A stretch of DNA of 64,000 nucleotides from Anaeromyxobacter sp. (GTDB taxonomy: Bacteria > Myxococcota > Myxococcia > Myxococcales > Anaeromyxobacteraceae): assembly GCA_049840735.1 (NCBI GenBank), contig JASGJN010000022.1, positions 576,001-640,000 of the forward strand. Direction: 5' to 3'. The translations under genes were made by a program, and so were the position numbers. Position 1 is the stretch's first letter. Every line of letters starts with the position of its first letter. A model generated the notes under the pieces. It worked only from the letters and a program-made list of their open reading frames with translations. It made no database searches and was not told the origin of the DNA. Positions 1 to 64,000 of this stretch are shown one piece after another.

Positions 1-1
1 G

Positions 2-3000
2 ATCTACGTCGGGGCCAACGCCGACCTGGTGCGCGGCTTCATCACCACGCCGCTGGAGCGCGCCGTCGCGGCCGCCGACGGCATCGACTACATCGAGTCG
101 GAGAGCACGCAGAACCTCTCCACCATCAAGGCGCACCTCAAGCTCAACTACGACGCCACCCGCGCGCTCTCCGAGATCGGCTCCAAGGTGGACCAGGTGC
201 GCGGCGACCTGCCGCCCGAGGCCGAGGTCCCCACCCTCAACATCGAGTCCACCGAGTCGCAGTTCGCCTCGGCCTACCTGTCCTTCTCCTCCGACTTCCT
301 CAAGCAGAACGAGATCACGGACTACCTGGTCCGCGTGGTCCAGCCGCGCCTCTCGGCGGTGGAGGGCGTGCAGCGGGCCGAGATCCTGGGCGCGCGCACC
401 TTCGCCATGCGCATCTGGCTCAAGCCCGATCGGATGGCCGCGCTCAACGTGAGCCCGGCCCAGGTGCGCCAGGCCCTGGCCGCCAACAACTACCTGGCCG
501 CCATCGGCCAGACCAAGGGCTCGCTGGTCCAGGTGAACCTCACGGCCAACACCGACCTGCGCTCGGTGAAGGAGTTCCAGCAGCTGGTGGTGCGCCAGTC
601 CGAGGGCGGCGTGATCCGCCTGGGGGACGTGGCCGACGTGGTGCTGGGGGCCGAGGACTACGACGTGGCGGTGAACTTCAGCGGCAAGACCGCGGTGTTC
701 ATCGGCATCTTCGCCCTGCCCAACGCCAACTCGCTGGACGTGCTGAAGCGGGTCCGGGTCGAGATGGACTCGATCACCAAGGACCTGCCGGAGCAGATGC
801 AGGGCGTCATCGCCTACGACGGCACCCGCTACATCCAGAACGCCATCGAGGAGGTCGAGCAGACGCTGATCGAGACGCTGCTCATCGTGGTGGTGGTGAT
901 CTTCCTCTTCCTGGGCTCGCTCCGCTCGGTGCTGGTCCCGGTGATCGCCATCCCGGTCTCGCTGGTGGGCGCGGTCTTCCTGATGGCGGTGTTCGGGTTC
1001 TCGGTGAACCTGCTCACCCTGCTGGCCATCGTGCTCTCGGTGGGCCTGGTGGTGGACGACGCCATCGTGGTGGTCGAGAACGTCGAGCGCCACCTGCGCG
1101 ACGGCATGAGACCCTTCGACGCCGCGGTGCGCGGCGCGCGCGAGCTGGTCGGGCCCATCATCGCCATGACCATCACGCTGGCGGCGGTCTACACGCCCAT
1201 CGCCTTCCAGGGCGGCCTGACCGGCTCGCTCTTCCGCGAGTTCGCGCTCACGCTGGCCGGCGCGGTGACCATCTCCGGCGTGGTGGCGCTGACGCTCTCG
1301 CCGGTGATGTCCTCCGCGCTGCTCAAGGCGGACGACGAGGAGCACGGCCTCCCGCACGTCATCGCCCGCATCTTCGACCGGATCCGGACCACCTACCGCC
1401 GCCACCTGGGCATGGCCTTCGAGGCGCGCGGGGCCATCTACGTGGCCTGGGGGCTCATCACCGTGCTGGTGGTGCTCATGTTCACGCAGGCGCCGCGCGA
1501 GCTGGCGCCCACGGAGGACCAGGGCGTCATCTTCGGCATCGTCAACACCCCGGCCAACTCCACGCTCGACCAGGTGATGGTCTCGAGCCGCGAGGTGAAC
1601 AAGGAGGTCATGGCGCTGCCGGAGTCCAACTTCACCTTCCAGATCACCTTCCCGACCGGCGGGTTCTGGGGCGTGGGGCTCAAGCCGTGGAAGGACCGCC
1701 AGCGCTCGGCCTTCCAGATCCTGCCGCAGGTGCAGGAGGAGCTGTCGCAGATCCCCGGCGTGCAGACCTTCCCCATCCTGCCCCCGGCGCTGCCGGGCGG
1801 CGGCAACTTCCCGGTCGAGTTCGTGGTGGCCTCCACCGCCGACACGGCCGACGTGCTCGGGTTCGCCACCAAGATCCAGGAGAAGGCGGCGCAGAGCGGC
1901 ATGTTCGCCTTCCCGCCGCTCATCGACGTCAAGGTGGACCAGCCGCAGTCGGAGCTGGTCTTCGATCGCGACAAGGTGGCGGAGCTGGGGCTCAACCTGG
2001 CCTCGGTGGGCCAGGACGTGTCGGCGGCGGTGGGTGGCAACTTCGTCAACCGCTTCAGCGTGTCGGGCCGCAGCTACAAGGTCATCCCGCAGCTGCTCCG
2101 GACCGAGCGGCTCAACCCCGAGCAGCTGAAGGACATCTACGTCACCGGCCCGGGCGGCAACCTCATCAAGCTCTCCGCCATCGCCACCCTCCGCGACACG
2201 GTGGCGCCGCGCTCCCTCAACCGCTTCCAGCAGCTCAACGCGGTCAAGATCAGCGGCGTGGCCATGGTGCCGCTCGACCAGGCGCTCTCGAAGCTGGAGG
2301 CGCTCGCGGCGGAGGAGCTGCCGCAGGGCTACGTGGTGGACTACACCGGCGAGTCGCGCCAGCTGCGCGTGGAGGGGAACAAGTTCCTCCCCGCCTTCCT
2401 GCTGGCGGTGGTGCTGATCTTCCTGGTGCTGGCCGCGCAGTTCAACAGCTTCCGCGACCCGTTCGTGATCCTGGCCGGCTCGGTGCCGCTGGGCATGTTC
2501 GGCGCGCTGGCGATGACGTTCCTCAAGATGCCCAACCCCAACATGCCGTTCTGGACCGACGGCTGGACCACCACGCTCAACGTCTACTCGCAGGTGGGCC
2601 TGGTGACGCTGGTGGGGCTGGTGGCCAAGAACGGCATCCTGATCGTCGAGTTCGCCAACAAGCTGCAGGTGCAGGGCGTGTCCAAGGTGGAGGCGGTGAA
2701 GGAGGCCGCCACCACCCGCCTCCGCCCCATCCTCATGACCTCGGTGGCCACGGTGGCCGGCCACTTCCCGCTGGTGCTGGTCACCGGCCCGGGCGCCGAG
2801 GCGCGCAACTCGATCGGCCTGGTGCTGGTGACCGGCATGGCGGTGGGCACCGCCTTCACGCTCTTCTTCGTGCCCACCATCTACCTGCTCATCGCCAGGG
2901 ACCGCCGCGGCACCCGCACGGCGGCCGAGGTGCTGCAGGAGGTGGACGTCCACGCCCGGCGCGACGCGGCGCTGGCCCGGGAGCCGGCGGCGGCGGAGGG

Positions 3001-3004
3001 CTGA
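2..3004 (+). CDS. RND multidrug efflux permease (AcrB/MexW-like), 5'-truncated by window edge
   Basis: Frame is open from base 2 (IYVGANADLVRGFITTPLE...). Has RND motifs GLVVDDAIVVVENVER, GLVAKNGILIVEFA and RLRPILMTS, with the usual TM/periplasmic alternation. Confidence 0.95.
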   Translation: MYVGANADLVRGFITTPLERAVAAADGIDYIESESTQNLSTIKAHLKLNYDATRALSEIGSKVDQVRGDLPPEAEVPTLNIESTESQFASAYLSFSSDFLKQNEITDYLVRVVQPRLSAVEGVQRAEILGARTFAMRIWLKPDRMAALNVSPAQVRQALAANNYLAAIGQTKGSLVQVNLTANTDLRSVKEFQQLVVRQSEGGVIRLGDVADVVLGAEDYDVAVNFSGKTAVFIGIFALPNANSLDVLKRVRVEMDSITKDLPEQMQGVIAYDGTRYIQNAIEEVEQTLIETLLIVVVVIFLFLGSLRSVLVPVIAIPVSLVGAVFLMAVFGFSVNLLTLLAIVLSVGLVVDDAIVVVENVERHLRDGMRPFDAAVRGARELVGPIIAMTITLAAVYTPIAFQGGLTGSLFREFALTLAGAVTISGVVALTLSPVMSSALLKADDEEHGLPHVIARIFDRIRTTYRRHLGMAFEARGAIYVAWGLITVLVVLMFTQAPRELAPTEDQGVIFGIVNTPANSTLDQVMVSSREVNKEVMALPESNFTFQITFPTGGFWGVGLKPWKDRQRSAFQILPQVQEELSQIPGVQTFPILPPALPGGGNFPVEFVVASTADTADVLGFATKIQEKAAQSGMFAFPPLIDVKVDQPQSELVFDRDKVAELGLNLASVGQDVSAAVGGNFVNRFSVSGRSYKVIPQLLRTERLNPEQLKDIYVTGPGGNLIKLSAIATLRDTVAPRSLNRFQQLNAVKISGVAMVPLDQALSKLEALAAEELPQGYVVDYTGESRQLRVEGNKFLPAFLLAVVLIFLVLAAQFNSFRDPFVILAGSVPLGMFGALAMTFLKMPNPNMPFWTDGWTTTLNVYSQVGLVTLVGLVAKNGILIVEFANKLQVQGVSKVEAVKEAATTRLRPILMTSVATVAGHFPLVLVTGPGAEARNSIGLVLVTGMAVGTAFTLFFVPTIYLLIARDRRGTRTAAEVLQEVDVHARRDAALAREPAAAEG

Positions 3005-3011
3005 AGCAAGA

Positions 3012-3047
3012 CGGCCCTCCCACCCGCGAGGGCGGGCGGGAGGGCCG
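3012..3047. terminator. GC-rich hairpin between convergent genes, probable terminator
   Basis: CGGCCCTCCCACCCGC-GAGG-GCGGGCGGGAGGGCCG, just after the RND stop. No U-tract. Confidence 0.55.
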
Positions 3048-3083
3048 GGGCGCAACCGGGGAGGAGGCGCCCAGTGACCGCAG

Positions 3084-7010
<3,927 letters not shown>

Positions 7011-7209
7011 CTGTTTCCCTCTCCCTGGTTGGGCGCACGGGTCCGGCCGCGGCGCCAGGGGCGTCGCGTGCCGGGCAGCGCACGCGGTCGTGTGGCGGCT
7101 GGACGAGGGGCGCGGGCGGATGTGACCGCAGGTCAACTGACGGTCACGGTAGGTGAATGTGCCTTCGTTCGGCCTGGGCCGTCGGGAACGACGTTCGCTG
7201 TGAGGGTTC

Positions 7210-10164
7210 TCACCCCTTCAGGATCACGCCCACCCTGCGCCGCCCGTCCATCCGGACCCGGAGCGGCTGCGCCAGGCGCACGTGGCGGGCGAAGGACCGC
7301 TCCTCCACCGCCGGCTGGCCGGCCAGCCACGCCCAGTCCACGTGGCCGCCCTCCACCTGCTCGTTGACGGTGAAGTAGCCGACCTGGAACGAGGTGACGT
7401 TCTGGAAGAAGTGCGAGCCCTGCGACGGGGTGACGGCGAAGTCCCTGAACCCGGCCTCGACGATGACGCGGGCGCCGGCGATGTCGTCCCACTTCACCGG
7501 CACGCCCAGCCAGGGATCGTTGGAGCCCCAGCGCCCCACGCCCACCAGCACGTAGGGCAGGCCCGCCGCCACCAGGTGGGCGTTGAGCTGCGCGACCTCC
7601 TGCGCCACCAGCGCGCTGCGCGCGCGGTCGTAGCGGTGCTGGTCCACGACGATCAGGTCGCGGATCCCCTCCACCTCGCCGTTGCCCAGTACCGCCGCGG
7701 AGCGGACCAGCACCTGCGCCGGATCCGCCTCGCCCAGGTCCACCGCCGGCGCGTCGCGCGAGACCACCAGCGGCCGGATCTGCAGGATCGCGAACTCCTT
7801 CGGCTCGGTCGGCGGCGTCCCCAGGTCGGCGGCGAACTCCAGCTCCACCGGGCCGCCCATGCCCTCCGCCGCCATCTGGAGCGCCGCGTGGGTCAGGTCG
7901 GCCAGCGGGAAGAGGCCGTGCTTGAGCATGGGGGCGAAGGGAATCACGCGGGCGCCGGGCCGGGAGAGGCCGTCGCGCACCGCGCCGTCGTCGGCGCTGT
8001 AGGTGGAGGCCAGCAGCGGGAGCGTGCCGTCGGCCTCGGCGGCGGTCAGGTCGAAGCGCGCCTCGCGCATCTCGTGCTCCGGGTCCATGCCCAGGTGCGG
8101 CTCGTTCAGCTCCAGCGCCCAGAAGTCGCGCTGGCCGTTGCGGAGCATGTCCTGCACCGACGAGAACTGGAGCAGGTGGCGCGGGTGGCGCGGGGAGAAG
8201 CGCAGGCACTGGCCGCCCTCCACCACCGCGCGCCCCAGGCCCAGCGCCACCGCCACGATGCCGTCCTCGGAGCGCAGCGGCGGGGTCGGGTAGTAGTTGA
8301 GCGAGCGGGCCACCCCGGAGATCTCGGGGTAGAAGCGCGCGCCGTGCGGCTCGCCCACCATGCGCTGGACGATCACGGCCATCTTCTCCTCCTCCAGCCG
8401 GTAGGGCGTGGCCGCCAGGTAGGCCTTGGCGTGCCGGGAGAAGGTGGAGGCGTAGACGGCCTGGATGGCGCGCAAGAGCGCGTCGAGGCGCACCTCGGGG
8501 TCCGGGTGCATGTTGGACAGCATGTAGGTGGCGTAGACGCCGCTGAACGGCTGGTGCTGCGAGTCCTCCAGGAGCGAGGACGAGCGCACCGCCAGCGGCC
8601 AGCGCACCTTCTCCAGCAGGGCGCGCAGCGCGGCCCGCGGCTCGGCCGGGAAGCGGCCTGCCATGACCCGGGCGCGCAGCTCGTCGTCGTCGTCGCAGTG
8701 GAGGACGAAGTCGCGCAGCCCGTTCTCGTCCAGGAACTGGTCGAAGACGTCGGTCGCCACCACCAGCGAGGCCGGCACCTGCACCCGCACCCCGGGGAAG
8801 CGGTGCGAGAGCCCGGTCTCGGCCAGCATGCGGCGCACGAAGGCCAGGCCGCGCGCCTTGCCGCCCAGCGAGCCGCCGCCCAGGCGCCAGAAATTGCGCC
8901 GCCGCCCCTCGAACGTGGCCGGGTCGAAGTCCTCGATCACCAGCGCGCGCCGCTCGGCGCGGTACTCGGTGATGGAGCGGATCAGGTCGGCCCGGAGCGC
9001 CTCGACGTCGGGGTACTCCGAGACGCGCCGCGGCCGGAGCTTCTCCGCCAGGCGGAAGTCGGCCCTGGCCCGCAGCCACTTGGAGAAGTGATTGCGCTCG
9101 GCGTGGAAGAGCAGGCTGTCGGCCGGCACGGCCGAGAGCGCCGCCTCCAGCCCGCGCAGGTCCGCCGCCCGCGCCACCGGCTCGCCGTCCGGGCGCTGGA
9201 AGACGAAGTCGCCGAAGCCGAACCCCTCCACCATGCAGCGCCGCAGCTCCTGCAGCAGCACCGGCGAGCCCTTCAGCAGGAAGGCCGCGTCCAGCTCGCG
9301 CGCCAGCGCCGCGTTCTCGGGCCGGGAGCTCTGCAGCACGATGGGCACGTCCGGCTCGAGCGCCTTCACCTGCCGCGCCAGCCGCGCGCCGGCGTCCTCG
9401 CACGCCGCCCCGCCCATGGGGAAGTTCACGTCGGAGATGACGGCCAGCAGGCTGTCCTTGTACGCCAGCACCTGCTCCCAGGCGTCCTCGTAGGTGCTGG
9501 CCAGCAGCACCTTGGGCCGCGCCCGCATGCGCAGGATCTTCTGCGAGAGGTTGGCGCCTTCCGACAGGAGCCGCTGCGCGTGGCGCACCAGCTCGGCGTG
9601 GATCATGGGGAGGAAGGAGGAGTAGTAGCGGACCGAGTCCTCCACCACCAGGAGCAGCGGCACGCCCGCCACGCCCGAGTCGTAGGGCGCGTTCCAGCGG
9701 TCCTCCACGGTGTGGACGATGCCCAGCAGGATCTGGACGTCGCCCTGCCAGAGGAAGACCCGCTCGATCTGCGAGGTGTCGTGGCGGGCCAGGAACTGCG
9801 AGAGCTGGCGGCCGTCGAAGGCCAGCAGCACCACCGGCACGTCCAGCCCGGCCTCGCGCACCGCGCGCGCCAGCTCCACCGCGTTCATGTCGCCGACCTG
9901 GGTGGCCGTGACGATCAGGTTGAAGCGCGGATCGCTCTTCGCGCGCTCCACCGCCTCGGCGCCGCTGGAGACGCGGGTCAGGCCCGGCGTGTGGCGGAGC
10001 CCCAGCTCCAGGAACTGCCCCAGCATCCGCTCGTTGAGCTGCCCGTCCTCCTCCAGGATGAAGGCGTCGTAGGGGCTGGCGACCAGCAGGATGTCCTGCA
10101 CCCGCCGGCGCATCAGGTCCTGGAACTCCTGCGCGCCGCCGGAGCGGGTGCGGGACAGCGTCAT
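7210..10164 (-). CDS. Receiver-domain + PEP synthase/PPDK nucleotide-binding-domain protein
   Basis: Two receiver-like segments (ILLVASPYDAFILEEDG; LLVVEDS...VISDVNFP). ATP-grasp motifs GGKARGLAF, PLAVRSSSLLEDS and EKMAVIVQ. C-terminal SQGSHFF. Confidence 0.85.
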   Translation of the reverse strand: MTLSRTRSGGAQEFQDLMRRRVQDILLVASPYDAFILEEDGQLNERMLGQFLELGLRHTPGLTRVSSGAEAVERAKSDPRFNLIVTATQVGDMNAVELARAVREAGLDVPVVLLAFDGRQLSQFLARHDTSQIERVFLWQGDVQILLGIVHTVEDRWNAPYDSGVAGVPLLLVVEDSVRYYSSFLPMIHAELVRHAQRLLSEGANLSQKILRMRARPKVLLASTYEDAWEQVLAYKDSLLAVISDVNFPMGGAACEDAGARLARQVKALEPDVPIVLQSSRPENAALARELDAAFLLKGSPVLLQELRRCMVEGFGFGDFVFQRPDGEPVARAADLRGLEAALSAVPADSLLFHAERNHFSKWLRARADFRLAEKLRPRRVSEYPDVEALRADLIRSITEYRAERRALVIEDFDPATFEGRRRNFWRLGGGSLGGKARGLAFVRRMLAETGLSHRFPGVRVQVPASLVVATDVFDQFLDENGLRDFVLHCDDDDELRARVMAGRFPAEPRAALRALLEKVRWPLAVRSSSLLEDSQHQPFSGVYATYMLSNMHPDPEVRLDALLRAIQAVYASTFSRHAKAYLAATPYRLEEEKMAVIVQRMVGEPHGARFYPEISGVARSLNYYPTPPLRSEDGIVAVALGLGRAVVEGGQCLRFSPRHPRHLLQFSSVQDMLRNGQRDFWALELNEPHLGMDPEHEMREARFDLTAAEADGTLPLLASTYSADDGAVRDGLSRPGARVIPFAPMLKHGLFPLADLTHAALQMAAEGMGGPVELEFAADLGTPPTEPKEFAILQIRPLVVSRDAPAVDLGEADPAQVLVRSAAVLGNGEVEGIRDLIVVDQHRYDRARSALVAQEVAQLNAHLVAAGLPYVLVGVGRWGSNDPWLGVPVKWDDIAGARVIVEAGFRDFAVTPSQGSHFFQNVTSFQVGYFTVNEQVEGGHVDWAWLAGQPAVEERSFARHVRLAQPLRVRMDGRRRVGVILKG

Positions 10165-10192
10165 GGCGGGACCTCCACGGAGAGCATACAGC

Positions 10193-10225
10193 ACCGCCCG
10201 CTCCGGCGAGGCCGGAGCGGGCGGT
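10193..10225. terminator. Perfect 15-bp-stem hairpin downstream of gdhA
   Basis: ACCGCCCGCTCCGGC-GAG-GCCGGAGCGGGCGGT. On the minus strand it is followed by a TATGCT -10-like box and a GGAGG RBS for the next gene. Confidence 0.55.
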
Positions 10226-10284
10226 CTGGGGCGTCGCCGGCTGCCTGGAGTCGAGCTCTAGGGCGCCGGTGCTGCGGCAGGCGG

Positions 10285-13078
<2,794 letters not shown>

Positions 13079-13082
<4 letters not shown>

Positions 13083-13891
13083 GGCAGCTCCTCCGCGCAG
13101 GGGCGGGTGCGGTCCTGCAGCGAGAGCAAGCCGCTCCGTTCACCAGCGCCGGCGGCATCGATGGTGTGGGCGGCCGAGGCGAGCGCAAAGCCCCGGAGGC
13201 GCTCCAGCGCGGCCTTTGTGCCCGCCGTCATGGGCCGCTGCCTGATCCGGCCGAGCAGGGCGGCGGCGCGGCAGAGGTTCCGGTAGGCGCCCTCCAGCTC
13301 CTGCTGCTCGCGGAGCAGCTTGTAGCCCAGCGACAGCGCCACGAAGGCGTCCACGTCGCGCGGGCGGGTGATGAGCTTCACGAAGTCCTGCGTGCCCTCG
13401 GCGCGATAGGAGAGCCGCTGCAGGGCTCCGGGCATCTCCGCCTGCCCGCGGTCCGCGGCGAACCGGACCGGCACCAGCAGGTAGTTGATCACCGCCTCCA
13501 CCCCGGGCGGCGCGCCGGGGTCGGACCGGAGCAACGTCCCCCACATCTCGAGCAGCACCCGGTCGTTGTACAGGCGCGCGACCAGCGGTGGTGCGAACTC
13601 GCTGCCGTCGGTGGCTGGAGCGCGGTGCGCGCAGATCACGAAGCTCACCGGCTCGGCGGCGGGGTTCACCCACTGGGCCTCGGCTCCGGTGTCCAGCTCG
13701 AACTGGAGCCGCTGCATGAACCGCTCCAGGCCGGGGCGGGCGCTGAACACGCCCTCCCAGGCCGGCGGTTCGCTCAGGAAGACCGTGAAGCCGCGCGCCG
13801 GGTGGCAATCGACGAGGTCCGCCCTTCCTGGTGCTGCGGTCAAGAGCCCAGCGGCCAAGACCAGGACGGCGGGGAGACGGCGGGTGGTCAC
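13079..13891 (-). CDS. Secreted hypothetical protein
   Basis: GTG start overlapping the upstream stop (GTGA), GGAGG RBS, signal peptide VTTRRLPAVLVLAAGLLTAAPGRA. Confidence 0.7.
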
Positions 13892-14664
13892 GGTGCCTCC
13901 AGGGCGCCCAGGGTGGCGTCGATGTCCTCGAGCAGCGCCGGGTAGTCCTCCTGCGGCGACAGCGGCAGCTGCAGCACGTGCGCCTGCAGCGCGGCGGTGC
14001 TGCCCTTCCCCGCAGCCTCGACGAGCGCCTTGTAGGCCTTGAGCATCGGGACGGCCTCGCGGCACTCTGCTTCGCCGAGGATCCGAACCACCTCCAGCTG
14101 GTCCTGCCACGCGAAGAGCCGGCCAGAGCGGCCCAGCACATTGGGGAGGGCGGCGCAGAGCTCGCGCGGATGGGTGAGTCCCAGGATCCGGAGCCCGGAG
14201 GCGGCCGCGGCCCCTCGCATCCGGCCGGCGCTCAGCTCCCCGAGCAGCGGCGCGATGGCCGCTGGGCCGAAGGAGGCGATCACGCGCGCCGTGGCCGTGA
14301 GGGTGACCGCATTGCTGTTCGGGTCACCCATGATCTGGAGCAGCTCGCGCAGCTCCTTCGCGTACGAGAGGTCCAGCTCGCGCTGCTTGAGCGACCGATC
14401 GAAGGAATCCTTGAGCCCCCACCCCAGCGCCAGGATGACGAGCGCGTTGATCAGCTTGGGCAGTTCGCCCATGAGCGCCCGGAGGAAGCGGCGGCCGTTT
14501 CCAGGCGCGTCCCGCCCGGCGCTCGGGGCGGGCTTCTCTGGCGCGGGGGGAGCAGGGGGTGCCCCGCCAGATGATGGCGCCGCAGCAGCGGCTGGCGCGT
14601 CGAGGGCCGCGGCAGGCAGCGGGCTGCCGTCCGTACCTGGCTCGTGCAGCGGGATCGGGGGCAT
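13888..14664 (-). CDS. Membrane-anchored hypothetical protein with helical (HEAT-like) repeats
   Basis: Pro/Ala-rich N-terminus, one TM segment (LINALVILALGWGL), then HEAT-like segments (FGPAAIAPLL, VVRILGE...AVPML). Confidence 0.65.
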   Translation of the reverse strand: MPPIPLHEPGTDGSPLPAAALDAPAAAAAPSSGGAPPAPPAPEKPAPSAGRDAPGNGRRFLRALMGELPKLINALVILALGWGLKDSFDRSLKQRELDLSYAKELRELLQIMGDPNSNAVTLTATARVIASFGPAAIAPLLGELSAGRMRGAAAASGLRILGLTHPRELCAALPNVLGRSGRLFAWQDQLEVVRILGEAECREAVPMLKAYKALVEAAGKGSTAALQAHVLQLPLSPQEDYPALLEDIDATLGALEAP

Positions 14665-14791
14665 GGTCTGCGCTGGGCTCCGGTGGAGGCGTTGCGCCGT
14701 GCACCGTCAGTCCTAGCGAGGCCTGCAGGAGGGCGCGACCACCAGCCAAGGCTCGGGGGGAGCCCTTCCACCGGGAGGCCCCGGCCGGAAG

Positions 14792-15439
14792 CTAGGTGTC
14801 CACCAACCCGTTGCGGATGCAGTACTTGACCACGTCGGCCAGGTTGCGCGCGTCCAGCTTGCGCATCAGCGAGGCGCGGTGCGTGTCGGCGGTGCGGACG
14901 CTGATGTTGAGCCGCGCCGCGGCCTCCTTCGACGAGTAGCCGTCCGCCAGCAGCACCGCCAGCTCCCGCTCGCGCGGCGTGATGTGGCCGCCGGCGCGCT
15001 GCTGCGTCACCCAGGGTGTGGCGTACTCGGCCGCCTCCGGCGAGGCCGTGCCGGCGAGGTAGAAGTCGCCGCGGGCCGCGCAGCGGATGGCGTCGAGCAG
15101 CCCCTCCAGCCCGGCGTCCTTGAGCACGTACCCGCGCACGCCCGCCTCGAAGGCCTCGCGCTGGTAGCTGGTGCCGGCGTGGACCGAGAGCGCCACCAGC
15201 TCCGCGCGCGGCTGGTGCTCGCGCAGCCAGCGGGCCGCCTCCAGCCCGCCCGCGCCGGGCGTGGCCACGTCCAGCACCACCACGTCCGGCGACACCGTCG
15301 GGATCTGCGCCTGCGCGTCGGCCCAGCTGCCGGAGGCGCCGGCCAGCGCCAGGCCGCGGGTGGGGAGCGCGATCGCCAGCGCGTCGCGCAGCAGCGGCTG
15401 TCCCTCGAGCACGTAGACCTGGATCGGGCGGTCGGCCAT
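14792..15439 (-). CDS. NarL/FixJ-family response regulator (atypical receiver + LuxR HTH)
   Basis: PDVVVLDV, GVRGYVLKDA and ITPRERE...SSKEAAARLNISVRTADTHRASLMRKL. Confidence 0.92.
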   Translation of the reverse strand: MADRPIQVYVLEGQPLLRDALAIALPTRGLALAGASGSWADAQAQIPTVSPDVVVLDVATPGAGGLEAARWLREHQPRAELVALSVHAGTSYQREAFEAGVRGYVLKDAGLEGLLDAIRCAARGDFYLAGTASPEAAEYATPWVTQQRAGGHITPRERELAVLLADGYSSKEAAARLNISVRTADTHRASLMRKLDARNLADVVKYCIRNGLVDT

Positions 15440-15551
15440 GGCTGCCCCCACCTCATACCGCCGGAGGTGGGGTATTGTCCCATGGGACCATGGGCGCGCC
15501 CAGTCCCCCGCCGGACGGCGTCGGCCTGGCGCAGCGCCCGTCGCCAGGCCG

Positions 15552-16376
15552 CTAGATCCCGGCGCCGGCCTGGAACTCGAAGGCGCGCAGGCTCTCCTCG
15601 CGGACGAGCGTCAGGCAGCGCCGCTTGTGGTCGAGGAAGCGGGGGTCGGCGAAGACCGCGGCCGTCCGCGGCCGCGGCAGGGCGATCCGCTCGTCGAGGA
15701 CGATGCGCCCGGGCGCGGCGCTCATCACCAGGACGCGGTCGGCGAGGAAGATGGCCTCGTCGATGTCGTGGGTCACGAACACGCAGGTGTTCCGCACCTC
15801 GGACCAGAGCCGCAGCAGGAGCTCCTGCATCGCAGCCCGGGTCTGGGCATCGAGCGCGCCGAAGGGCTCGTCCATCAGCAGGACGCCGGGGGCGTTGGCG
15901 AGGGCCCGGGCCAGGCCCACCCGCTGCTGCATGCCTCCGGACAGGGTGCCAGGGTAGCGCCCGGCGAACCGGGACAGCCCCACCGCCTCCAGGTGGGAGC
16001 GCGCGATGGCCCGCGCCTCCGCGCGGGAGCGGCCGGTCATGCGCGGTCCGAACGCGACGTTGTCGAGGACCGACTTCCAGGGGAACAGCGCGTACTGCTG
16101 GAACACCATCCCGCGCTCCGCGCCGGGACCTCCGACCGGCACGCCATCGACCGTGATGCGACCCGCCTCGGGCGCCACGAACCCGGCCGTGGCGTTGAGG
16201 AGCGTGGACTTCCCGCAGCCGGACGGCCCGAGGACGCACACGAACTCGCCGGGCGGGATCTCCAGGTCGAGGCCGTCCACGGCCAGGTGCTGGGTGGCGC
16301 CGCGGCCGAGGCGGACCCGGAGCCCCTCGATCTGCAGCCGGCTGCGCCCGGCGGTCCCCGCGCCGGCGGGGCTCAC
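15552..16376 (-). CDS. ABC transporter ATPase, nitrate/sulfonate/taurine class
   Basis: GPSGCGKST, VFQQYALFPW, LSGGMQQRV, LLMDEPFGALD and FVTHDIDEA. Confidence 0.95.
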   Translation of the reverse strand: MSPAGAGTAGRSRLQIEGLRVRLGRGATQHLAVDGLDLEIPPGEFVCVLGPSGCGKSTLLNATAGFVAPEAGRITVDGVPVGGPGAERGMVFQQYALFPWKSVLDNVAFGPRMTGRSRAEARAIARSHLEAVGLSRFAGRYPGTLSGGMQQRVGLARALANAPGVLLMDEPFGALDAQTRAAMQELLLRLWSEVRNTCVFVTHDIDEAIFLADRVLVMSAAPGRIVLDERIALPRPRTAAVFADPRFLDHKRRCLTLVREESLRAFEFQAGAGI

Positions 16377-17245
16377 GGCGCACGCTCCGGCGAGCGGTAC
16401 CAGGGGGTGAGGGTGCGCCCGACCAGCTTGACCAGGGCGCTGCTCCCCATGCCGAAGAGGCCGATGGCGAGCATCCCGACCACGATGTCCGGGTAATCCT
16501 GGAGCGTGTACGACTCCCAGGTGTAGTAGCCGATCCCGTACTGACCGGCGATCATCTCCGCCGTGACCAGGCAGAACCAGCAGGTCCCCATCCCGATGGC
16601 GAGGCCCGTGAAGATGCTGGGGAGCGCCGCGGGGAGGACCACCTCCCGGAACACCGCCCAGCTCCCCGCGCCCAGGCTCCGCGACGAGGCGATCAGGCGG
16701 TGGTCAATCCCCTCCACGCCGTGGATGGTGTTGAGGAGGATCGGGAACAGCGCCCCGATGAAGGTGATGTAGACCATGCTGACCTCGGACGACGGGAACA
16801 TCAGGATGGCGAGGGGGATCCAGGCGACGCCGGGGATGGGGCGCAGCACCTCGAGCGGCGGCAAGAGCGCGTCCTCGGCCCAGCGCAGGCGGCCGATGAC
16901 CAGCCCGAGGACCACCCCGGCCACGGCGGCGACGCCGAAGCCGGCGAACACGCGGAGCAGGCTGTTCGCGACGTGGAGCGGCAGCTTGGGCGAGTGCAGG
17001 AGCCGCCAGGCGGCCTCGGCGACCTCCGTGGGCGCGGGGACGTTGCGGAACGTGACGACGCGGAGGTCGAGGCGCCGCGCCGACGCGAACTCCCACAGGC
17101 CCACCGCTGTGGCGACGGCGCCGGCGCGGAGCGCCAGCCGGGCCGCGCGGGCCCGGGCGGAGCTCCGTGCCGGCGCGGCGCCGGGGCCGCTCGCCGCCGC
17201 CGCCGGAACGGCCAAGGCGGCGATCAGCTCGCGGGGGACGCTCAC
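16373..17245 (-). CDS. ABC transporter permease, SsuC/TauC class
   Basis: LRPIPGVAWIP, EAA-loop SSRSLGAG...VVLPAALPSIFTGL, LVTAEMI; GTGA coupling. Confidence 0.93.
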   Translation of the reverse strand: MSVPRELIAALAVPAAAASGPGAAPARSSARARAARLALRAGAVATAVGLWEFASARRLDLRVVTFRNVPAPTEVAEAAWRLLHSPKLPLHVANSLLRVFAGFGVAAVAGVVLGLVIGRLRWAEDALLPPLEVLRPIPGVAWIPLAILMFPSSEVSMVYITFIGALFPILLNTIHGVEGIDHRLIASSRSLGAGSWAVFREVVLPAALPSIFTGLAIGMGTCWFCLVTAEMIAGQYGIGYYTWESYTLQDYPDIVVGMLAIGLFGMGSSALVKLVGRTLTPWYRSPERAP

Positions 17246-18717
17246 GGCCGCCCCGTGGTCCGCTTCTTCCCTGCCGGCGGCCCCGCCGCCGCGCGCTGCG
17301 GGCCCGGGACGGCGGCCGCCGCCTTGGCCGCGGCGAAGGTCAGGACCTCCCCCTGCTGCGCGGCCGCGTGCGCCTCCGCGTCCGCCTTCAGGAGGAACGC
17401 GGCCAGCCCGCCCTTCCCGTCGCGGGCGTACCAGGCCTGGTCGGCGAACAGCTTCAGCCCGCTGTCCCGGTCGTGCACGTAGGCCACCCGGGCCCGCTTC
17501 CCTTGCGCCTCGGCCTGCTTCAAGGCGGCGAAGGCCACGGCCGGCGAGGCGTAGTGGCGGACCCGGGGTTCACCCTGGAGCCACACCGAGGCGGCCAGCC
17601 TGGGGTCGGCGATGGAGGCGCCGGTGAGCGCGTCCTTCGCGACCAGGGGCGCCCGGCCGTAGTCCCGGAGCCGCGCGTCGTAGTCGAGCCCGGCGTTCCC
17701 GTAGGCCTGGCGGATGTAGCGATCGTCGATGAAGGCGCTGACGTCGGCGTCCACGTCCGTCTTCTTGAGGAGCTTCAGGGTCTCCGCCGCCGTCCGGACG
17801 GCGGCGCGGTACTCGGGCTTCCAGGTCTCGTCGCGCGTCTGCAGGCCGAGCGGGCCGTGGAAGAGGTAGCTCACCTCCGCCTCGATGCCCGTCACCTGCT
17901 GGATGAGCTCGGCGTACTTCTCGGGCTCGGCGGCCACCAGCCGATCGGCCTCGATCACCGCCTCCAGGAAGGCGACGACCACCTCGGGGTGCTTCTCGGC
18001 GAACGCCGCGTCGGCCAGGGTGCCGTGGAAGGTCGGGCTGCCGGCCTGGGCGCCGTCGAAGATCTTCCGGGCGAAGCCGCGGAACGGGAACAGCTCGGCG
18101 AAGGGCACGAAGTCGGCGTGGGCGTCGATCTTGTGGGACTGGAGCGCCGTGCCGCCGATCTCCGGCGCCTGCGAGACCAGCTGGACGTCCTTCTCGGGGT
18201 CCCAGCCCTGCGCGGCGATCGCGCGGAGCAGCATGTTGTGGGCCGTGGAGCCGAACGGGACGGAGATCTGCTTGCCCTTGAGGTCGGCCAGGCCCTGCAC
18301 CGGGGAGTCGGCCGGGACCACGATGCCGTTCCCGCTGCCGATGGTGCTGCCGGAGAGCACGGTGAGGAAGACGCTGCGGCGGCCCGCCTTCTGGAAGGCC
18401 ACGGAGTTCAGGACCGCCGGGAAGTCGGCCATGGAGCCGATGTCGAGCTTGCCGGCCACCATCTCGTTCGTGAGCGGGGGGCCGGAGGTGAAGCTCTTCC
18501 ACTGGATGTCCCAGGCGACGTCCTTGTAGCGGCCGGTGCGCGGCAGGTGCTTCTCCAGGAGCTTCAGCTCCCGGACGATGAGGCCGCCGGTGGCGGTGTT
18601 GATGGTCGGGTCCTGCGTGCCGATGGCCACGCGGATGGTCTCTGCGGCGCGGGCGGGGCCGGCCGAAGCGAGCAGCGCGGCCAGCAGCGGGGCGATGGTG
18701 CGGGGGCGAAGGTTCAC
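17242..18717 (-). CDS. ABC substrate-binding protein (SsuA/TauA-like) with an extra C-terminal NosL-like domain
   Basis: Signal peptide; FTSGPPLTNEMVAGKLDIG and LADLKGKQISVPFGSTAH; C-terminal extension AYVHDRDSG...AAFLLKADAEAHAAAQQGEVLTF. Confidence 0.9.
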   Translation of the reverse strand: MNLRPRTIAPLLAALLASAGPARAAETIRVAIGTQDPTINTATGGLIVRELKLLEKHLPRTGRYKDVAWDIQWKSFTSGPPLTNEMVAGKLDIGSMADFPAVLNSVAFQKAGRRSVFLTVLSGSTIGSGNGIVVPADSPVQGLADLKGKQISVPFGSTAHNMLLRAIAAQGWDPEKDVQLVSQAPEIGGTALQSHKIDAHADFVPFAELFPFRGFARKIFDGAQAGSPTFHGTLADAAFAEKHPEVVVAFLEAVIEADRLVAAEPEKYAELIQQVTGIEAEVSYLFHGPLGLQTRDETWKPEYRAAVRTAAETLKLLKKTDVDADVSAFIDDRYIRQAYGNAGLDYDARLRDYGRAPLVAKDALTGASIADPRLAASVWLQGEPRVRHYASPAVAFAALKQAEAQGKRARVAYVHDRDSGLKLFADQAWYARDGKGGLAAFLLKADAEAHAAAQQGEVLTFAAAKAAAAVPGPQRAAAGPPAGKKRTTGRP

Positions 18718-18739
18718 GGGATCTCCAGGGAGCGAGGAG

Positions 18740-18757
18740 CATCCGTTTTAACGGATG
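18740..18757. promoter_or_regulatory. Palindromic operator-like site CATCCGTT-TT-AACGGATG
   Basis: Perfect 8-bp arms about 20 bp upstream of the binding-protein start. A near-identical copy lies at 24280-24297 and a degenerate one at 18907-18924. Confidence 0.7.
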
Positions 18758-18906
18758 ATCGGCTGCCGTTACAAGCCGGGACCGATCGCGCCGCGGCGGG
18801 GAAGGGTCGCGCGCCGTGCCGCGCATGACGCGGAAAGCCCAGTGGCCCAGTGTGCAGGAGGGCATGGGCGCGCGGCGGACGGCGCCGGGCCAGGTCAGGG
18901 CCGCGC

Positions 18907-18924
18907 CATCCGCTTTGACGGAAA
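18907..18924. promoter_or_regulatory. Degenerate copy of the same palindrome (CATCCGCTTTGACGGAAA)
   Basis: Matches 14/18 positions of the 18740 site and lies in the same intergenic region. Confidence 0.5.
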
Positions 18925-18941
18925 TCACGCCGCTCAGCCGC

Positions 18942-19193
18942 TCAGCTGGCGAGGCGGAGCGCGTCGCACTTCCCCTGGAGCGCGTCGCGGGACTCGCGCC
19001 AGTCGGGGTGCGGGACGATGCAGATCACCGGGCAGACCTTGACGCACTGGGGCCGGTCGTAGTGGCCGACGCACTCGGTGCAGCGCGAGGGATCGATCTG
19101 GCAGTGGTCCGGCGCCAGGTAGATGGCGTCGTTGGGGCACTCGTACTCGCAGGCGTCGCAGTTGATGCAGCGGTCATCGACGTGGAGGGCCAT
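18942..19193 (-). CDS. YfhL-like 2x[4Fe-4S] ferredoxin
   Basis: MALHVDDRCINCDACEYECPN...CTECVGHYDRPQCVKVCPV. Confidence 0.92.
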   Translation of the reverse strand: MALHVDDRCINCDACEYECPNDAIYLAPDHCQIDPSRCTECVGHYDRPQCVKVCPVICIVPHPDWRESRDALQGKCDALRLAS

Positions 19194-19200
19194 GTGAGCC

Positions 19201-20571
19201 TCAGCGCGGGAGGGGGGCGGCGGCGGCGGCGAACGTGACGAGGCCCACCGCGATGGCCAGGCCGGCGCGCAGCAGCCAGCGGCGGCGCGGGTCCTGCTCC
19301 GGGCTGGAGAGGTGGAGGCCGGCGCGGAGGCTCCGCAGCGCCCCGGTCGCGAGGAGCACGGCCCGGAGCGCAGGGGCCACCTGGGGCACGTCGAAGAGCG
19401 CCGCCGCATGCTCGAGGGCGCCCACCAGGACGGCGGTCCCGCCCAGGGGGATGAGCGCGTAGGCGAGGCGGCTGGCGCGCCGGACGTGGCCGAGGGCGGC
19501 CCCCCACAGCGCGAGCCAGGTCGCGCCCCCGAGGGCGAGCGTGCCAGCGGCGACGGCGGCCAGCGCGGTCAGCCCGTGGGCCCAGGTCGCGGCGCCGGCG
19601 GCGGTGCCCGCCACCCACCAGGGCGCCGCCTGGTCGAGCGGGCCGCCCCGGATCGCGGCGCCCATCGCCAGGCTAAAGCCGGCCGATCGCCAGTGCGCCA
19701 CCGACCAGAGCAGGCCGATCAGCACGAAGACGATGCCGAGCGCCTCCCAGGTGCGGACCTCGGAGTCCTCGAGGGCGAGGAGCTCGGAATCCAGGGGGCG
19801 CGCCGCCAGGACGACCGCGTTGCGGTGCCCGCTGCAGCGTCCGCACATGTTGCACTTCTCGTTGCTCGCCAGCCGGCGCACGTCGAGCATGGGCGGACAG
19901 TCCACCGGCCCGGAGCCGCGTCGCGGCGCGGCGTCCCAGGCGGCACGGTCGACCCGGAAGTGCAGGATCGCGCAGCGCGCCAGCAGGGAGAACAGGCTGC
20001 CGGTCGGGCAGAGGAAGCGGCACCAGGCCCGCCGCCCGCGCGCATACACCGCGCCCACGGCGACCGCGGCCACCGTCGAGAGCCCCAGGATCAGCAGGGC
20101 CGGGCGCGGCGCCTGGTGGCCGCCGATCAGGTGGTCGTAGACCGTGATCACGAGGAACAGCGCCAGCGGCCAGGCCGGCCAGGCGAGCCGATCGCCGATC
20201 TTCCAGTCCAGGCCGCGGCGGCTGGCGGCCTCGGTGAGCACGCCGTCCGGGCAGAGGAGCCCGCACCAGAGCTGGCCCAGCAGCATGGTCGTGAGGACCA
20301 CCCCGGGCCACCACAGCCCCCGAATCAGCTGCTCCGCCAGGTGCGCCAGCCGCGCGGCCGCCGCCGACGCGGGGAGGAGCGCCGGGAGCACCACCAGGAC
20401 CACGTAGGCGCCGACCATGGCCCACTGGGCCGCCACGACGAGCCGCTGGTGGCGGCGCAGGAGCTCCCCCGCCTCCCGGAGCGCCCGGGCGGAGCGGGCC
20501 TCCGGCGCGGCCGGCGGGGGCGGTGGGACGGCCGGGAGCGCGCGCTCCCTCCGCTGCGGGATCGCGGTCAC
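19201..20571 (-). CDS. Membrane polyferredoxin (NapH/FtrD-like 4Fe-4S binding protein)
   Basis: GTG start overlapping the HEAT gene stop; many TM segments; WCGLLCP, WCRFLCP and DCPP...CNMCGRC. Confidence 0.88.
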   Translation of the reverse strand: MTAIPQRRERALPAVPPPPPAAPEARSARALREAGELLRRHQRLVVAAQWAMVGAYVVLVVLPALLPASAAAARLAHLAEQLIRGLWWPGVVLTTMLLGQLWCGLLCPDGVLTEAASRRGLDWKIGDRLAWPAWPLALFLVITVYDHLIGGHQAPRPALLILGLSTVAAVAVGAVYARGRRAWCRFLCPTGSLFSLLARCAILHFRVDRAAWDAAPRRGSGPVDCPPMLDVRRLASNEKCNMCGRCSGHRNAVVLAARPLDSELLALEDSEVRTWEALGIVFVLIGLLWSVAHWRSAGFSLAMGAAIRGGPLDQAAPWWVAGTAAGAATWAHGLTALAAVAAGTLALGGATWLALWGAALGHVRRASRLAYALIPLGGTAVLVGALEHAAALFDVPQVAPALRAVLLATGALRSLRAGLHLSSPEQDPRRRWLLRAGLAIAVGLVTFAAAAAPLPR

Positions 20572-21521
20572 GGCAGCCTCCCGAGCTTCTCCAGGGCGCG
20601 CCCCGCGAGCTTCCGGACCTCGATGTCGGGATCCTCGCACGCGGCGAGCAGGGCCGGCGCCGACGCGGGCGAGGCCAGGACGCCGAGGGCGGAGGCCGCC
20701 TCCTTGCGGAGGTTCGAGACGGGGTGCCGGAGCGCCTCGCACAGCGCGCCGACCGCGCCCTGGTGGACCAGCCGCGCGAGCCCGCTGGCCGCCTTCACCC
20801 GCACCTCCCATGACGCGTCGGTGCGGAGCGCCTCCACCAGCCGGGGCGCGGCGGCCTCGAGGCCGACCTTGGCCAGCGTGACCGCGGCCTCCTCACGCAC
20901 CTCCCACGCGGCGTCGTCGAGCGCCTGGAGGAGCGCGGCCAGCGCGTCGGGGCCCGCGGAGAACCCGATCGCGCCGACCGCCGTCCGGCGGACGCCGGGG
21001 TCGGGGTCCCGGGTGAGCGCCGCCATGGCCGGCACGGCGCCCGGCGGGCGGAGGTAGGCGAGGACGCCCAGGGCGGCGCGCCGGACCGCGGGCGCGGGAT
21101 CGCCGAGGGCGTCCACGGCCGGGCCGCCGGCCGCCGGGAGGCGGAGGTTGCGCAGGCCTTCGAGGATGGCGGCCCGGGGCGCGCCGCGGGCACCGGCGAG
21201 GTGCGCGAGCAGGTGGGGGCCGGCGGCGGGGTCGCGCAGCTCGGCCAGGGAGGCGGCCGCGGCCGCAGCGACCTCCGCGTCGGCGTCGCCGAGCCGCTCG
21301 ACCAGCGCGTCCACGGCCCTCGCGTCCGCCACGCCCTCGAGCGCGCGCACGGCCTCGAGCCTGACACCCGGGTCGGGATCGCCGGCGGCGGCCAGGAACG
21401 GGCCGGCGTCGGTGCCGTCGAGGAGATCCGCGGCCTGCAGGATCCCGACGCGGCGGACCTCCGGATCCGGGTCGGCGAGGAGCGGGTCGAAGGCGGAGAC
21501 GTTCGGGACCATCGCGCTCAC
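20568..21521 (-). CDS. HEAT/PBS-lyase repeat protein
   Basis: About 8 repeats of the type L.D.DP.VR..A..AL. Confidence 0.9.
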   Translation of the reverse strand: MSAMVPNVSAFDPLLADPDPEVRRVGILQAADLLDGTDAGPFLAAAGDPDPGVRLEAVRALEGVADARAVDALVERLGDADAEVAAAAAASLAELRDPAAGPHLLAHLAGARGAPRAAILEGLRNLRLPAAGGPAVDALGDPAPAVRRAALGVLAYLRPPGAVPAMAALTRDPDPGVRRTAVGAIGFSAGPDALAALLQALDDAAWEVREEAAVTLAKVGLEAAAPRLVEALRTDASWEVRVKAASGLARLVHQGAVGALCEALRHPVSNLRKEAASALGVLASPASAPALLAACEDPDIEVRKLAGRALEKLGRLP

Positions 21522-21751
21522 CGGACCAGGTACGGGAGCTCGACCCGGATCGCCTTGGTCGGGCAGTCCGACTGGCAGGGCAGGCAGTACCAGCACTCGT
21601 CATAGGCCATGACGATGCGGCCGGTGCCCTCGTCGAAGGCGAGGATGTCGGTGGGGCAGGCGTCGACGCAGGTGCGGCACCCCTTGCCGGCGATGCACTT
21701 CTGGTGGTCGACGACGATGGAGACGGCGGCGTGGGGGGCGATGCGGGTCAT
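21518..21751 (-). CDS. 4Fe-4S ferredoxin (AprB-like partner of the flavoprotein)
   Basis: KCIAGKGCRTCVDACP...ECWYCLPCQSDCP. Confidence 0.9.
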   Translation of the reverse strand: MTRIAPHAAVSIVVDHQKCIAGKGCRTCVDACPTDILAFDEGTGRIVMAYDECWYCLPCQSDCPTKAIRVELPYLVR

Positions 21752-21768
21752 GGGGCTGGGCTCGTGGG

Positions 21769-23487
21769 TCAGGCGGCGGAGTCGATGCGGAGCCGGTCGT
21801 AGGCGTCCTTCTCGTCGTCGGCGATGGGGACCAGGTACTCGGGGACGGGGCGCTTGAAGAGCTCCGGCCGGCCGTCGGCCCCCTTGCGCACCTCGACGAA
21901 GGCGAACCAGCGGCCGTCGTCGCGCTCGGGGAAGTCGGTGCGGTGGTGGTACAGGCCCCAGCGGCTCTCGGTGCGGAAGAGGGAGGCGTGGGCCGCCAGC
22001 TCGGCGCAGTCGAGGATGGCGTGGACCTCCATGGTCCGCATCAGCTCGTGGGGGTTGGCGGCGCGGACCTCCTCGAGGTCCTCGCGGAGCTCGGCGAAGC
22101 GCTGCAGCCCCAGCTCCATCTTGCGCGTGACCTTGGGCGGCTGCAGGTGGTCGTTCACCATCCGGCGCAGCTTGTACTCGACGGCCGAGGGCGAGAGCCC
22201 CGTGTCGCGACCGAGCGGGGCCGAGAGGCGCTGCCGTTCGCGCTCGACCTGATCGCCGTCCACCGGCAGGTGCTCCTGTCCGCCGAAGCGCTCGGCCCCG
22301 TCCTCCCCGGCCAGCCGCCCGAAGACCATCGCGCCCAGCATGTAGTTGTGGGCCACGTTGCAGAGATCGCCGGCGGCGTAGAGGCCGGGCACGGTGGTGC
22401 GGGCGTGCTCGTCCACCCACACGCCCGACGCGCTGTGCCCACCGCACAGGCCGATCTCGGAGATGTGCATCTCGACCAGGTCGCGCCGGTAGTCGGTGCC
22501 GCGTCCGGCGTGGAACTGGCCGCGGCTCGGGCGCTCGGTGACGTGGAGCACGTTCTCGATGCGCCGGACGGTCTCCTCGGCCAGGTGGTCCAGCTTCAGG
22601 AACACCGGCCCGTTCCCGCTCTCGAGCTCGCGCCAGAACTCGAGCATCATCTGGCCGGACCAGTAGTCGCTCTTGATGAAGCGCTCGCCCTTGGCGTTCA
22701 CGGTGTAGCCGCCGAACGGGCCGGTGACGTAGGCGCAGGCCGGGCCGTTGTAGTCCTTGATGAGCGGGTTGATCTGGAAGCACTCGAGGCCGGACAGCTC
22801 GGCGCCGGCGTGGTACGCCATGGCGTAGCCGTCGCCCGCGTTGGTCGGGCACTCGTAGGTGCCGAACAGGTACCCGGAGGCCGGCAGGCCCAGCCGGCCC
22901 GCCGCGCCGGTGCACAGCACCACCGCCTTGGCGCGCACCACCACGAGCTCTCCCGCGCGCGAGTCGAGGGCGATCACCCCCGCGGCGCGGCCGTCGTGGA
23001 GCAGCACGCGGGTGGCGGTGAGCCGGTTGGTGGTCTCGACGCCGACCTTGCGCAGCTGCCGGAAGAGCACCTTCTTGATCGCGTGCCCCTCCGGCATGGG
23101 CAGGACGTACGAGCCCATGTGGTGGACCTTCTTCACGGCGTAGTCCCCGGTCGCGTCCTTCTCGAACTTGACCCCCCAGCCGTCGAGCTCACGCAGCATC
23201 TCGTGGCTGCGCGTCGCGTAGGCCAGCAGCGTGTGCTGGTTCACGATGCCGTCGTTCGCGATGGTGATCTCCCGCACGTACTGCTCCGGGGTGGCGTAGC
23301 CGGGGACGATGGCGTTGTTGACGCTGTCCATCCCCTCGGCGATGGCGCCGCTCCGCTTGACGTTGGCCTTCTCCAGGAGCAGCACGCGCAGGTGCGGCGC
23401 CTTCTCCTTGGCCTTGATGGCCGAGACCGTGCCGGCTGTGCCACCGCCGACGACGAGGATGTCGGTTTCCAGGGTGCGGGTCTCCAT
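21769..23487 (-). CDS. FAD oxidoreductase of the fumarate reductase/SDH/AprA flavoprotein family
   Basis: DILVVGGGTAG, KRSGA, VLCTGAAGRL, NAGDGYAMAYHAGAEL, GLYAAGD and RTESRWG..H.R.DFP. Confidence 0.92.
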   Translation of the reverse strand: METRTLETDILVVGGGTAGTVSAIKAKEKAPHLRVLLLEKANVKRSGAIAEGMDSVNNAIVPGYATPEQYVREITIANDGIVNQHTLLAYATRSHEMLRELDGWGVKFEKDATGDYAVKKVHHMGSYVLPMPEGHAIKKVLFRQLRKVGVETTNRLTATRVLLHDGRAAGVIALDSRAGELVVVRAKAVVLCTGAAGRLGLPASGYLFGTYECPTNAGDGYAMAYHAGAELSGLECFQINPLIKDYNGPACAYVTGPFGGYTVNAKGERFIKSDYWSGQMMLEFWRELESGNGPVFLKLDHLAEETVRRIENVLHVTERPSRGQFHAGRGTDYRRDLVEMHISEIGLCGGHSASGVWVDEHARTTVPGLYAAGDLCNVAHNYMLGAMVFGRLAGEDGAERFGGQEHLPVDGDQVERERQRLSAPLGRDTGLSPSAVEYKLRRMVNDHLQPPKVTRKMELGLQRFAELREDLEEVRAANPHELMRTMEVHAILDCAELAAHASLFRTESRWGLYHHRTDFPERDDGRWFAFVEVRKGADGRPELFKRPVPEYLVPIADDEKDAYDRLRIDSAA

Positions 23488-23499
23488 CGCGTCTCCGAT

Positions 23500-24238
23500 T
23501 CAGGTGCTGCGGTCGATGCGGAGGCGGTGCTTGAAGCCGTCTCCGCGGTAGTAGAGGTGCTCGAAGTCGAGGGGGCGGCCGTCGGCGCCGTGCGTGAGCC
23601 GCTCGACGTGGAGGACGGGCGCGCCGCGGGGGATGCGCAGGTGGCGCGCGAGCGCCGCGTCGGCGGCCGTGGCGTCCAGCTGCAGGTCGGCGTGGCCGAG
23701 GGGCAGGCCGTAGTCGTTCTCCAGGATCAGGAAGATGTCGCGGCTGGCGAGATCCTCCCGGGCGAGGCGCTCGCCGATGGAGGCCGCGACCCAGGTCACG
23801 TCCAGCGAGACCGGGGTCCGGTTCAGGTACCGGATCCGGCGCAGCTCGGTGACGGGCGCGCCCGGCGCGAGCGCGAGGCGGCTCGCGATCTCCTCCTCGG
23901 CCGGGGCCGTCTTCACCGAGAGCACGCGGTTGACGATTCTCGAAGCCCTGGGCGCCCATGGCCTCGGCGAACCCCTCCAGGCGCGCCAGGCTCTGCACCG
24001 GCGTGGGCTTCGAGACGAAGGCGCCCTTGCCGGCCACCCGGAAGATGACGCGCTCCCCCTCGAGGTCCCCGAGCGCCCGGCGGACGGTGATGCGGCTCAC
24101 GTCGAACTCGTCCATGAGCTCGCTCTCGGAGGGGAGGCGGTCGTGGGAGGCGAGGGCGCCGTCGAGGATGCGGGCGCGGAGCGCCTCGCGGATCTGGGCG
24201 TGCAGCGGCAGCGGGCTGGGTGGGCGTCGGGTGGGCAT
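23500..24238 (-). CDS. GntR/HutC-family regulator (wHTH + UTRA), frameshift near 23935
   Basis: The N-terminal RLPSESELMDEFDVSRITVRRAL and the C-terminal UTRA domain (LRRIRYLNRTPVSL...YYRGD) are in different frames. Confidence 0.88.
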
Positions 24239-24246
24239 GGTGCCCA

Positions 24247-24266
24247 GGTCATAACCTGTCATAACA
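24247..24266. promoter_or_regulatory. Tandem GTCATAAC (GTTATGAC) boxes, likely the GntR/HutC autoregulatory operator
   Basis: GGTCATAACCTGTCATAACA directly upstream of the gntR start; fits a HutC-type GT-N-TA-N-AC-like core. Confidence 0.55.
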
Positions 24267-24279
24267 AGTCGTGTCAGGT

Positions 24280-24297
24280 ATCCGTTAAAACGGATGC
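24280..24297. promoter_or_regulatory. Palindromic operator-like site ATCCGTTAAAACGGATGC
   Basis: Exact reverse complement of 18739-18756; upstream of the gntR operon. Confidence 0.7.
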
Positions 24298-24505
24298 GTC
24301 GTCAAGCGGGCCCGGCCTGCCGCGGCGCCGCACGCGGTCCGTTGCCACGCGCTCACCAGGCGCGAGGCCGCGCCGTGCGAGGTCAGCGCGCGGCGGAAGG
24401 GCTCGCCGCCACGGCCTGTTCGCGCTCAGCGCGAGCCAGCGAGGACCTCGTTCGGTCCCGCTCGGTCTTCGGGAGGCCCAGGGCGAGCGGTGCGCGCCGC
24501 GCAGC

Positions 24506-25842
24506 TCAGCTGCGCCGGCGCCGCCAGATCCCCATCCCCTCCGCCTCGCGGATCGAGCTCCTCGCGGAAGCGCGGGTCGGCCAGGCCGATCAGCGCCTCG
24601 GCCCGCTCCCAGGTGGACTTGCCCTTGAGGTTCACCACCCCGAACTCGGTCGCCACCTGCGAGACCACCGTGCGCGGCGTGGTGACCACGGTGGCCGGCG
24701 CCAGGCGCGGCACGATGCGGGAGCGGAGCGTGCCGCGGTCGTCGTGGGTGGCCGCGGTGCAGAGGAAGGCCTGGCCGCGCCGGGCGGCGTAGGCGCCCTC
24801 GGTGAAGTCCACCTGGCCGCCGGTGCCGCTGATCTCGGCGGCCGGCCGCCGACTCGGAGGAGACCTGGCCGTAGAGGTCGATCTCCAGGCAGGAGTTGAT
24901 GGCCACCATGTCGTCCAGCTGGCGGATTACGCAGGGGTCGTTGGTGTAGTCCACCGGGTAGGTGGCGCAGCCGGCGTTGCCGTCCAGCCAGCGGTACATG
25001 CGGTCGGTGCCGGCGGCGAAGGTGTAGACCACCTGGCCCCGGTCGATGGGCTTGCGCGCGCCGGTGACGTGCCCCGCCTCGATCACGTCGATGAACGCGT
25101 CGGTGAACATCTCGGTGTGGATGCCCAGGTCGCGCAGGCCGGAGCGGGCGATGAGCCGGCCGATGGCGGCCGGGAGCGCGCCGATGCCGAGCTGCAGGCA
25201 GCAGCCGTCGCGCAGCCGCTCCACGATCATCGCCGCCATGGCCTCGGGAACCGGGCTCGGCTCGGCCGCCGGCACCTGCGGCAGCGCCCACTCGGCCTCC
25301 ACCACCGCGTCCACCTCGGAGAGGTGGACGGTGGTCTCGCGCGGCCCCAGGCAGCGGGGGAGGCGCGGGTTCACCTCCAGCACGATCCGCCTGGCCCGGT
25401 CGCAGACGGCGCGGGCGTGCGAGCAGGAGACGGAGAAGTTGAAGTTGCCGTCCGCGTCCATGGGCGTGACCGGCACGAAGGCCACGTCCACCTCGAGGTG
25501 CTCGCGGTAGTAGCGCGGGACCTCGTGGTACAGGATGGGCACGAAGAAGCAGGCGCCCGCGTCGAAGGCGCGCCGGTCGATGCCGGAGAAGTGGAAGCTG
25601 TGCAGGGTGAAGTGCTCGCGCTTCGGATCCGCGCGCACCACCGCGGCGGGGCCGACGCAGCGCCCCATGCTGCGGATCTTCACGTCGGTGAGCTCGTCGC
25701 GCCGGCGGGCCAGCGCCTCGTCCAGCGCCACCGCCTGGCTAGCGAAGTGGCCGTAGTCGACCCAGTCCCCCGACTTCACCGCGCGGACCGCCTCGTCCGG
25801 CGTGGTGAGCTTCTTCCGGTACTCAGCGGCCAGGCTGCTCAT
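24506..25842 (-). CDS. Acetyl-CoA hydrolase / 4-hydroxybutyrate CoA-transferase family, frameshifts near 24845 and 24552
   Basis: CLQLGIGALP, DLGIHTEMF and AINSCLEIDLYGQVSSES, then EISGTGGQVDF...VATEFGVVNLKGK..WERAEALI.LA.P.FRE in a shifted frame. Confidence 0.9.
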
Positions 25843-25944
25843 CGAGGCCTCCCCTGCGCGAGTGCGCGGCAGGATGCCTCAGCGGCCGGGGAGGAGGCAA
25901 CGCGCACCGGCGCGACCTCGTCGCGGTAGGCGCGTAAGCGCCTG

Positions 25945-25981
25945 AAAAGCGAAAGGGCCCGGCCATCGCTGGCCGAGCCCT
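25945..25981 (-). terminator. Rho-independent terminator of the cold-shock gene
   Basis: Minus strand GGGCTCGGCCA-GCGA-TGGCCGGGCCC-TTTCGCTTTT. Confidence 0.8.
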
Positions 25982-26005
25982 GATTCGCGTGGAACGACGC
26001 GCGAG

Positions 26006-26209
26006 CTAGACCGGGCGGACGTTCGCCGCCTGGAGGCCCTTCGGACCCCGGACGACCTCGAACTCCACCTTCTGGCCCTCGGCCAGGGTGCGGAAGCCCT
26101 TCGCCTGGATGGCGGTGTGGTGGCAGAAGACATCCTCGCCGCCGCCGTCCTGCGTGATGAAGCCGAAGCCCTTCGCGTCGTTGAACCACTTCACGGAACC
26201 GGTCGCCAT
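26006..26209 (-). CDS. cspA: Cold-shock protein
   Basis: [34 protein letters not shown] (RNP1/RNP2), 67 aa. Confidence 0.96.
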
Positions 26210-26451
26210 ACTGTCTGCTCTTTTCTCTTCTGTTCGCGAGCGGCACGGTCTGACGCTCGGCCCCTTCCGACTGGAAGGGGAGCGCGCGGTATAGCCTTGA
26301 TGCGCCGACAAGTCCAGCGTTCACCGGGCGGATGCGGTAGAACGTCCGACATCGACCCCGGAGCGAGGGCCCGGCCATGGATCACCTCCACCCCCACGCA
26401 CGACGCGTGACGGCCGGCTCCCCGGCCCAACCCCAGGTCTGAGGAAACCCC

Positions 26452-27381
26452 GTGGCTGCCAAGGGTTGGAAGGGATTCAAGCGGTCCGTCCGCGCCTCGG
26501 TGATCGTGGCCGGGGCCCGCCTCCTGATGCGCCTGCCGTACGCCGTCGCGGTGCGCGTCGGTGGCGCGCTGGGCCGGGCCGCCTGGTGGGTCTCCCCGGG
26601 GCTGCGGCGGGACATGCGGGCCAGCCTGGCGGTGGCCTTCCCGGAGAAGAGCGCCACCGAGCGGGACGCCATCGGCCGCGCCGCCATGCGCCACCTGGGC
26701 TGGGTGACCGGCGAGATCATCTCCATGCACCAGTGGAAGGACCGCATGGACGAGCGGATCCAGGCCACGCCGGAGGCGGTGGCCACGGTGCAGCGGGCCT
26801 GGGACCGGAAGAAGGGCATCATCTTCGTGCTGGGGCACATCGGGAACTGGGAGCTGACCAACCGGCTCTCGCGCTACGTCCAGCCCAACGCCGCCATCGC
26901 CAAGCGCTCCTGGCACGAGAAGATCGACCGGGTGATGGAGGACTTCCGGGCCGCGCACGGCGTCGGCACCTACTGGCGCGACGACGCGGCCACCGGCCGC
27001 AAGATGCTGAAGCTCTTCAAGCAGGGCGGGGCGCTGGGGATCCTCATCGACCAGGACATCCCCTCCGTGCAGAGCGTCTTCGTCCCGTTCTTCGGGAGGC
27101 TGGCCGCCACGCCGCGGGCCGCCGCCGACTTCGCGCTCCGCTTCGGCGCCGCGCTGCTGGTGGTCACCTGCCACCGGCGCGGGCCCAGGCCGGAGGACGG
27201 CCACGCGCTGGAGGTGGTCGAGGTCCCGCACGATCCGGCCCCCGCCGATCCCGAGGCGGAGGTGCTGCGGCTCACCGCCGCCTGCGCCAGGGTGCAGGAG
27301 GACGCCATCCGCCGCCACCCCGAGGAGTGGGTGTGGATGCACCAGCGGTGGAGGTCCCGGCCGCCCGGGGAGCAGGGGTAG
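26452..27381 (+). CDS. Lipid A/lysophospholipid acyltransferase (LpxL/HtrB family)
   Basis: GHIGNWE, ILIDQD, VFVPFFGRLAAT and IRRHPEEWVWMHQRW. Confidence 0.92.
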   Translation: MAAKGWKGFKRSVRASVIVAGARLLMRLPYAVAVRVGGALGRAAWWVSPGLRRDMRASLAVAFPEKSATERDAIGRAAMRHLGWVTGEIISMHQWKDRMDERIQATPEAVATVQRAWDRKKGIIFVLGHIGNWELTNRLSRYVQPNAAIAKRSWHEKIDRVMEDFRAAHGVGTYWRDDAATGRKMLKLFKQGGALGILIDQDIPSVQSVFVPFFGRLAATPRAAADFALRFGAALLVVTCHRRGPRPEDGHALEVVEVPHDPAPADPEAEVLRLTAACARVQEDAIRRHPEEWVWMHQRWRSRPPGEQG

Positions 27382-27384
27382 GGC

Positions 27385-27996
27385 TCAGCGCTCCGGGCGC
27401 AGCACCAGGTCCACCTCGATGTCCACCTGGTCCTTCACCGCCAGCGCGCCGCCCATGGACGAGAACGGGCGGATGCCGTAGCCGGACTGCCGGATCCGCC
27501 CGCGCGCCTTCACCCGCCAGCCCGGCCCGTCCGGCGTGGCCTCGACCGCCAGGTCGAGCGGGCGCTCCTGGCCGTGCAGCGCGAGCTGGCCGTGCGCCGT
27601 CCCCTTGCGCGCGCCGCCCTCGCCCGGCGCGTCCAGCTCCAGCCCTTCGCAGCGCCAGGTAATCTCCGGGTGGCGCTCGACGTCGAGCAGGTCCGCGCCG
27701 CGGGCTTGGCCCGAGACCTTGCGCCGGTCCGCCTCGGAGAGCCCCTCGGCGTGATCCTCCAGCGTGCGCGCGTCGATTCGGACCGCGACCCGGGCCCGGG
27801 CCGGATCGCCGTCCGGCAGCTCCGCCGTGGCGCTCCAGCGGCCCGGCTGGAAGGCGTGATCGTGCGCGAACGGCGAGAAGAGCCCCTTCTTGTAGACGCG
27901 CATGACCACCTTGCCGTCGCCCGGGCCGGACCTCAAGGTGGCGGAGCCGGTGCCGGCGGCGAGCGCGAGCGGGAGCAGCAGCGGGAGCGCGGTCAT
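27385..27996 (-). CDS. YceI-family periplasmic lipid/polyisoprenoid-binding protein
   Basis: Signal peptide; LLDVERHPEITW, GQLALHGQERP and IRQSGYGIRPFS...VKDQVDI. Confidence 0.82.
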   Translation of the reverse strand: MTALPLLLPLALAAGTGSATLRSGPGDGKVVMRVYKKGLFSPFAHDHAFQPGRWSATAELPDGDPARARVAVRIDARTLEDHAEGLSEADRRKVSGQARGADLLDVERHPEITWRCEGLELDAPGEGGARKGTAHGQLALHGQERPLDLAVEATPDGPGWRVKARGRIRQSGYGIRPFSSMGGALAVKDQVDIEVDLVLRPER

Positions 27997-28008
27997 GGCG
28001 GGTGCCCT

Positions 28009-28803
28009 TCACTGGAAGACATAGCCGACGCGGAAGTTCGGGTGGACCATGCGGTCCGGGTAGCCCACCACCTCGCCCACCACCTCCCAGCGGCCGCCGG
28101 CCAGCAGGCGCAGCCCCGCGTCCCAGGTCGGGCCGGTGTAGTCGCTCTCCAGGACGTTGCCGTCGCTGGTGACCTCGAAGCGGCCGCGCAGCGTCACCAC
28201 GCCCGCGCCGGCGTAGGGCTCCAGGGTCACCTTCCCCGCCATGAAGTGGCCGCCCACCGAGAGCTCGGCCCCGGCGAGCCTGGTGAGGAGCTCGTCGCGC
28301 GTGTCCGGATCGGTGACCGGCGAGGTGGAGCGGGCGTAGACCCCGCGCACGCGCAGCCCGGCGCGGAACGCGCCCGGCACCCAGGCCAGCCCGGCCTCCA
28401 GCGACAGGTCGTGGGTGGCGACCTCGCGGATCTTCACCGGCGGGACGTAGGCGCCGCCCAGGAAGGCGCGGAAGTCGCCGGGCAGCCCCAGCCCCACCGA
28501 CGCGCGCGGGCGCGGGAAGAGCCGGGTCCGGTCGGAGGCGGTGATCTGCGTCTTGGCGCCGGTGGCGCCGTCGATCACCGGGATGGTGACCAGCTCCACC
28601 GACAGGTCCCACTGTCCGCCGGCCAGCGCCCCCGGCGCCTGCAGCGCCGGGAGGTCGAGCAGGAGCGAGTGGAGCTCGATGAGCCGCTCCTCCTGGTCGG
28701 CCATGGTCTGGCCGGCGGCCAGGCCAGGAAGCGCGACCAGTATGAGCAGCGCCAGCCAGCGGCCGCGGAGTCGAAGGCCAGGCGTTGCACGGGCCCGGCT
28801 CAT
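28009..28803 (-). CDS. Putative outer-membrane beta-barrel protein
   Basis: Signal peptide, alternating beta-strands, C-terminal RVGYVFQ; ATGA overlap. Confidence 0.65.
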   Translation of the reverse strand: MSRARATPGLRLRGRWLALLILVALPGLAAGQTMADQEERLIELHSLLLDLPALQAPGALAGGQWDLSVELVTIPVIDGATGAKTQITASDRTRLFPRPRASVGLGLPGDFRAFLGGAYVPPVKIREVATHDLSLEAGLAWVPGAFRAGLRVRGVYARSTSPVTDPDTRDELLTRLAGAELSVGGHFMAGKVTLEPYAGAGVVTLRGRFEVTSDGNVLESDYTGPTWDAGLRLLAGGRWEVVGEVVGYPDRMVHPNFRVGYVFQ

Positions 28804-29930
28804 CTCGGCGCCCTCGCCAGGCCGGCCGAGAACCGGCCGGTGGTGTCGAAGCCGGCGTAGTAGAGCCTCCAGCCGTCGGCGTCGAGCAGCGCCGAGGGGG
28901 TGGTCAGGCCGCCGGAGTCGAAGGTGCCGGCGTCGCCCGGGCCGATGGCCGCGCCCGCGGGGCCGGGCTGCGGGAGCTTGATCCAGGTGATCCCGTCGTC
29001 CGACTCGGCGTACCCGATGGTGCCCTTGCTCGGCCCGCCGAACGGGCCGGGCGTGGCGCAGGCGCGGTACCACATGCGGTAGAGGCCGTCCCGCTCCTTC
29101 ACCACGGTGGGCTGGTAGGCGCAGGCGGCGTCGAAGCTCCCGGCCGCGCCCAGGTCCAGCACCGCGCCGGTGACCGTCTTGCCGGGCACCTTGGTCCAGG
29201 TGCGGGCGTCCGTCGAGACCGCCAGCCCCACGCGCCAGGAGTTGGTGACGTCGTTGGCCGAGTAGTACATCCGGTACTGGTCGCCGTCCTTGATGACCCA
29301 GACGTACCCGATCTGCTGCGCGTCGAACTCGCCCGCAGCGCCCAGCGGCAGGACGCTGCCGCCCGGGCCGTCGCCGTCGTAGTGCTTGGTCCAGTGGACG
29401 CCGTCGGCGGAGTCGGCGTAGCCGACGCGCCGGTCCAGCGCGAGCGTGCCGGTGGGGCAGTTGAAGGGGGAGGCGCTGCCGTTGAACCACATGCGCCAGG
29501 TGGCGCCGTCCTGCAGCACGAAGGGGCGGTAGGTCAGGAACGAGTCGAAGCTCCCCGGCTCGCCCACGTCCAGCAGCGCGCCCCCCGGCCCGTCACCGGC
29601 CACGCGGGTGAAGGTGACGCCGTCGGTGGACGTGGCCAGCCCCGGGCGCCAGTGGGCGTCGTTGATGCCGGGGCAGGCCGCGTCGCCGGTCGCGTCGGCG
29701 CCGCCGTAGTAGAGCCAGATCTGGCCGTCGTGCTCGAGCGCGGCGACGGTGAAGTTGCCGCGCTCGTCGAAGGCGCCCTCGGCGCCCAGATCCAGCACCG
29801 CGCCGCCGGTGGCCGGGCCGGGGACCTTCTGCCAGGCCAGCGGCGTCAGCGGGGCGGTCTCGACGGAGCAGCCGGCCAGCGCGAGCAGCCCGGCGGCGAG
29901 CAGGGCGGGGAGGTTCCTCGAGCGCGCCAT
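28800..29930 (-). CDS. Five-bladed beta-propeller glycoside-hydrolase-like lipoprotein (GH43/GH32/GH130 clan)
   Basis: Lipobox LALAGC; five repeats of VL..G..G.FD...P.V......RMWY...IG.A.S.DG..W.K. Confidence 0.82.
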   Translation of the reverse strand: MARSRNLPALLAAGLLALAGCSVETAPLTPLAWQKVPGPATGGAVLDLGAEGAFDERGNFTVAALEHDGQIWLYYGGADATGDAACPGINDAHWRPGLATSTDGVTFTRVAGDGPGGALLDVGEPGSFDSFLTYRPFVLQDGATWRMWFNGSASPFNCPTGTLALDRRVGYADSADGVHWTKHYDGDGPGGSVLPLGAAGEFDAQQIGYVWVIKDGDQYRMYYSANDVTNSWRVGLAVSTDARTWTKVPGKTVTGAVLDLGAAGSFDAACAYQPTVVKERDGLYRMWYRACATPGPFGGPSKGTIGYAESDDGITWIKLPQPGPAGAAIGPGDAGTFDSGGLTTPSALLDADGWRLYYAGFDTTGRFSAGLARAPR

Positions 29931-29938
29931 GGCGGGCC

Positions 29939-30334
29939 TCAGTAGCCGCCGCCGGTGACCTGGCCGTTGGTCACCGCCAGCGTCCCCTGGAACGCGGTGT
30001 TGGTGGGATCCGTGGCGTCGTGGAAGGTGCAGACCGCGACGCTGGGCGGGGAGACCTCGGTCGAGGTCATCGAGTCCAGGTTGGCGACGTCGAGCACGGC
30101 GCAGTCGTCCGAGGCGATGCCGTGGGCGACCGAGTCCTCGTTCTCGAAGTGGACCGTGCCGCCCGGCTTCACGCAGGCGGCCTTGGGGCTCACGCCGGTG
30201 GAGTCGATGGTGAAGGTGGTCCGGGTGCCGGGGTTGCAGGTCTGCGAGCCGCCGCCTCCGCCGCCCCCACCGCCGCCACACGCGGTCGCCACCAGGAGCG
30301 CTGCCATGCACCACGTCCGAGCGTCCAATGCCAT
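29939..30334 (-). CDS. Small cupredoxin-like lipoprotein
   Basis: Lipobox VATAC, Gly linker, VSPKAACVKPGGTVHFENEDSVAH...CTFHD...GTLAV. Confidence 0.7.
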   Translation of the reverse strand: MALDARTWCMAALLVATACGGGGGGGGGGSQTCNPGTRTTFTIDSTGVSPKAACVKPGGTVHFENEDSVAHGIASDDCAVLDVANLDSMTSTEVSPPSVAVCTFHDATDPTNTAFQGTLAVTNGQVTGGGY

Positions 30335-30448
30335 GTCCGTTCCTCCGTCCGTGAGGGCCTGGGCCCTCCATGGGGGAACGGACACCGGACGCACCGGCGA
30401 CGGGACAGGGGCGCCCCGTCGTGGCCGTCCGGGCACCCGCGCAGGGGC

Positions 30449-31414
30449 TCAGCGGTACAGCTTCGCCAGCTCGTCGACCCGCTGCCGCAGCTCGGCGCGC
30501 ACGTCGGCCGGCGACTCGACCGTGGCCTCGCCGCCGTGGCCCAGCACGAGGCCGAGCAGCCAGTTGCCCGGCGTGACGCGGCGGACCACCGAGACCGAGC
30601 CGTCCGCGTGCGGGGTGGGCCTGGCGCCGGCGGCGCTCGCCTGGCGGGCGGCGCTGCCGGTGAGCCGCAGCGTCACCTCGCGCTCGGCGCCGGAGGCGAA
30701 GTAGAGCGCCCGGGCGTAGCGCTGCAGCGGCGGCCCCTGGTGCCGGCCGAAGACGCGGGCGCCGACCGTCACGCCGGCAATCCGGTCCAGGCGGTAGAGG
30801 TGCTCCTCCGCCTTCTCGACGTTCCAGGCGGCCAGGTACCAGGCGCCGTCCCGCTGGAAGAGCGCGCGCGGCTCGATGGCCCGCGGCGCCGGGGCGGCGT
30901 CGCGCACCGAGAGGTACTCCAGCGTCACCTCCAGGCGGCGCTGGATGGCCTCCTGCAGCGGCGGGCCCCAGGGCGCCGGAGGCGCGGCCGGCACGTCCAG
31001 GCCGCGCATGAGCTGGTCGGCCCGGGCGCGGAGCGGCTCGGGGATGGCCTGGCGCAGCTTGCGGACCGTGTCGCGCGCCGGCTTGCCGGCCTCGCGCGCG
31101 GCCGGCTCCAGCGCCGCCAGCAGCACCGCCCCTTCACCCAGCGAGAAGGCCAGCGGCCGGTCCAACCGCGTGCCGTAGGCCAGGTGGAACTCGCCCTCCT
31201 CGTAGAAGAGCCCGATGGCATCCTCGCCGGTGGCCGGGTCGCTCCAGAGCGACTGCACGCTCTCGATGTCGGCCACCAGCTCGCCCACGTGGCGGGCGCC
31301 GGTGAGCGCCAGCGCCCGCGCCGCCGGCACGCCGCGCCCCTCGCGCGCCGCGCGCCCCGCCGCGGGCAGCAGCAGGAGCAGCCGGCGCAGCCGCTTCAGG
31401 TAGCCCGCGTTCAC
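30449..31414 (-). CDS. pafC: WYL-domain transcription factor, PafC-like
   Basis: RLRRLLLLLP HTH start, LDRPLAFSLGE, WYL domain (LEYLS...RAIEP...WYLAAWN...LYRLDRI), WCX tail LGHGGEATVESP. Confidence 0.85.
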   Translation of the reverse strand: MNAGYLKRLRRLLLLLPAAGRAAREGRGVPAARALALTGARHVGELVADIESVQSLWSDPATGEDAIGLFYEEGEFHLAYGTRLDRPLAFSLGEGAVLLAALEPAAREAGKPARDTVRKLRQAIPEPLRARADQLMRGLDVPAAPPAPWGPPLQEAIQRRLEVTLEYLSVRDAAPAPRAIEPRALFQRDGAWYLAAWNVEKAEEHLYRLDRIAGVTVGARVFGRHQGPPLQRYARALYFASGAEREVTLRLTGSAARQASAAGARPTPHADGSVSVVRRVTPGNWLLGLVLGHGGEATVESPADVRAELRQRVDELAKLYR

Positions 31415-32435
31415 GGCGCCCTCCCGTCCAGCGCGGCCGCCAGCCCGGCCAGGATCTCGCGCGCCAGCGCCCGCCCCTCGGCCGGCGCCACCAGCTCGGC
31501 GTTCGGCCCCCAGGCCAGCGCCTGCCGCACCAGGCCGCGCAGGTTGCGCACCTCCAGCCGCGCCAGCCGGGCGCCGTCCGGCTCGGCGCTGAGCCGCGCG
31601 CCGGGCAGGAGCGTGCGGGCGATCCTCGCCAGCGCGCCGCGGAAGCGGACCTGCGCCTCGAGCGGTGGGTGGTCCTGGTAGTCCCAGGCCTGCTGCCGCG
31701 CCCAGCGCCGGATGTCGAAGTCCTCCGGGATGCGGTAGCCCTCGCGCGGCGAGACGCGCAGGCGCGAGGCGCGCGAGAGATAGAAGATGCGGACCGCGTC
31801 GCGCAGGTGGCAGTGGCCCACGAAGATCCACTCGCCGCGGCGGCGGGCCCAGCCGTAGACGTCCACCGCCCGCTCGAGCCGCTCGCCGGTGCCGACCCGC
31901 AGGTAGTCGAAGCGGATGCGGCGCCGGCGCTCCCAGGCGTCGACGAGCTTCTTGAGCGCGGCGTCCCCCGCCGGCGCCCCCTCGCCCGGCTCCAGCGGCG
32001 CCTCCTCCAGCGCCGCGGCGCGGGCCAGCGCCGGGCCGCCGCCGGCCGAGAGCTTGCGCAGCGCGCTCTCCAGCTCGTCGCGCAGCGGGTGGTCGCTGAG
32101 CCGGAGCGCCGCCGCGCCCGCGGTCCAGACCAGCGCGCCCTCCTCCGGCGTGAGCGAGAGGAGCGGCAGCGCCGAGGCCCGCGCGTCGATGGCGTAGGCG
32201 TAGGGGTCCAGCGCCTGCCCGGTCTCCTCCCGGTCCAGCACGAACCCGAGCCGCTCCAGGTCGGCCTTGTCGCGCGTGAACATCCGCTCCCGCGCCTCCG
32301 GCTTGCCCCGGTAGTGGCCCGGGAAGGCCTCGGTAGATTCTGCGCGCGCGTCACCGGCCCGGGCTGGTCGAGGATCCAGGCGGCCAGGCCCAGCAGCCGA
32401 GCTTCGGGATTTCCCTTGGGTTTTGCGGCGGGCAT
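31411..32435 (-). CDS. pafB: WYL-domain transcription factor, PafB-like, frameshift near 32340
   Basis: EARLLGL...GHY....ARERMFTRDKADLERLG (PafB-type N-terminus); WYL IRFDY...VDVYG...WIFVGHCHLRDAVRIFYLSR; GTGA coupled to the pafC-like gene. Confidence 0.85.
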
Positions 32436-32689
32436 CGCCCCACAGTGTAGCCCGGCCCGGGCGGGACGGTGCGCCTCTCCTGGCCGGGACGCGCCATGCC
32501 GCGGTGCGGTGCCGGGCGCCCACCGGCCGTCCCACGCCCCGGGCACCCGGCGCGCGCGTCCCCGGTGCCCGGCACCGGGCGGCCCGCCCGAACGACTTGC
32601 GGTCGCCAGGGAAGGTCCATACTCAGATCAGCAGAGGCGCCCGCGCAGCCGGGCCGGATGGGCGCCGCACCTGACGTGGAGGTGGGACG

Positions 32690-33031
32690 GTGTCTCTCTC
32701 CGCGAAGCGCTATCACCGACACGAGCGCGGCACCTGCGCCTGCGGGCACCGCGCGCTCTTCTTCGTCCGCCGCCGGCGCGCGTGGGTCGCGATCTGCCGG
32801 GTGGACCACCCGCTGTGCGTGCGCTGCTGGCACTCGCTGCAGGACCACGATCGCGCCGAGCGCGCCGCCTACCAGGCCATGCTGCGCGCGCTGGCAGCCG
32901 GGCCGCCTCAGCCGGCCGCGCAGGCCCGGACCAGCCGGTCCCGCAGCGCCTCCCAGGCGCCACCGGGCGGGACGTCCTCGACGGCGATGGCCGCGCAGCC
33001 GCGGGCCTCCAGCGCGCGCAGCGCTGCGTAG
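32690..33031 (+). CDS. Small Cys/His-rich hypothetical protein (possible Zn finger)
   Basis: GGAGG RBS before GTG; CACGH...HPLCVRCWH. The 3' end overlaps sua5 by about 120 bp. Confidence 0.5.
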   Translation: MSLSAKRYHRHERGTCACGHRALFFVRRRRAWVAICRVDHPLCVRCWHSLQDHDRAERAAYQAMLRALAAGPPQPAAQARTSRSRSASQAPPGGTSSTAMAAQPRASSARSAA

Positions 33032-33918
33032 AGGCCGCGGGCGTAGCCGGCCGGGTCGTCCGGCAGCCGCTCCACGGCGTCGGCGCCCGCCGGGGCCGCG
33101 CCGCGCACGAGCGCGCCGCGCGGGCCGGGCAGCGCCGCCAGCCGCGCCGGGAGCGCGGCCGTCGAAACCAGGATGACCTGCCCCGCCGGCGCGTAGTGGC
33201 GGTGGTGCTGCCCGGGGGAGGCGGCCACCGGCGTGTGGTCCGGCGCCGGTGGGCGCGCGGCCTGCGCCGCCGGAGCGGCGCCCACGGCGATGGGCCCCAG
33301 CTCGGCCTCGAGCGCTGCGCGGGAGAGGCCGCCCGGGCGGAGCAGGCGCGGCACCGGCCCGTGCGCCAGCGACAGGACCGTGGACTCGATGCCCACCTCG
33401 CAGCCGCCGCCGTCCAGCACCGCGTCGATGCGCCCGTCGAGGTCGGCCAGCACGTGCTCGGCCAGCGTCGGGGACACGTGCTCGGAGCGGTTCGCGCTGG
33501 GGGCGGCGATGGGCGCGCCCACCGCGCGGAGCAGCGCCTGGGCCACCGGGTGCGCCGGCGCGCGGACGCCGACGGTGCCGCCGCCGGCGGTCACCTCGTC
33601 CGGCACCACCGGACGCCTGGGGAGCACCAGCGTGAGCGGGCCCGGCCAGTGGCGGTCCGCCAGCGCCTGGGCGGCGGGCGGCCAGCCCTCCACCAGTCCG
33701 GCCGCCTCGGTCGCGCCGGTCACGTGGACGATGACCGGGTTGGTGGCGGGCCGCCCCTTGGCCGCGAAGATGCCGCGCACCGCCAGTCCGTCCAGGGCCA
33801 GCGCGCCCAGGCCGTAGACCGTCTCGGTCGGGAAGGCGACCAGCCCGCCCTTGCGGAGCAGCTCGGCGGCGCGGGCCAGCCCGGCGGGATCGGCGGTGAG
33901 GCGCTCGGTGCGGCGCAT
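32908..33918 (-). CDS. sua5: Threonylcarbamoyl-AMP synthase, Sua5 (TsaC2) type
   Basis: VAFPTETVYGLG, KGRPATNPVIVH, WPGPLT, IAAPSANRS, GIESTV and SPGQHHRHYAP, plus the SUA5 domain. Confidence 0.95.
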   Translation of the reverse strand: MRRTERLTADPAGLARAAELLRKGGLVAFPTETVYGLGALALDGLAVRGIFAAKGRPATNPVIVHVTGATEAAGLVEGWPPAAQALADRHWPGPLTLVLPRRPVVPDEVTAGGGTVGVRAPAHPVAQALLRAVGAPIAAPSANRSEHVSPTLAEHVLADLDGRIDAVLDGGGCEVGIESTVLSLAHGPVPRLLRPGGLSRAALEAELGPIAVGAAPAAQAARPPAPDHTPVAASPGQHHRHYAPAGQVILVSTAALPARLAALPGPRGALVRGAAPAGADAVERLPDDPAGYARGLYAALRALEARGCAAIAVEDVPPGGAWEALRDRLVRACAAG

Positions 33919-34136
33919 GCGGCAGGGGCTCCTGGTGCGGAGCCCGGGGGCAATCCCCGGGGCGCGGCCGAACCTACGCGGGTCGGGTGGACCTCAGCAA
34001 GTGCCGACCCGCCGCGGCGGGCGCCCCGCCTGGTAGACACCTGTCACCAACCCGAGGACCCATTGTCCTGGGGATGGGCGCTCCGGCCGACGCGGGCCGC
34101 AGCGCCGCTCGGGATCCTCCCGGAAAGGAACGCACG

Positions 34137-35378
34137 ATGTTCACGAACCGTCTCGTCGGCGCCGCGCTGGCGGCGCTGCTGGCGCTCGCCGCCCTGCCTG
34201 CGGCCGCTCAGAACCTGGTGGTCTGGCACGGCTACCGCGGCGAGGAGCGGGCCGCGCTGGAGCAGGTGGTCTCGGACTACAACGCGCGCCAGGCCGGCAA
34301 GGGGCCCAGGGTGCAGCTGCTGGCCGTCCCGTCCGACGCCTTCCTCGACAAGATCAGCGCCGCCGTGCCGCGCGGCAGCGGGCCGGACATCTTCATCGGC
34401 CCGCAGGACCGGCTGGGCGGCTGGGTCGAGGCCGGCGGCATCGTGGACCCGAGCGGCTTCTACGTGGACCAGAAGACGCGCGACCGCTTCCTGCCCTCCA
34501 CCATCCAGTCGCTCACCTACCGGGGCGAGCTCTACGGGCTGCCGCTCAACTTCAAGGAGGTCACCCTCATCTACAACAAGAAGCTGGTGAGCCAGCCCCC
34601 GCGCACCACCGCCGAGCTGGAGGCGCTCTCGAAGAAGCTGACCAACAAGGCGGGCGGGACGTTCGGCCTGGCCTTCCCGCACACCGACTACTACTACGTC
34701 GCCGCCATCCAGAACGGCTTCGGCGGCCACGCCTTCCAGGGCCAGACCCCCACGCTGGACGCGCCGGAGAACGTGAAGGCGATGACGCTGGTGGCGCGCT
34801 GGGCGAAGGAGTTCCTGCCCCCCGAGCCCTCGACCACGCTCGTCACCTCGCTCTTCAACTCCGGCAAGGCCGCCATGGTCATCTCCGGCCCCTGGTTCCT
34901 GGGCGAGATCGATCCGTCCATCTCCTACGCGCTGGCGCCGCTGCCGACCATCAGCGAGGCCGGCGGGCAGCCCATGCGCCCCTGGATGACGGTGGAGGGC
35001 GTGTTCGTCACCGCGCCGTCCAAGCAGAAGGACGCCGCCTACGCGTTCGTCGACTACCTGACCAGCAAGGACGGCGGGAAGGTGATGGCGCTCAAGGGCC
35101 GGCAGACGCCGGCCAACCAGGAGGTGTTCCAGGATCCGCAGGTGGCGAAGGACCAGGTGCTGGCCGCGTTCAACGCGCAGGCCAAGACCGGCGTGCCCAT
35201 GCCCAACATCCCGGAGATGACGATGATGTGGTCCCCCGCCACCTCGGCGCTGGGCGCCATCATGCGTGGCTCGGCCACGCCCGAGGCGGCGCTGGCCAAG
35301 GCGCAGTCGCAGGTGCAGAAGGCCGTGGCCGACCTGCACGGCAAGGCGTCGACGGGAACGGGCGGCGGGGGGAAGTGA
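34137..35378 (+). CDS. Maltose/maltodextrin-type sugar ABC binding protein (no adjacent permeases)
   Basis: Signal peptide; GPDIFIGPQDRLGGW, LYGLP, LIYNKKLV..PP.T, FNSGKAAMVISGPW and PMPNIPEM..MW. Confidence 0.9.
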   Translation: MFTNRLVGAALAALLALAALPAAAQNLVVWHGYRGEERAALEQVVSDYNARQAGKGPRVQLLAVPSDAFLDKISAAVPRGSGPDIFIGPQDRLGGWVEAGGIVDPSGFYVDQKTRDRFLPSTIQSLTYRGELYGLPLNFKEVTLIYNKKLVSQPPRTTAELEALSKKLTNKAGGTFGLAFPHTDYYYVAAIQNGFGGHAFQGQTPTLDAPENVKAMTLVARWAKEFLPPEPSTTLVTSLFNSGKAAMVISGPWFLGEIDPSISYALAPLPTISEAGGQPMRPWMTVEGVFVTAPSKQKDAAYAFVDYLTSKDGGKVMALKGRQTPANQEVFQDPQVAKDQVLAAFNAQAKTGVPMPNIPEMTMMWSPATSALGAIMRGSATPEAALAKAQSQVQKAVADLHGKASTGTGGGGK

Positions 35379-35386
35379 GGCTGGCG

Positions 35387-35427
35387 CAGGAGGAGGGCGG
35401 CCGCGCTGGGCGGTCGCCCTCCTCCTG
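35387..35427. terminator. Long hairpin after the sugar-binding-protein gene
   Basis: CAGGAGGAGGGCGGCCGC-GCTGG-GCGGTCGCCCTCCTCCTG. Confidence 0.6.
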
Positions 35428-36137
35428 GACCCGGGTCTTGAGCCACGGCGCGGAACCCGCCGGCCGTCGCGAGCGAGGCCCCCAGCCTGCCTGGTGCCAC
35501 GCGATGAGCAACGCGAGCAACAGGTTGGGCCCGACCGCGCGCAGGATCGGCTGCACCGGATCGATGCGGGCCAGGTCCTCGCAGCGTGACCTTCTATGCG
35601 TTTCACGAGGCGGCCACGCTCGCCACGCTGATCTGCGGTGATCGACGTCGATGTCCTCCCACCAGAGCAGGGGTGGCCAGCGAAGCCCGTACGCCTTGCA
35701 CTGGGGCGCGCGCGCCAGGCTCGCGCCCGTGTACGGAGCCCAGATCGAGCAGCGCTGGCCAGGGCGTTATGCGGGTCGAGAAGTACCGGGCCGAGATGAA
35801 GAAGCAGCTGCGCGCGATCTCGCCCAAGATCACGGCCGAGTAGCTGGTCGAACCCGCTCGCGGGCTGGGCGTCCCCTGGGGCGGTCACCCGCGCTTCACG
35901 CCGCCCCCGGCCCGGCACGGTGAGCGGCGTCGCCACCGCGCCCGCTACGAGGGACGCTCAACGCCTCTGCGGTGCGAAGCCCCGAGCCTGGGTGGACGGG
36001 CTCAAGCGGGTCCAGGCGTGATTGGTAGCGCGAGGCCCCGCCCGAAGTAGTCGGCCGTGAGGACGCCAGGTTGGGTCGCCGCAGCCCATGACCGTGGGGC
36101 ACGCACAAATTCGCGCGCCCATCTCCACTCAGGGTAC

Positions 36138-36179
36138 GAAAGAAAAGCGGCGGGCGATCCTCGAACGATCGCCCGCCGC
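36138..36179 (-). terminator. Terminator-like hairpin at the left end of the IS, facing outward
   Basis: 13-bp stem GCGGCGGGCGATC/GATCGCCCGCCGC, followed on the minus strand by TTTTCTTTC. Confidence 0.55.
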
Positions 36180-36208
36180 ACGGCTGTCGTCGGGTAGGAG
36201 CCCGGCGG

Positions 36209-37540
36209 ATGCCAACGACCCCGAGATCATACGAGAGGCGATCCGTGAGGGAAAGGGCTGTGAGGAGGGTGGCGGGGCTGCTGCGCGCCCGGCTGCCGGA
36301 GCTGGACCTAGACAGGGTTTACGACCCCCGGGCACGGGAGGGCCGGTGGGCGCTGTCGCAGATCCTCCGGGCCACGCTGCTGGGGCTGATGGCGGGATGC
36401 CGCAGCCTCTGGGACGCGGAGCGGCTCACCGACAACCTGGCTCCGGCGATGCGTCGCCGCCTGGGGCTGCCGCGGCGGCTGGCGGACACGACGGCGCGGG
36501 ACGCGCTCTGCCGCGTGCCGCTCGAGTCGCTGCGGGCGGCGCTGCACCGCGCGGTCCGGGCGGCGTGGCGCCGGAAGGCGCTCGCGCCTGTGGGGCTGCC
36601 ATTCGGCGTCGTGGCGTTGGACGGCAAGGTGACGATGCTGCCGGTCCTCAACCACCCGCTGGTGCAGAACCACATCGAAGGGCAGGCGGTCCCGTTCGGC
36701 CTGGTGCGGACGGTGACCTGCGCGCTGGTCTCGGCGGCGGGGCGGCCCTGCATCGACGCCATCCCGATCCCCGCCCAGGCGAACGAGGTGGGCTTCTTCC
36801 AGCAGGCGTTCGAGCGCCTGACCGCTGTGCACGGTGGCCTCTTCCGCGTGGTGACCTACGACGCCGGCGCGCTCTCCGAGGCCAACGCCAGCGCCGTGGT
36901 GGCCGCGGGCAAGGACTACCTGTTCACGCTCAAGGGCGAGCAGCGGACCATGTTCAAGCTGGCGAGCGAGCTCCTGGGCGCGCAGGAGATGGCGGCCCAG
37001 ACGCTGGACGTGCTCGACAACGCCACCACCGTCACCCGCAGCCTGACGCTGCTGGGCGTCGATCCGAGCTGGAGCTACAGCGGCAGCAAGACGCCGGAGG
37101 AGTCGGTCTGGGGGCACGCCGGGACTTTCCTGCGGGTGGAATACGTCAAGCGGCGCGGCGGGGAGGTCGTCGAGCAGGACGCCCGCCTCTTCGTGAGCAG
37201 CCTGCAGCCGGGCAGGCTCACGCCAGCCCAGTGGATGCTCCTCGTCCGCCGCCACTGGGGCGTGGAGAACCAGAACCACTACACCCTCGACACCGCCTTC
37301 GCCGAGGACGACCGGCCCTGGATCGAGGCCGACCCCCAGGGCATGCTGGCGGTGCTGCTGCTCCGGCGGATCGCGTACACGCTGCTGGCCCTCTACCGCG
37401 CAGTCACGCTCCGGTCGGACGAGGGCCGGGCCACCCGCTGGCGAGATCTGCTGGCGACGGTGCGCGACGTCCTCGTCGCCGCCACCGAGGAGCAGCTCGC
37501 GGGTCTCCGCCCGCACCCCGTCGCCGTCGCGACACGCTGA
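36209..37540 (+). CDS. ISAs1-family DDE transposase
   Basis: VALDGK, VVTYDAG, DYLFTLKGEQ and VRRHWGVENQNHYTLDTAFAED. Confidence 0.92.
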   Translation: MPTTPRSYERRSVRERAVRRVAGLLRARLPELDLDRVYDPRAREGRWALSQILRATLLGLMAGCRSLWDAERLTDNLAPAMRRRLGLPRRLADTTARDALCRVPLESLRAALHRAVRAAWRRKALAPVGLPFGVVALDGKVTMLPVLNHPLVQNHIEGQAVPFGLVRTVTCALVSAAGRPCIDAIPIPAQANEVGFFQQAFERLTAVHGGLFRVVTYDAGALSEANASAVVAAGKDYLFTLKGEQRTMFKLASELLGAQEMAAQTLDVLDNATTVTRSLTLLGVDPSWSYSGSKTPEESVWGHAGTFLRVEYVKRRGGEVVEQDARLFVSSLQPGRLTPAQWMLLVRRHWGVENQNHYTLDTAFAEDDRPWIEADPQGMLAVLLLRRIAYTLLALYRAVTLRSDEGRATRWRDLLATVRDVLVAATEEQLAGLRPHPVAVATR

Positions 37541-37739
37541 AACGCCGGGCTCCTACCCGCGGCGGCGACATCGAAGGGACCTGAGGTGAGCGGCCGCCGC
37601 GACCGGCGCCGGCCTGCCGTGGCCGCCGTACGCCTCGACGTCCAGCCCCGCAACCTCCCGCGACCCCGGCGGGAACGCCCGAAGTCCGCGCCCCGCCTGG
37701 CCGATCGGTCCTGCAAGCGGGTCGTGGCGTGCGCGGGGC

Positions 37740-37761
37740 TGTCCGAGCCTGGCGGTAGGCT
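37740..37761 (+). promoter_or_regulatory. TGTCCG-N10-TAGGCT promoter upstream of rmuC (PafBC-type)
   Basis: Read directly from sequence; 20 nt to the ATG with a GGAGG RBS. Confidence 0.6.
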
Positions 37762-37781
37762 CTCCAGGCACGGAGGGCGTC

Positions 37782-39110
37782 ATGGACCTGGGGCTGGTGG
37801 TGGGGGTGCTGGCCGCGCTGGCGGCCGGGGTGGGCGCGGGGCTCTTCGCGGCGCGGCAGGGGGCGCGGGCGCGCGAGGCGCACGCGGCGGACCTGTCGGC
37901 GCGGCTCTCCGCGGCCGAGGCGCGCGGGGCGGAGGCGCAGGGGCAGGTGGTGGCGCTGACCGGCGAGCTGGCCGCCGCGAAGGCGGCGCTCGGCGCCGAG
38001 CGGCAGGGGGCGCAGGCGCGGGCCGCCGAGGCCGAGCGCGCGCGGGAGCAGGTGCGCGCGGAGATCCAGCTGCTGGCGGCGCGGCTGCTGGATGAGAAGG
38101 GGCGGGCGCTGCTCGACCGGAACCACGAGGCCCTGCAGCAGCTCCTGGCGCCGGTGGCCGAGAAGCTGCGCGCCTTCGAGGCCAAGGTGGAGAAGGCCTA
38201 CGACCAGGAGAACCGCGACCGGGCCAGCCTGCTGCAGTCGCTGGCGCAGCTGCGCGAGACGCAGGGCAAGCTCCACGCCGACGCCGAGGGGCTGGCGCGC
38301 GCGCTCACCGGGGACTCCAAGGCCCAGGGCGACTGGGGCGAGCTGGTGCTGGAGCGGGTGCTGGAGATCGCCGGCCTGACCGAGGGGCGCGAGTTCGACC
38401 TCCAGGTCAGCCACGACGACGAGGCCGGCGGGCGCAAGCGGCCGGACGCGCTGGTCTACCTCCCCGGGAGACCGCGCCGTGGTGGTGGACGCCAAGTGCT
38501 CGCTCACCGCCTTCGTGGAGAGCGTGCGCGCCGCCGACGCCGAGGCGCGTGAGGCCGCGCTGGACCGGCACGTCGCCTCGCTGCGCGCCCACGTGAAGGG
38601 GCTGGCGGGCAAGCGGTACCCGGAGGTGCTCCGCCACCGCACGCTGGACGTGGTGATGCTGTTCGTGCCCAGCGAGCCGGCCTTCCAGGCTGCGCTGGCG
38701 CGCGACGCCGCGCTCTACGAGGACGCCATCGGGCTCGGCGTGGTGATGGTGAGCCCCACCACGCTGCTGGCCGCGCTGCAGGTGGTCCGCCACGTCTGGC
38801 GGACCGAGCAGCAGGGCCAGAACGCGCGGCGCATCGCCGAGGAGGCCGGCAAGCTGCTGGAGAAGCTGGGCGCCTTCCTGGCCGACCTGGACGGCGTGGG
38901 CACGCGGCTCTCGCAGGCGCAGGAGAGCTTCGCCGCCGCGCGCAGCAAGCTCGTCACCGGCCGCGGCAACGTGCTCAAGAAGGCCGCCGACCTGGCGCGG
39001 CTGGGGGCGCCGGTGAAAGGGGAGAAGGCGCTGGCGCTGGTGCAGGAGGCGGGGGAGGGCGAGGACGGGCTGGCGGGGCTGCCGGGCAGCGGAGGTGGGC
39101 CGCAGGCGTG
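37782..39110 (+). CDS. rmuC: DNA recombination protein RmuC, frameshift near 38468
   Basis: N-terminal TM segment and coiled coil; KAQGDWGELVLERVLE and RPDALVYLP, then VVDAKCSL...VMLFVPSE...VSPTTLLAAL in a shifted frame. Confidence 0.92.
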
Positions 39111-39132
39111 ACAGCGGCGCTCATCGGCTGGG

Positions 39133-39237
39133 CTTCGACTCCGCGAGCCCTGCGGGCTCGCTACGCTCAGCCCGAACGGTGCCGGATGGACCGTTCGCCC
39201 TGAGCGTAGCCGCGGCACGGCCGCGGCGGAGTCGAAG
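39133..39237. repeat. REP-like composite palindrome (two inverted units, each with an internal hairpin)
   Basis: CTTCGACTCCGC[hairpin]GCTACGCTCAG..CGAACGGT and its inverse ACCGTTCG..CTGAGCGTAGC[hairpin]GCGGAGTCGAAG. Confidence 0.8.
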
Positions 39238-39309
39238 GGCGCCGCCGGACCGCCTTGGGCGCTTGCGGCTCATGAGCCCTGACCAGGCGAGCTCGGCTAC
39301 ACTCACGTC

Positions 39310-39948
39310 ATGGAGCAGCTCCTCTCCGCGCTGCAGGCGCCCGTCCTCGGCCCCATCTCCTGGGCCGAGCTCATCGGCGACGCGACCGGCCTGGCCTGCG
39401 TCTGGCTGGTGCTGCGCCAGCACGTCTGGAACTGGCCGGTGGGGCTGGCCAACAACGCCTTCTTCTTCCTGATCTTCTGGTGGTCGCGGCTCTACGCCGA
39501 CGCCGTGCTGCAGCTCGTCTTCGCGGTCATCGCCGTCTACGGCTGGTGGAGCTGGGTGCGCGGAAGCGGGCCCGGGCAGGCGGCGCTCCCGGTGCGGCGC
39601 ACGCGGCCGGTGGAGTGGGCCTGGCTGGGGACGGGCGTGGTGGTCTCCACCGCCGCCGTGGCGGCCTGGCTGGCGCACCGGACCACCTCCCCGGTCCCGC
39701 TGGCGGACGCCAGCATCCTCACGCTCAGCCTGGCCGCCACCTACGGCCAGGCGCGCAAGCTGCTGGAGTCCTGGTGGCTGTGGATCGCGGTGGACGTGAT
39801 CAGCGTCCCGCTCTACGTGCAGCGCGGGCTCTACCCCACCTCCGCGGTCTACTTCGTGTTCCTCCTGCTCTGCGTGGGCGGGCTGCGCGCCTGGCTGCGC
39901 GACCTCCCGCCGTCGGCGCCGTCCGCGCCCGAGGGAGCGCCCGCGTGA
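39310..39948 (+). CDS. pnuC: Nicotinamide riboside transporter PnuC
   Basis: Multi-TM; VWNWPVG, LYADAVLQ, YGWWSW and ARKLLESWWLWIAVDVISVPLY. Confidence 0.93.
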   Translation: MEQLLSALQAPVLGPISWAELIGDATGLACVWLVLRQHVWNWPVGLANNAFFFLIFWWSRLYADAVLQLVFAVIAVYGWWSWVRGSGPGQAALPVRRTRPVEWAWLGTGVVVSTAAVAAWLAHRTTSPVPLADASILTLSLAATYGQARKLLESWWLWIAVDVISVPLYVQRGLYPTSAVYFVFLLLCVGGLRAWLRDLPPSAPSAPEGAPA

Positions 39949-41042
39949 CGCCGCGCCACGGCCTGGTGATCGGCAAGTTCTACCCGCCGCACGCCGGCCA
40001 CCACCTGCTGGTCCGCACCGCCGCCGCCTGCTGCGAGCGGGTGACGGTGGTGGTGATGGCCGCCACGGCGGAGTCCATCCCGCTGGCGCTGCGGGTGGAG
40101 TGGCTCCGCGAGGTGCACCGCGACGCGCCGCACGTCGCGGTGGTGGGGACGATGGACGACCACCCCGTCGATCTGGAGAGCGACGCCGTCTGGCGGGCCC
40201 ACGTCGGCCTGATGCAGGCGGCCGCGGCCCAGGTCACGCCGGCCCCGGTGGACGCGGTCTTCACGTCGGAGGGGTACGGGGACGAGCTGGCGCGCCGGCT
40301 CGGGGCGAGGCACGTGCAGGTGGACGCCGACCGCCGGCTGGCGCCGATCTCCGCCACCCGCGTGCGCGCCGACCCGGTCTCGGCCTGGCCCTTCCTGGCC
40401 GAGCCGGTGCGCGGCTGGTTCGCGCGCCGGCTGGTGGTGGTGGGCGCCGAGTCCACCGGCAAGACCACCTTCGCCGAGGCGCTCTGCGAGGCGCTGCGGG
40501 CGCGCGGCGGGCCGCACGGGCTGACGCGCTGGGTGCCGGAGTACGGGCGGGAGCTGACCGTGGAGCTGCTGGCGCGGGAGCGGGCCCGGGCCCAGCTGGC
40601 CGGACGTCCGCGGCCGCGGCTGGAGGACCTGCCCTGGGCCACGCCGGACTTCCTGCGGGTGGCGGAGGAGCAGAGCCGGCGCGAGGCGCGCGAGGCCTGC
40701 CGCGGCGGGCCGGTGCTGGTCTGCGACACCGACGCCTTCGCCACCGGCCTCTGGCACGAGCGCTACGTGGGCGCGCGCTCGCCGGAGGTGGACGGGCTGG
40801 CGCGCCGGGGGGACCTCTACCTGCTCACCGACCCCGCCGACGTGCCCTTCGAGGACGACGGGCTGCGCGACGGGCAGCACCTGCGCGACTGGATGACCGC
40901 CGCCTTCGTCGAGCGGCTCGAGGCCACCGGCCGGCGCTGGCGCTGGCTGCGCGGCGGGCGGGCGGAGCGCGTCGCGGCCGGGCTCGCGGCGGTGGACGGG
41001 CTGCTGGCGGCAGGGTGGGCGCTGGCGAAGCCGCTGGGGTGA
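39945..41042 (+). CDS. nadR: NadR-type NMN adenylyltransferase / ribosylnicotinamide kinase (no HTH)
   Basis: GKFYPPHAGH (HxGH), ISATRVR, GAESTGKTT, VPEYGRE, VCDTD and VPFEDDGLRDG; GTGA coupled to pnuC. Confidence 0.9.
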   Translation: MTPRHGLVIGKFYPPHAGHHLLVRTAAACCERVTVVVMAATAESIPLALRVEWLREVHRDAPHVAVVGTMDDHPVDLESDAVWRAHVGLMQAAAAQVTPAPVDAVFTSEGYGDELARRLGARHVQVDADRRLAPISATRVRADPVSAWPFLAEPVRGWFARRLVVVGAESTGKTTFAEALCEALRARGGPHGLTRWVPEYGRELTVELLARERARAQLAGRPRPRLEDLPWATPDFLRVAEEQSRREAREACRGGPVLVCDTDAFATGLWHERYVGARSPEVDGLARRGDLYLLTDPADVPFEDDGLRDGQHLRDWMTAAFVERLEATGRRWRWLRGGRAERVAAGLAAVDGLLAAGWALAKPLG

Positions 41043-41142
41043 GGCGGTCGAAGGACTCCCGCGGTCCTCCCGAGAGCCGCGCAGTCCGCCTCGCCAATCT
41101 GCTCGAGCTCCGCCGTCGACCTGCGCCAGACCGTGGCCGGCC

Positions 41143-41592
41143 TCAGGAGTCCAGCTGCTCCGGCGGGCGGCAGGCGGCGAAGAAGTCGTCGGCGGCCGAG
41201 CGCAGCGCCGAGAGCGACCGCTCCAGGAGCGCGCCGCTGACCGGCTGGCCGCAGAGGAAGGTCTCCACCAGGAAGCGGACGCTGGCGGACTCGAGGTCGA
41301 GGACCGTCTTCACCCCTTTCATGCGGTCGTTGAGGTCGTTCACCAGCCGGTGCAGCGCCTCGGCGTCGTACCGCCCCTGCTCGAGGTCGAAGGCGGCCGC
41401 CAGGCGGAAGTACTCCGGGTCATCCTCGTGGGCGAAGAGGATGAGCTGGACGCCTTCGAGCTTGAAGGTGATGGGCGTGAGGTCGCCCTCGCTCGGCCCG
41501 GAGTGGGGCCGGAAGCCCTCCTCGGAGAGGAAGTCGACCAACGCGTCACGGACCGTACGGGGCACCGCGGTGTCGGAGGGCGCGTCGTCCAT
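41143..41592 (-). CDS. YbjN/type III chaperone-like protein
   Basis: DFLSEEGFRP...ITFKLEG...FRL...VNDLNDRMKGVK pattern. Start placed at 41592 because the ATG at 41604 lies inside the -10 box. Confidence 0.65.
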   Translation of the reverse strand: MDDAPSDTAVPRTVRDALVDFLSEEGFRPHSGPSEGDLTPITFKLEGVQLILFAHEDDPEYFRLAAAFDLEQGRYDAEALHRLVNDLNDRMKGVKTVLDLESASVRFLVETFLCGQPVSGALLERSLSALRSAADDFFAACRPPEQLDS

Positions 41593-41599
41593 GGGGAGG

Positions 41600-41620
41600 A
41601 TCATACCCGCCGGTCGGACA
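41600..41620 (-). promoter_or_regulatory. TGTCCG-N9-TATGAT promoter, probably leaderless
   Basis: Minus strand CATGTCCGACCGGCGGGTATGAT, then 7 nt to the ATG. Confidence 0.6.
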
Positions 41621-41641
41621 TGCCGCCCGCGACCTGCCGTC

Positions 41642-44600
41642 TCACGTTCCCAGGACGACCTCCGCCACCTCGCCCCGGACCGGCAGGTGGATGAAGGTGC
41701 CGCGCAGCGGCTTGCCCAGCGCCTGGGCCAGCACCCGCGCGTACCAGGCCAGCTGCGGCGCGTACTCCTCCACCAGCCGCCGGTCGCGCTCCTCCGGCCC
41801 CCCCGGGAAGGACTTGTGGTCCACCAGCACGAAGCCGTCGGTCAGCTCCAGCACCAGGTCGGCCTCGCCCACCAGCAGCCGCGGCGGCTCGCCGACGAGC
41901 CGGGCCCGCAGCGGCCACTCGCGGTGCCAGGTAGCCCCCGGGAAGCGCGCCTCGGCCCAGCGCCGCAGCGCGTCGGCCGCGCCCAGCAGCGCCTCCGGCG
42001 GGAGCGCCCCGGTCACGTCGAAGCCAGCCAGCAGCCGCTCCGCCATGGCGCGGCGCTGCGCCGGCGGGCCGCCGTCGTCGGCCGCCAGGAAGGCGTGGAG
42101 GGCGTCGCCCACCGCGCGCATGTCCGAGGCGGCCGCCAGCGGAGCCCGTCCGGCCAGCGGCGTCACCGAGGCCACGCGGGCCGAGACCGGCAACGGCTCG
42201 GCGGACGGGTTCACGATCTCCCGCGGGCGGGGCGCGGCTGGCGAGGCGGCATACCAGGGCGCCGCCGCTTCCGGCGCCCCCGGTCCCTCCGGCGCGATGG
42301 CCTCGAGCGTGCCCACGGTGCAGCCCCAGCGCCGCTCGCCCAGCCGCACCTCGTCCAGCCCGGCCCTGGCATCGAACGGGAAGCGCGGCTTCAGCGCCGC
42401 GAGCTCCAGGAGCGGCGCCAGCGCGGCCACCCGGGGCCCTTCCTTCTTCCGCTCCACCACCATCCCGAGCAGGTCGCGGGCGCGGGTGAAGATGACGTAG
42501 AGGAGTCGCAGCCGCTCGCGGGCGTCGCGGGCGGTCGCGTCGAGCCCCTCCGGCGACTGGGCCGCCAGGTCGGCCAGCGCCGCGTCCTTGGAGACCTTGC
42601 CGTAGGGCCAGGGCCAGTAGCGGACCCAGCGGCCGGCCAGTGGCGCCTCGAAGCGGAAGCCCGCGGCCGGCACGGTGGTGACCTGGAACGCCGACTGGTC
42701 GCGCTCGTGGTCGAGCTCGGCCAGGATCACCACCGGCCACTCGAGCCCCTTGGAGCGGTGCCAGGTGCTGACCGTCACCGCGTCGTCGGCGCTGGGCATG
42801 GCCTGGCGGTCGGCCTCCGGGTCCTCGCCCAGCACACCCAGGTGCGCCACCAGCCCGAGCACGGTGGAGGCCACCCGGCGGGACCGGCACTGGTCCTCGT
42901 AGGCCCGCGCCACGGCGCGGAGCGCCTCGAGGTTGGCCAGCGCCTGGCCCGGATCCGGCCAGCCGCGCACCACCTCGCCCAGCCGCCCGGCCCGCAGCGC
43001 CAGGTCGAAGGCCTCCGACGGCGAGAGCGCGCCGGCCTGCCCCGCCGCCTCGCGCAGCGCGTTCACCCGCGGCTCTTCGGCGAACGGGAGCGGCCGCTCC
43101 GGCGCGACCTCGCCCCGGGCCTCGGCCTCGCCGCGCGCGGTCTTCCAGGCCCGGGTGGTCTCGAGCAGCCCGGAGAGCCAGCCGTCGGGGTCGGCCGCGG
43201 CCGGGCCGGAGAGCCAGCTCACCTCCAGCGCCGCCACCCCGTCGCGCGGGTCGGCCATGAGCGCCACCGCCGCGCGGGCCAGCCGCCCCTCCGGCGTGGT
43301 GGAGAGCCCGCTGGCCGCCACCCGCGCGGCGATGCCGCGGGCGCGCAGCGCGGTGGCGATGGCGGAGCAGCGGTCGTTCCGGTAGGCGAGCACCGCCACG
43401 TCGCGCCGGGTGACCGGCCGGAGCCGCTCGCCGCCGTCCGCCAGCCGCTCCCTCACCCGTAGCTCCGGCCGGCGGGCCAGCAGCGCCTCCACCGCCTCCG
43501 CCATCGCCTGCGCCTCGGAGCGAGGCGGCTCGCCCTCCTTGGCCCGTCCGCCGGTCCAGCTCCAGAGCGCGAAGGGTGGCTGCGCGGCCAGCGCCGCCGG
43601 CTCCTCCGGCCGCTCCGGCTGGAGCACCACCTGGTCGCGCGGGATGGCCTGCCCCGCGAAGGCGCCGGCGAACAGCTCGGAGGTGAACTCGACCAGCTGG
43701 GCCCGGGACCGGTAGGAGGTGGCCAGGATCTCCGGCGAGCCGCCGCCCAGCACCGTATCGAGGGCGGCCGTCATCAGCTCCGGGTCGGAGCCCTGGAAGC
43801 CGAAGATGGCCTGCTTGCGGTCCCCCACCCAGATGCTGCGCCGGGCCAGCCCGCCCAGCGCGGTGACCACCGCCAGCTGCAGCGGGAGGTGTCCTGCACC
43901 TCGTCCACCAGCACCAGGTCGAGCCGGTCGCGCAGCACCGCCTGCACGGCCGGGAGGCCCAGCACGCGGTGCCCGTGGGCCAGCATGTCGGCGAAGTCGA
44001 CCACGCGCGCCAGCGCCTTCTCGCGCACGAACGCGTCCAGCGCCTCCGCCGCCAGCTCGAACAGCTCGGCCTGGAAGCCCAGCAGGTCCTCCTGGAAGCC
44101 GCGGCAGGCGAGGTGGCGCGCCACCCACTCGCGGAAGGGCCCTGCCCCGGCCGCCAGCTTCTTCGCGCCCACCTCGCTGGCCAGCTTGAGCTGGGCCCGC
44201 CAGACCGGGAACCTGCCCGCCTCGAGCGCCGCCTTCATGCGCTGCGCGGTGCCGAGCCGATCGCGGGCGGCGCCGCCGGACGGTGCGTCCTCCTCCAGCC
44301 TGGGGATCATCCCGGCCAGCGTCTCCCGCAGGCCGGCCAGGTAGGCGGCGCGGTCCAGCGTGGGCGGGCCCAGCAGGCGCGCCAGCCCCTCGCGGCTCCG
44401 CTCCGCCGAGGCGCGCAGATCCTCCGCGCCCAGGCCGTTGGAGCGTGCGGCGTCGATGACCTGTCCCAGCGGCTCGCCCCAGTCCTCGATGTCCAGCCGC
44501 TCCGAGAGCGCGTTGAGCTTCCCCTCGCGCCCGCGCAGCACCTCCGCCCGGGCCCGCGCCAGGATCACCCGGCGCTCGGTCTCCGGCACCGGCTCCAGCC

Positions 44601-44889
44601 AGGGCGAGAGCCCTGACTCGAGCGCGAACTCGCGCAGCAGCCGCTGGCAGACCGCGTGGATGGTCCCGATGTAGCCGTCGCGCACGCGCGCGGCCAGGTC
44701 GGCCTTTCCGGCCTCCAGGAGCCGCCGCCGGATCCGGCTCTCCAGCTCGCGCGCCGCCTTGACCGTGTAGGTGATGGCGACCACGCCCTCCGGCCGCGCG
44801 CGCCCGGCCTCCAGCTCCTCGAAGAGCCGCTTCGCGAGCGTGAAGGTCTTGCCGGTGCCGGCCGAGGCGCTGATGATCTCGAGGTTCAC
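41642..44889 (-). CDS. addA: AddA/RecB-like UvrD helicase with C-terminal PD-(D/E)xK nuclease, frameshift near 43885
   Basis: ASAGTGKT, VAITYTVKAAREL, GTIHAVC, VLVDEVQDTS, WVGDRKQAIFGFQG, STWHRSKGLEW, LLYVIFTRARD and ADLVL...LVDHKS. Confidence 0.88.
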
Positions 44890-47607
44890 GGCTCCACCTC
44901 CGACTGGCCCACGGACACCTCGCACAGGACGCTGAACTGGCAGAAGTCGCACCTGGGCGGGTAGCGCCCCGGGTCCTTCCTGCCGGGCACCTCGCCCACC
45001 ACCTCGGCGATCCGCTCGGCCCAGTCGCTCTTCTCGATGGCCACCGGCACGTGGCCCCCGCCCAGCGCCCGCTCCCACAGCGCCAGCGTGCGGCCCGCGA
45101 TCTGCAGCGTCTCCTCCAGCGACGGCCCCTGCGCCTCGACGGCGGTGGGGAAGGCGTGGAGCGAGTGGGCCAGGAGCTCACCATCCTGCAGCACCAGATA
45201 GCCCGCCGGAGGCAGCTTGCCGCCCTGGGGGCCCAGCATCCGCGCGTAGAGCGCCAGCTGCAGCCCCTGCCCCTGCTCCAGCTCCTTGCGACGGTAGGTG
45301 AAGCGGCCCAGCTTGAGGTCCAGCACGGCGCGCGCGCCGTCCTTGCGCCGGCGCAGCACCAGGTCGGCGTAGCCCTCCACCGGGTGGCCGGCGAACTCGC
45401 CCGCGAGCGGCGTCTCGACGCCCACCACCTCCCAGTCGCCGGCGTGCAGGTGGCGGACCAGCGCCGCCGCCGCGCCCCCGGCCAGCCGGCGCGCCCGGTC
45501 CAGCGCCAGCTCCTGTCCGCGCTGCACCAGCGGCGCCGCCTCGCCCGCCACCCGCGCGTCGAAGGCGCGCTCCACGTGCGCCTGCGCGTCCGCCTCGGAG
45601 AGCCCGGCCAGCGGCAGCGCCCGCGGCCCGTGCACCAGATCCTGCAGCAGCGCGTGGACGAACGTGCCCAGCAGCTGCGAGCCCTCCGGCAGCTGCAGGG
45701 CCCGCCCTGGCCGCAGGCCGGCGCCGTACTGGAGCAGCCACTGCAGCGGGCAGCCCAGCAAGGACATGAGCTGCGTGGCGGACTGCGTGCCGGTGACCTC
45801 CACCGGAGCGACGCGCCAGAGCGTGCGCGGCGCGATGGGCGCCGCGGGCGGGATGGCGGTCAGCCGTGGCGCCCAGCCCGGCGCCCGCCCGGCCAGGACC
45901 TGCTCGGACGAGAACCGTGCACGCCGCCAGCCCACCCGCCGCTGCTCGCGTCTCCAGCTCGTCCAGGAACGGGTGCGGCTGCAGCACCTCGATGCCGGAG
46001 AGCCGCCAGCGCACCAGGGTCACGCCCTCGCTGGCGGCCAGCACCGTCCGGCGCCAGCTCCAGGCCTCCAGCGCGCGCCGCGCACCCGGCGCAGGCAGCT
46101 CCACCCCCGCGGCCGCCAGCGCGTCCGCCTCCGCGCTGGACCAGCCGTCCGGCGCGCCGCCCACCTCCACGTCCTGCACGAACCCCCACCAGATGACCTG
46201 CTCCGCTCCCGGCAGCACCGCGCCCGCCCGCGGCGCCAGCGCCGGCCGCCCCGCCTCCGGCGCGCAGGCCGCGCGGTCGGCCCCGCTCCCCACCGCCAGC
46301 GCGTGCAGCTGCAGGAGGGCTACCGGGGTGAGCCGCTGGTCCGCGGGGCGCGCCAGGAGCACCCGCTCCAGCGCCCGCGCCACCGCCGCAGCCTGCGCCC
46401 AGAGCGGCGCAGCCTCGTCGTCGGAGCCGGCCCGTCCACCGAGCCAGGTGGCCACCTGCCGCGTGTGCTCGAGCGCGTGGGCCACCGCCAGCCCCTCGTG
46501 CGGATCGGCCAGCGGGGGACCGAACCAGGCGCTGATGCGCTGCTCCAGCGTCGGCCCGTGCGCCTCGTCCCGCGCGGCCGCCTCCGCCGCGAGCTCCTGC
46601 ACCGCCTCCTGCCAGGCCGGGCTCCAGACGGCGGGCATGTGCGTGAGCGCCTCGAGCAGGCGGCGCTTCGTGACGCCCGGGAGCGGCCCGCCCGGCAGGA
46701 GCAGCAGCTCCGCCGCGCGGAACGGGTCCTGCGGCCCGTAGGCCAGCAGGAGCCGCAGCGGCAAGACTTGAAGCTGCGGGCGCAGCGCCGAGGTGACCCC
46801 CAGCCCCAGCGTGGGCAGCCCCTGCCGCAGCAGCGCCGCGTCGAGCGCGTCCGGCTCGGCGGCGGCCAGCAGCGTGGTGGCCGCCGGGGGCTGCTGCCGG
46901 AGCAGGTCTGCGGTCAGCTCCGCCGCCTCCAGCGCCGTGTCGGCCTCCAGCAGCCGGAACGACCCGTCGCCGCGGAGGCCGGCGCGCGGGGCGTCGGGAT
47001 CGAGCAGCGCCGACTGCAGCGCCGCCAGGTCGGTGCCGGCCGCGGCGCGGACCCCGCATCCGCTGAAGGACCGGTCATGGTCGCGCCCGCCGCGGCCAGC
47101 GCGTCCAGCAGCCGGCGCACCAGCGGCTCGAAGGCGATGGGCGGCGCGCACAGCTCCAGCGTGAGCGGCTCGGCGAGGTGGCCGGCCTGCGCCAGCAGCG
47201 TCGCCAGCTGCGCCAGCGCGTCGGGCAGGCCCGGCGGCAGCCGCTCCGGCCGTGCCTCCAGCCGCGCCAGGTCGGCGAGCCGCTCGCTGCCGGCCAGCGC
47301 CTGGCCGGTCCAGGCCCATCATCTTCAGGCGATCGCGCAGGGCGAGCAGGAACGCGGCCACGCCGAAGGTGTCGCTGGCGCGGGAGGCCGAGTAGGCGCG
47401 CGCGCCGTCGTCGTCCGCGTCGAGCCGGGTCGCGAACGCGGCCAGCCGGTCGGGGGCGCTGGCCAGGTCCGGCGCGGCGCCCACCAGGCGGGCCACGCGG
47501 CGGGCCAGCCCCAGCGGACCGACGCACTCCCAGCCCGCGCGCGCCGTCGCGAGCGCGTGGCGCCAGGCCGTGCCGCCGTCGTGAGGTGTGAGGAGCAGCT
47601 GGAGCAT
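44886..47607 (-). CDS. addB: AddB-like partner with Fe-S-stapled PD-(D/E)xK nuclease, frameshifts near 47310, 47070 and 45920
   Basis: Inactive-helicase-like N-terminal part; C-terminal SATQL..LLGCP...GTFVH...GYADLV...VLDLK...LQLALY...CDFCQFSVLC; GTGA coupled to addA. Confidence 0.78.
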
Positions 47608-47628
47608 GGGTCCCCCGGAGCTTCTGCA

Positions 47629-47649
47629 ATTCTAGAGCCGAGGCGGACA
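47629..47649 (-). promoter_or_regulatory. TGTCCG-N9-TAGAAT promoter upstream of addBA
   Basis: Minus strand CATGTCCGCCTCGGCTCTAGAAT, then 21 nt to the ATG. Confidence 0.62.
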
Positions 47650-47831
47650 TGAGCGGCAGACGGGCATTTCCCGTACATCGCGCCGCCGGGATGGTCCGCG
47701 GCGCGGACCACAGGTCCGCCGTTCGTCCGCTCGCCGGGCCCTCCGGAGCCGGAATCACGGGGGAAAGGCGCTGGCCCACCGCTCGCAGTGGACCCGCGGC
47801 ACGGCCGCCTTCACCGGCCGCGGGAGAGACC

Positions 47832-49306
47832 TTGGACACCTCGGCCACCTGGCGCATCCGCATCACCTGTGACGCAACCCCGGGCTGGCGCTGCACCGTC
47901 GAGTGCAGCGGCCACCACACGCTGGCCGAGCTGCGCGACGTCGCGTTCGAGGCCTACAATCTGAGGAAGGGCGCGCCCGCCGACTTCTTCCTGTCCGGCG
48001 AGAAGTTCGAATCGGGCCACCGCGCTGGTCGCCGATGGCACGCCGCTGGCGGAGCTGCAGCTCCCGGCGGGCCATCGCTTCCTCCTCAGCCCGTTCGATC
48101 ACCTGCTGAACCTCGAGCTGGTGGTGGAGGCGGTGCGGCCGGAGCCCGGGCCGGAGCGCCCGGAGGTGGTGGAGCAGGGCGGCGCCGTCGGATCACGGCG
48201 CGCTGCCCCCGGAGCTCAAGGTGACGCAGGTGACCGAGGAGGTAGGCGCCCTCGGGAACGCGCTCTGGATGGACGGCTGCGCCTTCCACGAGGCGGCGCG
48301 TGGCTTCACCAGCTCCACCGAGCTGGAGACGCGGGCCGTGCGCGTGCTGCAGCTCCTGGAGCGGACGCTGCCGCGGATGGCGGCGGTCCCGGACGCTGCG
48401 GCCTGCGCGTTCTTCGGCGGCGCCGGGCAGGACCTGCCGCGCTACCTGCTGGTGCTGCGCGACGCCGGGCCGGAGCTGCTGGAGCGGACCTTCACCGCCA
48501 TGCAGCCGCTGACGCCGGACACCCGCCGCAAGCCGCTGCCCGCGCCGCTGCTGGCGCGCCTCCTCGCCACCACCAATCCGCGTGAGCAGCCCGGCTCCCA
48601 GCTCGACTGCTTCGACCCGGAGGTGCTCGCCCCGCTGGCCGGCGAGGTGACGCGCGAGCTGGAGGGCTCGCGCGAGCGGATGGACGCCATGACGCTCCTC
48701 ACCGGCGTGCACGTGATGGCCTGGCTGGACGAGGTGACCTACGTGCTGGCCCAGCACCGGCGGCTGGACGAGCTGCGCACCATCGCCGCGCAGCAGGCGG
48801 TGGTGACGTGCAGCCGGTGGCCGCTGGTGCACGCGGCGCTGGCCCTGGCCAAGTCGCGTGCCCACCCGGAGGCCCGCGAGCTGCTGGAGCTCGCGGACAC
48901 GTTCGGGGCGCCTGCCAGCGACCTCGACCGGTGCCTGCGCGCGGAGGTGCTCCGGAGGATCGGCGAGGAGGCGCGGGCGGAGGAGGCGCTGCGCGGGGTG
49001 CTCCAGCAGCGCTGGGTCAGCGAGCGGATCCACCAGGTGGCGCTCCGCGAGCTGAAGGATCTGCTGGAGGAGCAGGGGCGCAAGGACGAGCTCCGGGCCC
49101 TCCGGGAGGAGGCGGCGCGCTGGCGCGAGCGGGTGGACCAGCAGTTCGAGCGGTTCGAGCGATCGCCGCACCGGATGGCCTACCGGGAGGAGGAGCGGCA
49201 GGTGCCCCAGCCGCTCCGTCCGCTGCGCGCCGGTCCCAGCCGCGGCCGGAACGAGCGCTGCGCCTGCGGCAGCGGCAGGAAGGTGAAGCGGTGCTGCGGC
49301 GTGTGA
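47832..49306 (+). CDS. Probable single gene: pRiA4b ORF3-like N-domain + helical region + SEC-C motif (several frameshifts 48015-48220)
   Basis: TTG start with RBS; WRCTVECSGHHTLAELRDVAFEAY...FFLS, then PLAELQL..GHRFL..FD...LELVV in other frames. ORF 48221-49306 ends RNERCACGSGRKVKRCC. Confidence 0.6.
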
Positions 49307-49399
49307 CCGCGTGAGGTTCGTGGGGCGGCGGGCGGGGGCGGCCGGGTCTCGCGGGCGCCGGCCCGTCCTCGCCCGCCTGCTCCAGGATCCTCCACACGC

Positions 49400-50365
49400 T
49401 CACTTCAAGCCGGCGGCCTGCAGCGACGCGATGGAGCGCTGGTCGGTCTCGTTGAGGCGGAAGTCGAGCGCGGCGACGAAGCCGTCCACCTGCGAGGGGT
49501 TGCGGGCGCCCACGATCGCGCCCGTCACCTCCGGCCGCCGCAGCACCCACGCCAGCGCCATGACCGCGGCCGAGACGCCGTGGCGCGCGCCGATGGTCCG
49601 GAGCAGCGCCTGCATGCCCAGGTTCCTGGTCAGGCGCGGCTCGCGGAACTCCAGGCTCTTCGTGCGCCAGTCGTCCGGCGGGAGGGCGGCGATCCGGTCG
49701 CGGGTCATCGAGCCGGTGAGCAGGCCCGCCTGCATGGGTGAGTAGACGATCACGCCGATGCCGTGCTGGGCGCAGTAGGGCAGCAGCTCCTGCTCGATGT
49801 CCGGCTTCACCGCCGAGTAGGGCGGCTGCACCGAGGTGACCGGCGCGATCTTCCGTGCGCGCTCCAGCTGGGAGACGTCGAAGTTGGACACGCCAATCCA
49901 GCGGACCTTGCCCTCCTCCTTCAGCTTGGCGAGCGTCTCCCAACCCTCCTCGAGGTCGGCGGCCGGGTTGGGCCAGTGGATCTGGTAGAGGTCGATCTGC
50001 TCCACGCCCAGCCGCTTGAGGCTGGCCTCGCACTCGCGCCGGATCGAGTCGCCCTTGAGCGAGTTGGTCACCTTCCGGTGCTCGTCCCAGACCAGCGAGC
50101 ACTTGGTGAAGAGGTACGGGCGCTCCTTGTGGTGCCGGTTGCGCACCGCCTTGCCGACGATCTCCTCGGAGTGGCCGAGCCCGTAGACCGCGGCCGTGTC
50201 GATCCAGTTGATGCCCTGATCGAGCGCCCGGAGGATGGCCGAGATCGAGGCCTGGTCGTCCTGCGGCCCCCACCCGAACTGCCAGTCACCGCCGCCGGTG
50301 GCCCAGCTGCCGAAGCCCAGCGGGGAGAGTTCGAGGTCCGAGTTGCCGAGCCTGCGCTTCTGCAT
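49400..50365 (-). CDS. Aldo/keto reductase
   Basis: LGFGSW, GINWIDTAAVYGLGHSE, SLKRLGVEQIDLYQIHWP, IGVSNF and YSPMQAGLL. Confidence 0.95.
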   Translation of the reverse strand: MQKRRLGNSDLELSPLGFGSWATGGGDWQFGWGPQDDQASISAILRALDQGINWIDTAAVYGLGHSEEIVGKAVRNRHHKERPYLFTKCSLVWDEHRKVTNSLKGDSIRRECEASLKRLGVEQIDLYQIHWPNPAADLEEGWETLAKLKEEGKVRWIGVSNFDVSQLERARKIAPVTSVQPPYSAVKPDIEQELLPYCAQHGIGVIVYSPMQAGLLTGSMTRDRIAALPPDDWRTKSLEFREPRLTRNLGMQALLRTIGARHGVSAAVMALAWVLRRPEVTGAIVGARNPSQVDGFVAALDFRLNETDQRSIASLQAAGLK

Positions 50366-50575
50366 GGGCACCCTCCGAGGCGATCCAGCCTGGAATGTAG
50401 CGCCCGCCCGGGCGGCGCGCCTCTTTACGCCCACCGGCCGTTCCGCGGACCCTTGGTCCGCCGCGCGGACCATCGCGCCGATATCGCCACGCGGCGATCG
50501 CCCTGTTTGCAGCGATCTCCGCGGCGGCATGCGCCTCGCAAAACGGCCCCGGGCCACCCACGCCGAGGTCGTCCC

Positions 50576-52066
50576 ATGTCCCTCCCAACCGTCTCTTCCT
50601 CGTCCCCCTCCCTCCCTCCCTTCACCCAGCCTGCCGCCAACGAGGAGGTCCCCACGCTCCGCTCCGCGCGGAGCGACGCCGCCGCCCTCGCCACCGCGGC
50701 CCCCGAGGCGTCCGCGGTGGCCCGCATCGCGCCGCGACCGCTGGCGGACCCCACCACGCTGGCCGGCCTCCGCGACTGCGTGGAGGACGCGCGGGCCGCG
50801 GCGCTCGCCGGCGGCAACGGGCCGCCCGACCCCGCCACGTACGCCGCGCTGGTGCAGCGGCTCGAGCAGGCGCTCCCCAGGCTCCCGGAGGCCTACCGGA
50901 AGGGCGTCGGGGAGCCGCTGCTGGAGACCCTCCGCCAGCTGGGGCCGGACGGCTACCGGCACGTGCTGCGGGCCGATCCAGACCTCACCGGGCCGGGGCG
51001 GCTGCTGCTCGACGTCTCGCAGGCCGTGCTCCAGCACGCCGAGGGCTACAAGCCCAAGGCGACCGGCGCGTTCCAGGAGGTGGTGAGCGACCTCTACGAC
51101 GGCTTCCTCGCCAGCGAGTCCAGCGCGGGCGTGAAGGCGCCGGAGGGCGGGGTGCTGCCGCCGCTGGTGCGCTGGGGCAGCGCCGACTCCGGGCCGTACA
51201 CCTGGCCGGTCACCGACACGCGCAAGGTGGATGCCAAGGCGCCCATCGTGAGCCTGCCGGTGGCCAACGCCAGCGGCGGCCTCTTGGCCTGGCCTGCGCT
51301 GGCGCACGAGACCGTCGGGCACGACATCCTGGCGGCGGACAAGGGGCTCAAGAAGGAGCTGGCCACCGACGTCCGCAAGGCGCTCATCGACGCCCGGCTC
51401 GATCCCGCCATCGCCGACTACTGGGCCAGCCGCATCGACGAGACCGCCTCCGACGTGATGGGCGTCCTCAACATGGGGCCGGCCGCAGCGGTCGGGCTGA
51501 TCGGCTACTTCCGCGGGGTGCTCGGCGCGGTGAGCGGCTCGCCGCGCCTGCGCACCGAGGGGAGCAGCGGCGACCCGCATCCGGCCGACCTGCTGCGCGC
51601 CTACGTGGCGGCGGAGACGGTGCGGCAGCTGGAGTTCAAGGGGGCGGGGCGCTGGGCCGACAAGCTCGTCACCGAGGCCGACAAGGACCTCGACACCATC
51701 CGGCTGGGCGACCTGCGCATCACCGCCGGCGTCGCCAAGCTCTCGGCGCAGATCGTGGCGCGCACCATCGTCCAGAGCCGGCTCAAGGCGCTGGAGGGGC
51801 GCTCGCTGGGGCAGATCCAGAACTGGAGCGACCAGGACGAGGCCGTGGTGGCCGGGCTCCGGGCCCGGATGCAGCCCGGCGCCGCGGGTGGGGCGGCGCA
51901 GTGGGCCGAGGGCGCCTACGCGGCCCACGCCGTGGCGGCCGGCGTGTACGAGGCGGTGGCGCAGCCCGGGCGCGTGGCCGAGGCCATGGCCAGGACCATC
52001 GCGCTGCTCGACCAGATGCACGCGAAGAACCCGTCGTGGACCATCCAGGAGCGTAGGGCGGGGTAG
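50576..52066 (+). CDS. Uncharacterised protein with a HExxGH zincin-like motif
   Basis: WPALAHETVGHDIL followed by IDETASDVMG and DPHP; strong GC3 coding pattern; stop lies 3 nt before xpb. Confidence 0.75.
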   Translation: MSLPTVSSSSPSLPPFTQPAANEEVPTLRSARSDAAALATAAPEASAVARIAPRPLADPTTLAGLRDCVEDARAAALAGGNGPPDPATYAALVQRLEQALPRLPEAYRKGVGEPLLETLRQLGPDGYRHVLRADPDLTGPGRLLLDVSQAVLQHAEGYKPKATGAFQEVVSDLYDGFLASESSAGVKAPEGGVLPPLVRWGSADSGPYTWPVTDTRKVDAKAPIVSLPVANASGGLLAWPALAHETVGHDILAADKGLKKELATDVRKALIDARLDPAIADYWASRIDETASDVMGVLNMGPAAAVGLIGYFRGVLGAVSGSPRLRTEGSSGDPHPADLLRAYVAAETVRQLEFKGAGRWADKLVTEADKDLDTIRLGDLRITAGVAKLSAQIVARTIVQSRLKALEGRSLGQIQNWSDQDEAVVAGLRARMQPGAAGGAAQWAEGAYAAHAVAAGVYEAVAQPGRVAEAMARTIALLDQMHAKNPSWTIQERRAG

Positions 52067-52069
52067 GGG

Positions 52070-53905
52070 ATGGCCACCTATCGCCCCGAGGCCGCGCTCA
52101 TCGTCCAGTCGGACGGGACCATCCTGGCCGAGGTGGGCGCGCCGGACTACCCGGTGGCGCGCGCGAAGCTGGCCCGCTTCGCCGAGCTGGCGAAGTCGCC
52201 CGAGCACGTCCACACCTACCGCATCACCCCGCTGTCGCTCTGGAACGCGGCGGCCTCGGGCATGGGCGAGGCCGAGGTGGTGGCGGCGCTGCTGGAGCAC
52301 TCGAAGTACGACGTGCCGCAGAACATCCTGGCCGAGGTGAGGGAGCAGCTGGGGCGCTACGGCCGGCTCTGGCTGGAGCAAGGCGACCGCCCCGGGGTGC
52401 TGCTGCTCCGGGCCTCGGATCCGTACCTGGCCCGGGTGCTCGAGCTGTCCAGGGCCGGGGCGCTGCTGGGCCGGCAGCTCGAGCCTGGCGTGTTCGAGCT
52501 GCCGGTGGAGCGCCGGGGCGACGTGAAGCAGGCGCTCATCGCCGTGGGCTGGCCGGTGGACGACCGGGCCGGCGTCGTGCCTGGCGAGGGCATGCCGTGC
52601 CAGCTGCGGTCCGTCACGGTGGGCGGCGCGCCGTTCGCGCTGCGGCCCTACCAGTCCGACGCGGTGGAGCTGTTCGCGGCCGGCGGGGCGCACGGCGTGA
52701 TCTGCCTACCGTGCGGCGCGGGGAAGACGCTGGTCGGCCTGGGGGCGATGGCCCGCTTCCAGGAGAGCACGCTGGTGCTCTGCGCCAGCACCACCGCCGC
52801 GCGGCAGTGGCTGGCCGAGGCGCTCGACCGGACCACGCTGCAGGCCGGCGACGCGGGCGAGTACACCGGGGCGGGCAAGTCGGTCCGGCCCTTCACGGTG
52901 GCCACCTACCAGATCCTCACCCACCGCCCCGGCGGCCGGAAGCCAACCCCCGAGGCGCCGCTGCGGGCAGAGGACTTTCCGCACTTCGAACTCTTCAACG
53001 CGCGGCGGTGGGGCCTCATCATCTACGACGAGGTGCACCTGCTGCCCGCGCCGGTCTTCCGCATGACCGCCGCCATCCAGTCGCGCCGCCGCCTGGGCCT
53101 CACCGCCACGCTGGTCCGCGAGGACGGGCACGAGGGGGACGTGTTCTGCCTGGTGGGGCCCAAGCGCCACGACGTGCCGTGGAAGGACCTCGAGGAGAGC
53201 GGGTTCATCGCCAGCGCGGTCTGCTGCGAGATCCGGGTCGGCCAGAGCCCCGCCATGCGCATGACCTACCTGGCGCTGGAGCGGCGGGACCAGCACCGCT
53301 TCGCGGCCGCCAACCCGCGCAAGCTGGACGTGGTCAAGGCGCTGGTGGCGCGGCACCCGGGCGAGCCGGTGCTGGTGATCGGCACCTACCTCGGCATGCT
53401 CCGCCGGCTGGCGCAGCAGCTGGGCGCCCCCATCGTGGACGGGGGCACGCCGCAGCCGGTGCGCGAGGGGGTGTTCGCCGCCTTCAGGCAGGGCAAGCAC
53501 CCGGTGCTGGTCCTGTCCAAGGTCGGCAACTTCTCCATCGACCTGCCCGACGCCTCGGTCTGCATCCAGGTGTCGGGCAACTTCGGTTCGCGCCAGGAGG
53601 AGGCCCAGCGGCTGGGGCGCATCCTGCGCCCCAAGGCCCGGCAGGCCTGGTTCTACACCGTCATCACGCGCGACACGGAGGAGAGCCGCTTCGCCTTCAA
53701 GCGGCAGCTCTTCCTGGGCGAGCAGGGCTACGCCTACCTGATCGAGGACTGGGAGCAGGAGGTGCCCGAGGGGTCTGCCGATTCCGCCGAGGCGCCGCCC
53801 CTCCCGCCGCCGGCGCTGCCCGGCGAGGCCCCTGCCGGCCCGCCAGACGCCACCGTCATCTCGCTCTCCGACGAGAGGGATCGCCGCCGTGCCACACTTC
53901 ACTGA
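52070..53905 (+). CDS. xpb: XPB/Ssl2/Rad25-family SF2 DNA helicase
   Basis: N-terminal domain AELAKSPEHVHTYRITPLSLWNA; LRPYQ, LPCGAGKT, IYDEVHLLPA, LGLTATLVREDG and GSRQEEAQRLGRILRPK. Confidence 0.95.
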   Translation: MATYRPEAALIVQSDGTILAEVGAPDYPVARAKLARFAELAKSPEHVHTYRITPLSLWNAAASGMGEAEVVAALLEHSKYDVPQNILAEVREQLGRYGRLWLEQGDRPGVLLLRASDPYLARVLELSRAGALLGRQLEPGVFELPVERRGDVKQALIAVGWPVDDRAGVVPGEGMPCQLRSVTVGGAPFALRPYQSDAVELFAAGGAHGVICLPCGAGKTLVGLGAMARFQESTLVLCASTTAARQWLAEALDRTTLQAGDAGEYTGAGKSVRPFTVATYQILTHRPGGRKPTPEAPLRAEDFPHFELFNARRWGLIIYDEVHLLPAPVFRMTAAIQSRRRLGLTATLVREDGHEGDVFCLVGPKRHDVPWKDLEESGFIASAVCCEIRVGQSPAMRMTYLALERRDQHRFAAANPRKLDVVKALVARHPGEPVLVIGTYLGMLRRLAQQLGAPIVDGGTPQPVREGVFAAFRQGKHPVLVLSKVGNFSIDLPDASVCIQVSGNFGSRQEEAQRLGRILRPKARQAWFYTVITRDTEESRFAFKRQLFLGEQGYAYLIEDWEQEVPEGSADSAEAPPLPPPALPGEAPAGPPDATVISLSDERDRRRATLH

Positions 53906-55988
53906 GTCCCACGCCCGCTACTTCCGCGAGGAGACCCCGGTCCGCGAGCTGGCGCGCGAGCTGCTCGGCGAGTGGGTGCCAAGCCCGATCCTGGCGGCCC
54001 GCGCGCTGGCCGAGCTGGTCGCGGACCTGCCCCGCCTGCAGGCGCTGGTGACCACCTTCCCCGGCGCCGGCGTGGTGGCGCTGGAGGTGCTCTCCGGGGA
54101 GGAGGAGCTCGACCGGCGTGACCTGGTGGTCCGGCTGGAGGCGCGGCTCGGCCCGGGGCGCGCCGAGGCGGCCCTCCACGCGGTGGGGCGGCGCGGGCTG
54201 CTGGCGCAGCAGCGCGGGTGGCACGGCCACCTGGTCTGCAAGCTGTGGGAGCCGTTCCGCGAGGCGCTGCGGAGCGTCTTCGCCGCCGGGGCGCTCGCCG
54301 GAGCGCCGGAGGAGGGCGCCGCCTGGCCGGACCAGGGCGGCCTCGCGCTGGCGGTCCTGCTCGCCCAGCTCGAGAAGGCCCCGCTCCGCATCTCGCGCAA
54401 CGACTCGCCCAACCGGCGCGACCTGGAGGTGCTGGAGCGCCGCTTCGAGCGGGCGCTCGGGGACGGCGTGACCACCCACGTCGTGCGGGCCTTCCGGCGC
54501 ATCGGGCTGCTCGCCCACGAGGTGCGCGACGCCCAGCCGCGCGCCAGCCTCTTCGCCGTGGTCGATCAGGGCGCTGCGCTCGGCTTCCTCGAGGGCACGC
54601 GCGCGCAGCGGCTGCGGGCGCTGTGCGCAGCCTGGCCGCCGCCCCGGGCGCTGCGCCCGCTCTTCCAGGCGGGGGCGCGGGTCCTCCCGCTCGAGCACTG
54701 CCGGCGCCTGGGCGGGCCGTGCGGCGTCGAGGAGCAGACGGCCTGGCTCGAGTTCGGCCTGGCAACCGGCCTGCTGGAGGAGGTGGGCGGCGGGGTGCGC
54801 GTCGCCGGCGAGCTGCGCGGCCAGCGCCCGCAGCGCCCGGCCGCCGGCCGCTGGCTGGTCCAGCCCACGCTGGAGATCGTGGTGCCGCCCGACGTCCCCC
54901 CCGGCGACGTCTTCCGGCTGGCGCGCCTGGCCGAGGTCGAGTCGCTCGACCGCGCCGCCGTGCTGCGGCTCACGCCGCGCAGCCTGGACGCGGCCTGCGG
55001 CGCCGGGTTCGACGAGCACGACGCCATCCAGCTGCTCACGGCGCGCGCCGGCGCGCCGCTGCCCGAGACCGTGCTGCGGGTGCTGGCGGACGGCCTGCGC
55101 TCGCCGCGGATGGCCCGGCTCCACCACGGGCTGGTGGCCGTGGTGCCGGGTGGGCCCGCCGCCACGCTGCGGGCCCACCCCGAGCTGCCCAGGCTGGCCC
55201 CGCGCGAGCCGGCGCCCGGCGTGTTCCTGGTCGAGCCAGGCCAGGAGGAGGCGTTCAAGAAGGTCCTCGCCGCGACCGGGGCGGAGGCGCGCTGCGAGGG
55301 GCGCCGCACGCCGACGTTCTGGCCACAGCAGCTGGACGCCTGCGACACGGCCGAGCTGGAGATCCTGCTCGCGCTCCCCGCCCTGCCCGACCCGGATCCG
55401 CGCATCGCCCAGGCCCGGCAGCGCGCCCTGGACGGCCACGCCGGCGAGTTCCCCGAGGTGCCGCCTGCCGCGCCTGCAGCGAAGGTCGATGCAGGGGCGG
55501 AGGTGGATGGGGAGGAGCTCGGCTTCGAGGACCCGGAGGAAGACGCCGCGGAGCGCGAGCTGGACGAGGAGGAGGTGGAGGCCGTCCTCGACGTCGAGCA
55601 GGGCCAGGAGGCGCCGCCCGCGCTCCGGGACATGTTCGCCCAGTGGGCGCCCGTCGCCCGCAGAGCCATCGCCCGCCGGCACGACCTGTGGCTCCTGCTC
55701 GACGGCGCTCCGCCGCGCCGGGTGACCCCGCACCGCTTCGGCCTCTCCGGCGGGCGGCTGCAGCTGGAGGCGCTGGCGCAGGACACGCTCGAGCTGCGGG
55801 CGTTCCCCGCCGACCTGATCCGCGCCGCCGCGCTGTCCGGGCCGAGCCGGCCCAGGTTCCTCACCGCCCTGACCGAGGCCCGCGGCGTACTGCGCGCCTC
55901 GCGCAACGACCCCTGCCCCTGCGGCAGCCAGCGCAAGTACAAGGCCTGCTGCCTGACCAGGGACGTGGCCGACGAGCTGGGGACGTGA
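53889..55988 (+). CDS. XPB-associated protein: Helicase_C_3 (XPB-NTD/Tfb2-like) domain + WYL-like domain + SEC-C motif
   Basis: WLVQPTLEIVV...LARLAEVESLDRAAVLRLTPRSL...LPETV; acidic linker; RRAIARR...RRVTP...LEA...RAFPADLI; RNDPCPCGSQRKYKACC. Confidence 0.8.
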   Translation: MPHFTESHARYFREETPVRELARELLGEWVPSPILAARALAELVADLPRLQALVTTFPGAGVVALEVLSGEEELDRRDLVVRLEARLGPGRAEAALHAVGRRGLLAQQRGWHGHLVCKLWEPFREALRSVFAAGALAGAPEEGAAWPDQGGLALAVLLAQLEKAPLRISRNDSPNRRDLEVLERRFERALGDGVTTHVVRAFRRIGLLAHEVRDAQPRASLFAVVDQGAALGFLEGTRAQRLRALCAAWPPPRALRPLFQAGARVLPLEHCRRLGGPCGVEEQTAWLEFGLATGLLEEVGGGVRVAGELRGQRPQRPAAGRWLVQPTLEIVVPPDVPPGDVFRLARLAEVESLDRAAVLRLTPRSLDAACGAGFDEHDAIQLLTARAGAPLPETVLRVLADGLRSPRMARLHHGLVAVVPGGPAATLRAHPELPRLAPREPAPGVFLVEPGQEEAFKKVLAATGAEARCEGRRTPTFWPQQLDACDTAELEILLALPALPDPDPRIAQARQRALDGHAGEFPEVPPAAPAAKVDAGAEVDGEELGFEDPEEDAAERELDEEEVEAVLDVEQGQEAPPALRDMFAQWAPVARRAIARRHDLWLLLDGAPPRRVTPHRFGLSGGRLQLEALAQDTLELRAFPADLIRAAALSGPSRPRFLTALTEARGVLRASRNDPCPCGSQRKYKACCLTRDVADELGT

Positions 55989-55990
55989 CC

Positions 55991-56539
55991 ATGAGCGCCG
56001 CCCGCTACCTCGGCCCTGAGCCGCCCATCCGCGACCTCTCGGTGGAGTGGCCCATCTTCCTGTGGCGCCCCGACGGCACCGGCCGCCGCGAGGGGCTCCT
56101 CCTCCGCACGCCGCTCTGCCCCGACCCCAGCTGCAGCGAGCGGCACCTCCTCATCGACGCACACGTCGTCTCGGACGACCTCCTCGGCACCGAGAGCTTC
56201 GACGTCCAGTATCCGCCCGGTGTCCCGGAGGTGCTCGACCACGCCTTCACCCTGCGCGTCGCGCTCGACGACGGAGAGGTGGAGCCCACCCGCCGCGTCG
56301 ACCTCCCCGACGCGCTCGCCTGGTTCCTGCAGGAGCTCGACCCCGAGCTGCTCTCCACGCTGCGCCGGCGGTTCGTGTTCCAGCGGCGGGAGCGGGGAGT
56401 GGCGGAGGGGATCCCGGTCCGACGAATCCCGCAGCCCGGGCGGAACGAGCCGTGCCCGTGCGGTTCCAGGAGAGAGTTCAAGTTCTGCTGCGTGGCCGAG
56501 ATCTCAGCTGATTCGCCGCCTAGGTCCACGCCGTCGTAG
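55991..56539 (+). CDS. SEC-C motif protein
   Basis: ATG 2 nt after the previous stop; CPDPSCSERH and GRNEPCPCGSRREFKFCC. Confidence 0.75.
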   Translation: MSAARYLGPEPPIRDLSVEWPIFLWRPDGTGRREGLLLRTPLCPDPSCSERHLLIDAHVVSDDLLGTESFDVQYPPGVPEVLDHAFTLRVALDDGEVEPTRRVDLPDALAWFLQELDPELLSTLRRRFVFQRRERGVAEGIPVRRIPQPGRNEPCPCGSRREFKFCCVAEISADSPPRSTPS

Positions 56540-56665
56540 CGCCGCTGGGGGGTGAGCCGGGTTGGCGCTGCGGGATGCGGTCGTTGTTCGCCCTGCACGG
56601 ATGAATCTCGGCTTCCCCGAGCACCTCGGGAGGCGGGGCGCCTTCGGTTCGGATACGATGGCCCG

Positions 56666-57637
56666 GTGAGGTACTGGTGGGTCAACCAGAAGCAGACCTA
56701 CCGCCACGAAATCGGCGGTGGATACCTCTGGTCGCCCAAGCGGAAGGCAGACCAAAGCCGAAACCGCTTCTACGACAACATGAAGGCGGTGGCGCCGGGT
56801 GACGTGGTCTTCTCGTACTGGGAGGCCGCCATCCGGGCGTACGGCTTCATTCGATCGTTCGGATACGACGCGCCTAAGCCGGAGGCGTTCGGGAACGCGG
56901 GCCGAAACTGGAGCCAGATCGGCTACCGCGTCGACGTGGAGTATGTGAAGCTCGAACGCCCGATCGAACCACGACAGGCGTGGAACCGCATCCAACCGCT
57001 CTTGCCGGACAGGTACTCGCCTCTCAACCCGGCAAACGGCAAGGGGCTTCAGTCCGTCTACCTGGCTGAGCTGCCCCTCGATCTCGGTGCGCTCATCTGG
57101 TCGCTGAGCGCCGACGCCGGGAACGCGCTGGTGGTCCGCGATGCGCGCGCAGCGCTCATTGCCTCGGCCGAGGAGCCAGAGCGCGAGACCTGGGAGCGTC
57201 ATGAGCTCGAGCAGCTCGGCGAAGCGAGGCTCGACAGGACGGAGCGGGAGGCGATCGTCAAGGCCAGGGTAGGGCAGGGCCTGTTCAGGCAGAACATCGC
57301 CACGCTGGAAAGGCAGTGCCGGATAACCGGCGTATCGAACCCCGCGTATCTCATCGCAAGCCACATCAAGCCCTGGCGGCACGCGAGCAATGAGGAGCGG
57401 CTCAGCAAGCACAACGGGCTCATGCTGGCGCCACAGGCAGACTTCCTGTTCGACCGCGGGTTCATCTCGTTCGGAGATGGACGACTCCTCGTATCGCCAG
57501 TGGCGGACGAGCGGAGCCTCGTGAAGCTCGGGGTAGACCCCGACCGCCCCCCGGTGGTGGGGGCCTTCACGAACGAGCAGGAACAGTATCTCGAGTTTCA
57601 CCGAGCGGAGATCTTCAGGGCGGTGGACGTTTGCTAG
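56666..57637 (+). CDS. EVE/PUA-like reader + HNH endonuclease (putative modification-dependent restriction enzyme)
   Basis: YWWVNQKQTY..EIGGGYLWSPK...GDVVFSY; RVGQGLFR..CRITG...ASHIKPW...NGLML...LFDRGFISF; visibly lower GC than its neighbours. Confidence 0.85.
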   Translation: MRYWWVNQKQTYRHEIGGGYLWSPKRKADQSRNRFYDNMKAVAPGDVVFSYWEAAIRAYGFIRSFGYDAPKPEAFGNAGRNWSQIGYRVDVEYVKLERPIEPRQAWNRIQPLLPDRYSPLNPANGKGLQSVYLAELPLDLGALIWSLSADAGNALVVRDARAALIASAEEPERETWERHELEQLGEARLDRTEREAIVKARVGQGLFRQNIATLERQCRITGVSNPAYLIASHIKPWRHASNEERLSKHNGLMLAPQADFLFDRGFISFGDGRLLVSPVADERSLVKLGVDPDRPPVVGAFTNEQEQYLEFHRAEIFRAVDVC

Positions 57638-57711
57638 CGCAGTGACCCGGCGAGTGGCTCTTGCGCCACCGTGGCGGCGACGAGAGCACCGACCTGCTAC
57701 AGTCCCCGCCC

Positions 57712-58509
57712 ATGCGCGCCCACCCCCTCCGCCGCGCCCTGCTCCCAGCCGTCCTCGCCGCGCTGCTCCTGGCCCGCCCCGCCCCCGCGGCCGCGCCGGA
57801 GACCTACGCCGTGGGCAAGCTCCCGCTGGCGCCCTTCGGCGCCTCGGTGGAGTTCCCGGCCTGGGGCGCGACCAAGGTGGAGCTGGGAGGCCTGCTGCTC
57901 ACGCAGGGCACGTACGACGACCGGAACCCCTGGGCGCACCTCTCGATGCTGGCGCCGTTCGGCTGGCTGCACCACGACGGCGTCCCCAACCTGCGCCTCT
58001 CGCTGGGCTTCCAGGAGCTGTTCCAGCAGGAGGTCGCGGCCATGGGCATCCCCTCCGGCCACGAGGAGCGCGTCGTGGGGCGGGCGCGCCTGCAGCAGCC
58101 GCGGGGCGAGGCGGCGCTGTACGAGCTGCTCCAGCTCGACGTCCGCAACTTCACCGATCCGGGCGGCACGCACCGGCTGGTCTACCGCCCGCGGCTGCGC
58201 GTCGGCCAGGGCTTCAACCTGGACGCGGTGCGCATCCACTCGCTCTTCCTCTACCAGGAGGTCGCGCTGCGGTACTCGAGCGACGACTACGCGACCAAGG
58301 CCTTCGACTTCTTCCGGGCGGTGGTCGGCTACACCTGGACCACGCGCACCGGCACCTTCGTGTCGCTGGGGGCGGTGGGGCAGGTGTCGCTCAACCCGCC
58401 GGGCACGCGCTACGACATCCTCTACGGCCCGGTCCTGACCTTCGCCCACAAGTTCCGCGCGCCGCCTCCGCAGGCGGCGCCGCCCCCGCCCGGAGACGTG
58501 CTGGATTGA
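57712..58509 (+). CDS. Putative outer-membrane beta-barrel protein (DUF2490-like)
   Basis: Signal peptide; EER...Q, YRPRLRVG, YQEV and FRAVVGY strand pattern. Confidence 0.6.
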   Translation: MRAHPLRRALLPAVLAALLLARPAPAAAPETYAVGKLPLAPFGASVEFPAWGATKVELGGLLLTQGTYDDRNPWAHLSMLAPFGWLHHDGVPNLRLSLGFQELFQQEVAAMGIPSGHEERVVGRARLQQPRGEAALYELLQLDVRNFTDPGGTHRLVYRPRLRVGQGFNLDAVRIHSLFLYQEVALRYSSDDYATKAFDFFRAVVGYTWTTRTGTFVSLGAVGQVSLNPPGTRYDILYGPVLTFAHKFRAPPPQAAPPPPGDVLD

Positions 58510-58591
58510 GCCGACGAGCGCTCGGCCCTTTGGCCTATTGCCGGCCCCCGGGCTCCGCGGCGAGTCTGCAGGGTCACCCCGGGAGGCCCGA

Positions 58592-59669
58592 GTGAACCGC
58601 GCCGTCACGTCCTTCATCGCCCTGGTCCTGCTCGCCGCCAGCGCCGCCAGCGCCGCAGCGCGCGCCGAGGCGCCGGCGTCGCTCGACTACCAGCCGGCGC
58701 CGGACGCGCTGGCCGCCCCGCCCGCGCAGCCGGCGGCGCCCGTCGAGGAGGCGCCGGCCAAGCCCGTCGAGAAGAAGAAGTCGCCCTTCTTTCCGATCTG
58801 GGGAGACAAGGCCCGCGCCAAGGGCTTCGAGCTGCCGCCGGCCTGGGGCCTGATGGCGAACTACTACTACCAGCGCTCGGACATCCGCATCTCCAACCTG
58901 CAGCTGGGCGTGAACGACAGCCGGATGTTCGACGCCAGCTTCATCAAGTTCGGCACCTCCACCGCCAAGGCCAGCTCGCTCTGCCTGCGGCCCAACTTGA
59001 TGATCTTCCCCTTCTTCACGTTCTACGGCCTGCTCTCCGCCGGCAACTCCAGCACCACCGTCAACGTCACCGACCCGGGCACCTTCACCACGGTCGCCGA
59101 CTCCAACGCCAAGGTGGTCGCGCTGGGCGGCACCTTCCAGATGGGCCTGGAAGGGCGTCTTCGTGGTGGCGGACTTCAACGGCGCCGTGGCCGACGTGGA
59201 CCGCATGGCCGATTCGATGGGCTCGAACCTCCTCTCCTTCCGCCTGGGGTTCAACAAGAAGCTGGGCGGGCCGCGCCCTGGCCACGGCATGGCCTTCTGG
59301 GCGGGCACGGCCGGACAGGTGCTGGACGTGGAGACCAAGGGCTCCGTGAAGCTGGCCGACGTGCTCCCCACGCCCTCGCAGGACCAGGTGGATGCGGTGC
59401 AGCTTCGCTGCGACGCGATGTCGGCGCTCAACCCGGGCAAGGCGCGGTGCAACGAGTTCGCCGACAAGATGCAGGGCTGGGTGGACGGCACCGACCCGGA
59501 CGCCACGGTCCACTACTCGCTCGACAAGAAGCCCAAGGACGTCTGGAACGCGCTGGTGGGCGCGCAGTACGCCTACGACCGCAACTGGATGCTGCGGGCC
59601 GAGTACGGCTTCCTGACCTCGCGCACCTCGTTCCTGCTGGCGCTGGAGTACCGCTTCGACGGGCCGTGA
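58592..59669 (+). CDS. Putative outer-membrane beta-barrel protein, frameshift near 59145
   Basis: Signal peptide; FPIWGDKARAKGFELPPAWG; C-terminal WNALVGAQY...RAEYGF...LEYRF in the second frame. Confidence 0.7.
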
Positions 59670-59699
59670 CGTCGCAGGGCGGTGCCCGGCGCCGCCCGC

Positions 59700-61008
59700 T
59701 CAGAACGCCTCGCCGGCCCCGAAGTACACGCCCACCGAGTCCTGCCCGGCCGCCAGGTCGAGCGTGACGTTGTTGCGCGCCTCGCGGTTCATCATGAAGC
59801 GCAGCCCCACGCCGGCGGCGGGGCGGAGCCGCTCGAAGAGGTGCTCGCGCCCCTGCTCGTGGCCGGCCACCGACACCGGCGGGCTCGAGAACGTCGCGGC
59901 GTTCGCGAACACCACACCGCCCAGCAGGCCGTCGTCGGTGAGCCGGAAGCGCCACTCGGCCTCGCCGTAGACCTCGGCGTCGCCGCGGAAGCGGCCCTGG
60001 ATGTAGCCGCGGCCGCTGCGGATGGCGAAGTCCCAGCCGATGGACGGCAGCGCCAGGTAGGGCAGCCGCCCCGAGGTCACGCCCTGTCCCAGCACCCAGA
60101 ACGCCAGCACGTTGCGCGGCGTCTCGTCCGACAGGCTCACGTAGGTGCGCGCCTCGCCGAAGACCATGGTCGCGTCCTGGGTGCTGCCGAGCCACTCCGG
60201 GTAGGCGCGCAGCGAGCCGTTGAGGTACCAGCCGCGGTAGGCGTTGATGGTGGAGTCGCGGCTGTCGAGCACCAGCTCCAGCCCCACGCCGGAGGTGTTG
60301 TAGGCCTTGCCGGGGAAGCCGAACTGCTCGCTGTAGGCGGCGTGGCTGGTCACCACCGGCGGCGCGGCCCCCAGGTCCAGCCGCTGGTCGTCGATGCCGT
60401 AGTAGCGGTCGAAGCGGTAGCTCAGCCCGGCGTAGAAGCTCCCCTTCACCCGCCGCAGCACCGACTGGTGGATGCGGAACAGGTTGAAGTCCATGGGCCG
60501 CTCGCCCGCCAGCGTGGCGGTGGGGCCGATGCCACCGAGGGTGAAGGCGGTGTCGTCGGTGCCGGCGCTGGAGCCGAGGCCGTAGGTGGACTGGTTGGTG
60601 AGGAGCAGCCGGTAGTCGCCCTGCAGCTGCCAGGCGTTCCCCTCCAGCACGGCCACGTTGCGCGACTGCACGATGAGCTGCTGCTTGGTGGTGACGAAGG
60701 CCACCAGCCCGAGGCTGGAGATGGTGGTGGTCTCCGGATCGCCCATGTAGATGCCGGCCAGCGTGGTGATCCCGAGCACGAAGCCGTTCTGCGGCGTGTA
60801 GCCGACGGCGGGGATGATGGAGGGGTAGAGCTTCCAGGGCTCGAGCACGCCGCGGCTCTTCTTGAGGCCGATCCACTCCAGCAGGTCGCGCTGGTCCATG
60901 TAGCGGGCCCCCGCCGGCCGGGGCCGGCGGCGGGGCGTCCTCGGCCAGGGCCGGGGCGGAGGCCGCGAGCAGCGCGCAGGAGAGCAGGGTGGTGCGCAGG
61001 GCCGTCAC
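59700..61008 (-). CDS. Omp85/BamA-TamA-like barrel-only outer-membrane protein, frameshift near 60905
   Basis: PAVGYTPQNG, LDSRD, GRGYIQGRFRG, GVGLRF and terminal FGAGEAF; signal peptide in the upstream frame. Confidence 0.82.
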
Positions 61009-61128
61009 GAGGGGCTCCGGGTGGAGTAGCGACCCCGAGTCTAGGCGCCCTGCGCCGCCGCCGACAAGGCGGCGCCCACTGGACCTTCGGTGCATTCCCG
61101 GGCGGCCCGCTTCGTGCCTTGATGCGGC

Positions 61129-62251
61129 ATGTCCCGTCCCCGGCACCGCCCGCACCTCGCGCGCTCCCTGGCCCTGGCCGCGGCGCTGCTCGGCCCCTGG
61201 GCCGCGCCGGCGCGCGCCGACCTCCAGGAGCTCTTCACCGACCCCGCCGACGGCGCCTTCGACGCGTCCGCATGGCTCGCCACCCGCCGCGGCTTCGTGC
61301 CGCTGGTCATCCCCATCACCGAGCCCGCGCTGGGCTACGGCGCGGCGGGCGGGCTGGTCTTCTTCCACGCCCAGCCGGCGGAGCCGGGCGAGCGCGTCGA
61401 GTTCTCCCCGCCCAGCCTCTCCGCGGCCATGGGGTTCGCCACCAGCAACGGCACCTGGGGCGCGGGCGGTGGGCACATGGGCATCTGGAGGCACGACACC
61501 ATCCGCTACCTGGGCGGCGGCGCGTACACCTCCCTCAACCTCGACTTCTACGGCGCCAGCGAGCAGGCGCGCCGCTTCAACCTGGAGGCGGTCCCGGTCA
61601 TGCAGGAGCTGGTGCTGCGCGTGGCCGGCAGCCGGCTCTACGCCGGCGGCCGCTGGATGTTCGCCCACTCCAAGGTCACCTGGAAGGACGCGCCACCGGA
61701 CGGCCTGCTGGGCGCGACGGTGGGACTCGACCATCAGCGGCGCCGGCCCGGTGGTCACCTGGGATGCCCGCGACACCATCTTCACGCCCTCCAGCGGCAC
61801 GCGCGCGGAGGCTTCGTTCCTCTGGTTCGAGCCGTGGATGGGGAGCGACTACACCTACTGGAAGCTGTCCGCCTACCAGCTCGGCTACTTCCCGGTGACA
61901 CCCTCCGTGACCACCGCGCTCCGCGTGGACGCGCAGCTGACCGGCGGGGAGGTTCCCTTCTACGCGCTGCCCTACGTGCGCCTGCGCGGCGTGCCGGCGC
62001 TGCGCTATCAAGGCAACTCGGTGGTGGTGGCGGAGACCGAGGTGCGCTGGGACATCGTCCGCCGCTGGAGCGCGGTCGGCTTCGCCGGCGTGGGCGCGGT
62101 GGACGCGCTGCGGGACGAGGTGCCCTGGAGCGCCGGCGGCGGCTTCCGCTACCTGCTGGCCAGCGCCTTCGGCCTGCGCATGGGCCTCGACGTGGCCCGC
62201 GGCCCGGAGGACTGGGCCTGGTACGTGGTGTTCGGGAATCCGTGGCGGTGA
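61129..62251 (+). CDS. Omp85/BamA-TamA-like barrel-only outer-membrane protein, frameshift near 61730
   Basis: Signal peptide; PITEPALGYG; then WDARDTIFTP, LRGVPALRYQG, GGGFRYLLA..FGLRMGLDVA and VFGNPW. Confidence 0.82.
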
Positions 62252-62414
62252 GGGCCCGGCGAACGCCGCCAATGCCCTCGGACGTCACGAACCTACGCTT
62301 GGCGAGTAACGGTCACCCCAGGGCCATCCCGCGTTGCGTGATGCACAACGATGGTTTGCGCCTCGTCAACGGACCGGCCCCGGCAGGTCGCGTAGACTGG
62401 CGCCCACGAAGGCG

Positions 62415-62435
62415 TGTCCGTCCGGTCGGGAGGAT
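62415..62435 (+). promoter_or_regulatory. TGTCCG-N9-GAGGAT variant promoter upstream of the DUF6361 gene
   Basis: Same upstream hexamer and spacing as 41600 and 47629; the -10 box differs at the first base. Confidence 0.4.
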
Positions 62436-62468
62436 GCGTGAGCCCGCGAGGGCGCGGGGGAGGGCCGC

Positions 62469-63694
62469 GTGCCGTCGAGCTTTGCGTGGGTGGACTTCTC
62501 CGAGGACGACCGCCGCCGCACCAGCGAGGTCCTGCAGCTCTTCCATGAGCGCGATACCCGCGACGAGCTGGGCCTCGGGGTCATCCGGGACGCCCTCGCT
62601 GACCGGCTGTTCCCGGGGACGTCCACGCTGCAGACCCGCGCCGCGTACTTCCTGCTCGTTCCCTGGACGTACCTCCGTCTGGCTTCCAGGCCGAGCAGCT
62701 CTGCCGTGGCCAGGCGGGCGCGCGAGGCCGAGATCAAGCTCGATCGCGGCGCTCCAGACCGGCTCCGACACCGATGGCATCATCGGGGCCGTGGCTGGCG
62801 AGAAGGTGAAGCGCACTGCTTCCAGCACCTACTGGGTCGGGCTGGGGAGCTGGGGCATCCGTCGCCTGCGGGGTACGCAGGACCAGTACCACCGCGCGTT
62901 CGAGCGGCTGCACGCGCCCGCCGGCGGTGCCGGGCGCGTGGAGTCCTCGAGCCACGACGGCACCCCGCTGGCAGCCACCTTCGAGGCCTGGGATCCCGCG
63001 CTGCCGGGTCCGCCCGAGGGGTTCCCGGAGAAGGCGAGCTTCCGCCTCGATCGGCGGCAGGCGGAGTATCTCCGGGATCGGATCACGCAGGCCCGCGACC
63101 GCCGGTCGCTCCTGGCCCACCTCGTTCGGCCCGGGCTGCCGTGGGAGCACGAGGCTGCCTTCCCCTGGGAGTGCCCCGACGTCGAGACCTGGCCCGAGCA
63201 CATCCAGGCCGAGATGGCCCACGCCCGTGCCTTCTCGGAGCTGATGCACGGCGCGGCGCTGCTCTACAACCTCATGCTCGCCCAGGCGTCGTCCAGCGAG
63301 GAGAAGGTGGTCGAGTACCGCAAGCGGTTCGGCGGGTGGGCCGAGGAGATCGCAGCGCGCGGAGCGTACTTCGCTCGCTGGAGCCGCGCCGACTTCTGGG
63401 CCCTCGTCGATGCGCAGGCGGGGCGCGTGATCGGCCAGACGCGGGACTTCGTCGATACCTGGGTGGCCCGGGCGCTGGGGCCGGCGCCCGCGTCGCTCGC
63501 GGACGATCCCGGTGCCCGGGAGCAGAATCCGGGTCCGGGAGGAGCGGCTGAAGCGCGGGCTGGCGCGCCTCGGGAACCAGGGGGCGCTCGCGCGCTGGAG
63601 TGGCGCGGCAGGGGCGGGTCGACTCGACTACCGCTGGTTCCGGGTCCGGACGCTGGTAGCTGACATCCAGCGCGGCCAGCGAGAGGAGGCCTGA
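62469..63694 (+). CDS. DUF6361-like protein of a putative antiphage operon, frameshifts near 62742 and 63525
   Basis: FAWVDFSEDDR...RDELGLGVIRDALADRLFPGTSTLQTRAAYFL, GIIG...KR.ASS.YW.GL..WGI, FSELMHGA.LLYN and RE..LK...ARL...LDYRW. Confidence 0.8.
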
Positions 63695-63695
63695 C

Positions 63696-64000
63696 GTGCT
63701 CGAGCCGCGCGCCCGTACCGTCTACCTCGACGCCCTGAAGCCACCTCCGGGCTACCGCCTCGACCGCGCCATCGGGACCACATACTCCGTGGACCTGCAC
63801 TCGCTCCTGGCGATCCCGCTCGCCTTCGCCCAGCTCGACTGGGCGGAGCGCGCCGAGGAGCTGGTGGAGGATCGGGTCCGGCTGCTGAGGGCCCTGCGCA
63901 CCGAGGCCGCCCGCGTCACCCTGTTCTGCCAGGCAGGGCGGATCGCGGTGCCGCGGAGCGGTCACCCGCTGTTTGCCTACCTGGAGCCGATGCTCCGGGA
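63696..64000 (+). CDS. Phospholipase D-family protein, N-terminus only (runs off the window)
   Basis: VLEPRARTVYLDALKPPPGYRLDRAIGTTYSVDL..LL..P, the N-terminus typical of PLD-like partners of DUF6361; 1 nt after the previous stop. Not in the ORF track. Confidence 0.7.
   Translation, partial: MLEPRARTVYLDALKPPPGYRLDRAIGTTYSVDLHSLLAIPLAFAQLDWAERAEELVEDRVRLLRALRTEAARVTLFCQAGRIAVPRSGHPLFAYLEPMLR

Follow-up and report, generated by a model that had tools for sequence, protein, structure and literature searches.

Two PafBC-type regulator pairs may serve promoters of different spacing at repair genes and at nuclease or defence genes in Anaeromyxobacteraceae

Introduction

The reference PafBC systems are actinobacterial (M. 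smegmatis and Arthrobacter aurescens; PDB 7P5X, 9FND and 6SJ9), and residues R211 and Y196 of M. smegmatis PafB are both described as required for ssDNA binding (PMC8635444, PMC11804915). A myxobacterial PafBC is not new in itself, since M. xanthus pafBC has been named and its regulon asserted in passing (PMC9705874). The genes are MXAN_1359/1360 (PMC9705874, PMC12288472). The 2021 M. xanthus paper reports a PafBC-binding sequence at 24 of 51 genes, and the text of its supplement does not mention PafBC (PMC9705874). For M. xanthus, the search for what regulates the LexA-independent damage response is described as ongoing (PMC12288472).

In Moraxellaceae, the WYL activator DdaA couples CRISPR-Cas and restriction systems to DNA damage; it is a single regulator for repair and defence and is reported probably not to act by sigma adaptation (PMC12392091). 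CapW, BrxR and DriD are described as WYL ssDNA sensors, CapW and BrxR being tied to defence operons; DriD, a homodimeric activator, and CapW, a repressor, are single-gene regulators. The operators of CapW and BrxR are local and palindromic. To our knowledge, actinobacterial PafBC, whose spacer is fixed at 10 nt, is the only case in which sigma adaptation has been established.

Here, we analysed a 64-kb stretch of an Anaeromyxobacter sp. genome (the window), which carries a PafB/PafC-like pair and four TGTCCG promoter candidates. Our comparisons make it reasonably likely that two PafBC-type activators split the work in Anaeromyxobacteraceae, with a core pair (pair A) serving repair genes through 10-nt spacers and the window pair (pair B) serving nuclease and defence genes through 9-nt spacers.

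Results

Promoter sites and genes in the window

Searching the window for exact TGTCCG-N9/10-TAnnnT returned three matches, against a mean of 0.08 in 100 shuffles, among which the largest count was 1 and none reached 3; the earlier expectation of under one chance match was sound. TGTCCG-N10-TAGGCT (37740-37761, + strand) lies upstream of rmuC and belongs to the class with a 10-nt spacer (N10). The two others have a 9-nt spacer (N9, the putative pair-B class): TGTCCG-N9-TATGAT (41620-41600, - strand) upstream of a ybjN-like gene, and TGTCCG-N9-TAGAAT (47649-47629, - strand) upstream of an addB-addA-like operon. A fourth, inexact site, TGTCCG-N9-GAGGAT (62415-62435, + strand), carries a -10 variant upstream of an Azaca-like operon. 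All four sites were recovered where the earlier note had placed them. They are indeed intergenic, correctly oriented and within 7-33 nt of a start codon (20, 7, 21 and 33 nt for rmuC, ybjN, addB and the DUF6361 gene, respectively).

The looser pattern that catches the fourth site gave 9 matches versus 5.64 by chance, which alone is not above chance, and the GAGGAT-type variant showed no enrichment on its own within the source genome. In relatives, GAnnAT variants of the -10 occur upstream of ybjN, as in L227 and L228 (TGTCCG-N9-GATGAT), and of an extra WYL module. We regard the site at 62415-62435 as a probable, weaker pair-B promoter for the Azaca-like operon. A fifth site, an exact N9 match, sits upstream of sbcD, 1.7 kb beyond the left end of the window (source genome, contig C22:574256).

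Pfam upheld the gene names RmuC, YbjN and DUF6361 given earlier. The rmuC gene (37782..39111, + strand) spans two frames, with Pfam RmuC on both pieces, and the YbjN-family gene (41143..41592, - strand) has its ATG 7 nt past the -10, a leaderless geometry. The naming of addBA also stands: the accessory addB-like gene (44886..47607, - strand, several frames) encodes a C-terminal PD-(D/E)XK nuclease, and the accessory addA-like gene (41642..44889, - strand, two frames) a UvrD helicase with PD-(D/E)XK. An intact addB-like relative encodes 932 aa (L228:238-3033). The zacA-like gene (62469..63640, + strand, split over frames) matches Pfam DUF6361 and PADLOC ZacA (E 6e-39). Only the start of the zacB-like PLD nuclease gene (63696..64000, + strand) is included, since this gene and a zacC-like helicase gene run past the window end; on L014, PADLOC identified ZacB (E 2e-167) and ZacC (1092 bits). 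The order DUF6361 ZacA, PLD nuclease ZacB and SF2 helicase ZacC matches Azaca, the ZacABC anti-phage system (10.1101/2025.07.10.664194), in agreement with the earlier suspicion of a defence system. Reading frames of the pafB-like gene, rmuC, addB, addA and the DUF6361 gene are broken in this assembly. Because 10 of 47 test genes of the source genome, rpoD among them, are also split, assembly indels are suggested.

Two PafB/PafC pairs and their residues

The source genome holds two PafB/PafC pairs, the near-universal core pair A, which looks fused in one 701-aa frame, and pair B in the window. A fifth WYL gene encodes a single YafY-type protein (C26:250947), and lexA is present. Among named strains, A. 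dehalogenans 2CP-1 (P0051) and A. oryzae Red232 (L242) also carry pair B. In the window, pafB2 (31411..32435, - strand; wHTH-WYL-WCX) is frameshifted near its 5' end, and pafC2 (30449..31414, - strand) overlaps its stop; in line with the PafB/PafC-like pair named earlier, both are WYL and WCX proteins by Pfam, with a weak HTH_PafC match in pafC2. A profile of 11 intact pafB2 relatives aligned with M. smegmatis PafB over positions 13-333 (E 4e-26), and the pafC2 product with M. smegmatis PafC over residues 8-317 (E 4.7e-9). PafB2 shares 39% identity with the core PafB of the same genome. A -10-like hexamer, TACACT (32444..32449, - strand), precedes the pafB2 ATG by 8 nt and lacks an upstream TGTCCG element; the corresponding hexamers in relatives are alike (TAGACT/TACACT/GATACT). 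Many relatives have an HTH-less WYL-WCX module behind a putative N9 promoter, either fused to PafB2 or preceding it. A plasmid search for pair B found no copy and three weak matches. In the tree, support for the sister group of pair B is only 82, and we therefore claim neither a donor nor a duplication order.

The recognition helix of the window PafB2 reads EARERMFTRDK (pair-B pattern R/K-x-F-S/T-R-D-K), and that of the core PafB is canonical (R-x-F-E-R-D-K). All 120 pair-B homologs have S or T at position 49, and all nine pair-A rows have E. At position 46, 82 of the 120 homologs have R and 38 have K, and R50 occurs in all 120 matched. The window PafB2 retains R46 and R50, the GTC-reading arginines of helix 3, as well as K52. 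Six of eight ssDNA-binding WYL residues are kept in pair B (PafB R181, R204, R208 and R214; PafC R201 and R204); PafB2 has Y in place of R211 and I in place of Y196, and R211 is missing from core pair A too (H). The sigma-contact loop is altered in PafC2 (D62 to G), whereas the core PafC retains D. The sigma factor of the source genome has equivalents of R416 and R442, with S446 changed to A. A predicted complex between PafC2 residues 1-105 and sigma70 region 4 scored 0.01, the fold of the partner being uncertain, and we draw nothing from it.

TGTCCG-N9 sites co-occur with pair B

In a spacer scan of the source genome, TGTCCG was maximal at N9 (8 sites versus 0-4 across spacers 5-15). Within the genus, 20 pair-B genomes carry a mean of 5.1 TGTCCG-N9 sites (reversed control 1.15) and 17 genomes without pair B a mean of 1.12 (control 0.94); at least five sites were found in 13/20 versus 0/17. 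The 38 held-out genomes of other genera gave means of 5.5 with and 1.9 without pair B, and at least five sites in 15/28 versus 0/10. This count excludes G085 (partial match), which was later found to carry pafC2 and has four N9 sites. The trend runs in the same direction in all four genera containing both kinds of genome, and p-values near 2e-4 overstate the association, as kin genomes are not independent. The co-occurrence of motif and regulator pair envisaged earlier is thus seen for N9. Just 0-1 N9 sites occur in five of the pair-B genomes in the genus, and G019, a 79% complete genome in which pair B was not found, contains four, with N9 before an sbcD-like gene.

In the source genome, 5 of the 8 exact N9 sites head nuclease, helicase or defence genes. 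N9-headed are the addBA-like operon, ybjN, sbcD, a type I-E cas operon, a DruE-like helicase gene and PDC-M57, and probably the Azaca-like operon as well. The sites are non-palindromic and lie on three contigs beyond the region of pair B itself. The bipartite PafBC-type architecture proposed earlier, a GTC element plus a -10, is apparent: the element ends 9 nt upstream of the -10, a -35-like hexamer occurs at just 1 of 58 N9 sites, and the first ATG lies 6-8 nt past the -10 at 17 of the 58. We also considered TGTCRG-N9 as a possible further pair-B class and discarded it, since it was at control level across 76 genomes.

TGTCRG-N10 sites at core repair genes

The same scan placed the maximum of TGTCAG at N10 (5 sites versus 0-1 at other spacers). 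N10 sites, mostly TGTC[AG]G, lie upstream of recA, ssb, imuA, uvrD, ruvB, radC and dinB in the source genome, and no exact TGTCCG-N9 was found upstream of recA, ssb, ruvB or uvrD. With one -10 mismatch allowed, N10 yielded 32 sites versus 6-11 at other spacers, of which 11 head repair, replication or nucleotide genes, compared with 0/29 scanned controls. The N10 class is present irrespective of pair B, being above control in 14 of 17 genomes without the window pair. The N10 sites of repair genes and of rmuC fit core pair A, which probably reads the site at 37740-37761.

The source-genome uvrB and recN carry GTCAG-N9 instead, and uvrB was rejected as a marker gene (near-start N10 site in only 6/30 orthologs). 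A relaxed nGTCnn element gave mostly noise, with 49 (N9) and 43 (N10) sites versus 21-42 at other spacers; about 6 repair or replication genes were among the 38 genes picked from these 92 sites.

Spacing at orthologous promoters and competing explanations

The motif is conserved at orthologous promoters, as a regulon of the kind proposed earlier would have it. The sbcD promoter is N9 in the source genome and in 6/6 pair-B relatives, and N10 in 6/6 genomes in which pair B was not found (G025 and 5/5 single-pair genomes of family f6). For rmuC, N10 was found in 14/19 orthologs, including 3/6 genomes in which pair B was not found; only 1/5 family f6 genomes gave a match, a weak one. DUF6361 occurs in 3/92 genomes, too rare for an ortholog test, with several near-sites in G023 and none in G076.

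It could be that core pair A reads both spacings and that pair B is a passenger on islands of N9 genes or a degenerate modulator, which we consider unlikely. N9 sites do cluster beside pair B: in five closed genomes, 18/32 lie within 100 kb of it (1.2 expected) and 0/32 near pair A, so part of the correlation could be linkage. N9 also appears where pair B was not found, in G019 and upstream of rmuC in G093 and G098 (TGTCCG-N9; G098 retains a 55-aa PafC2-like relic), and pair B lacks the R211, Y196 and D62 equivalents. However, sbcD is still N9 in G006 and G014, about 1 Mb away from pair B, and N10 in genomes without it, where TGTCCG-N9 stays at control level. The retention of R50, K52, R181, R204, R208, R214 and PafC R201/R204 also speaks against this reading.

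One graded regulon, in which the pairs overlap or exchange subunits (PafB2 pairing with PafC1, for example) and the spacer is a preference, appears quite improbable. The addB-like and rmuC promoters do switch between N9 and N10 among pair-B genomes; the nine addB-like orthologs comprise five with N9, three with N10 and one with none, and N10 was seen in two pair-B genomes. Moreover, a second sbcD-like family has TGTC[ACG]G-N9 in 8/8, and in G084 and G085 even core pafB is preceded by a TGTCCG-N9 promoter. Such a regulon is hard to reconcile with the genome-wide control level of TGTCRG-N9, and the apparent single-frame fusion of pair A in the source genome would hinder subunit mixing.

The earlier note had the window pair alone driving a DNA-damage regulon to which recombination repair and the four window sites would all belong, which is now very unlikely. 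In its favour, three of the four window sites are N9 and follow this pair. The claim over core repair is not supported: a second, near-universal pair exists, the N10 class occurs with or without the window pair, and recA, ssb, imuA, uvrD and ruvB carry N10, not TGTCCG-N9. The rmuC site likewise falls outside, as it groups with the N10 class and is N10 in three genomes without pair B. Another factor, be it the YafY-type protein encoded by the fifth WYL gene, a repressor or an alternative sigma, can scarcely account for a non-palindromic site with a sigma70-type -10 at PafBC distance that follows pair B in held-out genomes.

Discussion

The division of labour between two PafBC-type pairs that we favour would operate as follows. 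Pair A, with its canonical helix, would read the mycobacterial-type nGTCRG-N10-TAnnnT at recA, ssb, imuA, uvrD, ruvB, addAB1 and rmuC, and pair B, with its changed helix and remodelled PafC loop, TGTCCG-N9-TAnnnT. We infer this assignment of pairs to sites from M. smegmatis PafBC, as we do ssDNA sensing, activation and sigma adaptation. Single-stranded DNA from damage or from an invading replicon would fill the WYL-WCX tunnel of pair B, which would then probably wedge between DNA and sigma70 region 4 and fire -35-less, often leaderless promoters. Its predicted targets are the DNA-end nucleases SbcCD and a second AddAB, and, for defence, type I-E CRISPR-Cas, Azaca, the DruE-like helicase and PDC-M57; in relatives, type IV restriction-like and HmaA-like helicases may be added. 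Judging from these promoters, the appearance of single-stranded DNA probably leads pair B to turn on defence.

More tentatively, a duplicated PafBC retuned by one base pair of spacing might constitute a dedicated ssDNA-triggered immunity switch. Gain of an N9 promoter would wire unrelated defence systems (CRISPR I-E, Azaca, DruE-like, type IV restriction) into it, the canonical pair would keep repair, and the extra WYL-WCX module would be a feedback part. We found no paralog and spacer split of this kind in print. If true, the coexistence of one paralog for 9-nt and another for 10-nt spacers would illustrate how sigma adaptation gains new specificity and would offer a natural swap experiment, and ssDNA sensing would be linked to genome-wide anti-phage defence in myxobacteria.

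Compared with mycobacterial PafBC, pair B is likewise a tandem wHTH-WYL-WCX pair, aligned over its full length, with promoters made of a GTC element and a -10 without -35. It shares R46 (in the window), R50, K52 and most WYL arginines, and the sigma equivalents of R416/R442 are present. It differs from the mycobacterial tGTCgg(N10)tA(N3)T in its spacer of 9 and its hexamer TGTCCG, and from mycobacterial PafBC in its substitutions at E49 (S/T), R211 (Y) and Y196 (I) and in the absence of D62. Its putative targets are accessory nucleases and defence rather than recA, and it coexists with a canonical pair and has no adjacent pafA.

M. xanthus pafBC is of the same family and the same order, but is single copy, has a canonical helix and is LexA-repressed. 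The published M. xanthus SOS box was found upstream of the single pafB in family f6, and TGTCRG-N10 precedes sbcD in 5/5 of these genomes, which makes MXAN_1359/1360 a concrete candidate for regulating the LexA-independent damage response. The 24 promoters and the motif reported for M. xanthus may overlap with our N10 result (PMC9705874). The DdaA binding site is described as lying some 50 bp above the transcription start (PMC12392091), whereas the pair-B class has a -26-type element 9 nt above the -10 and, unlike DdaA, a dedicated paralogous pair. Unlike CapW and BrxR, pair B is a heterodimer-type tandem pair associated with dispersed, non-palindromic promoters.

Motif sites in the window and assembly quality

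The earlier note had proposed that the PafB/PafC-like pair of the window drives a PafBC-type DNA-damage regulon through four promoters. Three exact sites, with 9 or 10 nt (N9, N10) between TGTCCG and the TAnnnT -10 hexamer, were recovered before rmuC (37740-37761, N10), ybjN (41620-41600, N9) and an addBA-like locus (47649-47629, N9), far over chance (3 vs a mean of 0.08). The fourth (62415-62435) reads GAGGAT, as described, and distances to the start codons are 20, 7, 21 and 33 nt, in agreement with the claimed 7-33 nt. This fourth site gains support from GAnnAT variants at the orthologous ybjN promoter in two relatives (L227 and L228); the variant by itself is not enriched in the source genome. 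It heads genes matching ZacA, ZacB and ZacC, described in the available text as the Azaca anti-phage system (10.1101/2025.07.10.664194).

The source genome (G000; 6.67 Mb, 26 contigs, ~74% GC; window at C22:576001-640000) contains assembly indels: when 47 genes were compared with relatives, 10 proved to be split, rpoD among them. Artefacts thus probably account for the interrupted frames of pafB2, rmuC, addB, addA and the DUF6361 gene, although decay may be an alternative cause, given that addB has several splits.

A transposase-like gene (36269-37540, weak DDE_Tnp_1_assoc) lies immediately upstream of the rmuC promoter. Directly downstream of rmuC, a PnuC-type NMN transporter and a NadR-like nucleotidyltransferase/kinase (39310-41042) are possibly co-transcribed with it. 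At 52070-57637, no TGTCCG site precedes the genes for an XPB/RAD25-type helicase, a Helicase_C_3 plus SEC-C protein, a further SEC-C protein and an HNH endonuclease of lower GC.

Distribution of two PafBC pairs

The source genome encodes five WYL genes: two in a core pair on contig C4 (pair A), two in the pair of the window (pair B: pafB2, pafC2) and a single one. The named relatives of pair B belong to Anaeromyxobacter and Anaeromyxobacteraceae. It was found in 19/36 genus relatives and 28/39 other family genomes, plus one partial case; among 151 genomes of the phylum it was found only in Anaeromyxobacteraceae, every other listed match being single-copy. A tree of 44 rows places pair B (13 rows) and the pair A sequences of the family (9 rows) in one clade each, both with a support of 100; the sister group of pair B has a lower support of 82. 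Pair A keeps the recognition helix of M. smegmatis (RKFERDK vs RMFERDK) and the PafC loop, including D62. In 120 homologs of PafB2, position 49 is always S or T and position 46 is R (82) or K (38), and the PafC loop of pair B is remodelled.

Core pafB and pafC lie within one 701-aa open frame (G000:C4:44680-46752), and frames of ~680-720 aa recur in many relatives; this is likely a natural fusion. In some relatives, an HTH-less WYL-WCX module of ~165 aa, homologous to the C-terminal half of PafB2, precedes pafB2 (L227:9893-11437, L228:9893-11446, L231:9440-11026, L232:9851-10570, L242:9465-10181), either fused in frame or as a separate ORF; 34 of the 120 top PafB2 homologs reach at least 460 aa. 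The module lies behind a candidate TGTCCG-N9 promoter, with the -10 of pafB2 itself inside the module end, and could be a feedback subunit. It was not found in the source genome.

The N9 class follows pair B

Spacer scans of the source genome gave a TGTCCG maximum at 9 nt (8 vs 0-4 elsewhere) and a TGTCAG maximum at 10 nt (5 vs 0-1). Intergenic gene-facing counts, which rest on a rough, self-made coding mask, were 7 for TGTCCG-N9 (0-2 at other spacers) and 5 for TGTC[AG]G-N10 (1-2 or fewer). TGTCCG-N9 co-occurs with the window pair: within the genus, the mean was 5.1 in 20 genomes with pair B (control 1.15) vs 1.12 in 17 without (control 0.94). The two-pair idea arose from this set and was afterwards tested on 38 genomes of other genera (G085 left out), where means were 5.5 and 1.9, and at least 5 sites occurred in 15/28 genomes with pair B vs 0/10 without. 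Means within single genera were 5.1 vs 1.1, 4.0 vs 1.4, 2 vs 0 and 5.6 vs 3.5; in all these counts related genomes are not independent and some genomes lacking pair B are incomplete. Across five closed genomes, 18 of 32 N9 sites were located no more than 100 kb from pair B, while the surroundings of pair A had none. TGTCVG-N10 exceeded its control regardless of pair B (20/20 genomes with, 14/17 without). As a class, TGTCRG-N9 stayed at control level.

Genome-wide, the source genome has eight exact TGTCCG-N9-TAnnnT sites. One, at the head of a type I-E cas operon (G000:C13:463157-471352) with an array of ~38 repeats close by, stands 6 nt upstream of the start of cas3; the others precede a candidate DruE-like helicase (partial matches only), a DUF6884/PDC-M57 pair, sbcD, the addB-like and ybjN genes of the window, a LuxR regulator and a 94-aa protein whose G012 ortholog also carries the site. 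In relatives, N9 sites head vWA genes (5 genomes), a type IV restriction-like PLD-helicase, an HmaA/DrmD-like helicase, PARG and ARPP-1 genes, and further genes without a family match. vWA genes are frequent N9 targets next to pair B there, and in the source genome TGTCCG-N9-TACGAC precedes a VIT-vWA gene (G000:C22:39948). In two relatives, core pafB carries TGTCCG-N9-TAnnnT 9 nt before its ATG (L405, G084:C480; L406, G085:C30), through which pair B might act on pair A.

Core repair genes carry N10 sites

The two exact TGTCCG-N10 sites of the source genome precede rmuC and an S1/P1 nuclease. When one -10 mismatch was tolerated, 32 gene-facing TGTC[AG]G-N10 sites were found, vs 6-11 at spacers 7, 8, 12 and 13. 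By our own grouping, 11 of these sites precede genes of the repair, replication or nucleotide groups (recA, ssb, imuA-like, uvrD, radC, addB1, a SNF2 helicase, a 3'-5' exonuclease, nrdJ, dNK and a NUDIX gene), vs 0/29 in scanned controls. First-base variants of the element stand at N10 before ruvB, dnaB and a second uvrD, and dinB has TGTCCG-N10-TAGGCG. The genome also has lexA, with SOS-like boxes near recA and imuA. The motif sites of the first reading are real and that reading is partly right; a regulon of the window pair that extends to recA and core repair is not supported, these genes carrying N10 sites.

Four copies of an IS-like element (C16:38350, C20:847621, C22:684861, C26:348613), one region with a TnpB-type TNB domain, have TGTCAG-N10-CACGAT near their start, possibly reflecting damage-linked mobility or mere terminal sequence.

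Orthologous promoters show the same split with exceptions. Those of sbcD carry TGTCCG-N9-TATCCT in 6/6 relatives with pair B, and N10 in G025; in the single-pair family f6 they read TGTCRG-N10-TA in 5/5 genomes (L374-L378). The M. xanthus genes sbcC1/sbcD1 are reported as LexA-independent (PMC12288472). Nine addB-like orthologs have N9 (5), N10 (3) or neither (1). Since rmuC orthologs are mostly N10 (14 of 19, with N9 in 3 and none in 2), the window rmuC site belongs to the N10 class. Counter to the split, N9 precedes rmuC in G093 and G098, where pair B was not found, though G098 keeps a 55-aa PafC2-like remnant behind an unrelated ORF (G098:C3:812636-812800, 45-48% identity to PafC2) that suggests recent loss. 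G019, 79% complete, likewise has N9 sites and no pair B found.

Proposed mechanism and comparison with known systems

In M. smegmatis PafBC, the WYL domains bind ssDNA, PafB reads GTC via R46 and R50, and PafC takes over from the contacts that sigma region 4 makes at the -35, according to the available text of PMC8635444 and PMC11804915. In pair B, R50 and K52 are conserved, as are four of the six WYL residues of PafB and the two PafC arginines; sigma70 has the counterparts of R416 and R442. A -35 accompanies 1 of 58 N9 sites, and an ATG lies 6-8 nt below 17 of 58. By analogy, pair B would act through sigma adaptation, the element lying one base nearer and the altered helix and PafC loop setting the N9 geometry. 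Overall, we somewhat favor pair B being an accessory, defense-leaning PafBC paralog beside the canonical pair.

The published M. xanthus SOS box, placed before the single f6 pafB, is exact in 1/373 loci and similar in 18/20 f6 loci. We found no report of a second PafBC pair, the N9 motif or an Anaeromyxobacter regulon in the literature covered, most subscription journals lying outside it. MXAN_1359/1360 are mentioned but not studied in the accessible parts of PMC12288472, and those of PMC6789036 and PMC11237760 do not treat pair B. In DdaA, damage and defense are linked through a single WYL activator (PMC12392091, available text). Pair B resembles PafBC in its predicted working, but departs from it in two features of the family, the spacer and the recA regulon.
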